Shown here: one piece after another, positions 1 to 64,000 of the stretch
How positions within the stretch are numbered: position 1 is the first letter of the stretch
Layout: the number at the start of each line of letters is the position of its first letter
Source: Macrostomum hystrix
Taxonomy: Eukaryota; Animalia; Platyhelminthes
Assembly: GCA_950097015.1 (NCBI GenBank)
Contig: CATNEN010000039.1
Location: forward strand, 15,748,001 to 15,812,000
Direction of reading: 5' to 3'
Length of the DNA stretch: 64,000 nucleotides
Made by a program: the position numbers and the translations under genes
Notes under the pieces: generated by a model
The model's database searches: none
What the model was told of the DNA's origin: nothing
What the model saw: the letters and a program-made list of their open reading frames with translations, nothing else

Positions 1-344
1 AAAATAAACCATTTATTAAACACCTCTGCATTTAGAGAGGAAATCAAGAGTTTTTAAAGCTATTTATGTATACAGATATACTGGAGGAGTTTATTGAGTG
101 CAGATAGATTTTCACGAGACAAATGCAATTTTTAGATAATATTCAGGCTCATATACATTAATTATCTGTGAGCATATCAGAATGTAATCCAAGTACTGCA
201 AAAACGCTTTTATATTAAAAAAACTAACCAAGATAGTTTCGCATTGTCATTCTGTTTGGCCATCAGTAAGAACAAGTGGAGACAGAGCGATGAGCCCCAT
301 AGCTAGGGCAGAGTTTACGGATTTTGGATCTGGGTTTTGTCTTT

Positions 345-1547
345 GGCTGAGGGGTTTGTGGATCTGGGGTTTGGTGGCCAGATAAGACTGAGGGTTTTGT
401 GGATCTGGGGTTTGGTGGCCAGATAAGACTGAGGGTTTTGTGGATCTGGGGTTTGGTGGCCAGATAAGGCTGAGGGTTTTGTGGATCTGGGTTTTGTCTT
501 TGGCTGAGGGGTTTGTGGATCTGGGGTTTGGTGGCCAGATAAGACTGAGGGGTTTGTGGATCTGGGGTTTGGTGGCCAGATAAGGCTGAGGGGTTTGTGG
601 ATCTGGGGTTTGGTGGCCAGATAAGGCTGAGGGGTTTGTGGATCTGGGATTGGTGGCCAAATAAGGCTGAGGGGTTTGTGGATCTGGGGATTGGTGGCCA
701 GATAAGGCTGAGGGGTTTGTGGATCTGGGGTTTGGTGGCCAAATAAGGCTGAGGGGTTTGTGGATCTGGGGTTTGGTGGCCAGATAAGACTGAGGGTTTT
801 GTGGATCTGGGGTTTGGTGGCCAGATAAGGCTGAGGGGTTTGTGGATCTGGGATTGGTGGCCAAATAAGGCTGAGGGGTTTGTGGATCTGGGGATTGGTG
901 GCCAGATAAGGCTGAGGGGTTTGTGGATCTGGGGTTTGGTGGCCAAATAAGGCTGAGGGGTTTGTGGATCTGGGGATTGGTGGCCAGATAAGGCTGAGGG
1001 GTTTGTGGATCTGGGTTTGGTGGCCAGATAAGGCTGAGGGGTTTGTGGATCTGGGGTTTGGTGGCCAGATAAGGCTGAGGGGTTTGTGGATCTGGGATTG
1101 GTGGCCAGATAAGGCTGAGGGGTTTGTAGATCTGGGGTTTGGTGGCCAGATAAGGCTGAGGGGTTTGTGGATCTGGGGTTTGGTGGCCAGATAAGGCTGA
1201 GGGGTTTGTGGATCTGGGGTTTGGTGGCCAGATAAGGCTGAGGGGTTTATGGACCTGGAGATTGCTGGTCAGGTAAGGTTGAGGGGTTTATGGACCTGGG
1301 GATTGGTGGTCAGATAAGGCTGGTAAAATATTTGAAAATATGAAAATATACACATTCTACTGGTCAGATAATGCTGAGGGGTTTATGGACCTGGGGATTG
1401 GTGGTCAGATAAGGCTGAGGGGTTTGTGGATCTGGGGTTTGGTGGCCAGATAAGGCTGAGGGGTTTGTGGATCTGGGGATTGGTGGCCAGATAAGGCTGA
1501 GGGGTTTGTGGATCTGGGGATTGGTGGCCAGATAAGGCTGAGGGGTT
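345..1547. repeat. 41-bp G-rich minisatellite (GTGGATCTGGGGTTTGGTGGCCAGATAAGGCTGAGGGGTTT)n
   Basis: Head-to-tail near-identical 41-bp units (e.g. starts at 358 and 399), with a short AT-rich interruption near 1322-1362; this explains the repetitive ORFs 247..864 and 263..946. Confidence 0.97.
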
Positions 1548-2141
1548 TTCAGATATGGACTCGGGATTCCGATGGCTGTGTTGTCCGGGATCAGACGTAC
1601 CACTCTTTCATGTCTCGCTTTCTGGAGCCCGATTTCCCACTGCCGCTGACCCCCCTGGCGTCGCCGTTCAGATACAGCTGAAAATACAGCTGCTAAAAAG
1701 TATGTACTAGACGAATTAAAAACTTTTCTGCTCCCTGAATAGGGGCAAAACTTGCTAGTGAAATTTACTAAAACCAAAAATGATTTTTCATTCTATTTTA
1801 TTGTTATACTCTGTGCAACTAAAAAATAGCTCTACTGAATTGTTAAAACGCATGCAGAAAACATTAGTTGCGCTGCAAAATTAATACGGGATGGTTTGCG
1901 TAAAAAAAAATCGTCGATTAGCTATTGTGTCTGGCTTTGTGCATTTACTTTTGAATAATCTGTTAGTGTTAGAAATATTAGAGAGTAGCAAAGCTGAAGG
2001 AGTCTGTTAAGTTAAACATTAAATAAGCAGCGAGCTTTTTAAGACCTCATTAATTTTCTAGCGAGACAAGTGAAATAAGCTGACAGAAAAAAAACGGCAA
2101 GCGTAATAAGAGAGACTTTGCAGAATAGTCGCAGAATCAGC

Positions 2142-2869
2142 TTAGTTGAGACTAATTTCACTAATAACTGTGACGCAATCAGATTTTTCTGCGTTTGGTT
2201 TGCATTCGTAGCGTTCATGCTTAGAAAGTTCTTTTGAAAGGTTTTTTACAAAAGTCATTAAAGATTCAAGCGATTTTTCACAGCCGATGGCGGTTTTTAA
2301 ATGCCATTTAGGTACAGAACTTTTAGCAACCATTTTAAAGCACTTTTCTGATGGAGGGCAAAAAGTTTCATAGGGACCTATCACTACTTCGAGTTGAGGG
2401 TCATTGCCATTCGGCAGCAATTTATAGTAGTGAAGGCATGGTACCAGATCACGTTCTAGATCATTGGTCAAGTTAAATACACTCGCTTTATTGCAGTTAT
2501 CACCCGTGCAGTCTTTGCAATATTTTGTAGAGGTACAGGCGCCGCAACCAAATTTCAGTAGCTAAAAAATTTTCCGCATAGGGCAAAATTTATAGGGCAA
2601 ACTGTTGCTTTATGATTTCGAATTGATATGCTAATTTAATTAGTTTAATTCATTCGGTCGCTCACCACTTGTTTCCTTTTTTCATTAGGTTGATATTCCA
2701 CGTAACACTTGGTGACGTTGTCAGCACAATTTCTATCAAAATAATCATTCTTATATTCATAAAATGGTACTTTATGATTCCTCGACCAGGTACATTTAAT
2801 ACAATCAGCCAGCTGGATGCCTCCAAGTGCAAGATACACGCAAACAATAACCAGCTTCATAGTCGTCAT
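2142..2869 (-). CDS. Tandem three-finger (Ly6/uPAR-like) protein, copy 1, secreted form, 207 aa; exons 2869-2666 and 2561-2142
   Basis: Signal peptide MTTMKLVIVCVYLALGGIQLADC; phase-0 GT-AG intron 2665-2562 joins ...EKRKQV|LLKFGCGACTSTKYCKDCTGDNCN; second Cys domain LVPC..FCPPSEKC..IGCE..RYECKPNAEKSDC; no hydrophobic tail. Confidence 0.85.
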
Positions 2870-3599
2870 GATTGCCAGCTTCGATTCCGAATAGCCCAGT
2901 TAGATTTGGTCGATTAGCTGGCAGGTGGCAGTTGAATTGCTGATCAGGTTTGCAACGGCTGAGTAGAATCGGCCAGAATGCTTAGTCGAGTGTTGTCAGT
3001 TGTTGGATTTGATTCTTCGTTTCGGGCCGCTGCCCCTTCAATATGCTGCAGAAAATACAGGTCCGAGCCGGCTCGGTCTATGGCAGCGCTGGCTGACACA
3101 GGGGGCCCGCCTATTGTCTATGTCAAATTTCAGCTCTACTTTGCTTTTTTCATGCACGACTTTTCTGAGATGAACTTTAGTGTTGTACTATTAGAAATCT
3201 TTCTAGCTTATTGGAGTTTCTCTCTAACAAAGAAGTATTGCACTTTACAAGCATCGAATGTATGTTTCCCATGGGCCCATATTTGACAGGCTTTTTAGAC
3301 AGAGCCAGGTTAACGAAAGCTAGTGACTTTTCTTCAATCACATCAAATCGTTCTTTCTCCGATTCCTCCGCACCTCAGATCCCGCATCCTATGCCACAGA
3401 TCCCATATCCCAGAAAATACATCCAATAGGGGATACGCTAATCCTACATCCGAGATCCTATATCTCATTCGACAGACCTCAGATCCCAAATCGCAGTTCC
3501 TGAATCGCACATTCCGAATCGTGATTGAAAAAGCACTTTTAAGTTCCAATCAACCCGAATAATAATAGAGAGCGGAGGGACAGGATTTTGAAGTGTCTG

Positions 3600-3725
3600 C
3601 CCGTGCAACAAGGTGACGTAATGCGACGTAGCAATGTGACGTAAATGCAACGTCACTGCGACGTAAAAAATGCTAGTCACAATTACGTCACAGCAAGCAA
3701 ATTTTGTGACGTCGCATTTGCAACC
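3600..3725 (+). mobile_element. Probable terminus of a CMC/EnSpm-like DNA transposon (second copy 38946-39070)
   Basis: Begins CCCGTGCAAC exactly where homology with the copy-2 upstream region ends (GAAGTGTCTG at 3599 vs 12160), followed by clustered GACGT/ACGTC subterminal repeats in both orientations. The other end was not located. Confidence 0.45.
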
Positions 3726-4362
3726 ATATGCAACCAATTAAGCGCGCATCTGGTCACTTGTATATATGGCTGGCCACACTGCAGAAAAAATAAGTAAGCA
3801 AAGACAGAGGGATTTATTTTTTATTCCGGCATTCTAGCATAGTTAATTGGGACCCAAAATGGCCCTATTGCCTTGTCGCCCTACCTAGGACCCTAGCTAT
3901 ATAAGGGTCCGAGAGGCGCAATATATATTTATTAGTCATTACGAGTAATTAGTATTTTATTAAAAAATACTCAATCGTTCCATGGTGGAATCGCTGCACA
4001 TTGGGCTAAAATAGAAATAGTTTCTACCACATAGATACATATTCGTCTAACTGCATGGGAAAAGGGCGTGGACCAATAGAAACGAGTAGCATGGATCGAT
4101 TGAGTATTTTGTTCTTAATTGGATTTTTGCTTTAGGTTTATCAAAACGCTTATGACAATGATACTACTGGTGTACTTCCTCAGTAGTGATAGTGGGCTAT
4201 GTGGCTATGTTTTGAGTAAAATAATGCAAGTAAGCATGGTAAGAAGCAAAAAAAATCTAGCAAAGATGGGGCATGGGAGGGAAGGTTCTGCTGGTTAGCT
4301 AAGCATTTTTTCAGCTAGAAATTCCTACGCTTGGATTGTTTAGCATCCTCAACCTCATCCAT

Positions 4363-5310
4363 CATCCGTCATCCTCAAGGCCAACTTCGTCATGGTCATC
4401 CTGGTCTGTGTCGTCGAAGCTCAATGCAGTTGGAAGCCCAGCAGTCCTCGCCTCTCTCTTCGCCACGTTCGCCATATGCTTCAGAACGCTGCCGACATGG
4501 CTGCTTGGTGCCTGGCCTCCGAGCTGTTGCCGTGGAATGCGCGATCCCTGAATGACCTCTGAAAAAATGCATTTAAGCTAAAGTATATGGTAACTTTTTG
4601 GAACATTTTCGGATTGTTATTGAATGTATGGTAACTATTTAGAAAACATATTTTTACCAAAATATGCCAAGTTAATTCAAAGGAGACATGAGGAAGGACA
4701 ACAATTTCGCGATAAGTTTGATCCCAACGCACGATTATAATAATATCGAAGTTAGTTAGCCAAAAAAACTTACTGCAAATTGCATCGAGCACATCTTTTG
4801 GAAGTGGTCTCTTGACTTGGTCTTGACCTGAACCAGCAGCAGCAGAGTGTGTCCTCTTGCGGCCTCTTGAGCCTGACTTTGGGAGACGAAGCCCATGACG
4901 GTCGACTCCAGAGAAACAATTCGCTCTGTGAGCATTTGGATCCACGCTGAAAACCACACGAATGGGTGTATAATGTATAAAATAAAATGAACAACAGATG
5001 AACCGACATGCAGTTAAAGAACATCATTCGTCTTACCTTGCATATGAGGGCAGTTGACAGCTTTGCCTCCCAGCAGCTATATCTGAATCAGCTTGCTTAG
5101 GCCGTGTAGTCGAATGGTTGGACGATGGTTGAACAGACAACACAGAGTGCAGTTGGAGTCCGAATCATCAGCATTACTATTGGCAAAAACATCCGCTCTG
5201 GAAAAATGAGCAGAAGCCGCTGTAGGAGTACCCGGCCCAATAGTGTTTTTTGAACTGGCAGATCTGGCAGCAGCTGGACTCTTGGGCACGGGCATCTTAG
5301 AATAATGTGG
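4363..5310 (-). pseudogene. Spliced gene remnant, possibly a DUF4806/BEN-like transposon accessory protein (internally deleted relative to 39715-41170)
   Basis: Exon-like blocks ...QDQVKRPLPKDVLDAIC|GTAAGT and TTTCAG|EVIQGSRIPRQQLGGQAPSSHVGSVLKHMANVAKREAR...acidic tail*; domain call made by eye only. Confidence 0.35.
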
Positions 5311-5619
5311 TGCTGAAGCAAATTATTCTCAAGCAAATTATACTCAAGCAAATTATTTAATAAAACTATGCATCGCTCTCGTTACATTATTGTTAGCATT
5401 CCAATCACGCTAACGCAGTAATTTCTAAAATGCTATATGAACATAGGAGCATTCTTTGGTCCTATGGTAGCTTACTTCGTCCAAAGCTGGGACAAACCGA
5501 TTCGGACTAAACGTTAAACACCTATGGAACTTTTGCGGATTTATTTGAGGCTGTCCAAACGCAGATTAACAAAGAGCTCAAGTGTGGGCGGTATCGCGAG
5601 TGCCCGACCGGCGGGCGTC

Positions 5620-6035
5620 CAAAATTGGTCAGCGCCCTTGGAGACCTGCCCAAAGATAGTGATCGTGTGCGCCTTATTCCCGACTGCAGTCGGCCTTTGA
5701 ATAACTATTTGAACTCCAGATGGGTCTGCCAGGAGAAGCTGCGATTCACGTGCGCCGATAACTTTGCGAGAAAGCTGTCCAGAGGCTGTTTTATGACAAA
5801 GGTGGACCTCAGCGAAGCGTACCGCGCCTGTGGTATTCACCCGACGATTTCAGTCAGGCGGGAATTAAGTTCCGCTTCGGGCAGTCCAAAGCAGTACCTA
5901 CATGTACGACACCCGTCTGCCGTTCGGCGCTGCGGCATCTGTTACCTGTTTTCATCATCTTAGCAATGCTGTGAGATTAACGATGCTGCGCAGAGGCTTC
6001 GTAGGCACCGAGTCCTACTTGGACGATTTCGCCAG
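5620..6035 (+). mobile_element. DIRS/Ngaro-type (tyrosine-recombinase retrotransposon) reverse-transcriptase remnant
   Basis: VSALG.LPKDSDRVRLIPDCSRP, KVDLSEAYR, (frameshift) YDTRLPFGAAAS...YLDDF, typical DIRS RT motifs. Confidence 0.75.
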
Positions 6036-6609
6036 GCTTAGGCCTAGTAAACTCGAATCGAGACCATTAAAACATGCACATGAAATATTACCGAATTTAG
6101 ATCCGAATTCGATCATTTTGTGATTGAATTTTCTAACTCAAATCTAACAGATTAAATATAAAACAAGAATTACTACCAAATTTTGTTTATACAATGTGCG
6201 ACACTACTAAGCGCAAATTGAGCATGCTGAGAAAGCATCCAGCATGCTCTATCGTCGAATTTAACGTGTCTAAAAATGTGTTTTTTTACCGTTATAATGT
6301 AAACACGGTTGTAAAATTATACAACGAAGGGTAAATTCAAAACGAATTCAATTGAATTTTCTAATTCTAAAACGATGAGCTTTGCATAATTTTGCTTGGA
6401 ATTAAAAAAGCAAAGCTTCTGAAATTTTTTAATCATGCTTCGTCTTTGGATTTCAACAAGAAATCCGCAACTGAGTAACAAGAATTCAATATCCGTTAAT
6501 TTTTGTGTAACCTACTGCATGACGCCATTTCATCGTTGATATACAATATCTGAAGCTAAAAAAATGACAGAGATGCGCAAATGTATTATAGAAAGTCAAT
6601 CTACTATGC

Positions 6610-7022
6610 CAGAGGGGCTCACTGACCGGAAGATCATTTTCCACTCCGACAGTCAAGCCGCCCTCGACCGCAGCACCACCTGCTCTAAGACCACCTTGGA
6701 CTGCAACGCCCAGCTCAACGAGCTGGCGCGGGCCAACGAGGTCAAGCTCAAATGGATCCCAGGTCACGCTGGCTTCCCAGGGAATGAGATGGCGGACCAG
6801 CTCGCAAGAGCCTGGCGCTCCTATCCCCGCCACTGTGACCAACCTCAAGCTGAAGCGCTGGATGGAGGCACAGCACCTGCAAGCAGTCCAGGGCAGCGGT
6901 CCCATGTCCGTCTCACCGCCCTCGCAAAGCCCTCTTAAAGCTGAACCGCAGAGATCTCCGCGCAGTCAGCATGGCCCTCTCAGGGCATGGCTGTTTTTCT
7001 CGGCATCGCCATCTCCAGGACC
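6610..7022 (+). mobile_element. LINE RNase H fragment
   Basis: IIFHSDSQAAL...KLKWIPGHAGFPGNEMADQLAR; same family as 13880-14560. Confidence 0.8.
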
Positions 7023-8247
7023 AACAAAAGTTTTTAGCCACGAAGAATGCAATCATTTCTGGATTTACCACAAAGCTTTAGCTGGCTGAATTAAAACAAT
7101 ATTATAGTACTGATGCCTATAGAATAAGCGGATGCTGCTAGATATTTATTTACCATCGGAATTATGCAAAACTCAAAATAACATACAAAATAACACAATA
7201 ACTCGGAAGTAAGTCCGATTCGTCTATTCTTAGCATCACAAAATTCCGGGTCAAATTCAGAAAGCGCACACGAAGAAAATGTGAACGAAGGATTTGGTCC
7301 ATAACTTTCGAACCCTTTGAGCAAAATGCTTACTTTTGCACAGGGTTGTAAAAAATATGAGCTTGAGGTGGTACAAATGTGGTACAGGCCGTATATTCAA
7401 TTTTTGGAGTGAGAAGACCATTTGCTACCTTGAATGACTTCAGAACTTCAGACGATGATTTTTTGCTTATTAAAGCTCATTCAGATCAACTTTTGAGCTC
7501 AAAAGATGTGCATTTTGCTGAAATTTTATAAGGTAAAAATGGTTCAAGAATCTAGTCAGAAGCGAGGACGCAATTGATCAGCCCAATGCCAGCCGCATCG
7601 AATTTTTAAATCCAGAAATTTGAAGGCTTCAAAAGTGACAGGATTAGCACTATCAATCTGGTCAAAATCTATTAGCAAAGACGGATTTTGCAAGTGGTAC
7701 AACTGATTTTAAAAAGTGATGCGGCTGGGTTGCTGCTAGCGAAAAGTGCGTATGCAACGGTACCTCCAGCAGTTTCAGCAGGGCATGGCGGCGTCCGTCG
7801 TGTTTGTGGATGGTGTAGGGACTCTAGTTGAACTTCCTCATTCTGTCTCGTTGTGAATCTTTGTCGCTTACCCTCCTTTTCTTTGTTATCTTTTTCCCTT
7901 CCTCTTCGTTTCGCTGCTGCTTTCGCCAAGTTTGTGTCTCTCTCGTGCATCTTTGTTCGTGCTTTGGGGGCACAAAATGACTACTTTCAGACATCAAGCC
8001 AGGTTTAACTGATCATTGTGCAGCTTGCACGGAGTGTTAAAAAATAATTCGGAACAGATATATGTATATATTTTGTCATAAAATATGACAAGCCTGGCAT
8101 GCTTGGGATTTGCAACGGAAATCGGTCAGTTTTTGTTATTGAGAGGAGACTTTTAGCGCCTTGATTTTTCAGCACATTTTCAGACACAGCTTTCGGTACA
8201 TTCAGTACACAAAACATGAAAAGAAGATTCAAAATAAAATTAAAAAA

Positions 8248-9080
8248 TCAACAACAAAACCAAATAAACTGTGCAAGCAGCATCGTTAGCAGCGTCGTGC
8301 AGCCGAGCACCACGGATACGAACAGCCAATTTTGGTGCGAAGCATCCACAGCAGTCGGGGTTGCAGGCGGAGTGTACAATGGGATACAATCAGATTTTTC
8401 TGCGTTTGGTCTACATTCGTAGCGTTTGTGCTTAGAAAGTTCTTTTACATAAGTCATTAAAGATTCAAGCGATTTTTCACAGCCGATGACGGTTTTATAA
8501 TGCCATTGAGGTACAGGCCTTTTAGCAACCATTTTAAAGCACTTTTCTGATGGAGGGCAAAAAATTTCATAGGGACCTTTCACTTCTTCTCTTTGAGGCT
8601 CATTGTCATTCGGCAGCAATTTATAGTAGTCAAGGCATGGTACCAGATCACGTTCTAGATCATTGGTCAAGTTAAATACACTCGCTTTATTGCATTTATG
8701 ACCCGTGCAGTCTTTGCAATATTTTGTAGCAGGACAGGCGCCGCAACCATATTTCAGTCCCTAAAAAAGTTTCCGCATAGGGCAAAATTTATAGGGCAAA
8801 CTGTTGCTTTATGATTTCGAATTGATATGCTAGTTAAACTAGTTTAATTCATTTGGTCGCTCACCATTTCGTCGGTATTGGCAGTTGAACCTTCAGGTTG
8901 ATAATCCACGTAACACTTGGTGTCTTTGGCAGGAGTACAATCTGTATCAGTATCGTCATTCTTTTATACAGAAAATTTTACTCTTCTATTTTTCGACGAG
9001 ATACATTTTATACAATCAGCCAGCTGAATGCCTCCAAGTGCAAGAAACACGCAAACAATAACCAGCTTCATAGTCGTCAT
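8248..9080 (-). pseudogene. Tandem three-finger protein, copy 2, anchored form with a premature stop; exons 9080-8865 and 8760-8248
   Basis: Same exon structure (intron 8864-8761). Codon 39 is TAA (8966-8964) where copy 5 has TAT; the rest is open, ending IPLYTPPATPTAVDASHQNWLFVSVVLGCTTLLTMLLAQFIWFCC. Confidence 0.8.
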
Positions 9081-9403
9081 GATTGCCAGCTTCGATTCCG
9101 AATAGCCCAGTTAGATTTGGTCGATTAGCTGGCAGGTGGCAGTTGAATAGCTGATCAGGTTTGCAACGGCTGAGTAGAATCGGCCAGAATGCTTAGTCGA
9201 GTGTTGTCAGTTGTTGGATTTGATTTTTCGTTTCGGGCCGCTGCCCCTTCAATATGCTGCAGAAAATGCAGATCCGAGCCGGCTCGGTCTATAGCAGCGC
9301 TGGCTGACACAGGGGTGCCCGCCTTTTGTCTATGGCAAATTTCAGCTCTACTTTGCTTTTTTCATGCACGACTTTTCTGAGATGAACATTTGTGTTGTAC
9401 TAT

Positions 9404-11748
9404 TGATGTGGAGTGTGCTACGGGAATCGAGTGGGAATGTGAGCCAGCAGAATTTTTCAAATTTTAAGCAGTTAATAATCGCGACCCATCTAGCAGCTGG
9501 CCGCGAAGCAAGATCATTAATCTTAGGGCCGGGTTTGGGGCGGCGGTGAATTAAGTAGCCGTCGAATCCCCTCTCCCTGGATCTGTTCTAGCCCCCTGTA
9601 GGAATGACTGATCGCGGGCCATAACTTTATTGCATGAGCTAGTTTAGGTCATAATTCCCCTCCAAACCGCGATCAGATATTGGGAATCACTCGGGCATTA
9701 TGAGTGATCATTAATTCTTCATGTCCCCACTTCTTTACAGTATTCGAGCCCAGCTCGACTTTATGACCTCCTCTCTTAGATACATGTAAATGTCACTGTA
9801 GGCAGGTCGGCGCCTGCGCTTCCCATTGTCCTGGCGGAGTAACAATTATTGGCCGACTGCCGGCGGCTGCTCGTAAAGGAGCATCTGTCGTTTCTCGCCG
9901 CCGGTTCATTGGGTAATCGGGGTGGCCATCGCCGCTTCGATTCCTAGATGACAGGCTGGCGCGGATGTGGGTTATTTTGATGAATGTCGAGGTTGGCGTG
10001 CTGCAGGACTATTTAAGAAAGCGCGCTGCGCCGCCCCCAGTCACCCGCCGACCTCGGCCCAGAGACCTAACCGGCTTGCGGACCCGTCTTCCCCGACGGG
10101 CCTTCCGGACTTATCTCCCCGACTTAGGGCTTAGACCCCAGAGCTTTAAGCTCATCTAGCGCTCACAGGCTCATTGCCTGTCTATAAGCTCCTAATAGTA
10201 CAAGCCACCTCTTTAGGTGAGCTCTCGAATTGAGCCACTGAGCTCCACCGGTGTGTTGGCCCCTGCCAGCTCACACTTAGCCTTCCCCTCCTCTGTCCTT
10301 GCTGATCTTGCCCTGCCCCTCCCTCGAGAACTACAGAACTGCAGCACGCGATCGGCTTTCAGATAAGTAACCCGCGTAGCGGTCGTTTAATTGTTGCTCC
10401 TAAGGGATTATTCTGCTAGTTAGGCGGCACAATAGCGGGAACGGGCATTGGGGACTTTTAGCCTAATAAACTTTCAGCACTAGCCATTTAATTATACGTT
10501 AGGCCAAATTTTAATTACAACTTAAATCCTTTCACCTAGTGTTTGCCTCTATGTATATTTTCTCTACTAGACAGCCCTCAGCTATGAGTGGCTAATCTTC
10601 TAGGGGGTGGGCTCTGGTGAGGCCGAGATGAAGGCTGCGGCAGGAAGGCAACTGTACGCGCGCATGAGAGTAATAAGAAGCTAGGGATTCGCGGGCAGAT
10701 GCGGAGCGCAGCATGTGCATCTCTGCCGGGGTGTGGGGGATTCCTTGGCGGGTTTTCCTCTCTTCCTGGCGGGTCAAAGGGTACGTGTCAAACTCCCTTG
10801 CCAATGGAGTTCCCCTTCTTTTCCCCCTCCTCTCGCAACTGCGGCCACGGGAGCGAGAGTGATGACCTAATAATCTTTCGCTTGCATAATCACTCAGCCA
10901 GTTGTTCTGCTTAATCTCTCCAGCCTCTGATCTCCTCAACTCGCACAGATTCGGATTTGTTGGTTACTTAATGTGTAGGCTGCAGTCTAATGTATAGAAT
11001 GTGTCTGATGTCTTAAGAGTAGGATTCCGGCTATGGATTCTCATTCGAGTTCTGAGTACCACCTTTCTAGACCCCTGTAGCGCGAATTCAGGAATCCCCT
11101 TTGAGGCGTGTCTCGATCCATTCTGGGGCTCTCACCCCAGTCTAAAACGGAAGTTGCAGAATGCCCTATTTTTTCGGCTTGTCTAGATCTGCGTGATAAA
11201 CTAGGATCTGTGTACTCCGGGGACCCAAGTTCCCAAATGTCTGCGGTGGCAACGTAGGCGCATTGGGTGGTGGCGCTACCCTAGATCATATACCCGCTTT
11301 GCCGATAGCCTTTCCGCAGTTCTGTGACAAGAGCCTGGGCCGTTTCGACCACCGCTACCAAGGTTAGGAGTCAGTTGCGCACGTGCTACTGACGACAGTA
11401 GGCTGTCTAGCCCTGTCCTGTCCGATTCCGGGTAGTCCGACACCTCTCCTTAGACTTTTAGCCGGTTTCGAGCACTGCTTGGGGTAGGCACGGCAGTCAT
11501 GCCTGTGGCCTATGGGACGAGTGGGACTGGCCAGCCTGAGGCCGATAGGACCACTCCCTGCATCTACTGAACCTCCTCGTCTCTCCCTTCATCTCCTCTC
11601 TCTCCCCGCGACATCTCGCGAGTAGCTAGGCGGACTTTTGAACGACTCTGTCGCCCGCCTCTAGCAGTCATTGATCATGAGGGCAGGTCAGCGGTTGCAA
11701 AACACCCAAACCATGTCAGGATGATTTTCTCCATGACAACCCATTTCA
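9404..11748. mobile_element. Solo LTR (~2.35 kb), Gypsy-like, with 4-bp TSD CTAT
   Basis: TG...CA ends; CTAT at 9400-9403 and 11749-11752; the empty site GTTGTACTATTAGAAA is present in the paralogous upstream regions (3183, 38529, 45331); inverted homologue at 28813-31132. Confidence 0.85.
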
Positions 11749-12281
11749 CTATTAGAAATCTTTCTAGCTTATTGGAGTTTCTCTCTAACAAAGAAGCATT
11801 GAACTTTACAAGCATCGAATGAATGTTTCCCATGGGCCCATATTTGACAGACTCTTTAGACAGAGCCAGGTTAACGAAAGCTAGTGACTTTTCTTCAATC
11901 ACATCAAATCGTTCTTTCTCAGATTCCTCCGCACCTCAGATCCCGCATCCTATGCCACGGATCCCATATCCCAGAAATACATCCAATATGGGATACAGCT
12001 GATCCTACATCCGAGATCCTATATCTCATTCGACAGACCTCAGATCCCAAATCGCAGATCCTGAATCGCACATTCCGAATCGTGATTGAAAAAGCACTTT
12101 TAAGTTCCAATCAACCCGAATAATAATAGAGAGCGGAGGGACAGGATTTTGAAGTGTCTGGGTGGGGTCTCACAATGAGTCATGCTCATGGGATTGTCTA
12201 TACACTGTCCTTAACACCACTTTGCAAAACGATGCTGCGGAAGCAACGACTGACAAGACTGAAGAGGCACAAAGAAAAGTC

Positions 12282-12665
12282 TTGGGTGTCTAACAGTATT
12301 GGGTGTCTAACAGTATTGGGTGTCTAACAGTATTGGGTGTCTAACAGTATTGGGTGTCTAACAGTATTGGGTGTCTAACAGTATTGGGTGTCTAACAGTA
12401 TTGGGTGTCTAACAGTATTGGGTGTCTAACAGTATTGGGTGTCTAACAGTATTGGGTGTCTAACAGTATTGGGTGTCTAACAGTATTGGGTGTCTAACAG
12501 TATTGGGTGTCTAACAGTATTGGGTGTCTAACAGTATTGGGTGTCTAACAGTATTGGGTGTCTAACAGTATTGGATGTCTAACAGTATTGGGTATCTAAC
12601 AGTATTGGGTGTTTAACAGTATTGGATGTCTAACAGTATTGGATGTCTAACAGTATTGGGTGTCC
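12282..12665. repeat. 17-bp minisatellite (GGGTGTCTAACAGTATT)n
   Basis: About 22 head-to-tail units with no spacers. Confidence 0.97.
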
Positions 12666-13049
12666 TCCACCCTCCCCCCTCCCCCCCCCAAGGACATTGG
12701 AAAAACCAAAACCAATGACCATAGGCAATGTTCATTATTGTTTCATTATTGTTGATTATTGTTCTGCGTACATAAGGCAGAAGGTACATAAGGTACATAA
12801 GATAAAAATCGATCAATGAACCGCATTCTGCACAGTGCACTTTTATGAAATACTTGCAAACAGGTCAATTATTTGTAATAGAAGTTTTAACATAAAATTA
12901 GGAAATAGTGTTTCTTTCCGGCTTTTCCACGAAATTGCCTTGTTTATGGAGGTTACTTTCCTAAAATGTTAACACTACCTAGTCAACTAGTTGCCTAGCA
13001 TCTATCCACCTAGCACCTAACAACACCATATGCATGCACATAGTACGTG

Positions 13050-15300
13050 TAAGATGATTCCTTGACCTCTTCTGTCAACTCCTGCGCGCCTGCGTGGTGC
13101 CGGGCTACGTGTCGGCGCCGTGGAGAGAGGCCTGGGTGGCCCACCTGAACGGCTGCCGACGCTCTGCGTCAGGAAAGGCCCCCCCCCAGCGCGGAGTCCT
13201 CCCCCCCGTTTCTGTGGAACCTCGTTATGGATGAGCTGCTCAACGCTGCTCAAAGGACATCATCTTCCAGAAGCAAACTAAATGCTTGGTCTTAACGCTC
13301 GATCACAGGCTCAGCTGGACTCCTCATGTCTACGCTAAAGCCAAAAAGGCCTTTGCGATCCTGGCGCAGCTGCGCAGGGCGGTGGCAACACTTGGGGTCT
13401 CACCCCCAAACGTCTATGGTGGATCCACACTGCTATGGTCAGACCGGCTGTTTCGTACGCCAGACTGATCTGGGCTAGTGCCCTGCAGCTAAAGACCTGC
13501 CTTGAGACTCTTCGGAGAGTGCAAGGTCGCGCGTGTCGCATGATCATGAGCGCCGCGCCATCCGCCCCCTTCGACGGCCTCAGCGCCTTCCTGAATATCC
13601 TCCCGCTTGATATTTTTAGCTTGATATTTTTATCCGCGGTGAGGCGGCAAAAACCGCCCGGCGTCTCCTTGATGCCGGAGTGCGCTTCGTCCCCCAACGA
13701 GCGGCAGCAAAACGAAAGCTCCTGCCGCACACGGACCTTTGCCTGAGAGATTTGGGCGCGAGCAACGGAATCAATGTCCTCACGGACGGAGAACCGCGCA
13801 CGCTCAACCTCCTTCAGTGCTTTAAGGTTCTCATCCCCACCAGGGACCAAGCTAGCGACCACTGGAACACCCAGGAGGTCCACTGCTACACGGACGGATC
13901 CATGAAGGATGGCTCCGCTGGCTTCGGGGTCTGTATCCTAGTCAACGGACGTGTTGTCGCCACACACGCCCAACACACTGGAAATTCCTCGAGCGTTTTC
14001 CAGAACGAGGTCCTGGCCATCAGCTCCTGCGCTGCGGAGTTAAACGAGAAAAACATCTCAGGCAGGACTATCATCTTTCACTCGGACAGTCAGGCTGCTC
14101 TGCAAGCCCTCTGTCACACCACCACAACCTCCCGGACAGTCTCTGACTGTGTCCGGCAGCTTAACAACCTGGCCGGTAAGAATACCGTCAGACTCCAGTG
14201 GAAACCAGGGCATGCCGGTTTTCCTGGAAACGAGCTTGCTGACTCCCAGGCCAAGCAGGGAGGCGCCAGCTCTGCGCCGGGCCCCTCCCCCCGGTTCCAA
14301 TTCCGAACACCGTCATCTATCGTCTAATGACTGGGCCGCCAACCTCCATCTTACCCGGTGGAGAAGCACTTACTTGCCGCCAATCCAAAGCGGCAGTCTC
14401 AGTGCCATCCACTCGGCTCCGGAAGGTCCTTCTAAACCAGACCCGGAAGGACATCCGGGCCCTCACCATGACCCTCACGGGCCATGGCTGCTACGCCAGG
14501 CACTGTTTCCTCCGAGGAGACCTCCGGGGTGAGCTGTGCCCGTTCTGCAACCTTTAGAACGAGGATGCCCTGCACTTCGTCTGTCACTGCCCTTTCTTCA
14601 CCAGAGAGAGGCTTAATGACCTCGGACCAAATCCATCCATGGACGACGCTTGCAGATCCGAGAACATCCCGCGGCTCGTCCGGTTCCTAAGGGCTACCAG
14701 ACGAGCATCTTTCTTCCCTAGTGAAGAGCAAGCTGCAGGAAGGACCGGCCACGGACCTCCCTGACTGGCCCCGCGCCATCGGCCGATTGCGGGTCTTTCA
14801 ATGATTAGCGGAATGGGCGACCCCCTCCTCCCCGCTGTGTCCATCGGACCGCCCTGCAGATAAGTCAAGTAAGTCAAGAGCTGCTCAACGTTGCTCAGCC
14901 AGATCCTTTCCAAAAAGTGGGCTACGCTGATGATTTGACCGTGATTTGCCGGACACCACCAGAACATTCTGCGGGGCTTCATCGACAAATCGGAGCGCTG
15001 AGCGGACCAAAGCGGGCTGAGGCTCTCGGAGTCTATAATCGGAGCGGTTATGCTTACCAGCAAGCTCTTTTGGAACCTATATGGCAAGGAGATCGCCATG
15101 GAGAAGCAGGTCCGATGCCAATCACCCTCGATGGCAAGGAGATCGCCATGGAGAAGCAGGTCCGATGCCAATCACCCTCGATGGCAAGGAGATCGCCATG
15201 GAGAAGCAGGTCCGATGCCTTCGGATTATCCTCTACCGCAGGGTCAACTGAACGCCTCACATCCGCGTCAAAGCTAGGAAGGCCTATTCTACTTTCAGTA
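13050..15300 (+). mobile_element. Decayed LINE reverse-transcriptase fragment interrupted by a second LINE
   Basis: PQRGVL.PFLWNLVMDELLN (13185-13245) resumes as VAQPDPFQKVGYADDLTV (14890-14943); a 58-bp tandem duplication lies at ~15082-15218. Confidence 0.7.
13253..14877 (+). mobile_element. 5'-truncated RNase H-bearing LINE (I/R1/Loa-like), frameshifted
   Basis: LTLDHRLSW..H, CYTDGS, SVFQNEVLAI, SDSQAAL, QWKPGHAGFPGNELAD, LTGHG, CPFC..ED.LHF.C zinc knuckle; 3' tail (TAAGTCAAG)2; flanked by a ~20-bp direct repeat GAGCTGCTCAACG(C/T)TGCTCA at 13233 and 14878. Confidence 0.85.
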
Positions 15301-15309
15301 GCATTGATT

Positions 15310-16172
15310 CAGTAGCTATTCCACACCGCGGTCGGCGCGGCGCTCGAGCAGCGGGTCGGAGGCGCCTGGCAGCCGCTCGCTTTCTTCAGCCGCTGTCCCG
15401 CTGCACGGTCTCCTCGGTGCGGCCCCGGCTGCTCCCCGGCGTGGACTTCGCGGCGATGGTGCAAGCGCAGGCAGCGGACCCGGCCGTCCTGGCCGATGCC
15501 AGCCTCCAGCTCGAGCCCCTGCAGCTCAGCCCCGGTGTCGCCCTGCTCTGCGACATCTCGACCGGCCGGCCGCGGCCGCTGGTGCCGCCAGACTTCCGCC
15601 GCGCCGCTTTCGACGCCATCCACGGCCTCGCGCACCCGTCGGTTCGCAGCACGCGGCGCCTCGTGGCCGCCAAGTTCGTGTGGGTCGGCATGAACCGGGA
15701 CGTCAGCAGGTGGGCCCGCGTCTGCGTCGCCTGCCAGACGGCCAAGGTGCACCGCCACGTCGCCGCCCCGGTGGACAACATTCGCGTGCCAGACCAGCGC
15801 TTCGCATACGTGCACGTCGACCTAGTGGGGCCGCTAGCGCCGTCGCAGGGTTTCACGCACCTGCTGACCATCGTGGACCGCTTCACCCGCTGGCCGGAGG
15901 CGATCCCGATGACCGATACGTCCGCCGCCGCCTGCGCCGCCGCCTTCATCGCTCATTGGATCGCCCGGTTTGGCGTGCCGAGCGACATCACCTCGGACCG
16001 CGGTCCCCAGTTCACCTCGCAGCTGTGGTCCAACGTCTCCCAGCTCCTCGGCATGCAGCTGCACCGGACCACGGCTTTCCATCCGCAGGCGAACGGGCTG
16101 GTAGAGCGGTTCCACCGGCAGCTGAAGGCCGCCCTCATGGCGAGGCTGGCAGCGCCGGCCTGGGTCAGCGAG
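15310..16172 (+). mobile_element. Ty3/Gypsy integrase fragment, 5' part (continues at 23078-23375)
   Basis: HHCC motif (HGLAHPS...CVAC), VHVDLVGPL, SDRGPQFTS, FHPQANGLVERFHRQLK; reading frame ...AWVSE|LQWVLLGIRT is split by the Bel/Pao insertion. Confidence 0.9.
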
Positions 16173-19100
16173 TGTCGCGGAAATCATTATTGTTAAACTG
16201 TTATCTATCTATTATCGATTTTTCCCCGTGTCCCTTTCCATATTGACCCCCCTCCAGTCTAGCTTCTGCACCCACCTTGTTTTCTCTCCCTCTACGCACG
16301 TTATTGTATGTTAACCCCAATGTACATCCACCCAGGGTTTCGTACCCTCTTTTGTCTCTCCTCACTGTCGGCCCCAATTCCTTCCTTGCATATCGAAATA
16401 TAATATAGTTAGAGGCCCGGGGCAAGGCCTTTGTCGGTCGTTCACATTTCTAGCCCGTTCAAATCAATACCATTAGTTAACCTCATTTTCTTAACATGGC
16501 GCCCGATGAAATTGAACTTTTGTGAATTTTACGTGCATATCGACTGTGTTAGTCGCATTCGTCTTTCGCCATATCGGACTCGTTGGCGCTAGTGTCTCGA
16601 ATATCATTAGCGTCAGTTTCGACTCGTATCTAGTATATGCCAGCCTATCTTTAGTGAACCCGTTTTCACTTGAGCTGGTTGCTTCGTTAGAATTCTGCTC
16701 GCACTAGGACTCAGCTTCGTCGGCCCGATTTCGGAGTTCTCTGGTCTACTGGTCAACTCTCGTCAGCAGCAGTAAGGTTCTCGGATCCGTAGTCACGTCT
16801 CGTTCTCGGTGGATCGGGTGACCGGCTGTCTCATTCTTTCGTGTCGCCAGGGTGCTCAAAAGCGGTCCGACTGTAATCAACGCGTCCTAAGCTAAGCAAA
16901 ATTTCGTGCCATTCTGCTATACTAATTCTCTAATTGCTCGTTTTCCACTTTGTTTTGTTTTCGCTGAACGCTATCCCCAATTATTGTTATCAAAAAATTT
17001 CGGTTGTTCTGGGTCCATTGCGCTCCCTCCTTGGCTCACTCATTGTTGCTACCCGTTGCTGGTCGCGTTTCCGTTCCTGATGTCGTCTCAGATGAAGAAG
17101 AGGTCAGTTATTCGTGCAGCAGTCACTCGGACTATCAATAGAGCCGAGAAAATCTTGAGTTTGGAATCTCTGGATGCGGAGGCAAAGGCTGATGCGGAAG
17201 CATACATAGACTTACTCGAGAACAAGCTGGAAGCTCTGGAAGAGGCTGACGCATTAGTTCAGGAAGAGCTGGCGGAAGATAAGATGGAAGCTGAGCTTGA
17301 AGAAAGTTATGAATATTCGTTTCGTGGTCGCAAGTATATCAAACTCTTAGGAAGCATTTTAGCATCAACTGTGAAATCGCATTCGCCGGATGCTCCTTCG
17401 CAATCTGAGCATAGCGCTCAACCTCAGGCTCAGGCCCTTCCTCAGGTCAAACTTCCTAAGCGTGAACTGCCCACATTCAACGGCACAATCGCTGGTTGGC
17501 AACCCTTTTGGGATCAATTCTCTTCTTCTGTGGATTCAAATTCGTCCCTCGCTGAGGTTGACAAGTTTAATTATCTGCTTGCATCTCTTTCCGAATCGGC
17601 AAAGGCTTGCATTCGGGGTCTCGCTGTGACTGGTGCCAATTATCAGGCTGCTATCGAGATTCTCACAGGTCGCTTTGGCAAGCCAGATCTCATCATTAGA
17701 GACCTCATGCACCAGCTTTCCGAACGGACACTTCTCTGTCCAGCCTTCAACGATTTCACGACGATGTTTCGGCTGCTGTCCGCAGCCTAGAAGCTCGAGG
17801 CGTGAATCCGACCTCTTATGAGAGTCTGTTGCTGCCGAACTTGCTCAAGCGATGTCCCGACGAGTTTAGACTGGAGCTTCTTAAATCAGCGAATCAAGCA
17901 GGTGCGGATTGTGATTCCATCAAAGAGTTCTTGCGTCTTCTGAGTGCGGACATTGAGGTTCGCGAGAAGGCTGCCGTCATTGGCAAAAGGTCAGGTCAAG
18001 ATCGGGATCGGCTTGCCAGCCTGCCAAAGCCTTCGCTTTCTACCTTAGCAGTCCAATCCGGCCCGAAGGATTTCTCGAGGGGGTCTGCGGGACAGGTGTA
18101 CTGCACCTACTGCGGGTTAGGGCACAGGTCCGAAGCGTGCAACAAGTTTGCCACGGTTGCTAGTCGCCGCGCCCGCCTGCAACAAGAGAATCGCTGTTTT
18201 CGCTGCTTGCGCACGGGACATGGGCTTCGCATGTGCAATGATTCACGGAAATGCAGAAACTGCGGAGGAGCTCATCACGTGAGCATTTGCGTCCCTGCAA
18301 CTCATACACCTAAAACTAGCGGTCAGCACATACATGTAGCTCAAAATGAAGGCGGGAAAAAGGGGAAAAGACCTATGTCACGTGACCAGTGTCTACCGAC
18401 CTCCGCCGAGCAGACAGATGCCACACTTCAAAAACAGTCTACGTCTACGCTCAACAACTCGAACCCAGCGTCAGCTGCTGGTTCCTCGGTCACTGTGTGT
18501 GCCACACGAGATGATCGGAAATTGTCGGGTTCACCGACGATCTCTTCAAACCATTTTACAGCGACAATGTTTGTCAGTAGTAATCCATCAGTTGCCCTTC
18601 CCGTTGCCAAGGCTATTCTGCTTAGCCCTGACGGTCAACGAGAGCTTCTAGTTCGGGTTCTGTTGGACACGGCTAGCAATAGGTCATACATTAGGGAAGA
18701 TGTGTGTGAGCTCTTAGGCATCGAGTCCGCCACAACTGAATCATTGACGGTATCGACCTTCACAGGTATCAAGGCTACAATTGCATCAGGTAGCGTCTCA
18801 ATCTCAATTCGAAAAATTGATTTGCACCAGGTTCTGAAATTGCGTGCTAATGTTGTCAAAGAGATCTGCCAGCCTCAGCGCTCAGTCTTAGTGAACGAAT
18901 TCCCTCACCTGCAAGGCTTGGACTTAGCGGATCCGTACGACCCGCGTGATGCAAGCACACCGATCTCGATCCTAATTGGCGCTGATCACTACTACGATAT
19001 TGTCGGTGGTGAAGTCGTTCGTGGGCGTGATGGACCAGCAGCTGTGTCGTCCAAGCTGGGATTCGTTCTCTGTGGACCAGTGAAACTTGGAGACACATTG

Positions 19101-22100
19101 TCTAGTCGCTCCAGTAGTGCCACGCTTGAAGGCCAGCTCAACGCAACTCAAGCTCTATGCTGCTCTGCTGCTGATCCGCTTGTCATACGAAAAACGCATG
19201 AGTGTGAACTCTCAGACTTCTGGAGACTCGACACGCTTGGTATCCTAGGAACTCAGCATGAATCGTCAGTCGATGCATTTGCCTGTGAACCTCAGCTGGT
19301 CAATGGACGCTATGAAGTCAAACTTCCGTGGAAGCTGCCGCAAGAGTCTCGATCGCTGAAAGATCACTTCGACATGGCATACAAACGCCTGAGCTCGTCG
19401 GTGCGTGCTCTTTCCCGGAATCCCGACATCGTCGAGAAAGCGAACCAGATCATTAGAGAACAGGAGGCGAGTGGCATTATTGAGAAAGTTCCTGGCACAG
19501 ATCTGCAGGAGTCCGTCGACTGTCACTATCTACCACACAGTTGTGTGACTAAGATGGACAGTGAAAACACGAAGTTGCGGATTGTCTTCGATGGCTCTGC
19601 ACGTGCTGGTCACGGAGATTTCTCCATTAATGACCACCTTCAAGTGGGCCCGACCGACCTTCCCAGAATTCCAGCGATTCTTATTCGCTTTCGCCGCAAT
19701 CCAGTTGCTGTTCTGGGAGATATTGAGAAGGCCTTCCTTCAAATCTCTATTCATGCTAGCGAACGTGACAAGCTGAGATTCTTATGGCCTGATCCTGATA
19801 ATGAACAGCAAATTTTGCATTATCGGTTCTGTCGTCTGCCTTTTGGCTTGACATGCTCACCAGGTATTCTGAGAACGACCATTCTACATCTAGTTGACAC
19901 GCACGTGTCCGTCTTTCCGCAGTATGCTCAAATCATTTGACAAGACCTCTACGTCGACAACTTAGTGACCAGTTGTAAGTCTGAGGCTGAGGCTCTCGAC
20001 CTCTACAGTGCAGTCAAACGTCTGTTTGGCCTAGCAGACATGAACATGCGACAGTGGATGTCGAATTCTGACATTTTCAACCAAGCACTGCCTGCTCAGG
20101 ATGTTGGTCACGCTGCCAAAGTCTTAGGTATTCAGTGGCACGCAGACCGAGATGCGTTCACCTTGGAATTTCGCGAGTTGGCGAGTCAAACAGAGAGACC
20201 CTCTTCAAAACGCAACATGCTTCGCCTACTCGCGACTGTGTATGACCCAATCGGCATTCTGGCACCCGCCGTGATTATTGCAAAGGTGTTACTGCAGCAG
20301 TTGTGCATCCGGAAAGTCGAGTGGGATGACAATCTTCCGCTGGATATTGATCAGGCCTGGACATCGTGGCTAAAGTCCTGGTCCAACAGCGTTTTTGAGG
20401 TCCCTCGCTACATTTTCAGGCGTTAGATTCCTTTCCAAGCAACATCGAACTTCACGGCTTCTGCGATGCAAGTGAGACAGCCTTTGCTGCATGCATCTAT
20501 GCCCGCGCCAAATCTGAATCTGGCGGTATCTCTACGACGCTGCTCTTGGCAAAATCGCGTGTCGCTCCACTTTCGAATCTGTCCATTGCTCGGTTGGAGT
20601 TACTGGGTGCACTCATCTTAGCACGCCTCATGCATCTCGCGTCACAGCAATTTCCTGACGCTGCTCGCTTCTTGTGGACAGACAGTTTAACTGCGCTGTT
20701 TAACCCCTCTGCTGAGCGCACAGATCTTCCAGCACCCGTTCGCGAAGCCGTTGAAGTCGAATCTGCTAAGGTGCTTAGTGTGACAGCTTCCGACACAGAG
20801 CATTCGGATAGCGTGGCTCTTGACCCACTGGGTTATGGCATCTCAACGCTTCTGGAGATCAAGCGTTTCTCTTCATTCAACAGGTTGCTCCGCGTGACAT
20901 CATGGGTCAGGCGGTTCATCTTTAACATGCGTGCTTCCGTGACGAGTTTGCCACTGCTCCAATCTACGTTTCTAACGGCAGCTGAGCTGAACGAAAGCGA
21001 AGTCTTGTGGCTTGGCGCAACTCAGAGGGCGGCCTTCGAAAAGGAGTTCAACCATTTACTTGGAAAGACAGCGACCACACCGCTTAACAGAGATCTGAAC
21101 CTGTTCGTTGACAGCAACGGCCTGCTTCGTTCCCAAGGCTGCATTGGTGAAGTGTTCTCATTTCAAACCAATAATCCCATTCTGATCCCACGGCACAGTC
21201 GTCTCGAGCAGCTCGTTATTGAGCGAGCTCATCGGTCTGTCGCACATGGGGGAGTGGCGGCTACGCTATGCAAAATCCGAGAGAAGTTCTGGATACTCAA
21301 AGGCCGTCAGAGGGTGAAGCAGGAGCTTTCGCATTGTGTTGTATGCCGGAAGATGCAAGGTCGCGCTTACTCAGTGCCTGTTATTCCCCAATTGCCGCAG
21401 TTTCGGTTGTCAGATGTACGTTCCTTCCAGACGGTCGGTCTCGACTATTTTGGTCCGATTTTATATCGGACGGGGGAGGGTGATGGCGCTAGCCAGCTGC
21501 TGTCTAAGGCGTACGTCTTACTTTTTACGTGCTCATCCTCTCGAGCAGTGCACCTAGAGCTTCTGCCAGACCTGTCGACTCAGCAGCTTTTGCACGGACT
21601 TCGACGTTTCGTAGCGCGTCGAGGCATTCCTTCCTTAATTAGCGATAATGCGAAGACTTTCCGGTCTGCTGCACGAATCCTCGGTGCAAGCACTAGTGAG
21701 CAAGTGCAATCTTTCTGCGCTGAGCAACGAATTGTCCCGAGTGCAACGAGTTTATTCCCGAGAAGGCCCCTTGGTGGGGTGGATTTTGGGAACGACTCGT
21801 CGGTGTGGTGAAAAGCGCTCTGAAGAAAAGCGTCGGTCGCGCACAGCTCGGCTTCGATCAGCTGGCCACAACAACAATAGAAATAGAAGCTGTCGTCAAC
21901 AGTAGACCGCTGCTTTACGTCTCCGCAGATGACAAGAGCGAAGTCATTACACCCTCACACTTTCTGAGTGGTGTACGTCTTACTCTTGAGCCTGACAAGT
22001 ACTCTGAATTTTCGTCCGTTGTGCTGCCACTTTCGAGCCGTCTTAAATTGCTTCGAAAGGCGTTGAATTCATTTTGGGACGTCTGGCACACGTCGTATGT

Positions 22101-23077
22101 CACAGCCCTCCGGGAGAAGTCGTTAAAGGTGCAAGGTGGGGGCCCGGAGCCCAAACCTGGCGATGTTGTCGTCGTCAGCGGCGAGCTGCGCCAACCTAGG
22201 CTGTCGTGGAAGTTGGGTGTGATTGAGTCAGTCTGCAGAGGTCGGGACGGTTTCTGTCGCTCGGCTCTAGTGCGGGTAGTCAGTGGTGTAGGGGGTCGAA
22301 GGTTGGAGCGCATTAGACGACCAGTGCGGGCCTTAGTGCCACTTGAAGTCTCTGAATAGCTATTTGTTGTTTCAGTGTATGCCTTGAAGTTTCCATAATC
22401 AATGGGAAATAAACTTCAAGCAAATTTTCTTGTGCTTTGTCCATTTAAGATTGTAATTCATTCGCTTATCCAGTCTCTCATCCGTGCTTATCTCGTATTA
22501 GCGTTAAGTAATTTCGCCTTTGGTGTTGGTGTATTTATTAAAATTTCTTCACCAGTCAGCAATGGCTACTCACTCTAAACTGTTACGCATGCTTGTTACT
22601 TCGCTCGTGTTTCGCCTTGGTGTTGGTGTATTTTTCCCCATATTTTCAATCCAAAAAACCATGCTTATTCCCTTTGAACTGTCACGCCTGCTTTTGAGCA
22701 AGGTCTCGTTTTATTAAATTTTTCATGAAAAATGGTTCCCATTTTTGGGGGAGTGTCGCGGAAATCATTATTGTTAAACTGTTATCTATCTATTATCGAT
22801 TTTTCCCCGTGTCCCTTTCCATACTGACCCCCCTCCAGTCTAGCTTCTGCACCCACATTGTTTTCTCTCCCTCTACGCACGTTATTGTATGTTAACCCCA
22901 ATGTACATCCACCCAGGGTTTCGTACCCTCTTTTGTCTCTCCTCACTGTCGGCCCCAATTCCTTCCTTGCATATCGAAATATAATATAGTTAGAGGCCCG
23001 GGGCAAGGCCTTTGTCGGTCGTTCACATTTCTAGCCCGTTCAAATCAATACCATTAGTTAACCTCATTTTCTTAACA
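16173..23077 (+). mobile_element. Full-length Bel/Pao LTR retrotransposon, disabled
   Basis: 324-bp LTRs at 16173-16496 and 22754-23077 (TG..CA, 2 mismatches seen); 5-bp TSD GCGAG; PBS TGGCGCCCGA at 16497; PPT just before the 3' LTR. Confidence 0.97.
17080..22359 (+). pseudogene. Bel/Pao gag-pol polyprotein broken by frameshifts and stops
   Basis: Gag KLPKRELPTFNG..WQPFWDQF, three CCHC knuckles, protease LLDTAS, RT (DIEKAF, LPFG, in-frame TGA at 19938 before DLYVDN), RNase H (HGFCDAS, AKSRVAP), integrase (GLDYFGP, SDNA), C-terminal RRPVRALVPLE; Bel/Pao domain order. Confidence 0.9.
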
Positions 23078-23375
23078 GCGAGCTACAGTGGGTGTTGCTC
23101 GGCATCCGGACGGCCCACAAGGAGGACCTGCCAGCATCGTCGGCCGAGCTGGTCTACGGCACGCCCCTCTGCGTGCCCGGCGAATGCCTGCAGCCCAGCC
23201 AGCCCGCCGGCCCAGCCAGTTCCTGGGACAGCTCCGCAGCGCCGTGCAAGCCTTCCGGCCGACGCCGACAGCGCATCACGGCAGTCACCGCACCGCTTGG
23301 CCGGCGGCCCTCGACGCCTGCACCTACGTTTTAGTGCGGCGGGATGGTCACCGAGCTCCGCTGCAGAAGCCCTAC
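23078..23375 (+). mobile_element. Ty3/Gypsy integrase fragment, 3' part
   Basis: LQWVLLGIRTAHKEDLPASSAELVYG...YVLVRRDGHRAPLQKPYD continues the ORF broken at 16172. Confidence 0.85.
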
Positions 23376-23765
23376 GATTATTTCTGCCTATTGTTTACAA
23401 GTTAAAGTACTAGTCTGTTTCAATTGATTGTAGTTTTTCACAACTGATGATTTTTATCCATGTATCAACTAATCAATTAATCAATCAATCAAACTATTTG
23501 TTAAACATATATATTTAAACTTATATCATTTCACGCAAAATATGCACTTGTAGTCTGGCTTGTTGGTGCGCGTGCACTTAGATGTGCACGCGCGGCTTGT
23601 TTGGGGTGGGGGGTTTAGCGCTGCAGCGTGCGTTCGCTTAGGGTGGTTGCACCCACCCCAACTTTGCCGTTAAATATATTGGCGTGAGCCAGTGAGGGCT
23701 CCTGGCGTGTTTGTTATGTTCTACAACTTAACCCACGGTCTTACACTGGTGGCAGCGGTCTCACT

Positions 23766-24560
23766 ATGGCCAAATCAGAGCAAGCCAGTCTATTGCCTTC
23801 AAAGTTTAGCGGCGACTCCAACGTGAGAACGTGGCTCAGCACGTTTGAGGACTTCGCCGACGACTGCGAATGGGACGACAAGAAGAAGGCAAAGAAGCTG
23901 AGACTGCTGGTGACAGGAGAAGCACAAATCTTCGTCTGGGAGCAGCCAGAAGACGTGTCAGCCAGCTATGAAAAGCTGAAGGAGAAGCTGATCGAGTGCT
24001 TTGGCAACAGTCTAAGCTGCTACAGAGCAATGGAGGACTTTGAAGAGCGTAAGCGACAGCCTAACGAGTCGCTGAGGGAGCTGGCCTACAGCCTGAAGCT
24101 TCTCCACCTTCGGGCCCGCCCGGACGACTCCGTGGCGGCTCGGGAAAAGGACGTAAAGTTTCGCCTGATGCGCCTCCTGCCATCTGCCGTGCGAGATGCG
24201 CTGTTGAAGGACCAGGACGTGGACTCGTGTTCGCTGGCCGCCATCGTCGACAGAGCTGCGCGGCTTGAGCTGGTGAGCCACGCGACTACAGCCTCATCAG
24301 CTGCGGTGTCAGTGGAAGACAGACGGCTGAGCCAGCTGGAGCAGCAGATGCAGCAGCTGACAGCCAGCGTGCGAGCGGGACCACCCGGAAGAGACAGGCG
24401 TCAGAAGGGACCCATTAAGTGCTTCAGCTGCGGCGAGCTGGGTCACATCGCTAGGCGGTGCCCAAAGGCGACCGGCATCCGCTGCAGCCGGTGCTCAGGC
24501 AAAGGTCACTCCGCCGCGGTGTGCCCGACACCAACTGGACAGCCGCAGGGAAACTTCTGA
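23766..24560 (+). CDS. gag: Gypsy Gag with two CCHC zinc knuckles
   Basis: PSKFSGDSNVRTWL..F capsid-like start; CFSCGELGHIARRC and CSRCSGKGHSAAVC. Confidence 0.93.
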   Translation: MAKSEQASLLPSKFSGDSNVRTWLSTFEDFADDCEWDDKKKAKKLRLLVTGEAQIFVWEQPEDVSASYEKLKEKLIECFGNSLSCYRAMEDFEERKRQPNESLRELAYSLKLLHLRARPDDSVAAREKDVKFRLMRLLPSAVRDALLKDQDVDSCSLAAIVDRAARLELVSHATTASSAAVSVEDRRLSQLEQQMQQLTASVRAGPPGRDRRQKGPIKCFSCGELGHIARRCPKATGIRCSRCSGKGHSAAVCPTPTGQPQGNF

Positions 24561-24610
24561 GGGTCGGCAGCCTGGGGCCAGCACCGACCCGCTCAAAAGG
24601 GGCCCTTAGA
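24548..24610 (+). promoter_or_regulatory. Programmed -1 ribosomal frameshift signal
   Basis: G GGA AAC heptamer in gag phase, followed 6 nt later by the stem GGGTCGG/CCGACCC. Confidence 0.8.
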
Positions 24611-27600
24611 TCAGCGCCTTCAGTCTTCGTGAAGGTGCACTTTGGCAGCGTGTCAGCGCCCGCTCTGCTCGACACCGGCGCGCAAGTTTCGTTGATGGAT
24701 AAGTCACTGTTCGACAGATTGCCGTGCAAGATCGACTGCACCGACATCGGTGCGCTGCCGACTGCTGTCGACGGATCCCGACTGCGCTGCCTAGGCCTGT
24801 CAGCAGCGGATGTTTCTATCGGCAAGACCATCCGCGTGCGCCATCGCTTCACAGTCGTGGACGGCATCCAGCCCAGCCTGATCATCGGCATGGACTTCAT
24901 CGGCGAGGTGTCGCAGGCGATGACCATCGACATTAAAGAAGGCGTCGTTAAGTTTGATAGTACAACTGTGCCTTTCAGCAGCGAGCCGGCTCGAGCAGAC
25001 TGTCGCCTGGTACCGAGTGTCCTGGTGGCGCGTGTGGCGGCAACTACGGAGCTGCCCGCCCGCAGCGAGAAGCTGGTGTGGCTCAAGGTGGATTCCAGCG
25101 GCGAGCAGGGAGTCTTTGAGCCGTCTGAGGACTTCGTGAAGTCCACCGCCATCCTGCCGGCCCGCGTGCTGGCGGTCTCAGATGGCTGCCGCATCCCGGT
25201 GAAAATGTGCAACCTGGCAGAGGAGCCCGTGCTGCTGTACGCCAACAAGGCGGTCGGCACGTTCGAAGGCGCGATGACAGACGAGGACGGTCGCCAGGAG
25301 GCGGCCCATGAGACCCCCGTCGGTTGGAACATCAACGCGGAGCTGCCCGAACGGGATGCTGCGAGGCTGCGACAGCTGCTGGAGCGCAACGAGGACCTGT
25401 TCGCAAGGCACGAGTACGACCTGGGCACGACGGCGTTGCTGCAACACCAGATCGAGCTGGTGCCCGGAGCGCGGCCACACCGGCAGGTCCAGCGCAGGCT
25501 GCCACTGTCTGTGCGAGGCCAGGTGGACAAAAAGATCGGCCAGATGCTGGACAGCGGCATCATCGAGCCGTCGACATCGCCATGGGCCAGCAACCTGCTG
25601 GTAGTCCGCAAGAAAGACGGCGACATCAGACTGTGCACGGACTGGCGGCAGCTCAACGCCTGCACCGTCAGGGACGCGTACCCGCTACCGCACCTGCAGC
25701 AGGCCATGGATGCGCTTGTCGGATGCTCCTGGTTCTCCACCATCGACTGCCGGCAGGGCTACCACCAGGTGGAGGTGGCGGAGGAGGACCGGCACAAGAC
25801 GGCCTTCTATTCGACGCGCGGCCTGATGCAATTCTGCAAGATGGGCTTCGGTATGTGCAACGCCCCGGCGACGTTCCAGCGGCTCATGGAGCTTGTGATG
25901 TCTGGCCTGTCTTGGGAGTCCGTGCTGACTTACATCGACGACATCATTGTCTTCAGCAGGACGTTCGACGACCACTTAGAGAGGCTGGCGGAAGTTTTCA
26001 AGCGGTTGCGAGACGCGGGACTCAAGCTGCACAAGGCCAAGAGCGCGTTCGGTCATCGCCGGGTGCTGTACCTGGGACACCTGATCAGCGAGCAGGGCAT
26101 CGCACCGGATCCCGGCAAGGTCGAGGCCATTCGCAGCATGCCCAGCCCAACAACGACCGAGGAGGTGAAGCGGTTCCTCGGAATGTTGGGGTTCTACCGC
26201 CGGTTCATCCCAGGCTTCAGCCAGACGGCGAGGGTCCTGCATGACGTCAGCGTGAAATCGAGGGACTTTGAGTGGAGCAGCGACTGCGAGCGAGCGTTCC
26301 ACGAGTTGAAAGATCAGCTGACGACGGCTCCGGTGCTGAGGCTGCCGGATTTCACCAAGCAGTTCGTGCTCAGCTGCGACAGCAGTCAGTTCGCCGTCGG
26401 GGCGGTGCTCAGCCAGCTGCACGGAGACGCCGAGCTGCCTGTGGCGTTCGCCTCGCGCACCCTCAACAAGGCCGAGCGCAACTACTCGGCGACCGACCGT
26501 GAGCTGCTGGCGCTGGTCTGGAGTTTGAAGCACTTCAGGACGTACCTGCTGAGTGTCCCGAACTTCAGAGTTTACTCGGATCACCGGCCACTGCAAGGTC
26601 TGCTGACAACGAAGGACCCCGAAGGTCGGCTGGCGCGATGGCTTTCGACGCTGCAGCAGTTTTCGTTCGAGCTGCTGTACCGACCTGGCAGGGACAACGT
26701 CGTGCCGGATGCGCTGAGCCGGGTGGCCGGCACGCGCCTGCAGCCTCGGTGGGACGACAGCAGCCTACACGAGGAGCAACGGCAAGACCCGCTGCTGAGC
26801 AAGGCGTTCCAAGCGCTGACCGAAGGGGTCGACAGCCTGTCCGATTCATGGGCGGCGCAGGTTCGCGAGCTGCTGGACGGGGCCTCGGTGAGCTCGGCGG
26901 GTGTCCTGCTGGTGGGTGGCCGGCCAGTCATTCCCGGTCACCTGCGGCCATATTTCCTGCAGCAGGCGCACTCGTGCGACCAGAGCGGACACCTCGGCGT
27001 CGACAGGACCGGAGCGAGGCTGTCTGAGCGCTGCTGGTGGCCTGGTCTGCGACGGGACGTCGAGAACTGGGTGGCCAGCTGCGCGGTCTGCCTGGCCAAG
27101 AAGAGTCCAACCAAGCCGCAGAAAGCGCCGCTGCAGTCGACGTGCCAGCCGACGGCTCCGTGGCAGCTGGTGCAGATCGACATCAAAGGGCCGCTTCCGC
27201 GTACGACCGATGGCAAGGCGTACATCCTGAGCATGTGCGACGCCTTCTCCAAGTGGATGGAGACGGCAGCCCTGGCGGGGATCGACGCGGTGACGGTGGC
27301 AGATGCACTGCTCAAGTCGGTAGTTCTGCGTCACGGCGCTCCTCAGGTGCTGCACAGTGACCAGGGGCGTCAATTCGAGAGCGAGGTGTTCGGCCGGCTC
27401 TGCGAGCAGCTGGGCGTCGAGAAGACGCGCACGTCGCCGTTTCATCCGAGCGGAAACGGAATCGTCGAGCGAGGCAACCGGACGCTCGGTGACATGCTGG
27501 CGACGACGGTGGCCGAGAACCAGCAGGACTGGGACAGCAAGCTGCCGTATGTGACCTGGGCCTACAATACCTCCGTGCACAGCACGACCGGCCTCAGCCC

Positions 27601-28264
27601 ATACCAGGTCCTCCACGGCTGGCCACCGAGGCTGGCTCTCGACAGTTGGCTGATAAGCGGCGACCGGCCGGCAGCCGACGGTGAACATCACGGCTTCTTG
27701 CGGCGGACTCAAGAGAACCTGCAGAGCGCCTTCGACACGGTGCACAGCCGACTGCGAAGCGCCCAGGTCGAGCGCAACCGGCTGGCCAACAGGGACTCTC
27801 GGTTCGTGCCGTTCGAAGAGGGCCAGCTAGTGATGCTGCGCAACTCTGTCATCAAGCGCGGCCAGACACGGTGCCTCAGCGCCAAGTGGAAGGGGCCGTA
27901 CCGAGTCCTGAGGCGCCTGGGTGAGGTCAATTACCGCATCCAGGACGAGGCTGGCCGCAGGCGCCGGCTGGTGGTGCACCACGACCGCCTCAAGCGCTTC
28001 GTGCAGCGGCGGGCGTCACTGGAGCTTCCAGCCGCTGCAGACCGTCGACCGCCGGCCGCCGACGCCGACAACGACGGCACCGCCGCAGAGCCGCCCGGGC
28101 AAGCGGCCGATCCTGGCGGCGATGCGGTGGCCTTCTGGCCCGAGCTGCAGGCAGACGAGGTACACGAGGAGCCGCCGGCGGCACCGGCCGAGCCGGTCAT
28201 TGTTCCGCGGCGATCGGCTAGAGAGCGGCGGCCACCGGATTTGTACATGGCGGGCTTTGCTTGA
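24548..28264 (+). CDS. pol: Gypsy Pol (protease-RT-RNase H-integrase), expressed by -1 frameshift
   Basis: Uninterrupted ORF with LLDTGA, YIDD, CDSS..AVGAVL, HHCC, DIKGP, SDQG, GNGIVER, KWKGPY; lies in the -1 frame relative to gag. Confidence 0.93.
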   Translation, partial: GKLLRVGSLGPAPTRSKGALRSAPSVFVKVHFGSVSAPALLDTGAQVSLMDKSLFDRLPCKIDCTDIGALPTAVDGSRLRCLGLSAADVSIGKTIRVRHRFTVVDGIQPSLIIGMDFIGEVSQAMTIDIKEGVVKFDSTTVPFSSEPARADCRLVPSVLVARVAATTELPARSEKLVWLKVDSSGEQGVFEPSEDFVKSTAILPARVLAVSDGCRIPVKMCNLAEEPVLLYANKAVGTFEGAMTDEDGRQEAAHETPVGWNINAELPERDAARLRQLLERNEDLFARHEYDLGTTALLQHQIELVPGARPHRQVQRRLPLSVRGQVDKKIGQMLDSGIIEPSTSPWASNLLVVRKKDGDIRLCTDWRQLNACTVRDAYPLPHLQQAMDALVGCSWFSTIDCRQGYHQVEVAEEDRHKTAFYSTRGLMQFCKMGFGMCNAPATFQRLMELVMSGLSWESVLTYIDDIIVFSRTFDDHLERLAEVFKRLRDAGLKLHKAKSAFGHRRVLYLGHLISEQGIAPDPGKVEAIRSMPSPTTTEEVKRFLGMLGFYRRFIPGFSQTARVLHDVSVKSRDFEWSSDCERAFHELKDQLTTAPVLRLPDFTKQFVLSCDSSQFAVGAVLSQLHGDAELPVAFASRTLNKAERNYSATDRELLALVWSLKHFRTYLLSVPNFRVYSDHRPLQGLLTTKDPEGRLARWLSTLQQFSFELLYRPGRDNVVPDALSRVAGTRLQPRWDDSSLHEEQRQDPLLSKAFQALTEGVDSLSDSWAAQVRELLDGASVSSAGVLLVGGRPVIPGHLRPYFLQQAHSCDQSGHLGVDRTGARLSERCWWPGLRRDVENWVASCAVCLAKKSPTKPQKAPLQSTCQPTAPWQLVQIDIKGPLPRTTDGKAYILSMCDAFSKWMETAALAGIDAVTVADALLKSVVLRHGAPQVLHSDQGRQFESEVFGRLCEQLGVEKTRTSPFHPSGNGIVERGNRTLGDMLATTVAENQQDWDSKLPYVTWAYNTSVHSTTGLSPYQVLHGWPPRLALDSWLISGDRPAADGEHHGFLRRTQENLQSAFDTVHSRLRSAQVERNRLANRDSRFVPFEEGQLVMLRNSVIKRGQTRCLSAKWKGPYRVLRRLGEVNYRIQDEAGRRRRLVVHHDRLKRFVQRRASLELPAAADRRPPAADADNDGTAAEPPGQAADPGGDAVAFWPELQADEVHEEPPAAPAEPVIVPRRSARERRPPDLYMAGFA

Positions 28265-28812
28265 CTTGGGACTGTCTTTTGCTTCTAGGGGGAAAGTAGT
28301 GTAGTCTGGCTTGTTGGTGCGCGTGCACTTAGATGTGCACGCGCGGCTTGTTTGGGGTGGGGGGTTTAGCGCTGCAGCGTGCGTTCGCTTAGGGTGGTTG
28401 CACCCACCCCAACTTTGCCGTTAAATATATTGGCGTGAGCCAGTGAGGGCTCCTGGCGTGTTTGTTATGTTCTACAACTTAACCCACGGTCTTACACACT
28501 GATTTGTAGCTCATTTGCATGTATATTTACTGTTGTCACATGTCACTAATTGAACTTGATAGTAGTATCATATTCTAGTTTCAAATTCTTTCGATCTCTT
28601 AACCATATAGTGCAGGTTAATTGTTCATTTCATGGGTTTTTGTGTCTAGTAAAACAGAACATGACACAGTGAATTTTTATCTATGCGAGACCTCAACCTG
28701 TTTGCTTATTGATTTCTGTTTTGAACGACGGTAGCTTTGATGAACAAATCAAAGTATCTATTAACTTTTGCAATCTGCCAGTCGTTTTCATCAATAAAAC
28801 TAGGCCAAATAT

Positions 28813-31132
28813 TGAAATGGGTGGGTCTTTTGCAAGCGCTGACCTGCACTCCTGGGAGACAATTCCTGGCGGGCGACAGAGTCGACTTAAATGACCGCTT
28901 AGCTACACACGAGATTTCGCGGAGAGAGAGAGGAGATGAAGGGAGGTTCAGCGGATGCAGGGAGTGGTCCTATCGGCCTCAGGCTGGCCAGTCCCACTCG
29001 TCCCATAGGCCACAGGCGTGACAGCCGTGCCTACCCCAAGCAGTGCTCGAAACCGGCTAAAAGTTCTAAGGAGAGGTGTCGGACTGCCCGGAATCGGACA
29101 GGACAGGGCTAACTAGTCTACTGCCGTCAGTAGTGCGTGCGCAACTGACTCCTAACCTTGGTAGCGGTGGTCGAATCGGCCTAGGCCCCTGTCACAGAAC
29201 TGCGGAAAGGCTATCGGCAAAGCGGATAGTTGATCGAGGGTAGCGCCACCACCCAATGCGCCTACGTTGCCACCGCAGACATTTGGGAACTTGGGTCCCC
29301 GGAGTACACAGCTCCTAGTTTATCACGCAGATCTAGACAAGCCGAAAAATAGGGCATTCTGCAACTTCCGTTTTAGACTGGGGGAAGAACCCCAGAATGG
29401 ATCGAGACACGCCTCAAAAGGGGATTCCTGAATTCGCGCTACAGGGGTCTAGAAAGGTGGTACTCAGAACTCGAATGAGAATCCATAGCCGGAATCCTAC
29501 TCATGAAACATCAGACACATTCTTTACATTAGACTGCAGCCTACACATTAAGTAACCAACAAATCCGAATCTGTGCGAGTTGAGGAGATCAGAGGCTGGA
29601 GAGATTAAGCAGAACAACTGGCTGAGTGATTATGCAAGCGAAAGATTATTAGATCATCACTCTCGCTCCCGTGGCCGCAGTTGCGAGAGGGGGATGGGGG
29701 AAAACTCCATTGGAAAGGGAGTTCGCCACGTACACCTTGAACCCGCCCGAGAGGAAGAAGGAAAGCCGGCCACGGATTCCCCCGACCTCTTGGGAAGAAA
29801 TGCACGTCCTACACTCCGCATTTTACTAGCGAATCCCTAGCTCCATATTACTCTTATGCGCGCGTACAGTTGTCTTCCTGCCGCAGCCTTCGGCTCGGCA
29901 TCACCAGAGCCCACCCCTTAGGAGATTAGCCACTCATGATCGAGGGCTGTCTAGCGATAAAATAAAGGTGGAAGAGAGGCATAGTAAAAGGATTAAGTTG
30001 TTTTTAAAAGTAGCCCAATAAGTTAATAGTGCTGTGAATCAATAGTTTATTAGGCTGAAACAATTCCCTAGATCCCCTCCCACTAAATGCCGCCTGACTA
30101 GAAGTAAAACTGTCCCTTGAGAGTGACAATAATAAGCCGCTGCGCGGATTACTTATCTGGATCTCGCTTGGCCGCGTGCTGCAGTCCCGTTGTTCTCGGG
30201 GAAGAGATAGAGCAAAGTAGCAAAGACAGAGAGGGGATGAATGCCGCGAGTTGGCAGGGGCCAACACTCTGGGAGCTCAAAGGCTCAATTCAACGCTCAC
30301 CTAAAGAGGTGGCTTGCGCTTATGGGGATTGGGGACAGGCAATGGGCCTGTGCTAGCTAAGCGGAGCTCAAGGCTCAAGGGTCTAAGCCCTACGTGGGCA
30401 CGGAGAATGAGGCCTGGGTCCGGTGGGAGTCCGGCCCGGCAAAGGCAAGTGGGAAGGTAGGTCCGGGAAAAGGTCGAGGTCCTCCATGGAGCAGCGCAGC
30501 GCGCTTTCTTAAATAGTCCTGCAGCACGCCAACCCCGACATCCATCAAAGCAACCCACATTCGCGCCAGCCTGTCAACGGGGAATCGAAGCGGCGATGGC
30601 CGCCCCGATTACCCAATGAACCGACGGCGGGAAACGACAGATGTTCTGCGCGAACAGCCATCGGCAGTCGGCCAATGATTGTTACTCCGCCGGGACAATG
30701 GGAAGCGCAGGCGCCGACCTGCCTACAGTGACATTTACATGTATCTAAAAGGAGGGAGGTCATAAAGTCGAGCTGGGCTCGAATACTGTAAAGAAGTGGG
30801 GACATGAAGAATTAATGATCACTCATAATGCCCGAGTGATTCCCGATATCTGATCGCGGTTTGGAGGAGAATGACCTAAACTAGTTTGACCTAAACTACT
30901 CATACAATAAAAGCTATGGCCGCGATCAGTCATTCCTACAGGGGTCTAGACAGATCCAGGGAAAAGGGATTCGACGGCTACTTAATTCACCGCCGCCCAA
31001 AACCCGGCCCTAAGATTAATGATCTTGTTTGCGGCCAGCTGCTATGTGGGTCGCAATTATTAGATACTTAAAAATTTGAAAAATTCTGCTGGCTCACATT
31101 CCCACTCGACTCCCGCAGCACACTCCACATCA
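28813..31132. mobile_element. Solo LTR (~2.32 kb), same family as 9404-11748, inverted, TSD ATAT
   Basis: TG..CA ends, ATAT at 28809-28812 and 31133-31136; reverse-complement homology along its whole length. Confidence 0.85.
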
Positions 31133-31489
31133 ATATTAACAAAAATCGAGTGCTACCATTACATATTGAATTCGCGCTGTTTTTCTTTGTTTTTTACTCG
31201 TCATTTTAAACTTCTTGATTTTAACTTTTTTATAAATTCCATTTAGTTTAGTGTGGTTTTCCTTGCATACAAAGCCAAATAGGTTGACAAATAAATTGAT
31301 TTAACGCTTCACGCGTTGGTCCATTCTGCTTTCCAAAAGACTTTCTGTTTTTTACTTCTCTGGAAAGCCTTAGTTAATTTCTCAGCGTTAGTGTTCTAAG
31401 ATTACGTTACTCTTTTAAGAAAATTTGTTTTTTATTTCACCATTAGTTCTGTTTCCGTTACCTTATCGTTTGTGTTTAGAGATTTCCGA

Positions 31490-32008
31490 AAGTTTCTATG
31501 AGATTTCCGAGAGTTTCTATGAGATTTCCGAGAGTTTCTATGAGGTTTCAGCGAGTCTCTTTGAGATTTCTGTAATTCTCTAAGAGATTTCCTTGAGTCT
31601 CTATGAGATTTATGCGAGTCTCTACGAGATTTCCTTGAGTCTCTATGAGATTTATGCGAGTCTCTACGAGATTTCCGAGAGTCTCTATGAGATTTATGCG
31701 AGTCTCTATGAGATTTCATTGAGTCTCTATGAGATTTATGCGAGTCTCTACGAGATTTCCTTGAGTCTCTATGAGATTTATGCGAGTCTCTACGAGATTT
31801 CCGAGAGTCTCTATGAGATTTATGCGAGTCTCTACGAGATTTCCGTGAGTCTCTATGAGATTTATGCGAGTCTCTACGAGATTTCCGTGAGTCTCTGTGA
31901 GATTTATGCGAGTCTCTACGAGATTTCCTTGAGTCTCTATGAGATTTATGCGAGTCTCTACGAGATTTCCGAGAGTCTCTATGAGATTTATGCGAGTCTC
32001 TACGAGAT
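31490..32008. repeat. 21/42-bp minisatellite, open on the minus strand as (SRRDSHKSHRDSRK)n
   Basis: 42-bp higher-order unit CTATGAGATTTATGCGAGTCTCTACGAGATTTCCTTGAGTCT made of two 21-mers. Confidence 0.95.
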
Positions 32009-32588
32009 TCTATTTGTAAATGGCTAAAGCTATTCATAAAAAGTTTTCAACGCACATTATTCTGTTTTAAAAATGGCTCTATTGTAGTTTAAATATGTTA
32101 GATTCAATTTTAATAGAGTCTTTATGTGTTTCTCTTTAGTAATAAATGAATGACTTCAGTCAAGTTACCGATGCGAGTTCCTAAGTTCCTACTTATAGTA
32201 CGGAGGCTTGTAAGATTAGTTAGATTAGATAAATTAGATCTAACTAATATAAATTAGAAACTAAATTGATTGCATTGTGAAACATCATGCTAAGCTTTCC
32301 ATATTTGGTTTAACCCAGTGCTGTCATCTAGTGCTGTCATCTGTCTGTTCGAGGTTACTTTTGTTACTAGGATTACCGATGAACTTAGATTAGTTTGACT
32401 ATCAGCCAGTTTTATAGTATATCGTTCTTAATGATCCTTATGTTTTTACCAACTTCTACCAATATTTGAATATACTAATTATAATATCCTTAATAAAGCA
32501 ATCCACGTTTGAGATCGCGATCGCGAAAGCGTTTATTTAAACAAAGTTTCTAATGCATTCGCTTGAGAGTCACTCAGTTTATTTCCGT

Positions 32589-32865
32589 GTGCTGTGCACT
32601 GTTAAGTGCTGTGCACTGTTAAGTGCTGTGCACTGTTAAGTGCTGTGCACTGTTAAGTGCTGTGCACTGTTAAGTGCTGTGCACTGTTAAGTGCTGTGCA
32701 CTGTTAAGTGCTGTGCACTGTTAAGTGCTGTGCACTGTTAAGTGCTGTGCACTGTTAAGTGCTGTGCACTGTTAAGTGCTGTGCACTGTTAAGTGCTGTG
32801 CACTGTTAAGTGCTGTGCACTGTTAAGTGCTGTGCACTGTTAAGTGCTGTGCATTGTTAAGTGCT
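32589..32865. repeat. 17-bp minisatellite (GTGCTGTGCACTGTTAA)n
   Basis: About 16 near-perfect units. Confidence 0.97.
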
Positions 32866-34855
32866 CTGCATGGCTGGAACTCAACTTCAACAACAAAAAG
32901 CTGTTGCCCTGAAAATATATTTGCCCTAGTCTAAAGCTCGTTTGACAAGCTGATTTTGATTGTTACCACAGATAATATATATAACAATTATATATCACAG
33001 TTATATATTATCTGTGATTCTTACTCGAAATTTTCCTTCGACGACGAACGAGCCAAGGATTACTTTACGACGCCACGCGAATTCTTCTAGTATAATTTTA
33101 ACTTAATGACGCTTAAAAATGTCAGCCCTAATAAACAGGTTTAAAAAAGTTTCATATTTAAACCAGAGCGGCGTTTCCAAGGCCAAACCTGGGTTGAAGC
33201 GCGGTAAATCCCCGGCTTTGAAGTTTTCTATTTTTAAAGTCTATAGCACTCACTTCTGCTAGCAATGTGCGAGTACAAGAGTGCACATGTGTGCAGCGGA
33301 AAAGCGCCTTGCACACTTGAAAGTTCGCTTTCGAAAGAGAAAAGTGTTTTTAAAATTCTTTTTTGTAAGGTTGCGTCCAAAGCTCTACTTTAAAAGGTCG
33401 AGTCTCGAGGTGTAAAAATAAAAATGGTGGAATTTTTAGTGGATAATATTATCTCGTACATCAATATTAAAGATTCGCTGCTGTAAGCAGCTCTTAATTG
33501 TACATTTCCTTAAGTGTTTCCTTATTTGGGTGTCATTGTCAAGTAGAGATTATCTGGCTGAGACTATCAACGAGAGATTGCCAAGAAGAGATTATTAAGT
33601 AGAGATTTTCGGCATGATCTGAGTAAGATACGATAGACAAATAGTACAAATCGATAGAACTACATGCCTACTAAAGTAGTACAGTGCTTATAGTAGTACC
33701 AAGCCATTTTGCCGCCCGTTGATGATGCACGCACATTCGGGTGACATGCAGATGAGTTTTGAAGGCCTGGTAAGGCCGCACCGAGGCGCAGTGCCAATTT
33801 GTGTAAAGGGGTGTATGAAATACACCTTCGGCCAGAAACATTGAACATCTCGACGGTCTAAAGAGCTGGTGACTTGATTATTGTTTCAGAAGATGCGCAA
33901 CAAAAAGTTGGCCCGTGTTTTGTGATTCTGGAAGTTGTTTCATCGGATAGAGCGGAAACTTTTAGCGCTCAATTACATCGTCGGCGGTGAAGCTCCCCCA
34001 TTTCAACTAGTCAGATTTGTGCCTTTTTTTGGGATAAACACAGAAAAAAGTAGTTTAGTTTTGACTCGTAGTAGCTTCTTTTTCTCTTTTCTCTCTCCTT
34101 GACTTTTACCATAGACATGAGAAGGGATACTCCACCGGAGATTAACACGTTTTTTTCTATTTAACTGCATTTAAATATTCTGGGAACCACGCTCAGATAC
34201 AGTTCAACTACAAGCAATGCAATGTGAAATACAGTTCTCAACAACACATATTGACCAAAAAATTAAACTTCAGAAACGGGCAGAAATTAAACTCATAGTT
34301 GGTAACGGACTATGAGTAATAAATTCTAATTTTGAATGTTACCCTTTCTCTACTAAGCTAAATAGATTTTCCCTTGTCCGTGCCGTGGTTTTTCCGCGGC
34401 ACGGACATTGGAAGAACCAAAACCAATGACCATAGTCACTGATGAGGGGATAGTATTCACATGTACCTTAGTAGCATTAAGCTGAGTTGATCAAACGTAA
34501 GTTACTTGTGTAATTTTGCCCCAATGGGGCTCTTGGTGTACAGACCGGATGTCTCAGAATGTATTCAAGATCAGACTGACTATTTTTGTATTTAGTGAGA
34601 ATTCAAATTCTCTTTGATTCGCAATCACGTATATTCACAATCAGGGAGATAATTACTGACGAAATGAGTCTTCGTTTTTGTTTGCTTCCAGGTGTGTTTT
34701 GTCCCTATGCATTGCACAAGATTTTTTGTCTGAACAGCAGTGCCCCCCAAGGGGGCTTAGTGTGCCAGTATCCATCCAATATACTAAAATTCAAAACTAT
34801 ATTTCTATCTATCTAGCTCGTATATATCTCGTATATATATAGGAACCTTGGCTAA

Positions 34856-36360
34856 ATCATGGCTAAACCCGAGTTTGAATCATGGCTAAACCGGAGTTTG
34901 AATCATGGCTAAACCCGAGTTTGAATCATGGCAAAACCCGAGTTTGAATCATGGCAAAACCCGAGTTTGAATCATGGCAAAACCCGAGTTTCAATTATGG
35001 CTAAACCCGAGTTTGAATCATGGAAAAACCTGAGTTTGAATCATGGCTAAACCAGAGTTTGAATCATGGCTAAACCCGAGTTTGAATCATGGCTAAACCC
35101 GAGTTTCAATTATGGCAAAACCCGAGTTTCAATCATGGCTAAAACCGAGTTTGAATCATGGCTAAAACCGAGTTTGAATCATGGCAAAACCAGAGTTTGA
35201 ATCATGGCTAAACCAGAGTGTGAATCATGGAAAAACCAGAGTTTGAATCATGGCTAAACCAGAGTTTGAATCATGGCTAAACCAGAGTGTGAATCATGGA
35301 AAAACCAGAGTTTGAATCATGGCTAAACCAGAGTTTGAATCATGGAAAAACCTGAGTTTGAATCATGGCTAAACCAGAGTTTGAATCATGGCTAAACCCG
35401 AGTTTGAATCATGGCTAAACCCGAGTTTCAATTATGGCAAAACCCGAGTTTCAATCATGGCTAAACCTGAGTGTGAATCATGGCTAAACCCGAGTTTGAA
35501 TCATAGCTAAACCCGAGTTTCAATCATGGCTAAACCCAAGTTTGAATCATGGCTAAAACCGAGTTTCAATCATGGCAAAACCCGAGTTTGAATCATGGCA
35601 AAAACCGAGTTTCAATCATGGCAAAACCCAAGTTTCAATCATGGCAAAACAAGAATTTGAATCATGGCTAAACCAGAGTTTGAATCATGGCTAAACCAGA
35701 GTGTGAATCATGGCAAAACCCGAGTTTGAATCATGGCTAAACCCGAGTTTCAATCATGGCTAAACCAGAGTGTGAATCATGGCAAAACCCGAGTTTGAAT
35801 CATGGCTAAACCCGAGTTTCAATCATGGCTAAACCAGAGTGTGAATCATGGCTAAACCCGAGTTTCAATCATGGCTAAACCAGAGTGTGAATCATGGCTA
35901 AACCCGAGTTTCAATCATGGCTAAACCAGAGTGTGAATCATGGCAAAACCCGAGTTTCAATCATGGCTAAACCCGAGTTTGAATCATAGCTAAACCCGAG
36001 TTTCAATCATGGCTAAACCAGAGTTTGAATCATGACAAAACCAGAGTTTCAATCATGACAAAACCCGAGTTTGAATCATCGCAAACCCGAGTTTCAATCA
36101 TGGCTAAACCAGAGTGTGAATCATGGCAAAACCCGAGTTTGAATCATGGCTAAACCCGAGTTTGAATCATGGCTAAACCCGAGTTTGAATCATGGCTAAA
36201 CCAGAGTTTGAATCATGGCAAAACCCGAGTTTCAATTATGGCAAAACCCGAGTTTCAATCATGGCTAAAACCGAGTTTGAATCATGGCAAAACCAGAGTT
36301 TAAATCTTGGCAAAACCAGAGTTTCAATCATAGCTAAACCTGCGTTTGAATCATAGCCAA
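34856..36360. repeat. 23-bp minisatellite (AATCATGGCTAAACCCGAGTTTG)n
   Basis: About 65 variant units head-to-tail. Confidence 0.97.
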
Positions 36361-36515
36361 CCAGAATTTAAATCAATTTTTCTTTTGTCATTGATCTGAA
36401 TTGTCTACATTTTGATTTTGTTATCTTATAACGTCATAGTGATATTTGTTTGAATGATAGTAATTTTGCCTCATTAATTCAAATGTATGCTTTGTATTCA
36501 AAAGCAGCTGGAGAA

Positions 36516-37049
36516 CATTGTCAACTGGGGATCATCATAAATGGGGGTCATCATCAACTGGGGGATCATTGTCAACTGGGGGATCATTGTCAACTGGGGG
36601 ATCATTGTCAACTGGGGATCATCATCAATTTGAAGTCATCATCAAATTGGGGATAATTGTAGCTTTAAAAAGCTGAAAATGCTGCTGCTAAAAATTGAAC
36701 CGAGGAACATTGTCAACTGGGGATCATCATCAATGGGGAGTCATCATCAAATTGGGGATCATTGTCAACTGGGGGATCATTGTCAACTGGGGGTTCATGG
36801 TCAACTGGGGGATCATTGTCAACTGGGGGATCATTGTCAACTAAGGGATCATTGTCAACTGGGGGATCATTGTCAACTGGGGGATCATTGTCAACTGGGG
36901 GTTCATGGTCAACTGGGGGATCATTGTCAACTGGGGATCATTGTCAACTGGGGGATCATTGTCAACTAAGGGATCATTGTCAACTGGGGGTTCATGGTCA
37001 ACTGGGGATCATTTTCAACTGGGGGATCATTTTCAACTGGGGGATCATT
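36516..37049. repeat. 18-bp minisatellite (GGGGGATCATTGTCAACT)n in two blocks
   Basis: Tandem units; both blocks end in AGCTT..AAAA.CTGAAAAT.C.GCTGCTAAAA. Confidence 0.95.
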
Positions 37050-37523
37050 ATAGCTTAAAAAACTGAAAATACAGCTGCTAAAAAGTATATACTAGACGAA
37101 TTAAAAACTTTTCTGCTCCCTGAATAGGGGCAAAACTTGCTAGTGAAATTTACTAAAACCAAAAATAATTTTTCATTTTATTTTATTGTTATACTCTGTG
37201 CAACTAAAAATAGCTCTATTGAAGTTAAAACGCATGCAGAAAACATTAGTTGCGCTGCAAAATTAATACGGGATGGTTTGCGTAAAAAAAATCGTCGACA
37301 AGCTGTTGTGTCTGGCTTTGTGCATTTACTTTTGAATAATCTGTTAGTGTTAGAAATATTAGAGTGTAGCAAAGCTGAAGGAGTCTGTTAAGTTAAACAT
37401 TAAATAAGCAGCGAGCTTTTTAAGACCTCATTAATTTTCTAGCGAGACAAGTGAAATAAGCTGACATAGAAAAAAAACGGCAAGCGTAATAAGAGTGACT
37501 TTGCAGAATCAGCTTAGATGAGA

Positions 37524-38215
37524 CTAATCACTAATAACTGTGACGCAATCAGATTTTTCTGCGTTTGGTTTGCATTCGTAGCGTTCGAAAAGTTCTTTTA
37601 CATAATATGATTTAAGCGATTTTTCACAGCCGATGATGGTTTGAAAACGGTTCGAATTAGCTACAGACCTTTTAGCAACGATTTTGTAGCACTTTTCTGA
37701 TGGAGGGCAAAAATCTTCATATGGGCCATACACTTCTTCGCGTTGGTGTTGGTTATACGGCACAATGTTAATGTAAAGAAGGCATGGTACCAGATCACGT
37801 TCTAGATCATTGGTCAAGTTAAATACACTCGCTTTATTGCAGTTATCACCCGTGCAGTCTTTGCAATATTTTGTAGGAGGACAGGCGCCGCAACCATATT
37901 TCAGTCCCTAAAAAAGTTCCCGCATAGGGCAAAATTTATAGGGAAAACTGTTGCTTTATGATTTCGAATTGATATGCTAATTTAATTAGTTTAATTCATT
38001 CGGTTGCTCACCACTTGGTTCCTTTCTTCATTAGGTTGATATTCCACGTAACACTTGGTGACGTTGTCAGCACAATTTCTATCAAAATAAGCATTCTTAT
38101 ATTCATAAAATGGTACTTTATGATTCCTCGACCAGAGACATTTAATACAATCAGCCAGCTGGATGCCTCCAAGTGCAAGAAACACGCAAACAATAACCAG
38201 CTTCATAGTCGTCAT
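37524..38215 (-). CDS. Tandem three-finger protein, copy 3, secreted form, 195 aa; exons 38215-38012 and 37907-37524
   Basis: Signal peptide; intron 38011-37908; GLKYGCGACPPTKYCKDCTGDNCN; ends KSDCVTVISD*. Confidence 0.85.
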
Positions 38216-39714
38216 GATTACCAGCTTCGATTCCGAATAGCCCAGTTAGATTTGGTCGATTAGCTGGCAGGTGGCAGTTGAATTGCTGATCAGGTTTGCA
38301 ACGGCTGAGTAGAATCGGCCAGAATGCTCAGTCGAGTGTTGTCAGTTGTTGGATTTGATTCTTCGTTTCGGGCCGCTGCCCCTTCAATATGCTGCAGAAA
38401 ATGCAGGTCCGAGCCGGCTCGGTCTATGGCAGCGCTGGCTGACACAGGGGGCCCGCCTATTGTCTATGTCAAATTTCAGCTCTACTTTGCTTTTTTCATG
38501 CACGACTTTTCTGAGATGAACTTTAGTGTTGTACTATTAGAAATCTCTCTAGCTTATTGGAGTTTCTCTCTAACAAAGAAGTATTGCACTTTACAAGCAT
38601 CGAATGATTGCTTCCCATGGGCCCATATTTGACAGACTTTTTAGACAGAGCCAGGTTAACGAAAGCTAGTGACTTTTCTTCAATCACATCAAATCGTTCT
38701 TTCTCCGATTCCTCCGCACCTCAGATCCCGCATCCTATGCCACAGATCCCATATCCCAGAAAATACATCCAATAGGGGATACGCTAATCCTACATCCGAG
38801 ATCCTTTATCTCATTCGACAGACCTCAGATCCCAAATCGCAGATCCTGAATCGCACATTCCGAATCGTGATTGAAAAAGCACTTTTAAGTTCCAATCAAC
38901 CCGAATAATAATAGAGAGCGGAGGGACAGGATTTTGAAGTGTCTGCCCGTGCAACAAGGTGACGTAATGCGACGTAGCAATGTGACGTAAATGCAACGTC
39001 ACTGCGACGTAAAAAATGCTAGTCACAATTACGTCACAGCAAGCAAATTTTGTGACGTCGCATTTGCAACCATATGCAACCAATTAAGCGCGCATCTGGT
39101 CACTTGTATATATGGCTGGCCACACTGCAGAAAAAATAAGTAAGCAAAGACAGAGGGATTTATTTTTTATTCCGGCATTCTAGCATAGTTAATTGGGACC
39201 CAAAATGGCCCTATTGCCTTGTCGCCCTACCTAGGACCCTAGCTATATAAGGGTCCGAGAGGCGCAATATATATTTATTAGTCATTACGAGTAATTAGTA
39301 TTTTATTAAAAAATACTCAATCGTTCCATGGTGGAATCGCTGCACATTGGGCTAAAATAGAAATAGTTTCTACCACATACTCGTAGATACATATTCGTCT
39401 AACTGCATGGGAAAAGGGCGCGGACCAATAGAAACGAGTAGCATGGATCGATTGAGTATTTTGTTCTTAATTGGATTTTTGCTTTAGGTTTATCAAAACG
39501 CTTATGACAATGATACTACTGGTGTACTTCCTCAGTAGTGATAGTGGGCTATGTGGCTATGTTTTGAGTAAAATAATGCAAGTAAGCATGGTAAGAAGCA
39601 AAAAAATCTAGAAAAGATGGGGCATGGGAGGGAAGGTTCTGCTGGTTAGCTAAGCATTTTTTCAGCTAGAAATTCCTACGCTTGGATTGTTTAGCATCCT
39701 CAACCTCATCCATC

Positions 39715-41170
39715 ATCCGTCATCCTCAAGGCCAACTTCGTCATGGTCATCCTGGTCTGTGTCGTCGAAGCTCAATGCAGTTGGAAGCCCAGCAGTCCTC
39801 GCCTCTCTCTTCGCCACGTTCGCCATATGCTTCAGAACGCTGCCGACATGGCTGCTTGGTGCCTGGCCTCCGAGCTGTTGCCGTGGAATGCGCGATCCCT
39901 GAATGACCTCTGAAAAAATGCATTTAAGCTAAAGTATATGGTAACTTTTTGGAACATTTTCGGATTGTTATTGAATGTATGGTAACTATTTAGAAAACAT
40001 ATTTTTACCAAAATATGCCAAGTTAATTCAAAGGAGACATAAGGAAGGACAACAATTTCGCGATAAGTTTTTGATCCCAACGCACGATTATAATAATATC
40101 GAAGTTAGTTATCCAAAAAAACTTACTGCAAATTGCATCGAGCACATCTTTTGGAAGTGGTCTCTTGACTTGGTCTTGACCTGAACCAGCAGCAGCAGAG
40201 TGTGTCCTCTTGCGGCCTCCAATGTTGAACCCGGAAAGGATTGTCGGGGTGGCACAGGAGCGAAGGATCGCCGAAATCGTTAACGAAAGTTTACCACCAC
40301 CGACGATTTGATTAGATAGATATCGAACCTAAAGAATCGGATTACATGGGTATTAAGGAAGTGGCATTCTGCAATGATAAAACTCCTGCACTTTTTACAT
40401 TCCATAGAATGCAATAAAATTATTATTTAAGGACGTTATTTTCTGAAAACAAGAGCGATTTGCGAGCTGTGCAGAGGCAGCAGAGCTGGTCCACACTGGA
40501 CCAAAAGTGGTGAGCTTTGAAGATCTGGCGCAATAAAAATGGACATGTACTGACGCCGTCTAATTGCATTTTAAGCTACACTTTTTTACATACAAATTGT
40601 CCATAAAGCCTTCCATGTATACTCACGAATGCAGCCTTCAAATTGCCGTCCTTTTCCAACAAGGAATTTAGCTCAAAAAAGCGGTCACCGGAGTTACATG
40701 GCAGCATGCCAATCAGCGTTGCTGCTGGGTTAGACAGAGCCTGACTTTGGGAGACGAAGCCCATGACGGTCGACTCCAGAGAAACAATTCGCTCTGTGAG
40801 CATTTGGATCCACCCTGAAAACCACACGAATGGGTGTATAATGTATAAAATAAAATGAACAACAGATGAACCGACATGCAGTTAAAGAACATCATTCGTC
40901 TTACTTTGCATATGAGGGCAGTTGACAGCTTTGCCTCCCAGCAGCTATATCTGAATCAGCTTGCTTAGGCCGTGTAGTCGAATGGTTGGACGATGGTTGA
41001 ACAGACAACACAGAGTGCAGTTGGAGTCCGAATCATCAGCATTACTATTGGCAAAAACATCCGCTCTGGAAAAATGAGCAGAAGCCGCTGTAGGAGTACC
41101 CGGCCCAATAGTGTTTTTTGAACTGGCAGATCTGGCAGCAGCTGGACTCTTGGGCACGGGCATCTTAGAA
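39715..41170 (-). pseudogene. Spliced gene remnant, possibly DUF4806/BEN-like (more complete copy)
   Basis: Includes IGMLPCNSGDRFFELNSLLEKDGNLKAAF|GTGAGT plus the exons seen at 4363-5310. Confidence 0.35.
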
Positions 41171-41487
41171 TAATGTGGTGCTGAAGCAAATTATTCTCAA
41201 GCAAATTATACTCAAGCAAATTATTTAATAAAACTATGCATCGCTCTCGTTACATTATTGTTAGCATTCCAATCACGCTAACGCAGTAATTTCTAAAATG
41301 CTATATGAACATAGGAGCATTCTTTGGTCCTATGGTAGCTTACTTCGTCCAAAGCTGGGACAAACCGATTCGGACTAAACGTTAAACACCTATGGAACTT
41401 TTGCGGATTTATTTGAGGCTGTCCAAACGCAGATTAACAAAGAGCTCAAGTGTGGGCGGTATCGCGAGTGCCCGACCGGCGGGCGTC

Positions 41488-41903
41488 CAAAATTGGTCAG
41501 CGCCCTTGGAGCCCTGCCCAAAGATAGTGATCGTGTGCGCCTTATTCCCGACTGCAGTCGGCCTTTGAATAACTCTTTGAACTCCAGATGGGTCTGCCAG
41601 GAGAAGCTGCGATTCACGTGCGCCGATAACTTTGCGAGAAAGCTGTCCAGAGGCTGTTTTATGACAAAGGTGGACCTCAGCGAAGCGTACCGCGCCTGTG
41701 GTATTAACCCGACGATTTCAGTCAGGCGGGAATTAAGTTCCGCTTCGGGCAGTCCAAAGCAGTACCTACATGTACGACACCCGTCTGCCGTTCGGCGCTG
41801 CGGCATCTGTTACCTGTTTTCATCATCTTAGCAATGCTGTGAGATTAACGATGCTGCGCAGAGGCTTCGTAGGCACCGAGTCCTACTTGGACGATTTCGC
41901 CAG
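41488..41903 (+). mobile_element. DIRS/Ngaro RT remnant (duplicate of 5620-6035)
   Basis: Same motifs as 5620-6035. Confidence 0.75.
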
Positions 41904-42477
41904 GCTTAGGCCTAGTAAACTCGAATCGAGACCATTAAAACATGCACATGAAATATTACCGAATTTAGATCCGAATTCGATCATTTTGTGATTGAATTTT
42001 CTAACTCAAATCTAACAGATTAAATATAAAACAAGAATTACTACCAAATTTTGTTTATACAATGTGCGACACTACTAAGCGCAAATTGAGCATGCTGAGA
42101 AAGCATCCAGCATGCTCTATCGTCGAATTTAACGTGTCTAAAAATGTGCTTTTTTACCGTTATAATGTAAACACGGTTGTAAAATTATACAACGAAGGGT
42201 AAATTCAAAACGAATTCAATTGAATTTTCTAATTCTAAAACGATGAGCTTTGCATAATTTTGCTTGGAATTAAAAAAGCAAAGCTTCTGAAATTTTTTAA
42301 TCGTGCTTCGTCTTTGGATTTCAACAAGAAATCCGCAACTGAGTAACAAGAATTCAATATCCGTTAATTTTTGTGTAACCTACTGCATGACGCCATTTCA
42401 TCGTTGATATACAATATCTGAAGCTAAAAAAATGACAGAGATGCGCAAATGTATTATAGAAAGTCAATCTACTATGC

Positions 42478-42917
42478 CAGAGGGGCTCACTGACCGGAAG
42501 ATCATTTTCCACTCCGACAGTCAAGCCGCCCTCGACCGCAGCACCACCTGCTCTAAGACCACCTTGGACTGCAACGCCCAGCTCAACGAGCTGGCGCGGG
42601 CCAACGAGGTCAAGCTCAAATGGATCCCAGGTCACGCTGGCTTCCCAGGGAATGAGATGGCGGACCAGCTCGCAAGAGCCTGGCGCTCCTATCCCCGCCA
42701 CTGTGACCAACCTCAAGCTGAAGCGCTGGATGGAGGCACAGCACCTGGACAGATGGACCAGGACCCAGAACTGCAAGCAGTCCAGGGCAGCGGTCCCATG
42801 TCCGTCTCACCGCCCTCGCAAAGCCCTCTTAAAGCTGAACCGCAGAGATCTCCGCGCAGTCAGCATGGCCCTCTCAGGGCATGGCTGTTTTTCTCGGCAT
42901 CGCTATCTCCAGGACCA
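42478..42917 (+). mobile_element. LINE RNase H fragment (duplicate of 6610-7022)
   Basis: SDSQAAL, WIPGHAGFPGNEMAD, LSGHG. Confidence 0.8.
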
Positions 42918-44159
42918 ACAAAAGTTTTTAGCCACGAAGAATGCAATCATTTCTGGATTTACCACAAAGCTTTAGCTGGCTGAATTAAAACAATATTATA
43001 GTACTGATGCCTATAGAATAAGCGGATGCTGCTAGATAATTATTTACCATCGGAATTATGCAAAACTCAAAATAACATACAAAATAACACAATAACTCGG
43101 AAGTAAGTCCGATTCTTCTATTCTTAGCATCACAAAATTCCGGGTCAAATTCAGAAAGCGCACGCGAAGAAGATGTGAACGAAGGATTTTGTCTATAACT
43201 TTCAAACCATTTGATAAAAATGCTTAATTTTGCACAGGATTGTATAAAAATATGTGCTTGAGGTGGTACAAATGTGGTACAGGCCGTATGTATTCTATTT
43301 TTGGAGAGAGAAGACCATTTGCTACCGGGAATCACTTCATTAAAACTTTAGACGATGATTTTTTGCTTATTAAAGCTCGCTCAGATCAACTTTTGAGCTC
43401 AAAAGATGCGGATTTTGCTGAAATGTTATAAATATAAAACGGTACAAGAATCTAGTCAGAAGCGAGGACGCAATTGATCAGCCCAATGCCAGCCGCATCG
43501 AATTTTTAAATCCAGAAATTTGAAGGCTTCAAAAGTGACAGGATTAGCACTATCAATCTGGTCAAAATCTATTAGCAAAGACGGATTTTGCAAGTGGTAC
43601 AACTGATTTTAAAAAGTGATGCGGCTGGGTTGCTGCTAGCGAAAAGTGCGTATGCAACGGTACCTCCAGCAGTTTCAGCAGGGCATGGCGGCGTCCGTCG
43701 TGTTTGTGGATGGTGTAGGGACTCTATTTGAACTTCCTCATTCTGTCTCGTTGTGAATCTTTGTCGCTTACCCTCCTTTTCTTTGTTATCTTTTTCCCTT
43801 CCTCTTCGTTTCGCTGCTGCTTTCGCTAAGTTTGTGCCTCTCTCGTGCATCTTTGTTCGTGCTTTGGGGGCACAAAATGACTACTTTCAGACATCAAGCC
43901 AGGTTTAACTGATCATTGTGCAGCTTGCACGGAGTGTTAAAAAATAATTCGGAACAGATATACGAGTATATGTATATATTTTGTCATAAAATATGACAAG
44001 CCTGGCATGCTTGGGATTTGCAACGGAAATCGGTCAGTTTTTGTTATTGAGAGGAGACTTTTAGCGCCTTGATTTTTTCAGCACATTTTCAGGCAGAACT
44101 TCCAGTGCATTCAGTACATCAAAACATGAAAATAAGATTCAAAAGAAAAGATATAAAAA

Positions 44160-45007
44160 TCAACAACAAAACCAAATAAACTGTGCAAGCAGCATCGTTA
44201 GCAGCGTCGTGCAGCCGAGCACTACGGATACGAACAGCAAATTTTGGTGCGAAGCATCCACAGCAGTCGGGGTTGCAGGCGGAGTGTACAATGGGATACA
44301 ATCTGATTTTTCGGCGTTTGGTCTACATTCGTATCGTTCAAGCATTAAATGTTCCTTTCTCAATATTTTTTCGTGTATGTGTTCAAGCCGTTTTTCACAG
44401 CCGATGATGGTTTTAAAATGCATTCCTGGTACAGACCTTTTAGCAACAATTTTAAAGCACTTTTCTGATGGAGGGCAAAAGATTTCGGTTGGACCTTGCA
44501 CTCCTTCGCGTTGATCAGGCTCATTGTCATTCAGCAGCCTTTTATCGTAGTGAAGGCATGGTACCAGATCACGTTCTAGATCATTGATCAAGTTAAATAC
44601 ACTCGCTTTATTGCATTTATGACCCGTGCAGTCTTTGCAATAGTTTGCAGCAGGACAGGCGCCGCAACCATATTTCAGTCCCTAAAAAAGTTTCCGCATA
44701 GGGCAAAATTTATAGGGCGAACTGTTGCTTTATGATTTCGAATTGATATGCTAATTAAATTTGTTTAATTCATTCGGTTGCTCACCACTTCGTGCTGAGA
44801 GTAAAAACCAGTTGGACCTTTAGGTTGATATTCCACGTAACACTTGGTGTCTTTGGCAGGAGTACAATCTGTAGCAGTATCGTCATTCTTATATTCATAA
44901 AATGATACTTTTTTATTTTTCGACCAGACACATTTTATACAATCAGCCAGCTGAATGTTTTCAAGTGCAAGAAACACGCAAACAATAACCAGCTTCATAG
45001 TCGTCAT
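44160..45007 (-). CDS. Tandem three-finger protein, copy 4, membrane/GPI-anchored form, 247 aa; exons 45007-44786 and 44681-44160
   Basis: Signal peptide; intron 44785-44682; GLKYGCGACPAANYCKDCTGHKCN; C-terminal hydrophobic LLFVSVVLGCTTLLTMLLAQFIWFCC. Confidence 0.88.
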
Positions 45008-45647
45008 GATTGCCAGCTTCGATTCCGAATAGCCCAGTTAGATTTGGTCGATTAGCTGGCAGGTGGCAGTTGAACTGCAGTCAATTCTTGATCCGATTTG
45101 CAACGGCTGAGTAGAATCGGCCAGAATGCTTAGTCGAGTGTTGTCAGTTGTTGGATTTGATTCTTCGTTTCGGGCCGCTGCCCCTTCAATATGCTGCAGA
45201 AAATGCAGGTCCGAGCCGGCTCGGCCTATGGCAGTGCTGGCTGACACAGGGGTGCCCGCCTTTTGTCTATGGCAAATTTCAGCTCTACTTTGCTTTTTTC
45301 ATGCATGACTTTTCTGAGATGAACTTTTGTGTTGTACTATTAGAAAGCTTTCTATCTTATTGGAGTTTCTCTAACAAAGAATTATTGCACTTTACAAGCA
45401 TCGAATGTATGCTTCCCATGGGCCCATGTTTGACAGACTTTTTAGACAGAGCCAGGTTAACGAAAACTAGTTACTTTTCTTCAGTCACATCAAATCGTTC
45501 TTTCTCAGATTCCTCCGCACCTCAGATCCCGCATCCTATGCCACAGATCCCATATCCCAGAAGATACATCCAATATGGGATGCCGCTGATCCTACATCCG
45601 AGATCCTATATCTCATTCGACAGACCTTAGATCCTAAATCGCATCCT

Positions 45648-46848
45648 CATCCTGGAGAGAAAGCCTTCAGGCAAGCTGTCCTTCAAGCAGCTAAGCACCA
45701 CATCCTAGCTAGGAAACTTCAAAATTTTCGTCCTCACTTCCCGCCGGAAGCCGACACCCTCTGCAAGCAAAGAGACCTCATTCGCACGGATAACCCGCAC
45801 GGAAGCTATCACCATCATTCAAGACGAAATCAACCAGATCTGCTCCAACTTTCGCCGGGCGAACTCGAGGGAAAAGCTTGAGCAGTTCAGCATCAAGCAC
45901 CTGGTCTCTGAACTGTGGCGAACCATCAAGAACCTCAGCGGTAAAGGCCACAAAGAAAACTCCGCTGGCATCCTTTTTGACGAGCTTCCCTTAACTGATC
46001 CCAAACGCATTGCCAAGGCCTCCAACAGGCAGTTCTTTGATCAAATTCATCCGGCCACCCCGGAAGACAGACGCCTCAAAAGGGACATGCTTTCCCCCAC
46101 CAATGGCTTCCTGCTCACGTCCAAGTGACGTCACGTCGGCCATCAAAAGCTCTTCGCCGTTCGAAGCCACCGGACCGGATGGCCTTTCCCCAATCGTCCT
46201 GAAGCATCTTGGACCAAGGGGAATTGCCTTCCTCTGCTGCCTATTCAATCTGAGCCTTACCACCAGTATATCGTTCATAGCACCTGGACATCTGCGAAGG
46301 TAGTGCCTCTTCTCAAAGGAACAAAGATGCTACCTGCAGCTCCTCCTACAGGCCAATCTCGATCCTTTCTCCAGCCGCCAAATTGCTGGAAAATTGCCTG
46401 CTGTCCACCTTTCAGAGCGCACTCCCGCTCCCTACCTGGCAGCATGGCTTCCGCGCGGGGCACTCCACCGCCACCGCCCTTACCAGCCTCACCAGCTCCA
46501 TCAGCAACGGCCTTAGCCAACCTAAACCTGCTGAGAGGACTCTGCTCATCGCACTCGATCTGCAAAAAGCGTTCGACAAAGTCAATCACGCCAAGCTCCT
46601 CCGGATGCTCTTCAACTCCAGCCTGCCGAAATGCCTCACCAGGTGGCTCAGTGCGTACCTGTGCGGTCGGAGCACGAGAGTCCTCTTCCGCGGCTCGCTC
46701 TCCTCGGCCAGGCGTCTCAGAGCGGGCGTGCCTCAGGGAGGAGTTCTGTCCGCGCTCCTCTTTGCCTACTACATGAGCGACATCCCGGCTCCTCCTGGCC
46801 AGATCCAGCTGACTCAATACGCTGACGACCTCACAGTCTGCACGAGAG
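45648..46848 (+). mobile_element. Decayed LINE (I/Jockey-like) RT fragment
   Basis: ATGPDGLSP..LKHL, QHGFRAGHST, ALDLQKAFDKVNH, GVPQGGVLS, QYADDL; truncated where the copy-5 upstream sequence starts. Confidence 0.88.
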
Positions 46849-47084
46849 GCCCCTGTGTGAGCCAGCGCTGCCATAGACCGAGCCGGCTCGCACCTGCATT
46901 TTCTGCAGCATATTGAAGAGGCAGCGGCCCGAAACGAAGAATCAAATCCAACAACTGACAACACTCGACTAAGCATTCTGGCCGATTCTACTCAGCCGTT
47001 GCAAACCTGATCAGCAATTCAACTGCCACCTGCCAGCTAATCGACCAAATCTAACTGGGCTATTCGGAATCGAAGCTGGCAATC

Positions 47085-47945
47085 ATGACGACTATGAAGC
47101 TAGTTATTGTTTGCGTGTTTCTTGCACTTGGAGGCATCCAGCTGGCTGATTGTATTAAATTTATCTCGTCGAAAAATGGAAGAGTAAAATTCTCTGTATA
47201 TAAGAATGACGATACTGATACAGATTGTAGTCCTGCCAACGTCACCAAGTGTTACGTGAATTATCAACCTGAAGGTTCAACCGTCAATACTGACGAAGTG
47301 GTGAGCGACCGAATGAATAAAACTAATTTAATTAGCATATCAATTCGAAATCATAAAGCAACAGTTCGCCCTATAAATTTCGCCCTATGCGGAAACTTTT
47401 TTTAGAAACTGAAATATGGTTGCGGGGCCTGTCCTGCTACAAATTATTGCAAAGACTGCACGGGTGATAAATGCAATAAAGCGAGTGTATTTAACTTGAT
47501 CAATGATCTAGAACGTGATCTGGTACAATGCATTTCCTACGTGAAACGAGATATAGTTCCACAGCCGGGACATTTCTCTGAAAATTTTTGCCCTCCATCA
47601 GAAAAGTGCATTAAACTGATTTCTAAATCTAATTACCTCACTGAAACCTATATCAACTGTGAACATTACGAGTATGTCAACGATAAATATAAATGCAACC
47701 AAGAATACTCCTCACCGTCGCATTTTGTGGAGTTTGAACACTACGAATGTACAAAAAACGCAGTAAACTCTAATTGTAGCGAATTACTAATGCGTGCAAC
47801 CACGACTGCTGCGGGTACAACCACGACTGGTGCTTGGCACCCGATTATGCTGTTCGTATTCGTACTGCTTGGCTGCACGATGCTGATAGCGATTCTGATT
47901 GCCCTGTTTATTTGGTGCCATTATAATTTTTTTGTTTTTCTTTGA
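47085..47945 (+). CDS. Tandem three-finger protein, copy 5, anchored form, 251 aa; exons 47085-47300 and 47406-47945
   Basis: Signal peptide; intron 47301-47405 (GTGAGC...TTTTAG); KLKYGCGACPATNYCKDCTGDKCN; most divergent second domain; hydrophobic tail; first Cys replaced by Phe (IKF). Confidence 0.85.
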
Positions 47946-49194
47946 TTTTATTAAAAATTTAGTTTTCATGTTGTGATGTATTGAATGCATTGAAACTGAA
48001 GTCATTATTGAATGTATTTTTTAACACAAGCTGCACAATGATCAGTTAAACCTGGCTTGATGTTTGAAGGTAGTCATTTTGAGCACCCAAAATAGCCGCT
48101 TTGGACTGCCCGAAACGGTGTAGAGTGTAGAATTACGGTACTATTTCTTTTTAACCAATCATGCGCTAACTGCTCTACTCATTTCGCTTAAGTAGTATTT
48201 TTAGAAAAAGCGAACCAGAAAACATATAAGTACAGCATGTGATTCATTTCACCAAAAAAGGAAAGCGAATCAATCAAAAAGTCATGTGATTACTATTAAT
48301 AGTATCAAATCAATTTTTATGTCATAAGAAATCCACAATCCCACCAATCATGTTACCCAAAATCAATCAAAAGGTCACGAAAGCGATAATCCATCTTTTT
48401 GTGCTTCTACTGCTTCAGTTGTTAAAAAGTCTATCCTCTCAAGTTGTCAAGCGTTGACCCAAACATTTTGACACAATTTTGACACCTGTACACTGAACGC
48501 ACTCATCGAACCCGAGAGGGTCAGATTCTCTATAAATACGAGAACTATAAATCGTACAAGAACTCCGGAGCGAGCCCAGATTCAGAGTCTCGCCGAGAAG
48601 AGAAAAACGGAGAGAAGAATCTGAAGTGGATCGGACTCCAGGTCCAAGACTTGTGGTAAGAGTTCCTTGAGTTATCCTAATTAATTATTTATTAATTAGA
48701 AGGCTCATTCTTGAGCTAAGTCAAACCTCTCCAAGTAATCGTTAAACCAACGATTAAAAGCGTAGTCACAGACGTGTGATTACATTGAATATATTACAAA
48801 GGGTGAGCGCCAGACTCGTGGTAAAACCTACCAGAGCTGGTAAGAAGGAACTCTACAAGTAGCTATTGGTTAACCGACATCAACGACAAATCGGCGTCAA
48901 GAAGACACAACCCCGAACCTAGGTTTCCTAATTTCTATTGGTCCGTTGTAACTACGAAAGAAACCAAAGGAGAATAAACTAAACTCCTATTGTATTCGAA
49001 CGATCCAGATACCTGAAGAGTAACAAGAAGCCCAAAGCATCAGAAAACTCGAAGCCGGCCGCAACCGAAGAGAACAAGAGAACCACTAAACAAAAGAAGG
49101 TAAGATCTACAACTTCTACTAATCAAGTACTGGGGCACCCAGCAGTTGCTGGAAGTGATAAATTCCTAAAAGAGAAACAAGGAACTTATCAACG

Positions 49195-49338
49195 GAACTT
49201 AATTCCCGTCTGACTGAACATTCACTATCTTTGGGCAGGGCTTTAAGGGCGCTGACCAATTTTGGACGCCCGCCGGTCGGGCACTCGCGATACCGCCCAC
49301 ACTTGAGCTCTTTGTTAATCTGCGTTTGGACAGCCTCA
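49195..49338 (-). mobile_element. Internally deleted inverted copy of the DIRS remnant region (5545-5660 joined to ~5850-5875)
   Basis: Reverse complement of GAGGCTGTCCAAACGCAGATTAACAAAGAGCTCAAGTGTGGGCGG...CCCAAAGATAGTGA. Confidence 0.8.
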
Positions 49339-50113
49339 AAATGAAATATTGACAGAATGGTAGTTATCAGCTTCAACTGGCTTGAAACCAGAAGCACTCT
49401 TGTCAGTAATGCGGAATCCGGAGGCAACACCATCGAGAATAAAACTGTTCCTATCCTCAGGTAAATCAGTGCACATCAGCTCCTTCTTCCACTCTGCTAA
49501 TTTTAGATCTGTAGATAAAACCAGGGCGTTAAAATCAGAACAAGCACCAAGTCAGTGCGAAGGCCTAGTCGTCTCACTGCCCTCGCCATCCCGATGGGCA
49601 GCAGCTTCTGAGAGCCTGAGTTCTGAGTTTCTAATCTCTAGAAATTGATTTATTTATAACGGCTCTGGCACTTTGCCTCGTACATTTCACCTATTAAGAA
49701 ATCGAATCGAGTATCAAATGTTGTGGGGCACGGCAGGTAGCATAATCAAGTGTGAAACCCAAAGTTTCTGCCGCTTCCTTTCTACTGGCAGCAATGTGCA
49801 TAGATCCATTACTGCTTTAGGCTTAGACATCCTAATTCCTTCATATGTCACAAACCCAAATCTTTGAAGATTTTTCTGAAGAACAGTTGCGTTACTGTGC
49901 TATATAATGGAATGTAATGTATGCTAAAGCCACACAGTTACCTTCACTTTCATGTCCAGTTTCATTCTGAGCGGGATCTTCAAAGGGTTAAGCCCTGGCG
50001 GAGGTGCCATAAGCCATTTATAACTGATACTTATCACAAGAGCCTGACCCAGCCGGCAGGTGATGACGTATGCGTCGTGGGGTTTAGGAGGCCACAGCAT
50101 CGTCAGTTCCCTA

Positions 50114-50694
50114 TCAGGTCAGAAATGCGTTCTTCTCAGCCAAAATGTGCGAACCGCACTGCGGACACCTTTGAGCTCCCAGGACGCACTGACGGCAGTA
50201 CAGGAGGTGCGCGCACGGAAGCAGGACCACATCGCGCGACCGCGTCTTGCACATTGTGCAAAATGGACTGCCTTCAATTAGTTCGCTTTGTGGTTTCGCT
50301 TCCACACTAGGAGCTTGTACTGAGGCGCTGTGGGTTATTGTTTGAAGCAGGTAAAAATTGCTCAGATTAAGCAGCGAGAAAAGACAAATTGAGGTCGAGG
50401 TAAAAATTGATGTCGCTCACCTGCCGCATGGTCTGATTGTTGTGCCAATCGGCTCATTTTGAATTAAATTAGGCTGTGTCCTTGTGCTGCCTATGCTGTA
50501 GCCTTGACTAGCGCCCTGACTCAAGGAGCTTAGAAGACTCGACACAATTTCAGCCAGAGCGGAGACCTCCTCATTGAAGGACTGCAGAATCTCTATCAGC
50601 TCACCAGTTTTCCAGCCGTTCTCTTTGAAATTAGTTTTAAAGGCCAGGCGAAGTGCTCCTAGGATTGTTTGGGATTTTGAGAATCCAAAAGATT
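50114..50694 (-). pseudogene. 5'-truncated gene with a C-terminal IAP/MDM2-type RING finger; exons ~50694-50421 and 50327-50114
   Basis: CTMCKTRSRDVVLLPCAHLLYCRQC....RCPQC...FLT*; a phase-2 GT-AG intron at 50420-50328 keeps the frame; the upstream exon starts ESFGFS (UBA-like) at a repeat boundary. Confidence 0.7.
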
Positions 50695-52600
50695 CTAGTT
50701 GTGGGATGAGCGAACCCAGCAAAGACCAAGAAAAAGCCGAGCGAAGCGAGACTTTTTCTTGGACTTTGCGGATGTGAGTTCGTCCCGGTTAAGATGTAGC
50801 AGCATATGCACACACTGAAATGCACGATTTTAGACTTTTCATCGTTGCAGCTTTGCAACAGTTTAAGATACAAAGGTGCGGTTTTTACCAAAATGCGTAA
50901 AAGACCTAAGGCTACCAATCCAATGTGGTTGCGTTGTCGTGGCGAAGCGTCTTGGTTGCCATGGCAACAAAAAACATGCATTTTTTAACATGTCAAAAAC
51001 CTTTACCTCACCTGAACTTTCAGGCAGTAAGCGATGTTGCAAAACGGCTTGTATGAGCCTAAGCGGGCATTCATATCCTACAATGCTGCCATTTTGATTT
51101 TATGTTCATTTGTACTTTTAGGGGTCAAAGTTGGAAAAAACATTTTTTGAGGCAAAAAAATGTGCATGTTTTTTTATTTCTGCTGCAACCAGCTCAAAGC
51201 TGCTTGCTTGGAGTCACAACAGATCACAACAGATGGGGCTATTTGAAAATCGGATACTTTTAGTCTGGAGTGTACTCATTGTTTAAAAGTACACATGTAC
51301 TTTAAAAGTACGTTTTGTACATGTTTCATTTGAGACCTAATCTGGTACCGAATTAAAGATTTCTGTGTGTCGAGACGCAAGTCCATGCACTCATCTGGAT
51401 GTTTTCTAACTGTTATAGTTGGTTTCAAGTTGTTATGTTGCACTCTCGTGATCCTTTCCGGCTTCAAAGTTGAAAATCGTGCTTTTGGCCATTTTTGACC
51501 ATTTTTTGGCCCACGCCACCCCAAAATGTGCGGTTTCAGAAAATGGTGCACAGAAACGAATTTGATATTCAATTGCGCCCATCTGGGGGACAAATTATGG
51601 CTATAATGATTAAGGTTGATGTCACAGTCTTCTGGGTCATTAGTTCGAAAAACAGGTGTTGTAAGTCCAAAAATGTGAATATTTCTTTATTTGTGTGTGC
51701 CAGCAGTTCTCTGGCCTACAGTCGATGGGGCTAACGAGCTGGCATAATGAAACAACAACATCGAGGGCTGTTTTATGCGGGTTTGTGTTTTACTAAAAAG
51801 TGCACTTTTCAAATAGATGCCCATTTGCACTTTAAAAGTACATTTTGTACTTTTGCACTTAAAGGTCTTATCTGGTACAGAATTGTGATGTTTTCAGTGC
51901 GCTTTCGGGTACCTCTGCACTCAGCTGGATGTCCTCTATAAAAAAGATGTGGACATCCAGTTTTTATACTGCACTGGAGGGACGCCGTCCGGCTTTAAAG
52001 TCAAAAAACGTCGTTTTCAAAAGCCGTGTCACGTTTTAAAAAGAAAGTCTCAAAAAATAAGGAAACAGTTATGCTGTTGAGATGGGACTTTCATCCCACC
52101 CTGTCAAACACATAGGAGCACAATCGAGTAAATTTTCGAGTCTTCAAGTGCAGCTGGGGCTGAGCTGTGACCAGAAAACCAGGTAAATTTGAGGCGGGGA
52201 CCGGTTTTCTCTGACACTGTTGCATTACGATTTTTTTCTAAATTGGCCATATGCCATTAAGACTTGTGTCGATTTAAAGTACATCGAAGGACCTTTCCAT
52301 CGATGTCAAGTTCATTGGCCTAGACTTTAATCAGCATGTACTTTTTACCTGTAACAGGTAAAAGGGCCCATTTTAGGGGGTACAAACTTTGAAGTGGAAA
52401 AATAAGAAATTTTGTGCAACGATTTTTCTGGATTTTCAATATTGTATTCCTAGATAGTTGAAGTTTATTGGGTTATACGCGAATAGGCTGGGAAATCTCT
52501 AATTTTTTTTGCAATTTTCCATTGAAATGCTTTTTTTGGGGAAATTTTTTAGAGAAGATCCTCAATATTAGGCTACAAATTTTGCTGGACGGGTCGGATC
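50695..52600 (-). mobile_element. Non-autonomous Helitron-like repeat (far end approximate)
   Basis: On the minus strand a hairpin (CCAAGAAAAAG...CTTTTTCTTGG) precedes a terminal CTAG; homologous to 57601 onward (GTTGCCATGGCAAC, AAAAATGTGCATGTTTTT). Confidence 0.5.
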
Positions 52601-54589
52601 GCAATGAAAATAGTGCAGAAGTGTGCGCCCGGATGTCTACTTTCCAAAAATGTGCCACTGGAGGCTGTGCGTTGTGTTGTTGCGTCACAGTTCCCATTAT
52701 GATGATGTGTTTTTATTGAGACCTGTCCTGCGGAATGTTTTCAATTTACGATACAATTTTTCGACCAGTATAACAAGCGGAACAGTTTTATCTCAACAAT
52801 TTAAATACAAACGTCTTGTAGATGTAATTTGTCTATTTTCTATAGTAAATTGTGAAATGCTAGTGCTTTCGGTTGCAGATCCGCTTGCCTCCTATTTCGA
52901 TTTTAAATAATAATGCTCTGCAAAATCGTGGCTGAACTTATTTCTCAATTTCACGTGTTGTCTACAAGTATATATGCTATTGAAGTGCCCTCTGCCCGTC
53001 CGTACATCACATTTGCCATCTGCTTTGTTGCTTATAAACTCTTTAAGAGCTCTCTGCGTCTCATTTCATCCCATTTGTTATCTGCTTTGTGTCTTATTGC
53101 TGTCATCAAATATATATATCTATGTCGTCTTTTGTATATATAATATAATTGTTGCATGGTGTATTGTAAATTTCTATACTTTGTATTTAATATTTATATT
53201 TTTAGCTGCTAATTTCTCTTTTTTGTGTTTTCTTCCTTCTCATAGTGTAAAATTTTCTCTGTGTCTTGTCCCTTTTATCTGTCTGTTTTTTCTTCTTTAT
53301 AGGTATCAATAGTCATAGTTAGTATTTATTTATTTTGTAGCTGTTAGTTGATTTGCTACTTCTCAATCTCATTAGCTGTGCCAAGTGATTGTAAGCATTT
53401 TAGTAGTATTTTATGGCAATGAATTTAATGAGATATTGTCTAGGTAGGCCTAACTTTGTTATGGACTTGTTGATAGCAAGAATGAAGAAATATAAAGTTG
53501 ATTATAGAAATTTTGGTAAATAATACTAATAGGGGGCCTAGCTATATTTTGTATAATTATTATCTCTATTTTCATTTAGTAATAGTATTATTATTACAAA
53601 TAATAATTTTAAACATTGCATAGAGGTAAAATTATATTTTATGGCCATGCACATTTCATTGAAACTGCTTATTTTTAGATATTCTCATGTCTTTTTGCCC
53701 TATATTCATTTTCCAACACCCAGGAACCATGCTGCCAAAGAAGCAAGGCCGGAAGCCAAAGAGAAGGCAGTTTGGATGCCCATTCAGAAAGTCTATTAGC
53801 CTGACTGATGTCAATGAGAGTCTCGCAGCTTCTGTGGATACTGTTGCTGCAACAATTTATGATGCTGCTGCAGATTGTTGTACTCCTGTTGCTGCTGCTG
53901 ATGCAGCATTTGCCACAGATTCAAGTGATGTTCAAGATGATTTTACTGAAGCAGCTGCCATGCTAAAAGCATCTGGTCTTTGCACTGAAGATGGTGAGTT
54001 TGATAGAATGGTATGAGTTTTTTCTTATAAAGAATGCTTTCATTTATTAGTGATATTGCATCGTTAGCTTTCCAGTTTAAACTCATCATCAGCTGAGAAA
54101 TGTGTTTGAATGTTGTTGAATATATTAAAATATGCCAGAAATGTTGGAATGATATAATAATAAAGTTATCTTCTGCCATTCGTAAATCACAGGAAATTTG
54201 CATTGTGGTTAAATTTGTTTAATCTTTAGATAGACAAATTCAATGAATCGAAGTTTCCAATTTGCCATTTGAATTGGTGTCTCCATTTCTCAATAATTCT
54301 TGATTGGAAACTGGTCACGAATGTACCTGGTCAGAAGTGAAGTTAGGTGGAAAGAGTTGGCATGGCAGTGTTACAGAGGAAGAGTATGGTATTGTTATAT
54401 ACAGAACGACGAATAATGTTCAACATCGTGGAACACTAGCGCGATGACTTCCAAGCATGTCTTAAATTCTGAACTTTTGCACTTTATCATAATACATTAG
54501 ACACAAAGCCGACATTTTAAAAAAACGATTGGGTAAAAATAGGGTGACAAAGACAAAACATATTTTTCACTGAATTGAAGGAAAATGAG

Positions 54590-55631
54590 GGGTGAATCCT
54601 TTTGGTGGCCTAATGGTTGAGCCCAGCGGCCTGGCTGAGACCGATCGTCTGCGCGACTGGTACCAGCAAGTGGGCCGTCGGCTCGCATCGTTTCGCAGCA
54701 TTGGGCCAGCTGGCGAGTTCAAAGGCGGCTCTGGTGGTGTCGACCTCAATGGAAGTGGCGGCAGCTGCGCTTTTCGCAGCCTGCGGGACATTGTCAGCGG
54801 CCAGAGCCAGCACTCGGACGGAAGAGGCGATGCGGCCTTCAACTGAGTAGTCACTGTTTGCTCGCTGGGACGTGACAATTGCGTCTACAAGGTTTGACTT
54901 CGAAGCTATGACAAAAGTGGTTATTCAGCTCAAGCTGAGTCTAAATTTAAGGTTTCAAAGTCCGCAAATCTTCAAAGTCTTCAAATCCACCATTCCGAAT
55001 GCCAGGCGTGTCCCCGGCCCGACTGCTTCAAGAAGGTCGTGGAAGCAGAAAGTGGCACTGCACCAAGTGCCAGGCTCTGCAATCCGGCTTCAAATGGCGC
55101 TTCGTCTTGAGCGTGAGGCTGGCTGATTTCTCCTGCAGCAAGTGGGCCACCTGCTTCGGGGTGAGCTCACGGGTGGCTGGTTTTCCCTTTGTCACGCAAT
55201 TCGCCAACTCGGCTGCCTCGCAGCTTTCCACACCTCTGTTTGCACCGCTCACCGTTCCAGCCGATTGTCACCGTCTCAAATGCTGCTTCCCCTTTCCCTT
55301 CAGCTCTGCAATACATTTCGCTCTTGTATTTTCGTAATTTCTCTGCATGTCTTCTGCATATTCTGCTTTTCTGCATTTCCCTACAGAGCACCTGGACCGC
55401 CTGCTCTATGGCGGTGGCGGCGGCAGCGCCAAGGAGGCCAAGGCGGTGTTCGCGGCCGCCACGTACCAGACGCTGGTGTTTTCTCTGCACGCCCGGATGG
55501 AGACGTTCAACGACGAGCTGCGCCAACGGCTGGTGGTGCAGGACGTCCGGCCGGTGAATGCGATCGACGACAGCCTGGCGCTGATTCGCCAGATTGAAGC
55601 CGCCGCTGCAAGCACGACTCGGCTGCAGTGA
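54590..55631 (+). pseudogene. RPA1: Decayed RPA70 (replication protein A large subunit) 3' exons
   Basis: AETDRLRDWY, FRSLRDI, VVTV..LGRDNCVYK|ACPRPDCFKKV (intron 54892-55005), (frameshift) WHCTKC...FKWRFVLSVRLADFSCSKWATCF, VFAAATYQTLVFSLHARMETFNDELRQRLVVQDVRPV; matches the RPA70 DBD-B end and the zinc-ribbon DBD-C; in-frame TGA at 54844. Confidence 0.8.
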
Positions 55632-57104
55632 GATGCGCTTTGTGTGACCGCTATTTCCCAACTCTTTGCCCAGAGCTGCTCGGCATTTCGCCAAAAGCGA
55701 AGTTCCTCTGTATATAAGACTTTTTGCGTCCAGTTTGGCACAATCTGCGCAATTTCGGCTTCGCAGTTGCTTTTTGTTTCCATGTTATAACCTTTTGTTT
55801 GCATGTATTCGTCACATGCATTCTGTGTAGTTGTCCTACTCCGGTATGTCACCTCCGAAAATTATATTCTCAGGTTGATACTAGCTCCATCCACTGACTC
55901 CTTCTCCCCAACTTTTACTTCATTTGCTTCTTTCTGCGAGTCTTCTTTCAGCCCCGATTTGCTCGCGGGCTCGTTGCTCGACTCAGCTAAACAAAATAAG
56001 TAGAGAGAAACCGTTCTTAATCGCTTAACAGTACAGAGGATTGTATGTACTGCGAAGGGTGATAACAATTTGCTGTCCTCTTTGAGTCAGAAAATTTGTT
56101 TTTGCGCGTGGTTTATTGCATGCTTTTCTGCTTCCTCTCTGATTGGAGGAGACTCAGGAGAGGTGAGATAATAAGAAATAATAAACACCACATGGAGTTT
56201 GAAGGAATTAAAACACTGGGTCAGGCCATCATTGTGTGTTAATTTCCTGGCGATTGTGTGCGATATTACAATCGTTGATAGTTATGAGAGAGAAATAGCG
56301 ATCTGAGCAGCATGAAAGTCTGAAACATCTGAAAAAAAGACTTTTTTCAGAGAAAAAAGAAAAAACAGTCAGTAAAAACAATACATGCTACTCGCAAAGT
56401 AGACTGCTAGAAAAAGTTGCCAACAGAGTAAATGTACTTGCAAAATAGCCACTCAATAATTTGCCTAAATAAAAATAGTTTTCTGCCCTGGAGTACCAGT
56501 CCTGGAGCCAATTTGTGCGCGGCTTTGCGACACTGTGACATTTTTTCGACTTACGCACTTGCGCCTTGTGTACTGTGGCCTCGTGCTGCCTCGACCCAGT
56601 TTTAGTGTTTAGAAAATTTTCTGGAAACCTGATAATGTCCCAACAAACAGCAGCCAAAGTCTTCCAAATTCGTTGCATTCGGGCGCTCGACCTGAGTTGC
56701 CGATCTGCCGAGACGTGATCTCCTTACCTTCATCCGTATCACCAGACCTCCCAGCAAGCCCAAAATGGCAATTTTTCTTGCAAAAATACACAATTACGAA
56801 TACAATCTCTGCAGCTGGCCTAATTTCAGCTCGTTCCCTTTTCAACTTGCACAAAATAATGCATTTTTCTATTCTATTGCTGAGATGCATGGTTATGTGA
56901 CTAATAACGTTCATATTTTCGATCGATAGTCCTTATGCTGTCTGAGATGTCTGATCTGATATCTGAGATATGGGAGACTTCATCAGCATGAACTACTGTA
57001 GCAGCTTCACCAATATTTTTTTGTATTTTTTCAAGATCTGATCTGTATATTGCGTTAAAACTTGTCATGCCCGGATAAGATGTCTAGCTACATTTTATCG
57101 TCAG

Positions 57105-57327
57105 GTTGAGCAGCATGCTGGCTATGCTGACTCCCAGACTGAACTACTTGATTCGACAAGTAGATCGGGGGGCTTGCAGCCTGAAGCCGGGCTGTGTGCT
57201 CCGAGTCATCGAATACAATATGACTGCCCCCGTCTTCACTATTGACGACCTGTGGGTGATCGACTGGTCCAACCTGCCCCCAAGCATCGGCCTGCTGCAG
57301 ATGCAGTGGATTCAGCCGCTGGTTTAG
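57105..57327 (+). other. Exon resembling the RPA70 N-terminal OB domain
   Basis: Acceptor TTTTATCGTCAG then LSSMLAMLTPRLNYLI....SLKPGCVLRVIEY, compare RPA70N LSSFMLATQLNPLV...LSSNCVCQIHRF; matched by eye only. Confidence 0.45.
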
Positions 57328-57600
57328 GGGGTTCGGGCAAAGTGCAGCACGGCGTGCGTATGAAGGTAGTAAGTAGGTAGGTAGGTAGGTAAGTTGGTAG
57401 GTAGGTTTCTTGGATGGCTGGTTTTCTGGTTTTCGATTTGTGCCAGTGCCAGCACTCGCCATATTTTCTGTGATCAACTCACAATTATGCAATAACAAAG
57501 TCAATGTCTGAAACGTGTGCGCAAAGAAGGATTTACTCACCTTGCTTACGATTTGGTTCTCATCGCTCATCCCACATATGAAGACCATTGTCTTCATTAA

Positions 57601-59750
57601 CTAGTTGGGATGAGTGAGCCAGTAATGACCAAGAGGAAGCCGAGCGTAAGCGAGGCTTTCTCTTGGTCATTACGGATGCGATATCTCATCTTGATAAGAC
57701 GTAGCCAACGTGTCGGGATAGAAAAGCACGTTTTTCAACTTTTAACGATTGCCGCTTTTGCCCAGTTGAACCGATTTGGATGCGTTTTTTGCAAAACATG
57801 TAAAATACTCGGGTCTATGCACTGATGTGAAAATCGTTGCCATGGCAACGCGTTTTGGTTGCCATGGCAACCAAAAACATGATTTTTTGGACGTGACGAA
57901 AAATGGTCTTTGGCCGCTTAAGCCGGCATTTTATGGTATCGCCAAGTGGCTCTATCCAGTCGATGCGGGCTATAGAAGCCTACAATGATTTGATATGGAT
58001 TTTTTCTTGCTGACCCATCTTTTGGGTCAAAGGGTCAAAAACAGGTTTTTGAGGTTGAAAAAATGTGCATGTTTTTAAACTTTCTCACCACGAGATCGTA
58101 ACCCTAACACATAGGCCTACTTGATGGTGGAGAATTTTTTTGACCGTGTGCTTTTGTGATTGAAATAAATGTGCACTTTTAAAGTACTTTTAGTACAGGG
58201 TGCACTTTGGACGCCTCTATGACACAGACATGTGACTTGAATCGCATTTCAACACATGTCAACCAACTTTCTTGGGTGTCGCCTATACGAAAATGTTGGT
58301 TTCAGACTGATTGAATGTTGTTTACCGAAGATGTGGGTAATTAAATCCTAAAAACGTGATTTTGGTCATTTTTAGTCATTTTTCGAGGTACAAAACTGCA
58401 TGGCCAGAACGTATTTGGTGTGTGATTCGAATGCGGCTTCAGTTTTTAGAAGCGCAACAGATGTGCGCACAAAGTGTATATTTAGAATTTTTTTATCATC
58501 CACTTGTCCCGGAGGTGGATGCGAAAATCCCAAATTTTGACCCCCCGGGGAGCTAAAACATTCAAAACAGGATCAGTCATAACTTTTGATTACTGCATCC
58601 GTTGGTGTTGCGCTTACCGTTGCTGAATTGCATTTAAGACCCTCTTTCATTTGATACTAGACTCGTGTACACACATTCAGTAGTTGGCCATCTGTACTAA
58701 GATATGTACCTGTACAGGTGTACGTAAGAGAGAAAAAGTTTGCCATTTCCGCCCCTACGATAGTGCACTTTGTAGTATTGAACTGCAAATGGTGTCAATA
58801 GACGCATGTGGATGTTTGAAAGAGAATGACATGTCAACTTAAAGTCAGAGTCACATTCAAGATGCTAAAGCTTGATTTGCAGTTGGAAAACGTGTTATTT
58901 TCGTAGAAATTAACAAAAATCATGCATTTTTTCGAACCTATAAAGGTAAATTTTGTAAAAACGGTCTTGCGATTTTTTTTATGTACAGAGACGAATTGTA
59001 CCTAACACTATGCTGCATCTGATGAGCAGCTGCATTAGTGTTGAAAAATTCGATTTTTCGAAATGGAAGGCACATTGCAGCAATTTTGACACCCGGGCCT
59101 ATGCCAATTTCTCATAAGATTACTCATAAGATTTTAGTAGTGCGATTTCTCGAATCAAGTTTGGTGTCGTTGGATAGCATTTAGAGCCCTCTTCAAAAGG
59201 AAAGCATCCATGCCTGTCTGTAAAAATTGATTGAGCGACAGTACACGATGCAGTACTTTTAGGAGAAGCTGCATTTTCGAGTTTACTCAAATGAAATGTT
59301 GTTCTTTGCTCCAATGTCATTGAAAATGGTTTAAATTGATGCGTCTAGATGTTTCCAAGACAATGACATGTCACTTAAAGCTGTGCATCACATTTCAGAT
59401 GTACAGTATTGATTTTCATTTATAAAATGTGATTTTTTTTCATGCACACAAATAATGCAACCTTGAGTGAAAATTGTGCTAAAATGGATAAGTAATCGCA
59501 TCGCATGTATGTTAGTTTCGCATTTAAATTGTGTGCCCAGCATTGAAATGATTATGTTGCTTTAGTCTTGGAAAGTTTAATTATCTGATGAAGTATGAAT
59601 GTGAAGTAAGCAGTAATTAATGAAAGATCATCCTGTTTTTGCGATCAACTTTTTTGCATCACATGAAAATTGAAACCGAAATTTTATTAGTTGAAGGCTT
59701 GAAGGTTCACTTAAAGTACACAGGCTACAGCTCTCCATGCATTTGTCAGT
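57601..59750 (-). mobile_element. Second Helitron-like repeat (far end approximate)
   Basis: Hairpin GTAATGACCAAGAG...CTCTTGGTCATTAC next to a terminal CTAG followed by T on the minus strand; homologous to 50695 onward. Confidence 0.5.
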
Positions 59751-59754
59751 GTTT

Positions 59755-61630
59755 TTTGTGGCCTTCGCCGAGTTCTTCGCCGCCATAGTCAACGCGCCGC
59801 CACCCCCGCTGCCCAACATCCTGACGCTGCCGCCAGAGACGCCGTTGCCGTCAGAGGACAGTTTTAACGTTGCACCAGTCACCATGGCTGAAGTCTTAAT
59901 GCTCGCCCAGAAGACGCCGGGCGGCAAGGCGCTGGGTCCGGACGAGGTGCCCATCGAGGCGCTGCGCATCCACTGTGTGGCCAGTGAGGTCGCCCGTGTG
60001 ATGAACCGCGTGCTCTCCGGTGAGGTGGCACCCACTGAGTGGACCATGGCGCACATCATCGCCATTCCAAAGAAGCCGGGCACTACGCGGCTAGACGAGC
60101 ACCGAGGCATCTGCCTGCAATCCTGTGCTGCGAAGTTGTTCAACCGGATGCTGCTATCGCGGTTGCAACCCGTGCTGGATCCCTACCTGCGACCTGAGCA
60201 GAACGGGTTTCGGCCCCACCGTGGCACAGTGACGCAGATCCTAGCTCTTCGCCGAATCATCGAGGAGGCGCGCACGCGCCAGTTGGACCTGATCGTTGTC
60301 TTCATTGACTTCATGAAGGCTTTCGACTCGGTTGCGAGGGCTGCGCTCCCACATGTGCTCCGCGCGTACCATGTGCCAGAACAGCTGATCTCCGCCATCA
60401 TGGCGTTGTACTGTGCTACGAGAGCAGCTGTGATGACGCCGGACGGCCTGTCGGACCCCTTCGAGACATCCTCCGGGGTGCTCCAGGGGGACACTCTAGC
60501 GCCGTTCCTGTTCGTCCTGGTGCTTGACTGGGTGCTACGAACTGCTCTTCCTACCGACGAAGACGGCTTCCTACTGCGGCGACGCGTGGGTCGACGTCAA
60601 CCGGAGAAGCGGCTCAGCGTGCTTGGCTACGCCGATGACCTCGCCCTGCTGTCCTCGACCGTAGAGGACGCCCAGCGCCAGCTGGATAAGCTGGTTAGCG
60701 CTGCAGCGAGCGTCGGCCTGTTGGTCAACACGAAGAAGACCGTTGTGCTCTGCGTGCCGGGCGACATCGAGGCCGCAATTTTCTGCCGAAGCGCTGACGG
60801 GCAGGTAACGGAGCTTCCGCGCTGTCAACAGTTCGTCTACCTCGGCGGTCTGGTACCTGACGTCCGCGAAGATCTGAGGCGTCGCCGCCGGTACGCTTGG
60901 GCTGCCTTTCGTTCTGTGAGGGCGGTCCTGCAGTCCGAGGCCCTACCTGATCGCCAGAGGGCGGCGCTGTTCCAGGCGGTGGTCGAGACCGTCCTGTTGT
61001 ACAACGCCGAGACGTGGACGCTGACTGATTCGCTAGAACAGCAAGTCAACGCGGCGCACGCTGGCCTGCTGCGTGCCGCCTTTAAGATCAGCGACGAGCG
61101 GATCACTAACGCGGCACTCTATCGTCGCGCCGGCCTGGCCCGTCCGAGTGAACTGCTGCGACTTCGGCGACTCCAGCTTGCAGGCCACATCATCCGCGCC
61201 GAGTCCTACTGCCCGCAGCCGGTGCAGGAGGTGCTGCTGCTAACGCTGCAGGCACCCTACCGGCGCGGCCAGGCCCGAACTCGGCGTTTCGTCGACTGCC
61301 TGCTGGCCGATGCTGGCGCCCCGGACACTGCCGGCGGTGCGGCCTTTGTTCGCGCCCAGGCTCTGAAGCGTGCACTGTGACGCTGCCTTTTCCACCTGAC
61401 AGCGTACTTTGTTGTTGTTGTTGTTTTTGTGGGGACGAGATTTCTGACTATTGAGGTTTGAGTGTACATTAGCTGGGGCCAAGCTGTGCTGTGCCGCCCG
61501 ATCGATAAAAATCTAAGGGGAGGGGGGTTCTCTCAGCCTGAGTGTCTGTGGCTTAAATGGGGCTATAGCGGGCCAGCCCCTCCCTTTTGTTTAATGTAAA
61601 TGGCCCGGCTCAGTTTATCTTATCTCTCTC
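59755..61630 (+). mobile_element. 5'-truncated RTE-clade LINE with an open RT ORF (59737-61380)
   Basis: KALGPDEVP, QNGFRPHR, FIDFMKAFDSV, GVLQGDTLAPFLF, YADD, YLG, VLLYNAETWTL, LAGHIIR; 3' UTR runs to about TTATCTTATC where the copy-6 flank homology resumes. Confidence 0.9.
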
Positions 61631-62069
61631 GTGTTTGTGGATGGTGTAGGGACTCTAGTTGAACTTCCTCAATCTGTCTCATTGTGACTCTTTGTCGCTT
61701 ACCCTCCTTTTCTTTGTTGTCTTTGTCCCTTCCTCTTCGTTTCGCTGCTGCTTTCGCCAAGTTTGTGCCTCTTTCGTGCCTCTTTGTTCGTGCTTTGGGG
61801 GCACAAAATGACTACTTTCAGACATCAAGCCAGGTTTAACTGATCATTGTGCAGCTTGCGTGGAGTGTTAAAAAATAAGCACAGAAATATATAAATTTTG
61901 TTATAAAATATTACAAGCCTGGCATGCTTGAGATATGCAACGGAAATCGGTCAGTTTTTTTATTGAGAGGAGACTTTTAGCGCCTTGATTTTTACAGCAC
62001 ATTTTCAGACAGAACTTCAATACATCCAATACATCAAAACATGAAAAGAATATTCACAAGAAAAAAAAG

Positions 62070-63061
62070 TCAAAAACAAAAAGAACCGCGCCAAATAAAC
62101 AGCGCAAGCAGAATCGCTAGCAGCATCGTGCAGCCCAGCAGTACGGAAACGAGCCGCAAACTCTGGTGCCAAGCACCCGCAGCAGTCGGGGCTGCACCCG
62201 CAGCAGTCGGGGCTGCACCCGCGACAGTCCTGGCTGCACCCGCAGCAGTCATGGTTGCACCCGCAGCAGTCGTGGTTGCACCCGCAGCAGTCGTGGTTGC
62301 ACCTGCGGCAGTCCTGGCTGCACCCTCAGCAGCCGTGTTTGCAGGCGGAGGGAACATTCTTAATTTGCTACAATTAGACTTCGCTGCGTTTGGTCTACAT
62401 TCGTAGCGTTCAAACTCATGTTGGTTCTTGACCACTTGATAAAAACTGTTGATCGAGATTTCACAGCCGATAAAGGTATTAATTCGCCTAACGTTTCGCT
62501 CTTTAGAAACCATTTTAAGGCACTTTTCTGATGGAGGACAAAAAATTTCAAATGGACCTAGCACGTCTTCGCGTTGAGACTCATTGTCATTCGTCAGCAA
62601 TTTCGCGTAAAGAAGGCATGGTACCAGATCACGTTCTAGATCATTGATCAAGCTAAATACACTCGCTTTATTGCAGTTATCACCCGTACAGTCTTTGCAA
62701 TATTTTGTAGCAGGACAGGCGCCGCAATCATATTTCAGTCGCTAAAAAAGTTTCCGCATAGGGCAAAATTTATAGGGAAAACTGTTGCTTTATGATTTTG
62801 AATTGATATGCAAATTAAATTAGTTTAATTCATTTGGTCGCTCACCACTTCGTCAGTATTGGCAGTTGAACCTTCAGGTTGATAATCCACGTAACACTTG
62901 GTGTCTTTGGCAGGAGTACAATCTGTAGCAGTATCGTCATTCTTATATTTATAAAATGATACTTTTTTATTTTTCGACCAGACACATTTTATACAATCAG
63001 CCAGCTGAATGTTTTCAAGTGCAAGAAACACGCAAACAATAACCAGCTTCATAGCCGTCAT
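62070..63061 (-). CDS. Tandem three-finger protein, copy 6, anchored form with a long repeat stalk, 295 aa; exons 63061-62846 and 62741-62070
   Basis: Signal peptide; intron 62845-62742; RLKYDCGACPATKYCKDCTGDNCN; stalk of 7-aa AAGA(T/A)xT repeats; hydrophobic tail. Confidence 0.88.
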
Positions 63062-63236
63062 GATTGCCAGCTTCGATTCCGAATAGCCCAGTTAGATTTG
63101 GTCGATTAGCTGGCAGGTGGCAGTTGAACTGCAGTCAACTCTTGATCCGATTTGCAACGGCTGAGTAGAATCGGTCAGAATGCTTAGTCGAGTGTTGTCA
63201 GTTGTTGGATTTGATTCTTCGTTTCGGGCCGCTGCC

Positions 63237-63277
63237 ATGGATGAATGAATAGAATGAATAGAATATCATTCATTCAT
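63237..63277. mobile_element. 41-bp insertion with 10-bp TSD GGCCGCTGCC
   Basis: Absent from the other five paralogous upstream regions; ends ATGGATGAATGA / TCATTCATTCAT are inverted repeats. Confidence 0.75.
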
Positions 63278-63455
63278 GGCCGCTGCCCCTTCAAGATGCT
63301 GCAGAAAATGCAGGTGCGAGCCGGCTCGGTCTATGGCAGCGCTGGCTGACACAGGGGTGCCCGCCTTTTGTCTATGGCAAATTTCAGCTCTACTTTGCTT
63401 TTTTCATGCATGACTTTTCTGAGATGAATTTTTGTGTTGTACTATTAGAAATCTT

Positions 63456-63658
63456 CTTGGGTGTCTAACAGTCTTGGGTGTCTAACAGTCTTGGGTGTCT
63501 AACAGTCTTGGGTGTCTAACAGTCTTGGGTGTCTAACAGTCTTGGGTGTCTAACAGTCTTGGGTGTCTAACAGTCTTGGGTGTCTAACAGTCTTGGGTGT
63601 CTAACAGTCTTGGGTGTCTAACAGTCTTGAGTGTCTAGCAGTTTTGTGTGTCTAACAG
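63456..63658. repeat. 17-bp minisatellite (GGGTGTCTAACAGTCTT)n, variant of 12282-12665
   Basis: About 12 units, differing from the 12.3-kb array at one position. Confidence 0.95.
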
Positions 63659-64000
63659 CCAATAATTTAGTCTAGACTTGTATTAAGTACACATGCATAG
63701 CACATAGCACCTACGCTGCTCTATAGCATCTGCTATGTGAATCATGCGTTTGGTAAATATTATTAAAAGCCCAAAGCAGGTCAGCATTTCGTTCGACACC
63801 TGTATAGTTTTTAGAATTGGATGGTTTGCATGACCAAGTGCTGCTCCAAGTGCTGTGAGTAGGGAAGATCCTTTTGTCAGAAAATGTTGTTTGACAAATG
63901 TATTTATCAATTGCTGGTTTATTAAGACGGAATAAAAAATACTACAATCTATCTCTCCCTTGATTAGGGCGTCAATGTCAGGCTTATAATCCGGATTGTT

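Follow-up and report, generated by a model that had tools for sequence, protein, structure and literature searches.

A tandem gene family for predicted two-domain three-finger proteins with variable fingers in Macrostomum hystrix

A stretch of 64,000 nucleotides from the genome of Macrostomum hystrix, hereafter the window, raises the question of whether its fragmented open reading frames belong to spliced members of one gene family and what the products of such a family might do. The first-pass annotation had proposed six spliced paralogues with Ly6/uPAR (LU)-like domains and had described them as a candidate undescribed diversified recognition system.

Six two-exon copies were found, with outer coordinates (2142 and 63061) identical to those first proposed. 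A degenerate linker pattern had 10 matches in the 64-kb window. Six loci matched with zero or one mismatch, at 2472, 8671, 37818, 44592, and 62652 on the minus strand and at 47478 on the plus strand. The remaining four matches had two mismatches and are chance-like (expected 3.5). The cluster spans 61 kb, with five copies on the minus strand and copy 5 alone on the plus strand. The intron, proposed as phase 0 and about 104 nt long, is 104 nt in five copies, 105 nt in copy 5, and in phase 0 in all six, with the common ends GTGAGC..TTTTTAG (GT..AG). This single exon-intron plan, common to the six loci, counts in favor of one tandem family.

Copy 1 (2142..2869, minus strand) consists of exon 1 (2869-2666), a 104-nt intron (2665-2562), and exon 2 (2561-2142, including the stop codon). 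It encodes a soluble product of 207 aa with the C-terminal end ..SDCVTVISEISLN. Copy 3 (37524..38215, minus strand; exon 1 38215-38012, intron 38011-37908, exon 2 37907-37524) encodes a soluble product of 195 aa. These two copies lie in a shared segmental duplication, 1678-6000 versus 37063-41868, with a 95.7-99.6% match. Copy 4 (44160..45007, minus strand; exon 1 45007-44786, intron 44785-44682, exon 2 44681-44160) encodes 247 aa with a Thr/Pro/Ala stalk and a hydrophobic C-terminal anchor. Copy 5 (47085..47945, plus strand; exon 1 47085-47300, intron 47301-47405, exon 2 47406-47945) encodes an anchored product of 251 aa and is the most divergent of the six. Copy 6 (62070..63061, minus strand; exon 1 63061-62846, intron 62845-62742, exon 2 62741-62070) encodes an anchored product of 295 aa. 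Its long Ala/Thr/Gly stalk is encoded by 7.9 units of a 21-nt repeat (62173-62337). Copy 2 (8248..9080, minus strand; exon 1 9080-8865, intron 8864-8761, exon 2 8760-8248) has 242 codons and is of the anchored form. Exon 1 contains an in-frame TAA at 8966-8964 (codon 39), where copy 5 has TAT; copy 2 is a candidate pseudogene or an assembly error. Upstream of copy 1 lies a conserved 5' UTR and promoter block (2870..3192, minus strand). It has counterparts upstream of every copy, and these blocks are 95-99% alike across about 310 nt.

The predicted intron was found to be skipped, at the predicted borders, by RNA-seq contigs from five runs of three studies. For copy 1, contigs join 2558/2559 to 2665/2666 in all four runs (X5, X9, X10, and X11), depth is zero in the intron bin 2604-2647 in 4 of 4 runs, and the contigs continue colinearly through the stop codon into the 3' UTR. 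For copy 4, contigs join 44679/44680 to 44786 in two of four runs (X1 and X9). In X11, the 21 T that precede 44011 mark the poly(A) site of this copy. None of the four runs gave any depth in the spacer between copies 4 and 5 (bins 45370-46465). Contig word depth reached 260,708 (run X1), i.e., transcription is heavy. The divergent domain 2 of copy 5 is also transcribed, with cover at 96% likeness or above coming almost only from run X1. Adapter-tagged contig ends lie 121 nt upstream of the ATG, at 2990 and at 46964, and hint, no more, at where the transcript begins. The six genes exist, and their transcripts are spliced in the predicted way.

Much of the first description of the proteins was borne out. 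The signal peptide, the GCGAC..CKDCTGxxCN block, the linker KASVF(N/S)L.NDLERDLV.C, and the domain-2 blocks FCPPSEKC and YEC..NA..S.C were all present. Both soluble and anchored forms occur, with copies 1 and 3 soluble and copies 2, 4, 5, and 6 carrying a hydrophobic tail. In domain 1 the block stood, but the count of eight cysteines did not; the mature protein begins D-C-I-K-C and domain 1 therefore has nine. The mature protein has two domains and about 170 residues, and four copies have Thr/Ala/Pro-rich stalks. Single departures from the common pattern are IKF in place of IKC (TTT for TGT) and an additional cysteine in domain-2 finger III, both in copy 5, and YDCGAC at the GCGAC block in copy 6.

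Domain 1 has 9 of the 10 LU cysteines, C1-x-x-C2 .. C4-x6-C5 .. GC6-x2-C7 .. C8-x2-C9 .. C10-N, with C8 and C9 non-adjacent. This order fits the one reported for LU domains (PMC6600238). C1-x-x-C2 and C10-N, described as Ly6 marks (PMC4492491), are both present. Domain 1 is thus predicted, from its cysteine signature alone, to be an LU/three-finger domain. For domain 2, the model folded alone had a pLDDT of 73.2 and a pTM of 0.62, and when it was compared with 48,161 chains, ranks 1-18 were all Ly6/uPAR or snake three-finger proteins at weak Z values (3.4-4.4). C4.4A, TEX101, CD177, and many snake toxins were among the best matches. The alignments span most of the target chains, e.g., 59 of 61 and 71 of 75 residues. 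A first, longer model placed the same families at ranks 1-8 and in 22 of the best 50 rows. Foldseek, however, gave no match for the domain-2 model at E 0.001 or better, and PsaD headed its list. In a language-model search, the neighbors (all below 0.9) were the TGF-beta receptor II ectodomain, DUF753, cobra cytotoxin, SLURP-1, and Toxin_TOLIP/UPAR_LY6 clusters, and 9 of the 10 best Pfam-carrying matches fell in the family or clan of the top one. Domain 2 is predicted from these models to be a three-finger fold without the 2-3 and 7-8 disulfides.

It had been noted at the outset that no named family was recognized, and sequence searches agreed. No LU match was found in Pfam, in PDB sequence profiles, or with HMMER against 1.84 billion proteins, among which a profile of exon 2 had no true match. 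A transposon protein assigns the window to Macrostomum, and no paper linking that genus to Ly6 proteins was found in the literature. The family is new and lineage-restricted; the three-finger kind is already known.

As proposed, the segments between the cysteines vary on a constant scaffold. Variation is confined to the fingers, and the scaffold, signal peptide, linker, intron, and 5' flank are 90-99% alike. Compared pairwise, the copies are 91-96% identical in the intron and 90-98.5% in the 5' flank, as against 82-97% in exon 1 and 73-92% in exon 2. Finger codons have 2-9 times more differences than the intron and 5' flank, synonymous sites included. Nonsynonymous differences in the fingers are 0.26-0.375 per site versus 0.033-0.128 in noncoding DNA (Fisher p 3e-7 to 9e-25, six of six pairs). 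Since finger synonymous sites are raised too, old variants with homogenization of the remainder fit as well as an arms race does. The synonymous divergence is far above that of the intron, as would be expected if the variants are old or the loops relaxed and the rest of the gene evolves in concert. The nearest paralogue of a copy switches by segment. In all five triplets tested, maximum chi-square breakpoints fall within alignment columns 577-858, a stretch that begins where exon 1 ends and runs slightly beyond the linker, and the observed value was reached in none of 2000 permutations. The copies are mosaics: within one copy, domain 1 and domain 2 are closest to different paralogues.

The selection check on the fingers did not support an omega above 1 (one-sided Fisher p 0.09-0.79). 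Between-group pN/pS was 1.6-3.5 for the domain-1 segments (p 0.09-0.19) and 0.88-2.0 for the domain-2 fingers (p 0.24-0.79), neither significantly above 1. Domain-1 dN/dS is above 1 in 13 of 15 pairs. The first-pass term, an undescribed diversified recognition system, overstates these results: finger dN/dS of 0.9-3.5 is not significantly above 1, LU proteins of this architecture are standard in invertebrates (PMC13719153), and a surface protein with two LU domains, Sm29, has been described in another flatworm (PMC4492491). A recognition role is plausible.

The reading given an even chance here is that of a tandem family with two predicted three-finger domains, whose fingers are reshuffled by recombination and serve as diversified extracellular binding surfaces. 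The signal peptide would direct the products to the secretory pathway. Four copies would be held on the cell surface by the Thr/Ala/Pro stalk together with one hydrophobic helix at the C-terminus, for which a type I helix with a tail of 2-9 residues looks more likely than a GPI signal. Copies 1 and 3 would be released. Crossovers within the invariant central part of the gene could create new pairings of domain-1 and domain-2 finger sets, and gene conversion could keep the scaffold and regulatory DNA uniform. The fingers may bind a partner, the likeliest candidates being mating or gamete molecules, or microbes. Several observations count against this reading, besides the lack of an LU match by sequence, the selection result, and the raised synonymous divergence of the fingers. 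Each of the six ectodomains has 15 cysteines, an odd number, no copy of the six has an Asn after the last cysteine of domain 2, and one of the six is interrupted by a stop. In addition, exon 1 encodes the signal peptide together with the N-terminal half of domain 1; with the phase-0 intron, this departs from the LU gene plan described as usual, three exons with phase-1 introns (PMC6600238).

The family could instead be an abundant surface coat or mucus-type family without specific recognition, its fingers being unconstrained, drifting loops, which is somewhat unlikely. Frequent gene conversion of tandem copies would then homogenize all alignable parts (flank, signal peptide, intron, linker, and cysteine blocks), and concerted evolution would by itself leave noncoding DNA conserved next to variable coding DNA. 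Mature-region dN/dS is 0.69-1.36 (15 pairs), mean dN over mean dS is 0.71 for domain-2 finger I and 0.61 for finger III, and omega = 1 was rejected by no pairwise test. The raised synonymous divergence of the fingers, the significant recombination between copies, the stop codon in copy 2, the stalks of four copies, and the very high contig depth are also consistent with such a coat. However, in domain-1 fingers dN exceeds dS in 12-13 of 15 pairs (ratio of means 1.6-3.1), and divergent variants are transcribed, domain 2 of copy 5 included. Loop length differs between copies, yet 15 cysteines are kept in all six, copy 5 having lost one and gained another, a sign that selection maintains a folded, working ectodomain in every variant.

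Secreted effectors on another individual or organism, whether signals of a seminal-fluid or pheromone type or toxins for defense or against prey, are improbable. The soluble copies 1 and 3 would be the active products and the anchored copies the ancestral state, in line with the origin proposed for snake three-finger toxins (PMC10421932). Both soluble copies end directly after the last domain-2 cysteine, with transcripts colinear through the stop, and contig depth is very high. In copy 3 a hydrophobic stretch follows two in-frame stop codons, which suggests that an anchor was lost, but the 3' UTR is T-rich and this reading may therefore be chance. The many snake toxins in the closest structural rows and the hypervariable three-finger pheromones known elsewhere would suit effectors; four of six copies, however, are anchored, with the copy 4 type at least transcribed, and a two-domain mature protein of this size differs from single-domain toxins and pheromones. 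It is very unlikely that one or both domains have another or new disulfide-rich fold, with coincidental cysteine pattern and structural matches. The lack of relatives in Pfam, PDB sequences, and HMMER, the Foldseek result, pLDDT of 35-42 in three of five domain-2 models, the non-adjacent C8 and C9, and the missing C-N end of domain 2 would suit this, as would the hhalign probability of 0.3 between domains 1 and 2, i.e., no mutual similarity. Against it, LU/three-finger chains fill the top structural ranks, the independent language-model search gives the same clan, and C1-x-x-C2, C4-x6-C5, and C10-N of domain 1 are in register with the LU consensus.

As a putative family of diversified three-finger surfaces, these genes can be set beside known systems. 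Secreted, GPI-anchored, or transmembrane proteins with one to three LU domains are described as a standard architecture in invertebrates (PMC13719153). Sm29 (SmLy6D) of Schistosoma mansoni is a tegument protein with two uPAR/Ly6 domains, reported as the sole double-domain member of 11 SmLy6 proteins in the parasite's genome (PMC4492491). Both proteins come from flatworms, C1-x-x-C2 and C10-N are shared with domain 1 here, and Sm29 was likewise without a recognized family until placed by profile search (PMC4492491). The present proteins differ in having no detectable sequence similarity to Sm29 (HMMER exon-2 profile, 1.84 billion proteins), six variable copies in one 61-kb cluster of a free-living worm, two soluble copies, and a domain 2 without the C-N end. 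Vertebrate multi-LU proteins include C4.4A, Haldisin, TEX101, CD177, and uPAR, and a zebrafish chromosome-21 cluster encodes seven GPI-anchored two-LU proteins (PMC6600238). Tandem LU domains on a membrane anchor, clustered genes, and a consensus disulfide missing from one domain of the pair are common to both, although the 7-8 bond is missing from the N-terminal domain in mammals (PMC6600238) and apparently from the C-terminal domain here. The vertebrate genes are described with two exons per domain and phase-1 introns (PMC6600238), whereas here a phase-0 intron splits domain 1, domain 2 is unsplit, and the signal peptide lacks its own exon; there is also no sequence similarity.

Among hypervariable families, snake three-finger toxins are proposed to descend from an anchored LY6 that lost its membrane anchor (PMC10421932), and the salamander pheromone PMF is a single-domain three-finger family with more than 30 isoforms (PMC4029566). 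Gene duplication, a constant cysteine scaffold, and fast-changing fingers are shared with both (PMC10421932, PMC4029566), as are secreted forms that probably derive from anchored ones. The present proteins have two domains rather than one, most copies are anchored, and C8-x2-C9 replaces the adjacent cysteine pair. Positive selection is reported as shown for PMF (PMC4029566), whereas finger pN/pS here is not significantly above 1. The Hessian fly SSSGP-1 salivary effectors, seven genes (six tandem and one inverted) in 15 kb, are unrelated in protein and fold and are small effectors that a plant parasite secretes (PMC2955719), while the family here has membrane-tethered forms and exchanges modules between its two domains. 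One gene is inverted in both clusters, and the two have evolved in nearly the same way; a highly diversified mature coding region stands beside a highly conserved promoter, UTRs, signal peptide, and intron, a pattern that the authors ascribe to positive selection and concerted homogenization (PMC2955719).

The window contains six transcribed genes in which a constant scaffold and constant regulatory DNA are combined with variable fingers, the segments between cysteines, and in which domain 1 and domain 2 (the N-terminal and C-terminal cysteine-rich parts) have been exchanged between copies. A degenerate pattern for KASVFN, which begins the linker between the two domains, was run over the window with up to two mismatches. 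It gave 10 hits, six of them loci with 0-1 mismatch; the remaining four look like chance, with 3.5 expected. The six loci follow one exon-intron plan and are transcribed, which confirms the six paralogues described in the first-pass annotation. Exon 1 opens with ATGAC(G/A).. and stops at a GTGAGC donor, and exon 2 extends to the stop codon. The intron is in phase 0 in all six copies, ends in TTTTTAG, and measures 104 nt in copies 1-4 and 6 and 105 nt in copy 5; the borders and intron length first proposed were exact. Five copies are on the minus strand. These are copy 1 (exon 1, 2869-2666; exon 2, 2561-2142; predicted product of 207 residues), copy 2 (9080-8865 and 8760-8248; 242 residues), copy 3 (38215-38012 and 37907-37524; 195 residues), copy 4 (45007-44786 and 44681-44160; 247 residues), and copy 6 (63061-62846 and 62741-62070; 295 residues). 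Copy 5 is on the plus strand (47085-47300 and 47406-47945; predicted product of 251 residues). The repeated gene unit of ~1.0-1.4 kb extends from ~330-630 nt upstream of the ATG to the last conserved Cys codon, beyond which there are two types of 3' end, soluble (copies 1 and 3) and anchored (copies 2, 4, and 6, with copy 5 more distant).

Two copies carry single-base differences of their own. Copy 2 has an in-frame TAA at 8966-8964, where copy 5 has TAT; this is a premature stop, through which copy 2 may be a pseudogene unless the assembly is in error there. Copy 5 has TTT (Phe) at 47160-47162 in place of the TGT of the I-K-C motif found in the others, so that the second Cys is lost, and it has one additional Cys in finger III of domain 2. 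With this loss and gain, the number of ectodomain cysteines is 15 in all six copies. As this count is odd, it points to a free thiol or to covalent dimers. The mature protein starts D-C-I-K-C and domain 1 thus has nine cysteines. The first-pass gene descriptions therefore stand as to plan and borders, while they missed the TAA of copy 2, the Cys swap of copy 5, and the ninth Cys of domain 1, for which eight had been counted.

Transcripts of the cluster are found in public data. Parts of copy 1 are present in 16 public runs from seven studies. Four coded sequencing runs (X9, X10, X11, and X5) were compared with the window over 1900-3200. In all four, depth is zero across the intron bin 2604-2647, and a contig joining 2558/2559 to 2665/2666 is present in each, so the splice predicted for copy 1 is borne out. 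The one to three letters at this joint are those of paralogues with a different first codon of exon 2. In other contigs, 32 further letters at the joint represent the longer finger II of paralogues, one of them absent from the window. A second comparison covered 44000-48100 in X1, X5, X9, and X11 at a likeness of at least 96%. Here, contigs skip the intron of copy 4 by joining 44679/44680 to 44786 (X1 and X9), and the spacer between copies 4 and 5 has zero depth in bins 45370-46465 in four of four runs. In X11, 21 T before 44011 mark the poly(A) site of a minus-strand transcript. Domain 2 of copy 5 is without cover in X5, X9, and X11 at this likeness, which says nothing about its absence. Word depth of contigs reaches 260,708 in X1, although expression is poorly measured by depth. 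At two copies, contig ends tagged with adapter (2990 and 46964) are found 121 nt upstream of the ATG, a weak hint of the transcript start. Contigs of the soluble type continue in line through its stop codon, so soluble and anchored forms are both transcribed. Runs X1-X8 had been guessed as "DNA?" or "?"; the two of these eight that were compared, X1 and X5, behave like RNA. In both, which include X1 with its label "DNA?", contigs skip the intron, the spacer is without cover, and the genes are very deep.

Each protein is predicted to contain two three-finger-type domains. The Ly6/uPAR three-finger (LU) domain is described as having 60-90 residues and 10 (or 8) plesiotypic cysteines, with bonds 1-5, 2-3, 4-6, 7-8, and 9-10 (PMC6600238), and C1-X-X-C2 and C10-N are given as marks of Ly6 (PMC4492491). 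In the spliced alignment, inspection places domain 1 as C1-x2-C2 .. C4-x6-C5 .. G-C6-G-A-C7 .. C8-K-D-C9 .. C10-N, with nine of the 10 plesiotypic cysteines in register. As C3 is absent, C2 is left without its consensus partner, and copy 5 is without C2 itself. C8 and C9 are two residues apart and not adjacent. Asn directly follows the last Cys in all six copies (C-N-K-A), where it forms no N-x-S/T sequon. The part of domain 1 encoded by exon 1, taken alone, had no Pfam match (copy 1), either to the family profiles PF00021 and PF00087 or to others, and no match in the PDB sequence-profile search. Domain 1 is plausibly LU-like, by its cysteine signature only.

Domain 2 has six cysteines (seven in copy 5), which can be placed as LU cysteines 1, 4, 5, 6, 9, and 10, with 2, 3, 7, and 8 absent. 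V, I, or S takes the place of Asn after its last Cys in all six copies. TGF-beta receptor II is likewise described as having lost the 7-8 bond, as are multi-LU proteins in their N-terminal domains (PMC6600238). Structure models cover exon-2 products only. The whole exon 2 of copy 1, modeled with the six-paralogue alignment, reached pLDDT 65 and pTM 0.51. Domain 2 of copy 2 modeled alone reached pLDDT 73.2 and pTM 0.62, three of the five models being poor (pLDDT 35-42). Foldseek searches of PDB with the exon-2 and domain-2 models returned no row at E 0.001 or better, and the first rows for the domain-2 model were photosystem I subunit PsaD at E of at least 0.16. A protein-language-model atlas placed the TGF-beta receptor II ectodomain at 0.81-0.82, along with DUF753, cobra cytotoxin, SLURP-1, and Toxin_TOLIP/UPAR_LY6 clusters; these matches, at 0.75-0.82, are all below the 0.9 mark and serve as leads only. 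Domain 2 is probably a divergent three-finger domain without the 2-3 and 7-8 bonds. An internal duplication relating domain 1 to domain 2 was considered and dropped, as the two show no mutual sequence similarity (hhalign probability 0.3).

In LU genes the signal peptide usually has an exon of its own, each LU domain is encoded by two further exons, and the introns are in phase 1, a plan described as typical and not obligatory (PMC6600238). The genes of the cluster do not match this plan, as they have only two exons. Exon 1 carries fingers I-II of domain 1 along with the signal peptide, the intron lies between C5 and C6, and domain 2 is unsplit.

The tails of copies 2, 4, 5, and 6 consist of a Thr/Ala/Pro-rich stalk and then a hydrophobic stretch of ~23-30 residues that ends 0-9 residues before the stop. 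A 21-nt repeat at 62173-62337 makes the stalk longer in copy 6. The conserved tail end is ..FIW, followed in copy 6 by R-G-S-F-C-F. Because of this conserved end, a single-pass helix with a minimal tail would be favored over a GPI signal for the anchored copies, as far as the sequence of the tails can indicate. A further anchor exon in the soluble copies was rejected, since contigs are colinear through the stop and 3' UTR with no supporting joint. A hydrophobic reading, FCKV[T/S]LITLAVFFL.., follows the stop of the soluble copies at 37440-37526 (copy 3) and 2039-2141 (copy 1). It is in frame behind two stop codons in copy 3 and in another frame in copy 1, and it may be the relic of a lost anchor or just T-rich 3' UTR.

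Searches for relatives were made at several levels. Four translations (exon 2 of copies 1, 2, and 5, and exon 1 of copy 1) gave nothing above the Pfam cut-off. Rows at E of 10 or less appeared only for exon 2 of copy 1, IL4Ra_N (0.022) and DUF753 (1.9), both below cut-off. In the Pfam scan domain 2 had no significant match to the family profiles UPAR_LY6, Toxin_TOLIP, Activin_recp, ecTbetaR2, and DUF753. A word-indexed protein search with queries of 76-244 aa found none. A HMMER profile of exon 2 found no true relative among 1.84 billion representatives; its sole match (E 2.6e-4) was discarded as a repeat artefact, the Pfam rows of which are nonsense. Profile searches of PDB sequences with exon 2, domain 2, and exon 1 returned either no row or no more than two chance rows (E >1), and in a metagenome scan 146 stretches matched the pattern and none was confirmed. 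The family is abundantly transcribed and is without counterpart among the predicted proteins that these searches covered.

Outside the cluster genes, the window consists mostly of retroelements and satellites; scanning it with Rfam and for tRNA genes gave no match. A Ty3/Gypsy element that seems intact (23688-28264) has a gag with a zinc knuckle and a pol frame of 1269 codons (24455-28264); its stretch at 24001-28000 has 64% GC as compared with ~42% around it. The pol is 97% identical to a protein of Macrostomum lignano named hypothetical protein, and three more of its best ten matches, at 57-66% identity, are also named Macrostomum lignano. On this basis the window is assigned to that flatworm or to a near relative. 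A BEL/Pao retroelement with DUF1759, Peptidase_A17, and integrase is found at 16891-22359. RNase H fragments are also found within the window, and LINE reverse-transcriptase fragments occupy 59695-61380 and 46281-46916. The latter frame runs into the 5' flank of copy 5, and derivation of the flank from a LINE was rejected. Since the copies become homologous only from 46850 onward, the LINE does no more than adjoin the promoter of copy 5, which is left with just ~114 nt of shared upstream sequence between 46850 and the putative transcript start. Satellite arrays are present at 345-1548, 31491-32009, 32589-32870, and 34855-36375; the types include 66 repeats of a 23-nt unit, a 41-nt array adjoining copy 1, and a 42-nt array in which an open frame rich in Ser, Arg, and His can be read. 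Copies 2 and 6 have a related 17-nt satellite unit (..TGGGTGTCTAAC..) immediately upstream of their gene units, at 12278-12664 and 63455-63658. Open frames for a C3HC4 RING finger (50117-50416, minus strand; Pfam E 1e-10) and a replication factor A C-terminal domain (54951-55334, plus strand; Pfam E 1.6e-7) may be exons of host genes or parts of mobile elements. Copies 1 and 3 lie in a segmental duplication of ~4.3 kb (1678-6000 and 37063-41868, 95.7-99.6% identity), which also contains transposon fragments (RNase H and further open frames). These transposon fragments are found again near copies 2 and 4, at 5511-7089 and 41379-42983.

Variation is distributed unevenly along the gene. Pairwise identity among the copies is 91-96% in the intron, 90-98.5% in the last 200 nt of the 5' flank, 82-97% in exon 1, and 73-92% in the first 330 nt of exon 2. 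In a scan of the unit alignment with windows of 30 columns, diversity (pi) was 0-0.07 from about -310 to the ATG, 0.05 in the signal peptide, 0.03-0.09 in the intron, 0.03-0.07 in the GCGAC..CN block and linker, and 0.06 in the FCPPSEKC island. It was 0.09-0.21 in the fingers of domain 1 and 0.18-0.51 in those of domain 2. Nei-Gojobori estimates for the mature region were dN 0.125-0.363 and dS 0.106-0.316, with an intron distance of 0.039-0.092, and the linker had no synonymous differences in any of the 15 pairs. In six pairs, nonsynonymous differences in the fingers (0.26-0.375 per site) exceeded those in a noncoding reference of the intron and 240 nt of flank (0.033-0.128; Fisher p 3e-7 to 9e-25). 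Synonymous differences in the fingers of the same pairs, 0.20-0.31 per site, also exceeded noncoding (p 0.014 to 1e-8). Finger codons are firmly far more diverged than the surrounding noncoding DNA.

The nearest paralogue also shifts along the gene. In mature exon 1, copy 1 is nearest copy 3 (0.964) and farthest from copy 2 (0.746), and copy 2 pairs with copies 5 and 6 (0.914); in domain 2, copy 1 is nearest copy 2 (0.886). Maximum chi-square analysis of five triplets placed the best breakpoint at alignment columns 577-858, and in each triplet none of 2000 permutations reached the value. These columns start at the end of exon 1, take in the intron and the C-terminal block of domain 1, and stop shortly after the linker. 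Between copies 1 and 3 the 5' flanks differ by 1% and the introns by 4%, while domain 2 has dN 0.22 and dS 0.23. As the duplication that holds them is 96-99.6% identical, a segment was exchanged and not mutated in place.

The proposed explanation is that the proteins are displayed on the cell surface or released from it and bind partners through the fingers. Crossing-over in the invariant middle of the gene would then give new pairings of finger sets, gene conversion would keep the remainder of the gene uniform, and selection for diversity would retain the variants. The whole of this account stands at about an even chance. In segments set beforehand by the cysteines, the ratio of mean dN to mean dS was 1.61 in finger I, 1.76 in C4-C5, 3.12 in finger II, and 0.63 in the C-terminal block of domain 1. 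In domain 2 it was 0.71 in finger I, 1.67 in finger II, and 0.61 in finger III, the dS of which may be inflated by many alignment gaps. Positive selection on domain 1 is suggested. The "diversified recognition system" of the first-pass annotation is possible but unproven, as direct tests of pN against pS in between-group pairs were not significant, with ratios of 1.6-3.5 (p 0.09-0.19) for segments of domain 1 and 0.88-2.0 (p 0.24-0.79) for fingers of domain 2. An abundant coat protein with neutral loops and concerted evolution is a less favored though serious explanation. If the fingers are not under diversifying selection, the cluster cleanly exemplifies how concerted evolution can mimic "accelerated" exon evolution. 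If they are, it offers itself as a candidate for the recognition of mates, gametes, or microbes. Macrostomum serves in the laboratory as a model of regeneration, stem cells, and sexual conflict, and both RNAi and in situ tests are routinely done in it.

It is unlikely that the proteins are secreted effectors, for example seminal, pheromonal, or defensive ones. It is quite unlikely that the cluster is a germline-encoded combinatorial recognition repertoire of a free-living flatworm, in which two hypervariable three-finger modules are recombined through an invariant intron-linker "joint" common to the tandem paralogues and the conserved odd count of 15 cysteines lets different chains pair. If this were true, covalent pairing of chains would multiply surface specificities for choice of mate or gamete or for self/non-self, and cassettes would be shuffled on a Ly6 fold in a manner unlike any known immune or mating-type family. 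That these are not three-finger proteins at all is very unlikely. The three-finger reading of the first-pass annotation is kept as probable for domain 2 and plausible for domain 1, with no significant Foldseek or Pfam match.

Literature searches for Macrostomum with Ly6, three-finger, uPAR, CD59, and toxin found no relevant paper; anonymous entries in supplementary transcript lists are possible. Snake three-finger toxins have an adjacent Cys pair and ~60-75 residues. They are single secreted LU domains with 8 or 10 Cys, whereas the cluster proteins have two domains, are anchored in four of six copies, and have C8-x2-C9 for the adjacent pair, so that the likeness is in fold only. For the toxins, an origin through loss of a membrane anchor has been proposed (PMC10421932). 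A 2026 survey reports LU proteins in all of 387 invertebrate genomes, with one to three domains and secreted or GPI-/TM-anchored, and an average of 12 per genome in the four flatworm species included (PMC13719153). By this measure, the architecture of the cluster is standard. Among named proteins, the closest analogue is Sm29/SmLy6D of Schistosoma mansoni, described as a double uPAR/Ly6 tegument protein for which no family was recognized until a PSI-BLAST study (PMC4492491); the HMMER exon-2 profile and the word-based search gave no sequence relationship between the SmLy6 family, Sm29/SmLy6D included, and the cluster. Snake venoms contain hypervariable three-finger families. Another such family, the salamander pheromone PMF, is reported with >30 isoforms and positive selection (PMC4029566). 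In SSSGP-1 of the Hessian fly, six tandem genes and one inverted are described with conserved promoter, UTRs, signal peptide, and intron and a diversified mature region, which was explained by positive selection and concerted homogenization (PMC2955719). This is almost word for word the pattern of conservation seen here. The cluster would add a two-domain sequence-orphan branch to the Ly6/uPAR superfamily, one that only structure prediction and cysteine signatures bring to light. It is also a compact example of a conserved intron and linker serving as the cross-over site that recombines two variable, putatively binding modules. It is a new sequence-orphan family of a well-known kind with a known evolutionary mode, and what most sets it apart is that two variable domains have been reshuffled across a conserved region of intron and linker.

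Follow-up and report, generated by a model that had tools for sequence, protein, structure and literature searches.

In vertebrate families of recognition genes, among them MHC, KIR and Ly49, tandem paralogues keep a conserved framework while ectopic conversion over short tracts shuffles their polymorphic patches. The six paralogues analysed here (c1–c6) were found in a window of 64,000 nucleotides of Macrostomum hystrix DNA (the whole stretch that was analysed) and would follow the same mode of conversion in another fold and another phylum. As described in PMC2474615 and PMC2711939, a three-finger multigene family is built on a scaffold like that predicted for c1–c6 and, as in c1–c6, its introns and signal region are highly similar, short exon segments are swapped and exposed loops are altered. 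Unlike that family in these descriptions, c1–c6 have two domains, mostly a predicted membrane tail, one phase-0 intron and a flatworm host; no venom context is known for them, no sequence homology between the two was found, and exchange among c1–c6 is backed by formal tests and an internal neutral clock. The Sp185/333 (SpTransformer) genes of the sea urchin are, like c1–c6, small two-exon genes in tight clusters, set in short tandem repeats and segmental duplications, and are described as mosaics of sequence blocks (PMC3091723, PMC5103432); their products are presented there as immune-induced effectors and have no homology to those of c1–c6. Sm29/SmLy6D of Schistosoma mansoni is described as a flatworm surface protein with two uPAR/Ly6 domains and a signal peptide, as predicted for c1–c6, and with a predicted GPI-anchor site, and was recognised only via PSI-BLAST and modelling (PMC4492491). 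Unlike c1–c6, it is reported as a single gene and as the sole two-domain member of its family; its description there includes no tandem mosaic array, and no sequence similarity to c1–c6 was detectable.

Gene models and locus layout

The six two-exon paralogues are clustered and were previously unannotated; all six were translated. The intron is in phase 0 in every copy, with a length of 104–105 nt and the form GTGAGC...TTTTTTAG. On the minus strand lie c1 (2142–2869; exon 1 2666–2869, intron 2562–2665, exon 2 2142–2561), c2 (8248–9080; exon 1 8865–9080, intron 8761–8864, exon 2 8248–8760), c3 (37524–38215; exon 1 38012–38215, exon 2 37524–37907), c4 (44160–45007; exon 1 44786–45007, intron 44682–44785, exon 2 44160–44681) and c6 (62070–63061; exon 1 62846–63061, exon 2 62070–62741). 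The only copy on the plus strand is c5 (47085–47945; exon 1 47085–47300, exon 2 47406–47945), which stands head-to-head with c4 and has CIKF in place of CIKC. The initial annotation gave the span as 8248–63061, beyond which c1 falls. An in-frame TAA is present in exon 1 of c2 (8964–8966, codon 39). Copy c4 carries the signal variant ENIQL and a private loop 3 (KGPTGFYSQHE), the first domain-2 loop of c3 is mostly private to that copy, and the stalk of c6 contains a Thr/Ala-rich repeat expansion.

A conserved 5′ flank (promoter and ~121 nt of 5′UTR), located at 2870–3190 on the minus strand in c1, is found as the same block upstream of all six copies, with 1–4% differences in all 15 pairs. From the promoter to the inter-domain linker, a stretch of ~700 bp, identity is 95–99% across all copies; promoters, signal peptides and introns are near-identical, and the combinations of variable loops differ.

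Transcription

Transcription and splicing of the family were seen as spliced joints in RNA-like contigs. For c2, a joint from 8759 to 8864 that skips the intron was present in runs X2, X8 and X11, and the transcript ends near 8103, with a poly-T loose end just before that position; for c4, a splice joint from 44680 to 44786 was present. Contigs also contained 3′ ends like those of c1 (loose ends at 44292) and of c3, as well as exon 2 joined to a loop 3 of the c3 type, and adapter-tagged contig ends were located at 2990 (c1) and 46964 (c5). RNA-like contigs of another study tile exon 1 of c2 at an identity of at least 97%, among them a 51-nt contig (8905–8955) that runs with zero mismatch from the end of loop 1 through the whole of loop 2 to the start of loop 3. 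Since these contigs match the loop combination of c2, the mosaics are not merely a product of assembly. Run X2 is very deep, and 1642 of its contigs map to the gene bodies at an identity of at least 97%, with only six variant places at a tenth of the depth or more, error contigs being expected above a depth of 100,000. In at least one data set, transcripts of the family are very abundant.

Protein architecture

An N-terminal hydrophobic signal is encoded in all six copies. A C-terminal hydrophobic stretch of ~20 residues with 0–9 residues after it is encoded in four (c2, c4, c5, c6, in the last of these behind the stalk), and c1 (ending ...SDCVTVISEISLN) and c3 (ending ...SDCVTVISD) stop before it. 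From the sequences, the four tails are predicted to be GPI signals or membrane helices and the two tailless copies, c1 and c3, to be secreted forms. Ly6/uPAR (LU, three-finger) proteins are described as secreted, GPI-anchored or equipped with a C-terminal membrane helix (PMC13719153), and c1–c6 agree with this localisation on the basis of the encoded signal and tail. The LU domain is described as having ten plesiotypic cysteines in 60–90 residues, with bonds 1–5, 2–3, 4–6, 7–8 and 9–10, and Asn directly after the last cysteine (PMC6600238). Neither domain of c1–c6 reaches ten: domain 1 has nine cysteines (eight in c5; C-x2-C...C-x7-C...C-x2-C-x6-C-x2-C-x4-C) and domain 2 has six (seven in c5). 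To our knowledge, Sp185/333 proteins are not cysteine-rich. Domain 1 starts with CIKC (apart from CIKF in c5), in line with the N-terminal C-x-x-C of LU domains, and ends with C-x4-C-N in all six copies (TGHKCN, TGDNCN or TGDKCN, the last being the c5 version), and domain 2 ends in SDC or SNC followed by I, V or S, not Asn, in all six. LU genes typically have a separate signal exon, two exons per domain and phase-1 introns, according to PMC6600238; in c1–c6 one exon encodes both the signal peptide and the beginning of domain 1, the single phase-0 intron lies inside domain 1, and domain 2 is uninterrupted.

Sequence and profile searches returned no relatives of the c1–c6 proteins and no Pfam family. 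In hmmscan at E ≤ 10, run exon by exon so that domain 1 was scanned only in two parts, none of four queries (exon-1 and exon-2 translations) matched the clan families UPAR_LY6, Toxin_TOLIP, QVR or Activin_recp. The AlphaFold model of domain 2 had a mean pLDDT of 71.4 and a pTM of 0.59. Foldseek gave no match at E ≤ 0.001; comparison by VIA-align with 48,161 chains gave SLURP-2 (Z 4.6, rmsd 3.4, 69 residues aligned of 76) and a short alpha-neurotoxin (Z 4.6, rmsd 3.2, 60 of 61) as the best matches, and 25 of the 50 matches listed were three-finger/LU or TGF-beta-receptor ectodomains by title; Z was below 5 throughout. By language-model features, exon 2 was nearest to clusters of the Ly6/uPAR clan (0.77–0.83), which was taken as a lead only. 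Together with the arrangement of the cysteines, the fold evidence, although weak, leads to the prediction that each product consists of two three-finger (Ly6/uPAR-like) domains.

Tandem duplication as an internal clock

Copies c1 and c2 lie in a segmental duplication block (A, 1678–9404) that is paired with a second block (B, 37063–45341) containing c3 and c4, and each block carries its own insertion (518 bp at 40220–40736; 2.3 kb at 9405–11747). Outside the genes, the two blocks of this young duplication differ at 88 of 6150 sites (1.4%). Divergence is about seven-fold higher in exons (134 of 1324 sites, 10.1%; Fisher p = 3e-47) and is raised in introns as well (10 of 208, 4.8%; p = 9e-4). 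Synonymous differences amount to 13.7 of 121.8 for c2–c4 (p = 3e-9) and 10.5 of 114.5 for c1–c3 (p = 6e-6 against the background), so silent change, at 9–11% of synonymous sites and in the introns, is raised 3- to 8-fold over the flanks, and amino-acid selection alone does not predict this pattern. The contrast between c1+c2 and c3+c4 is the strongest evidence in the analysis.

Divergence is also uneven along the gene. The 3′ flanks differ by 3.4% between c2 and c4, by ~7.5% between either of these and c6, and by ~35% between c5 and the rest; c5 is 2–3% from the other copies in its 5′ half and ~35% off in domain 2 and the 3′ flank. Values of dS are 0–0.08 in the linker and 0.24–0.68 in domain 2, with the exception of c1–c2 (0.085), and dN/dS in the domain-1 loops is ~1–3.6 (3.57 for c2–c4, 3.19 for c2–c6).

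Recombination tests and shared tracts

The initial annotation had described loop variants that assort independently among the copies, and the translations bear these out: ISSKN.RVKFSV occurs in c2 and c5, VWSKNKKVSFY together with ENIQL in c4 and c6, CTPAKDTKC in c2, c4 and c6, NVTKC in c1, c3 and c5, QPEGST.NTDE in c2, c5 and c6, and TGHKCN in c2 and c4 against TGDNCN in c1, c3 and c6. The six-copy alignment comprised 697 ungapped columns with 186 polymorphic and 81 informative sites, of which 37% of pairs were incompatible, and the conflicting grouping exceeded chance (PHI was 0.2405, compared with 0.3748 on average after permutation; p = 0.0005). Significance persisted when c5 was left out (p = 0.0002), when the alignment was restricted to c1–c4 (p = 0.0024) and when exon 1 was taken by itself (p = 0.010); for domain 2 by itself PHI gave no significant result (p = 0.24; 0.32 without c5). 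In triplet tests the best 25 of 120 stood at the floor p of 1/4001, under the Bonferroni threshold of 0.00042, a signal that can be mimicked when private changes have accumulated in a burst in one 'parent'. Segment by segment, the AU test rejected the tree expected from the duplication for the signal and loop-1 segment (0.0018) and the loop-1 tree for loop 2 (0.035); a single tree was thus rejected for exon 1, whereas none of eight candidate trees was rejected at 0.05 in either domain-2 segment. Six sequences and short segments limit the power of the analysis.

A GENECONV-type check had been proposed and was run as a GENECONV-like test, in which four of 30 listed fragments passed a global P < 0.05 (c4–c6, 0.005; c5–c6, 0.009; c2–c6, 0.029; c2–c3, 0.029). 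The c4–c6 tract (minus strand, 44898–45090 in c4, 62952–63044 and upstream in c6) is a run of 21 concordant polymorphic sites that covers a 10-bp 5′UTR insertion, ENIQL and loop 1, the last differing at 1 of 47 positions; c2, the duplication partner of c4, differs across the whole tract and lacks the insertion. Loop 1 of c2 shares a tract (minus strand, 8964–9002) with c5 (47163–47201), with 4/47 differences compared with 9/47 to c4. The stretch from loop 2 to loop 3 of c2 (minus strand, 8875–8944) shares 17 concordant sites with c6 (62856–62925), and in loop 3 c2 differs from c6 at 2/49 positions and from c4 at 11/49 plus six gaps. In domain 2, c2 (minus strand, 8436–8464) shares 17 concordant sites with c3 (37589–37611). 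Both states were found in other copies at 36 of the 81 differences between c2 and c4, and these sites are clustered: in alignment columns 142–229 this holds for 13 of 13, c2 agreeing with c5 (or with c1, c3 and c5) and c4 with c6 (or with c1, c3 and c6), and eight of the 13 c2 states are shared with c5 alone.

The view of the copies as mosaics of shared loop cassettes therefore holds, by several independent tests and the flank contrast, for domain 1 and for the 5′ half against the 3′ half, but many loop differences are private to a single copy (34 of the 81 c2/c4 differences to c4, 10 to c2), and there is no significant signal inside domain 2 alone. Domain 2 of c1 had been considered closer to c2 than to c3, and this likeness is real (in the first loop, c1 differs from c2 at 9/77 positions and from c3 at 23/74; YYKLLPN, KMVAK, WH.KT, SLESLMT.VK and ELSKH common to c1 and c2 and absent from c3) but arises mostly from changes private to c3: the 61 c1/c3 differences include 22 private to c3, 16 private to c1 and five common to c1 and c2 alone, and the tree joining c1 and c3 was not rejected in domain 2 (AU, p = 0.23). 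The background rate would yield only about 11 differences. For the private c2/c4 and c1/c3 differences the window shows no donor, and some of them may therefore stem from rapid local substitution. The proposal that exchange takes place inside the framework blocks is not an independent finding, because the invariant blocks carry no markers and breakpoints can be placed only there.

Explanations

The conflicting loop combinations are in our judgement likely to result from repeated ectopic gene conversion among c1–c6, probably with a contribution from family members outside the window, and to have arisen in the germline, since the mosaics stand in assembled genomic DNA. The 95–99% identical ~700-bp block from promoter to linker would supply the homology for strand invasion, and short tracts (~30–250 bp here) would carry loop-coding patches between copies. 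Conversion would also homogenize the 5′ flank, signal peptide, intron and linker, and selection or drift would maintain the loop differences, the variable fingers being putative binding surfaces.

A history without recombination, in which very fast point substitution and small indels struck the loops, the rest was constrained, and sharing reflects ancestral states and chance, is rather unlikely. It would account for the large private blocks (c4 loop 3, the first domain-2 loop of c3), for dN/dS of at least 1 in the domain-1 loops and for a domain 2 in which incompatibility is not spatially structured. It does not account for the doubly shared c2/c4 differences, which form contiguous runs against the duplication history, for the 10-bp indel common to c4 and c6, for the agreement of PHI, GENECONV-like and AU tests, for the raised synonymous and intron divergence, or for the two unequal halves of c5. 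Fast substitution probably contributes but cannot explain everything.

An assembly artefact, with haplotypes or homeologues placed in series as a 'duplication' or paralogues mis-joined or mis-polished in identical blocks, appears improbable. Macrostomum genomes are repeat-rich, the long identical blocks of the family are hard to assemble, and X1, the sole run covering intergenic DNA, may be the source sample itself; on the other hand, the window contains zero N, blocks A and B carry block-specific insertions, contigs of a different study match the loop combination and exon junction of c2 at 97–100%, c1-like and c3-like 3′ ends occur in contigs, and even if the blocks were allelic, the patches common with c5 and c6 would require recombination between paralogues. 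That loop cassettes are shuffled in body cells too, a process proposed for certain immune genes of invertebrates, with the germline mosaics as a by-product, is very improbable: the mosaics are present in genomic DNA, and an untargeted look at the window revealed no recombination-signal-like elements or dedicated enzymes. The many X2 contigs on gene bodies could speak for it, but they show few variant places, and contigs drop rare variants.

Significance

The family is new and its mode of evolution is already well known; the value of the locus therefore lies in the new family and its clean internal control, not in the mechanism. The duplication flanks, at 1.4% divergence, supply a neutral yardstick within the locus itself for the rate of conversion-driven change in exons, an opportunity that is seldom available. 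Several recognition systems are built on tandem families whose variable patches are shuffled by conversion while the scaffold stays fixed, and a flatworm case in a family invisible to profiles offers a concrete candidate for work on recognition or secretion in animals that are tractable in the laboratory. With little confidence, we suggest that the locus might be a germline repertoire of two-domain three-finger binders, both surface-bound and secreted, that is still diversifying, with loops reshuffled at ~7× the neutral rate, and that might serve to recognise partners that vary (microbes, mates or gametes, non-self tissue). If true, lophotrochozoans would have in it an LU-based equivalent of Sp185/333-, FREP- or MHC-type diversity, one in which somatic variation might also play a part.

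Gene copies and gene model

Copies of the unannotated cysteine-rich gene were located by tblastn and a six-way DNA alignment, and six were found in the window: c1 (2142–2869), c2 (8248–9080), c3 (37524–38215), c4 (44160–45007) and c6 (62070–63061) on the minus strand and c5 (47085–47945) on the plus strand. The initial annotation had the number of copies right; its coordinates started at c2 and left out c1. All six copies consist of two exons separated by one phase-0 intron of 104–105 nt (GTGAGC...TTTTTTAG). Exon 1 covers the signal peptide and the larger part of the cysteine-rich domain 1; exon 2 encodes the end of domain 1 (...C-x4-C-N), the linker KASVFNL.NDLERDLV and the cysteine-rich domain 2, followed in c2, c4, c5 and c6 by a Thr/Ala/Pro stalk with a hydrophobic stretch at its end, while c1 and c3 have a stop directly after domain 2.

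Individual copies deviate from this model. Codon 39 of c2 (8964–8966) is an in-frame TAA and is TAT in the other five copies; contigs 8936–8985 and 8948–9026 cover it with 1 and 2 mismatches (positions not listed), and spliced c2-like contigs are present despite this stop, which may be real, strain-specific or an assembly error. In c5, CIKF replaces the CIKC of the others, so that the second cysteine of domain 1 is missing; domain 2 of c5 has one extra cysteine and the ectodomain total is 15, as in the other copies, a balance that hints at a possible inter-domain or compensating disulfide. The stalk of c6 is enlarged at 62150–62330 by a Thr/Ala-rich repeat of ~7 residues (TAAGATT-like) and is ~50 residues longer than that of c2, c4 and c5. 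A linker codon (alignment A1, column 517) gives an NLT sequon in c1–c3 and NLI, no sequon, in c4–c6, a 123|456 split that cuts across the duplication pairs described below.

Protein identity and fold

A Pfam scan of single exons returned nothing relevant, and a word-index search of c4 exon 2 against 5.8 billion proteins gave zero matches at E≤0.001. A profile search against 1.84 billion representatives had a single match (E=2.6e-4), a translated tandem repeat whose Pfam matches span an absurd mix of families; it was discarded as spurious. According to PMC6600238, Ly6/uPAR (LU) domains are marked by an N-terminal C-x-x-C and a terminal C-x4-C-N. Domain 1 has both motifs, yet nine cysteines; in domain 2 the cysteines number six and the terminal Asn is lacking.

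AlphaFold confidence was modest (pLDDT 65 for exon 2, 71.4 for domain 2 alone), and neither model had a PDB match at E≤0.001 in Foldseek. With VIA-align, SLURP-2 and a short alpha-neurotoxin ranked on top for domain 2 (both Z 4.6), and among the best 50 rows listed 25 were three-finger/LU or TGF-beta-receptor ectodomains, counted by entry titles; the only domain-level structural matches of the exon-2 model were three-finger proteins. Since all VIA-align Z values are below 5, the three-finger fold is a consistent lead and not proof. The same three-finger clan is indicated by language-model features (scores 0.77–0.83), likewise as a lead only. We consider it somewhat more likely than not that each protein has two LU-type domains. 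Because the motif fit is partial and the fold evidence stays at lead level, the family is called three-finger-like and not a confirmed LU member. Sm29/SmLy6D, described in PMC4492491 as a flatworm double-LU surface protein missed by sequence searches, offers a flatworm precedent for the putative double-LU architecture.

Loop patchwork and recombination tests

The initial annotation proposed that the copies are mosaics of independently assorting loop cassettes. Translation of c1–c6 reproduced every motif and copy assignment on which this was based, and the nearest pairs, given as differences/sites, change from segment to segment. In domain 1 they are c4–c6 (1/47), c1–c3 (2/47) and c2–c5 (4/47) for loop 1, against 9/47 for c2–c4; c4–c6 (0/47), c2–c4 (1/47) and c2–c6 (1/47) for loop 2; and c2–c6 (2/49) and c5–c6 (3/49) for loop 3, against 11/49 plus 6 gap columns for c2–c4.

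Recombination was tested on 697 ungapped columns with 186 polymorphic and 81 informative sites, 37% of the informative site pairs being incompatible. PHI was 0.2405 (permuted mean 0.3748; p=0.0005, 697 columns), and significant from flank to linker (p=0.0002), in exon 1 alone (0.010), without c5 (0.0002) and with c1–c4 only (0.0024); within domain 2 alone it was not (p=0.24; 0.32 without c5). The GENECONV-style check suggested in the initial annotation, run as a Sawyer-type test on the two longest runs of each of 15 pairs, gave four fragments with global P<0.05: c4–c6 at columns 113–205 (P=0.005), c5–c6 at 296–324 (0.009), c2–c6 at 232–301 (0.029) and c2–c3 at 731–777 (0.029). A 3SEQ-like test on 120 ordered triplets placed the best 25 all at the floor of 1/4001, under the Bonferroni threshold, although a private burst of change in one 'parent' can imitate such triplet signals.

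The per-segment trees that had likewise been suggested differ. The segment of signal and loop 1 rejected the duplication-based tree (AU 0.0018, SH 0.004) and five of six other alternatives, keeping the loop-2 tree (AU 0.086); loop 2 rejected both the duplication tree (AU 0.011) and that of loop 1 (0.035); for the loop-3 segment, only the two domain-2 trees were rejected; and intron plus linker and both domain-2 segments rejected no candidate tree at 0.05 (AU).

Domain 2 of c1 had also been described as nearer to that of c2 than to that of c3, its duplicate, and by count it is (differences of 9/77 versus 23/74 in the first loop and 6/72 versus 12/72 in the middle). As a sign of conversion this likeness is weak: c1/c3 differences in domain 2 are for the most part c3-private, just 5 sites are common to c1 and c2 alone, and (c1,c3) trees are not rejected. 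A recent conversion of c1 domain 2 by c2 was dropped on account of the c3-private changes and the few c1–c2 sites. The invariant FCPPSEKC block of domain 2 was also set aside as a nucleotide-level recombination signal, as it holds one synonymous variant and codon counts are not decisive.

The segmental duplication as an internal clock

Self-BLAST and global alignment identified a tandem segmental duplication of 1678–9404 (block A) and 37063–45341 (block B), in which c1 corresponds to c3 and c2 to c4. Outside the two gene bodies 88/6150 aligned sites differ (1.43%), compared with 134/1324 in the four exons (10.1%; Fisher p=3e-47) and 10/208 in the two introns (4.8%; p=9e-4). The duplication flanks are an unusually clean internal control and a new aspect of the locus. 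A segment of ~518 bp (40220–40736) is present in block B and missing from block A.

Among the 81 differences between c2 and c4, both states occur in other copies at 36, with 34 c4-private, 10 c2-private and 1 shared by neither; for the 61 between c1 and c3 the corresponding numbers are 21 shared, 22 c3-private, 16 c1-private and 2 shared by neither. Shared-state differences are contiguous: at all 13 c2/c4 differences in columns 142–229, c2 sides with c5 (or c1, c3, c5) and c4 with c6 (or c1, c3, c6). A 10-bp 5'UTR insertion is common to c4 and c6 and lacking in c2. Together, these contiguous tracts and the insertion mean that the history of exon 1 alone requires a minimum of two exchanges after the duplication, one involving the lineages of c5 and c2 and the other those of c6 and c4.

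The private differences allow two readings. The background rate predicts ~11 new differences over 797 columns, against the 45 private ones of c2/c4; domain 2 of c3, and loop 3 and the third domain-2 loop of c4, have either taken a patch from a family copy beyond the window or changed rapidly.

That the mosaics stem from chimeric assembly is unlikely. Contigs from another study tile c2 exon 1 at 97–100% identity, one of them (8905–8955) running without mismatch from the end of loop 1 through loop 2 into loop 3; a spliced contig links c2 loop 3 to exon 2; and blocks A and B carry different insertions. The contig matches and block-specific insertions argue against such an artefact, while falling short of proof for the tandem arrangement. 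Pure positive selection would predict an excess confined to amino-acid-changing sites, but synonymous sites are also far above background (13.7/121.8 for c2–c4, p=3e-9; 10.5/114.5 for c1–c3, p=6e-6), so the excess is not so confined.

Contrast between the 5' and 3' halves

Divergence in the 5' flank (235–331 aligned nt) is 1–4% in all 15 pairs, c5 included; in the 3' flank it is 3.4% for c2–c4, ~7.5% for c2 or c4 versus c6 and ~35% for c5 versus the rest. From this contrast c5 is a chimera of a family-typical 5' half and an old 3' half. dS is 0–0.08 in the domain-1 end and linker and 0.24–0.68 in domain 2, except for c1–c2 (0.085). The 5' flank, signal, intron and linker act like one homogenised tract. 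Codons of invariant residues vary synonymously at 7/25 positions in domain 2 versus 6/64 in the 5' half, and this shortage of silent variants hints that the 5' half has been homogenised.

Transcription

Contigs of sequencing runs were compared with the window; none of the runs is recorded as RNA, and gene-body-only cover together with intron-skipping joints served to tell which of them are RNA-like. In four runs of one study cover was confined to the c4 and c5 gene bodies in that region, with zero cover at 45124–46586 and almost zero up to 46852 between the two genes; their contigs contained an intron-skipping joint 44680->44786 (c4) and joints fusing a c3-like loop 3 to exon 2. The c2 joint 8759->8864 (104 nt; CT..AC on the plus strand, GT..AG on the gene strand) was found in runs X2, X8 and X11, and a poly-T loose end of X11 before 8103 marks the c2 poly(A) site. 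Over the c1–c2 region run X1, which may be the source sample itself, covered 30/30 bins in a genomic-DNA-like manner; X2, labelled 'DNA?' as a guess, covered 14/30 bins (2050–9170). Because X2 depth was high (maximum 289,020) only on or beside c1 and c2 and the intron was skipped, X2 behaves as cDNA, and the gene family ranks with the most abundant sequences of this run. Loose contig ends identical to the c1 and c3 3' ends show that the tail-less forms are transcribed colinear with the genome, and contig ends with adapter tags, at 2990 and 46964, point to a 5'UTR length of ~121 nt. RNA-like contigs also carry variants absent from the window, e.g. another loop-3 version between 44680 and 44820, so unsampled family members or alleles exist.

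Surrounding repeats and transposons

The window is eukaryotic and transposon-rich, contains no N and has many tandem arrays; elements of the BEL/Pao, gypsy and LINE types are present with long ORFs. The best named relatives of an intact LINE reverse transcriptase (59737–61377) are UniRef entries of Macrostomum lignano (e.g. 78% identity over 94% of the query, 90–91% over 36–43%), and judged by this one LINE family a Macrostomum-like flatworm is the likely host; the BEL/Pao ORF search gave distant, uninformative matches only. Two adjoining, apparently young LTR retrotransposons (16170–23077 and 23549–28497) lie between the duplicated blocks, one BEL/Pao-like (327-bp LTRs, 99.4% identical), the other gypsy-like (198-bp LTRs, 100% identical, long intact ORFs). 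The c2 upstream flank is interrupted by a 2.3-kb insert (9405–11747) and continues at 11748–12160, 97% identical to 3187–3599; the insert recurs in inverted orientation at 28813–31146, with 84% identity. Around the gene copies there are several long tandem arrays with periods of ~123, 84 and 69 bp (319–1548, 31476–32009, 34855–36375, 36510–37084). A 17-bp minisatellite, 90–93% alike, lies upstream of c2 (12275–12664) and of c6 (63455–63658). Repeat-flanked units at c2 and c6 recall the sea urchin Sp185/333 clusters, the anatomy of which, as described in PMC3091723 and PMC5103432, is like that of the present locus.

Mechanism and comparison with other systems

The pattern is best explained by germline ectopic gene conversion, or by unequal exchange, among the paralogues, which stand in tandem and inverted order. 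Exchange would be seeded in the near-identical ~700-bp tract from promoter to linker; the visible tracts are short (~30–250 bp), and additional input is likely from copies outside the window. Loop diversity is retained; dN/dS is ~1–3.6 in the domain-1 loops, none individually significant and all confounded by conversion. Inferred only from the architecture, the products may be secreted and membrane-attached binders with variable fingers touching a partner. The pattern is like the exon segment switching with conserved introns in snake three-finger toxin genes, as presented in PMC2474615. No description of the family was found in the open-access literature on Macrostomum (Ly6, gene conversion, three-finger/uPAR/LU, cysteine-rich secreted rapidly evolving). 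That gene conversion makes mosaics of tandem recognition families is textbook knowledge; new here are a family without detectable relatives, its occurrence in a probable flatworm host, and the clean internal control.
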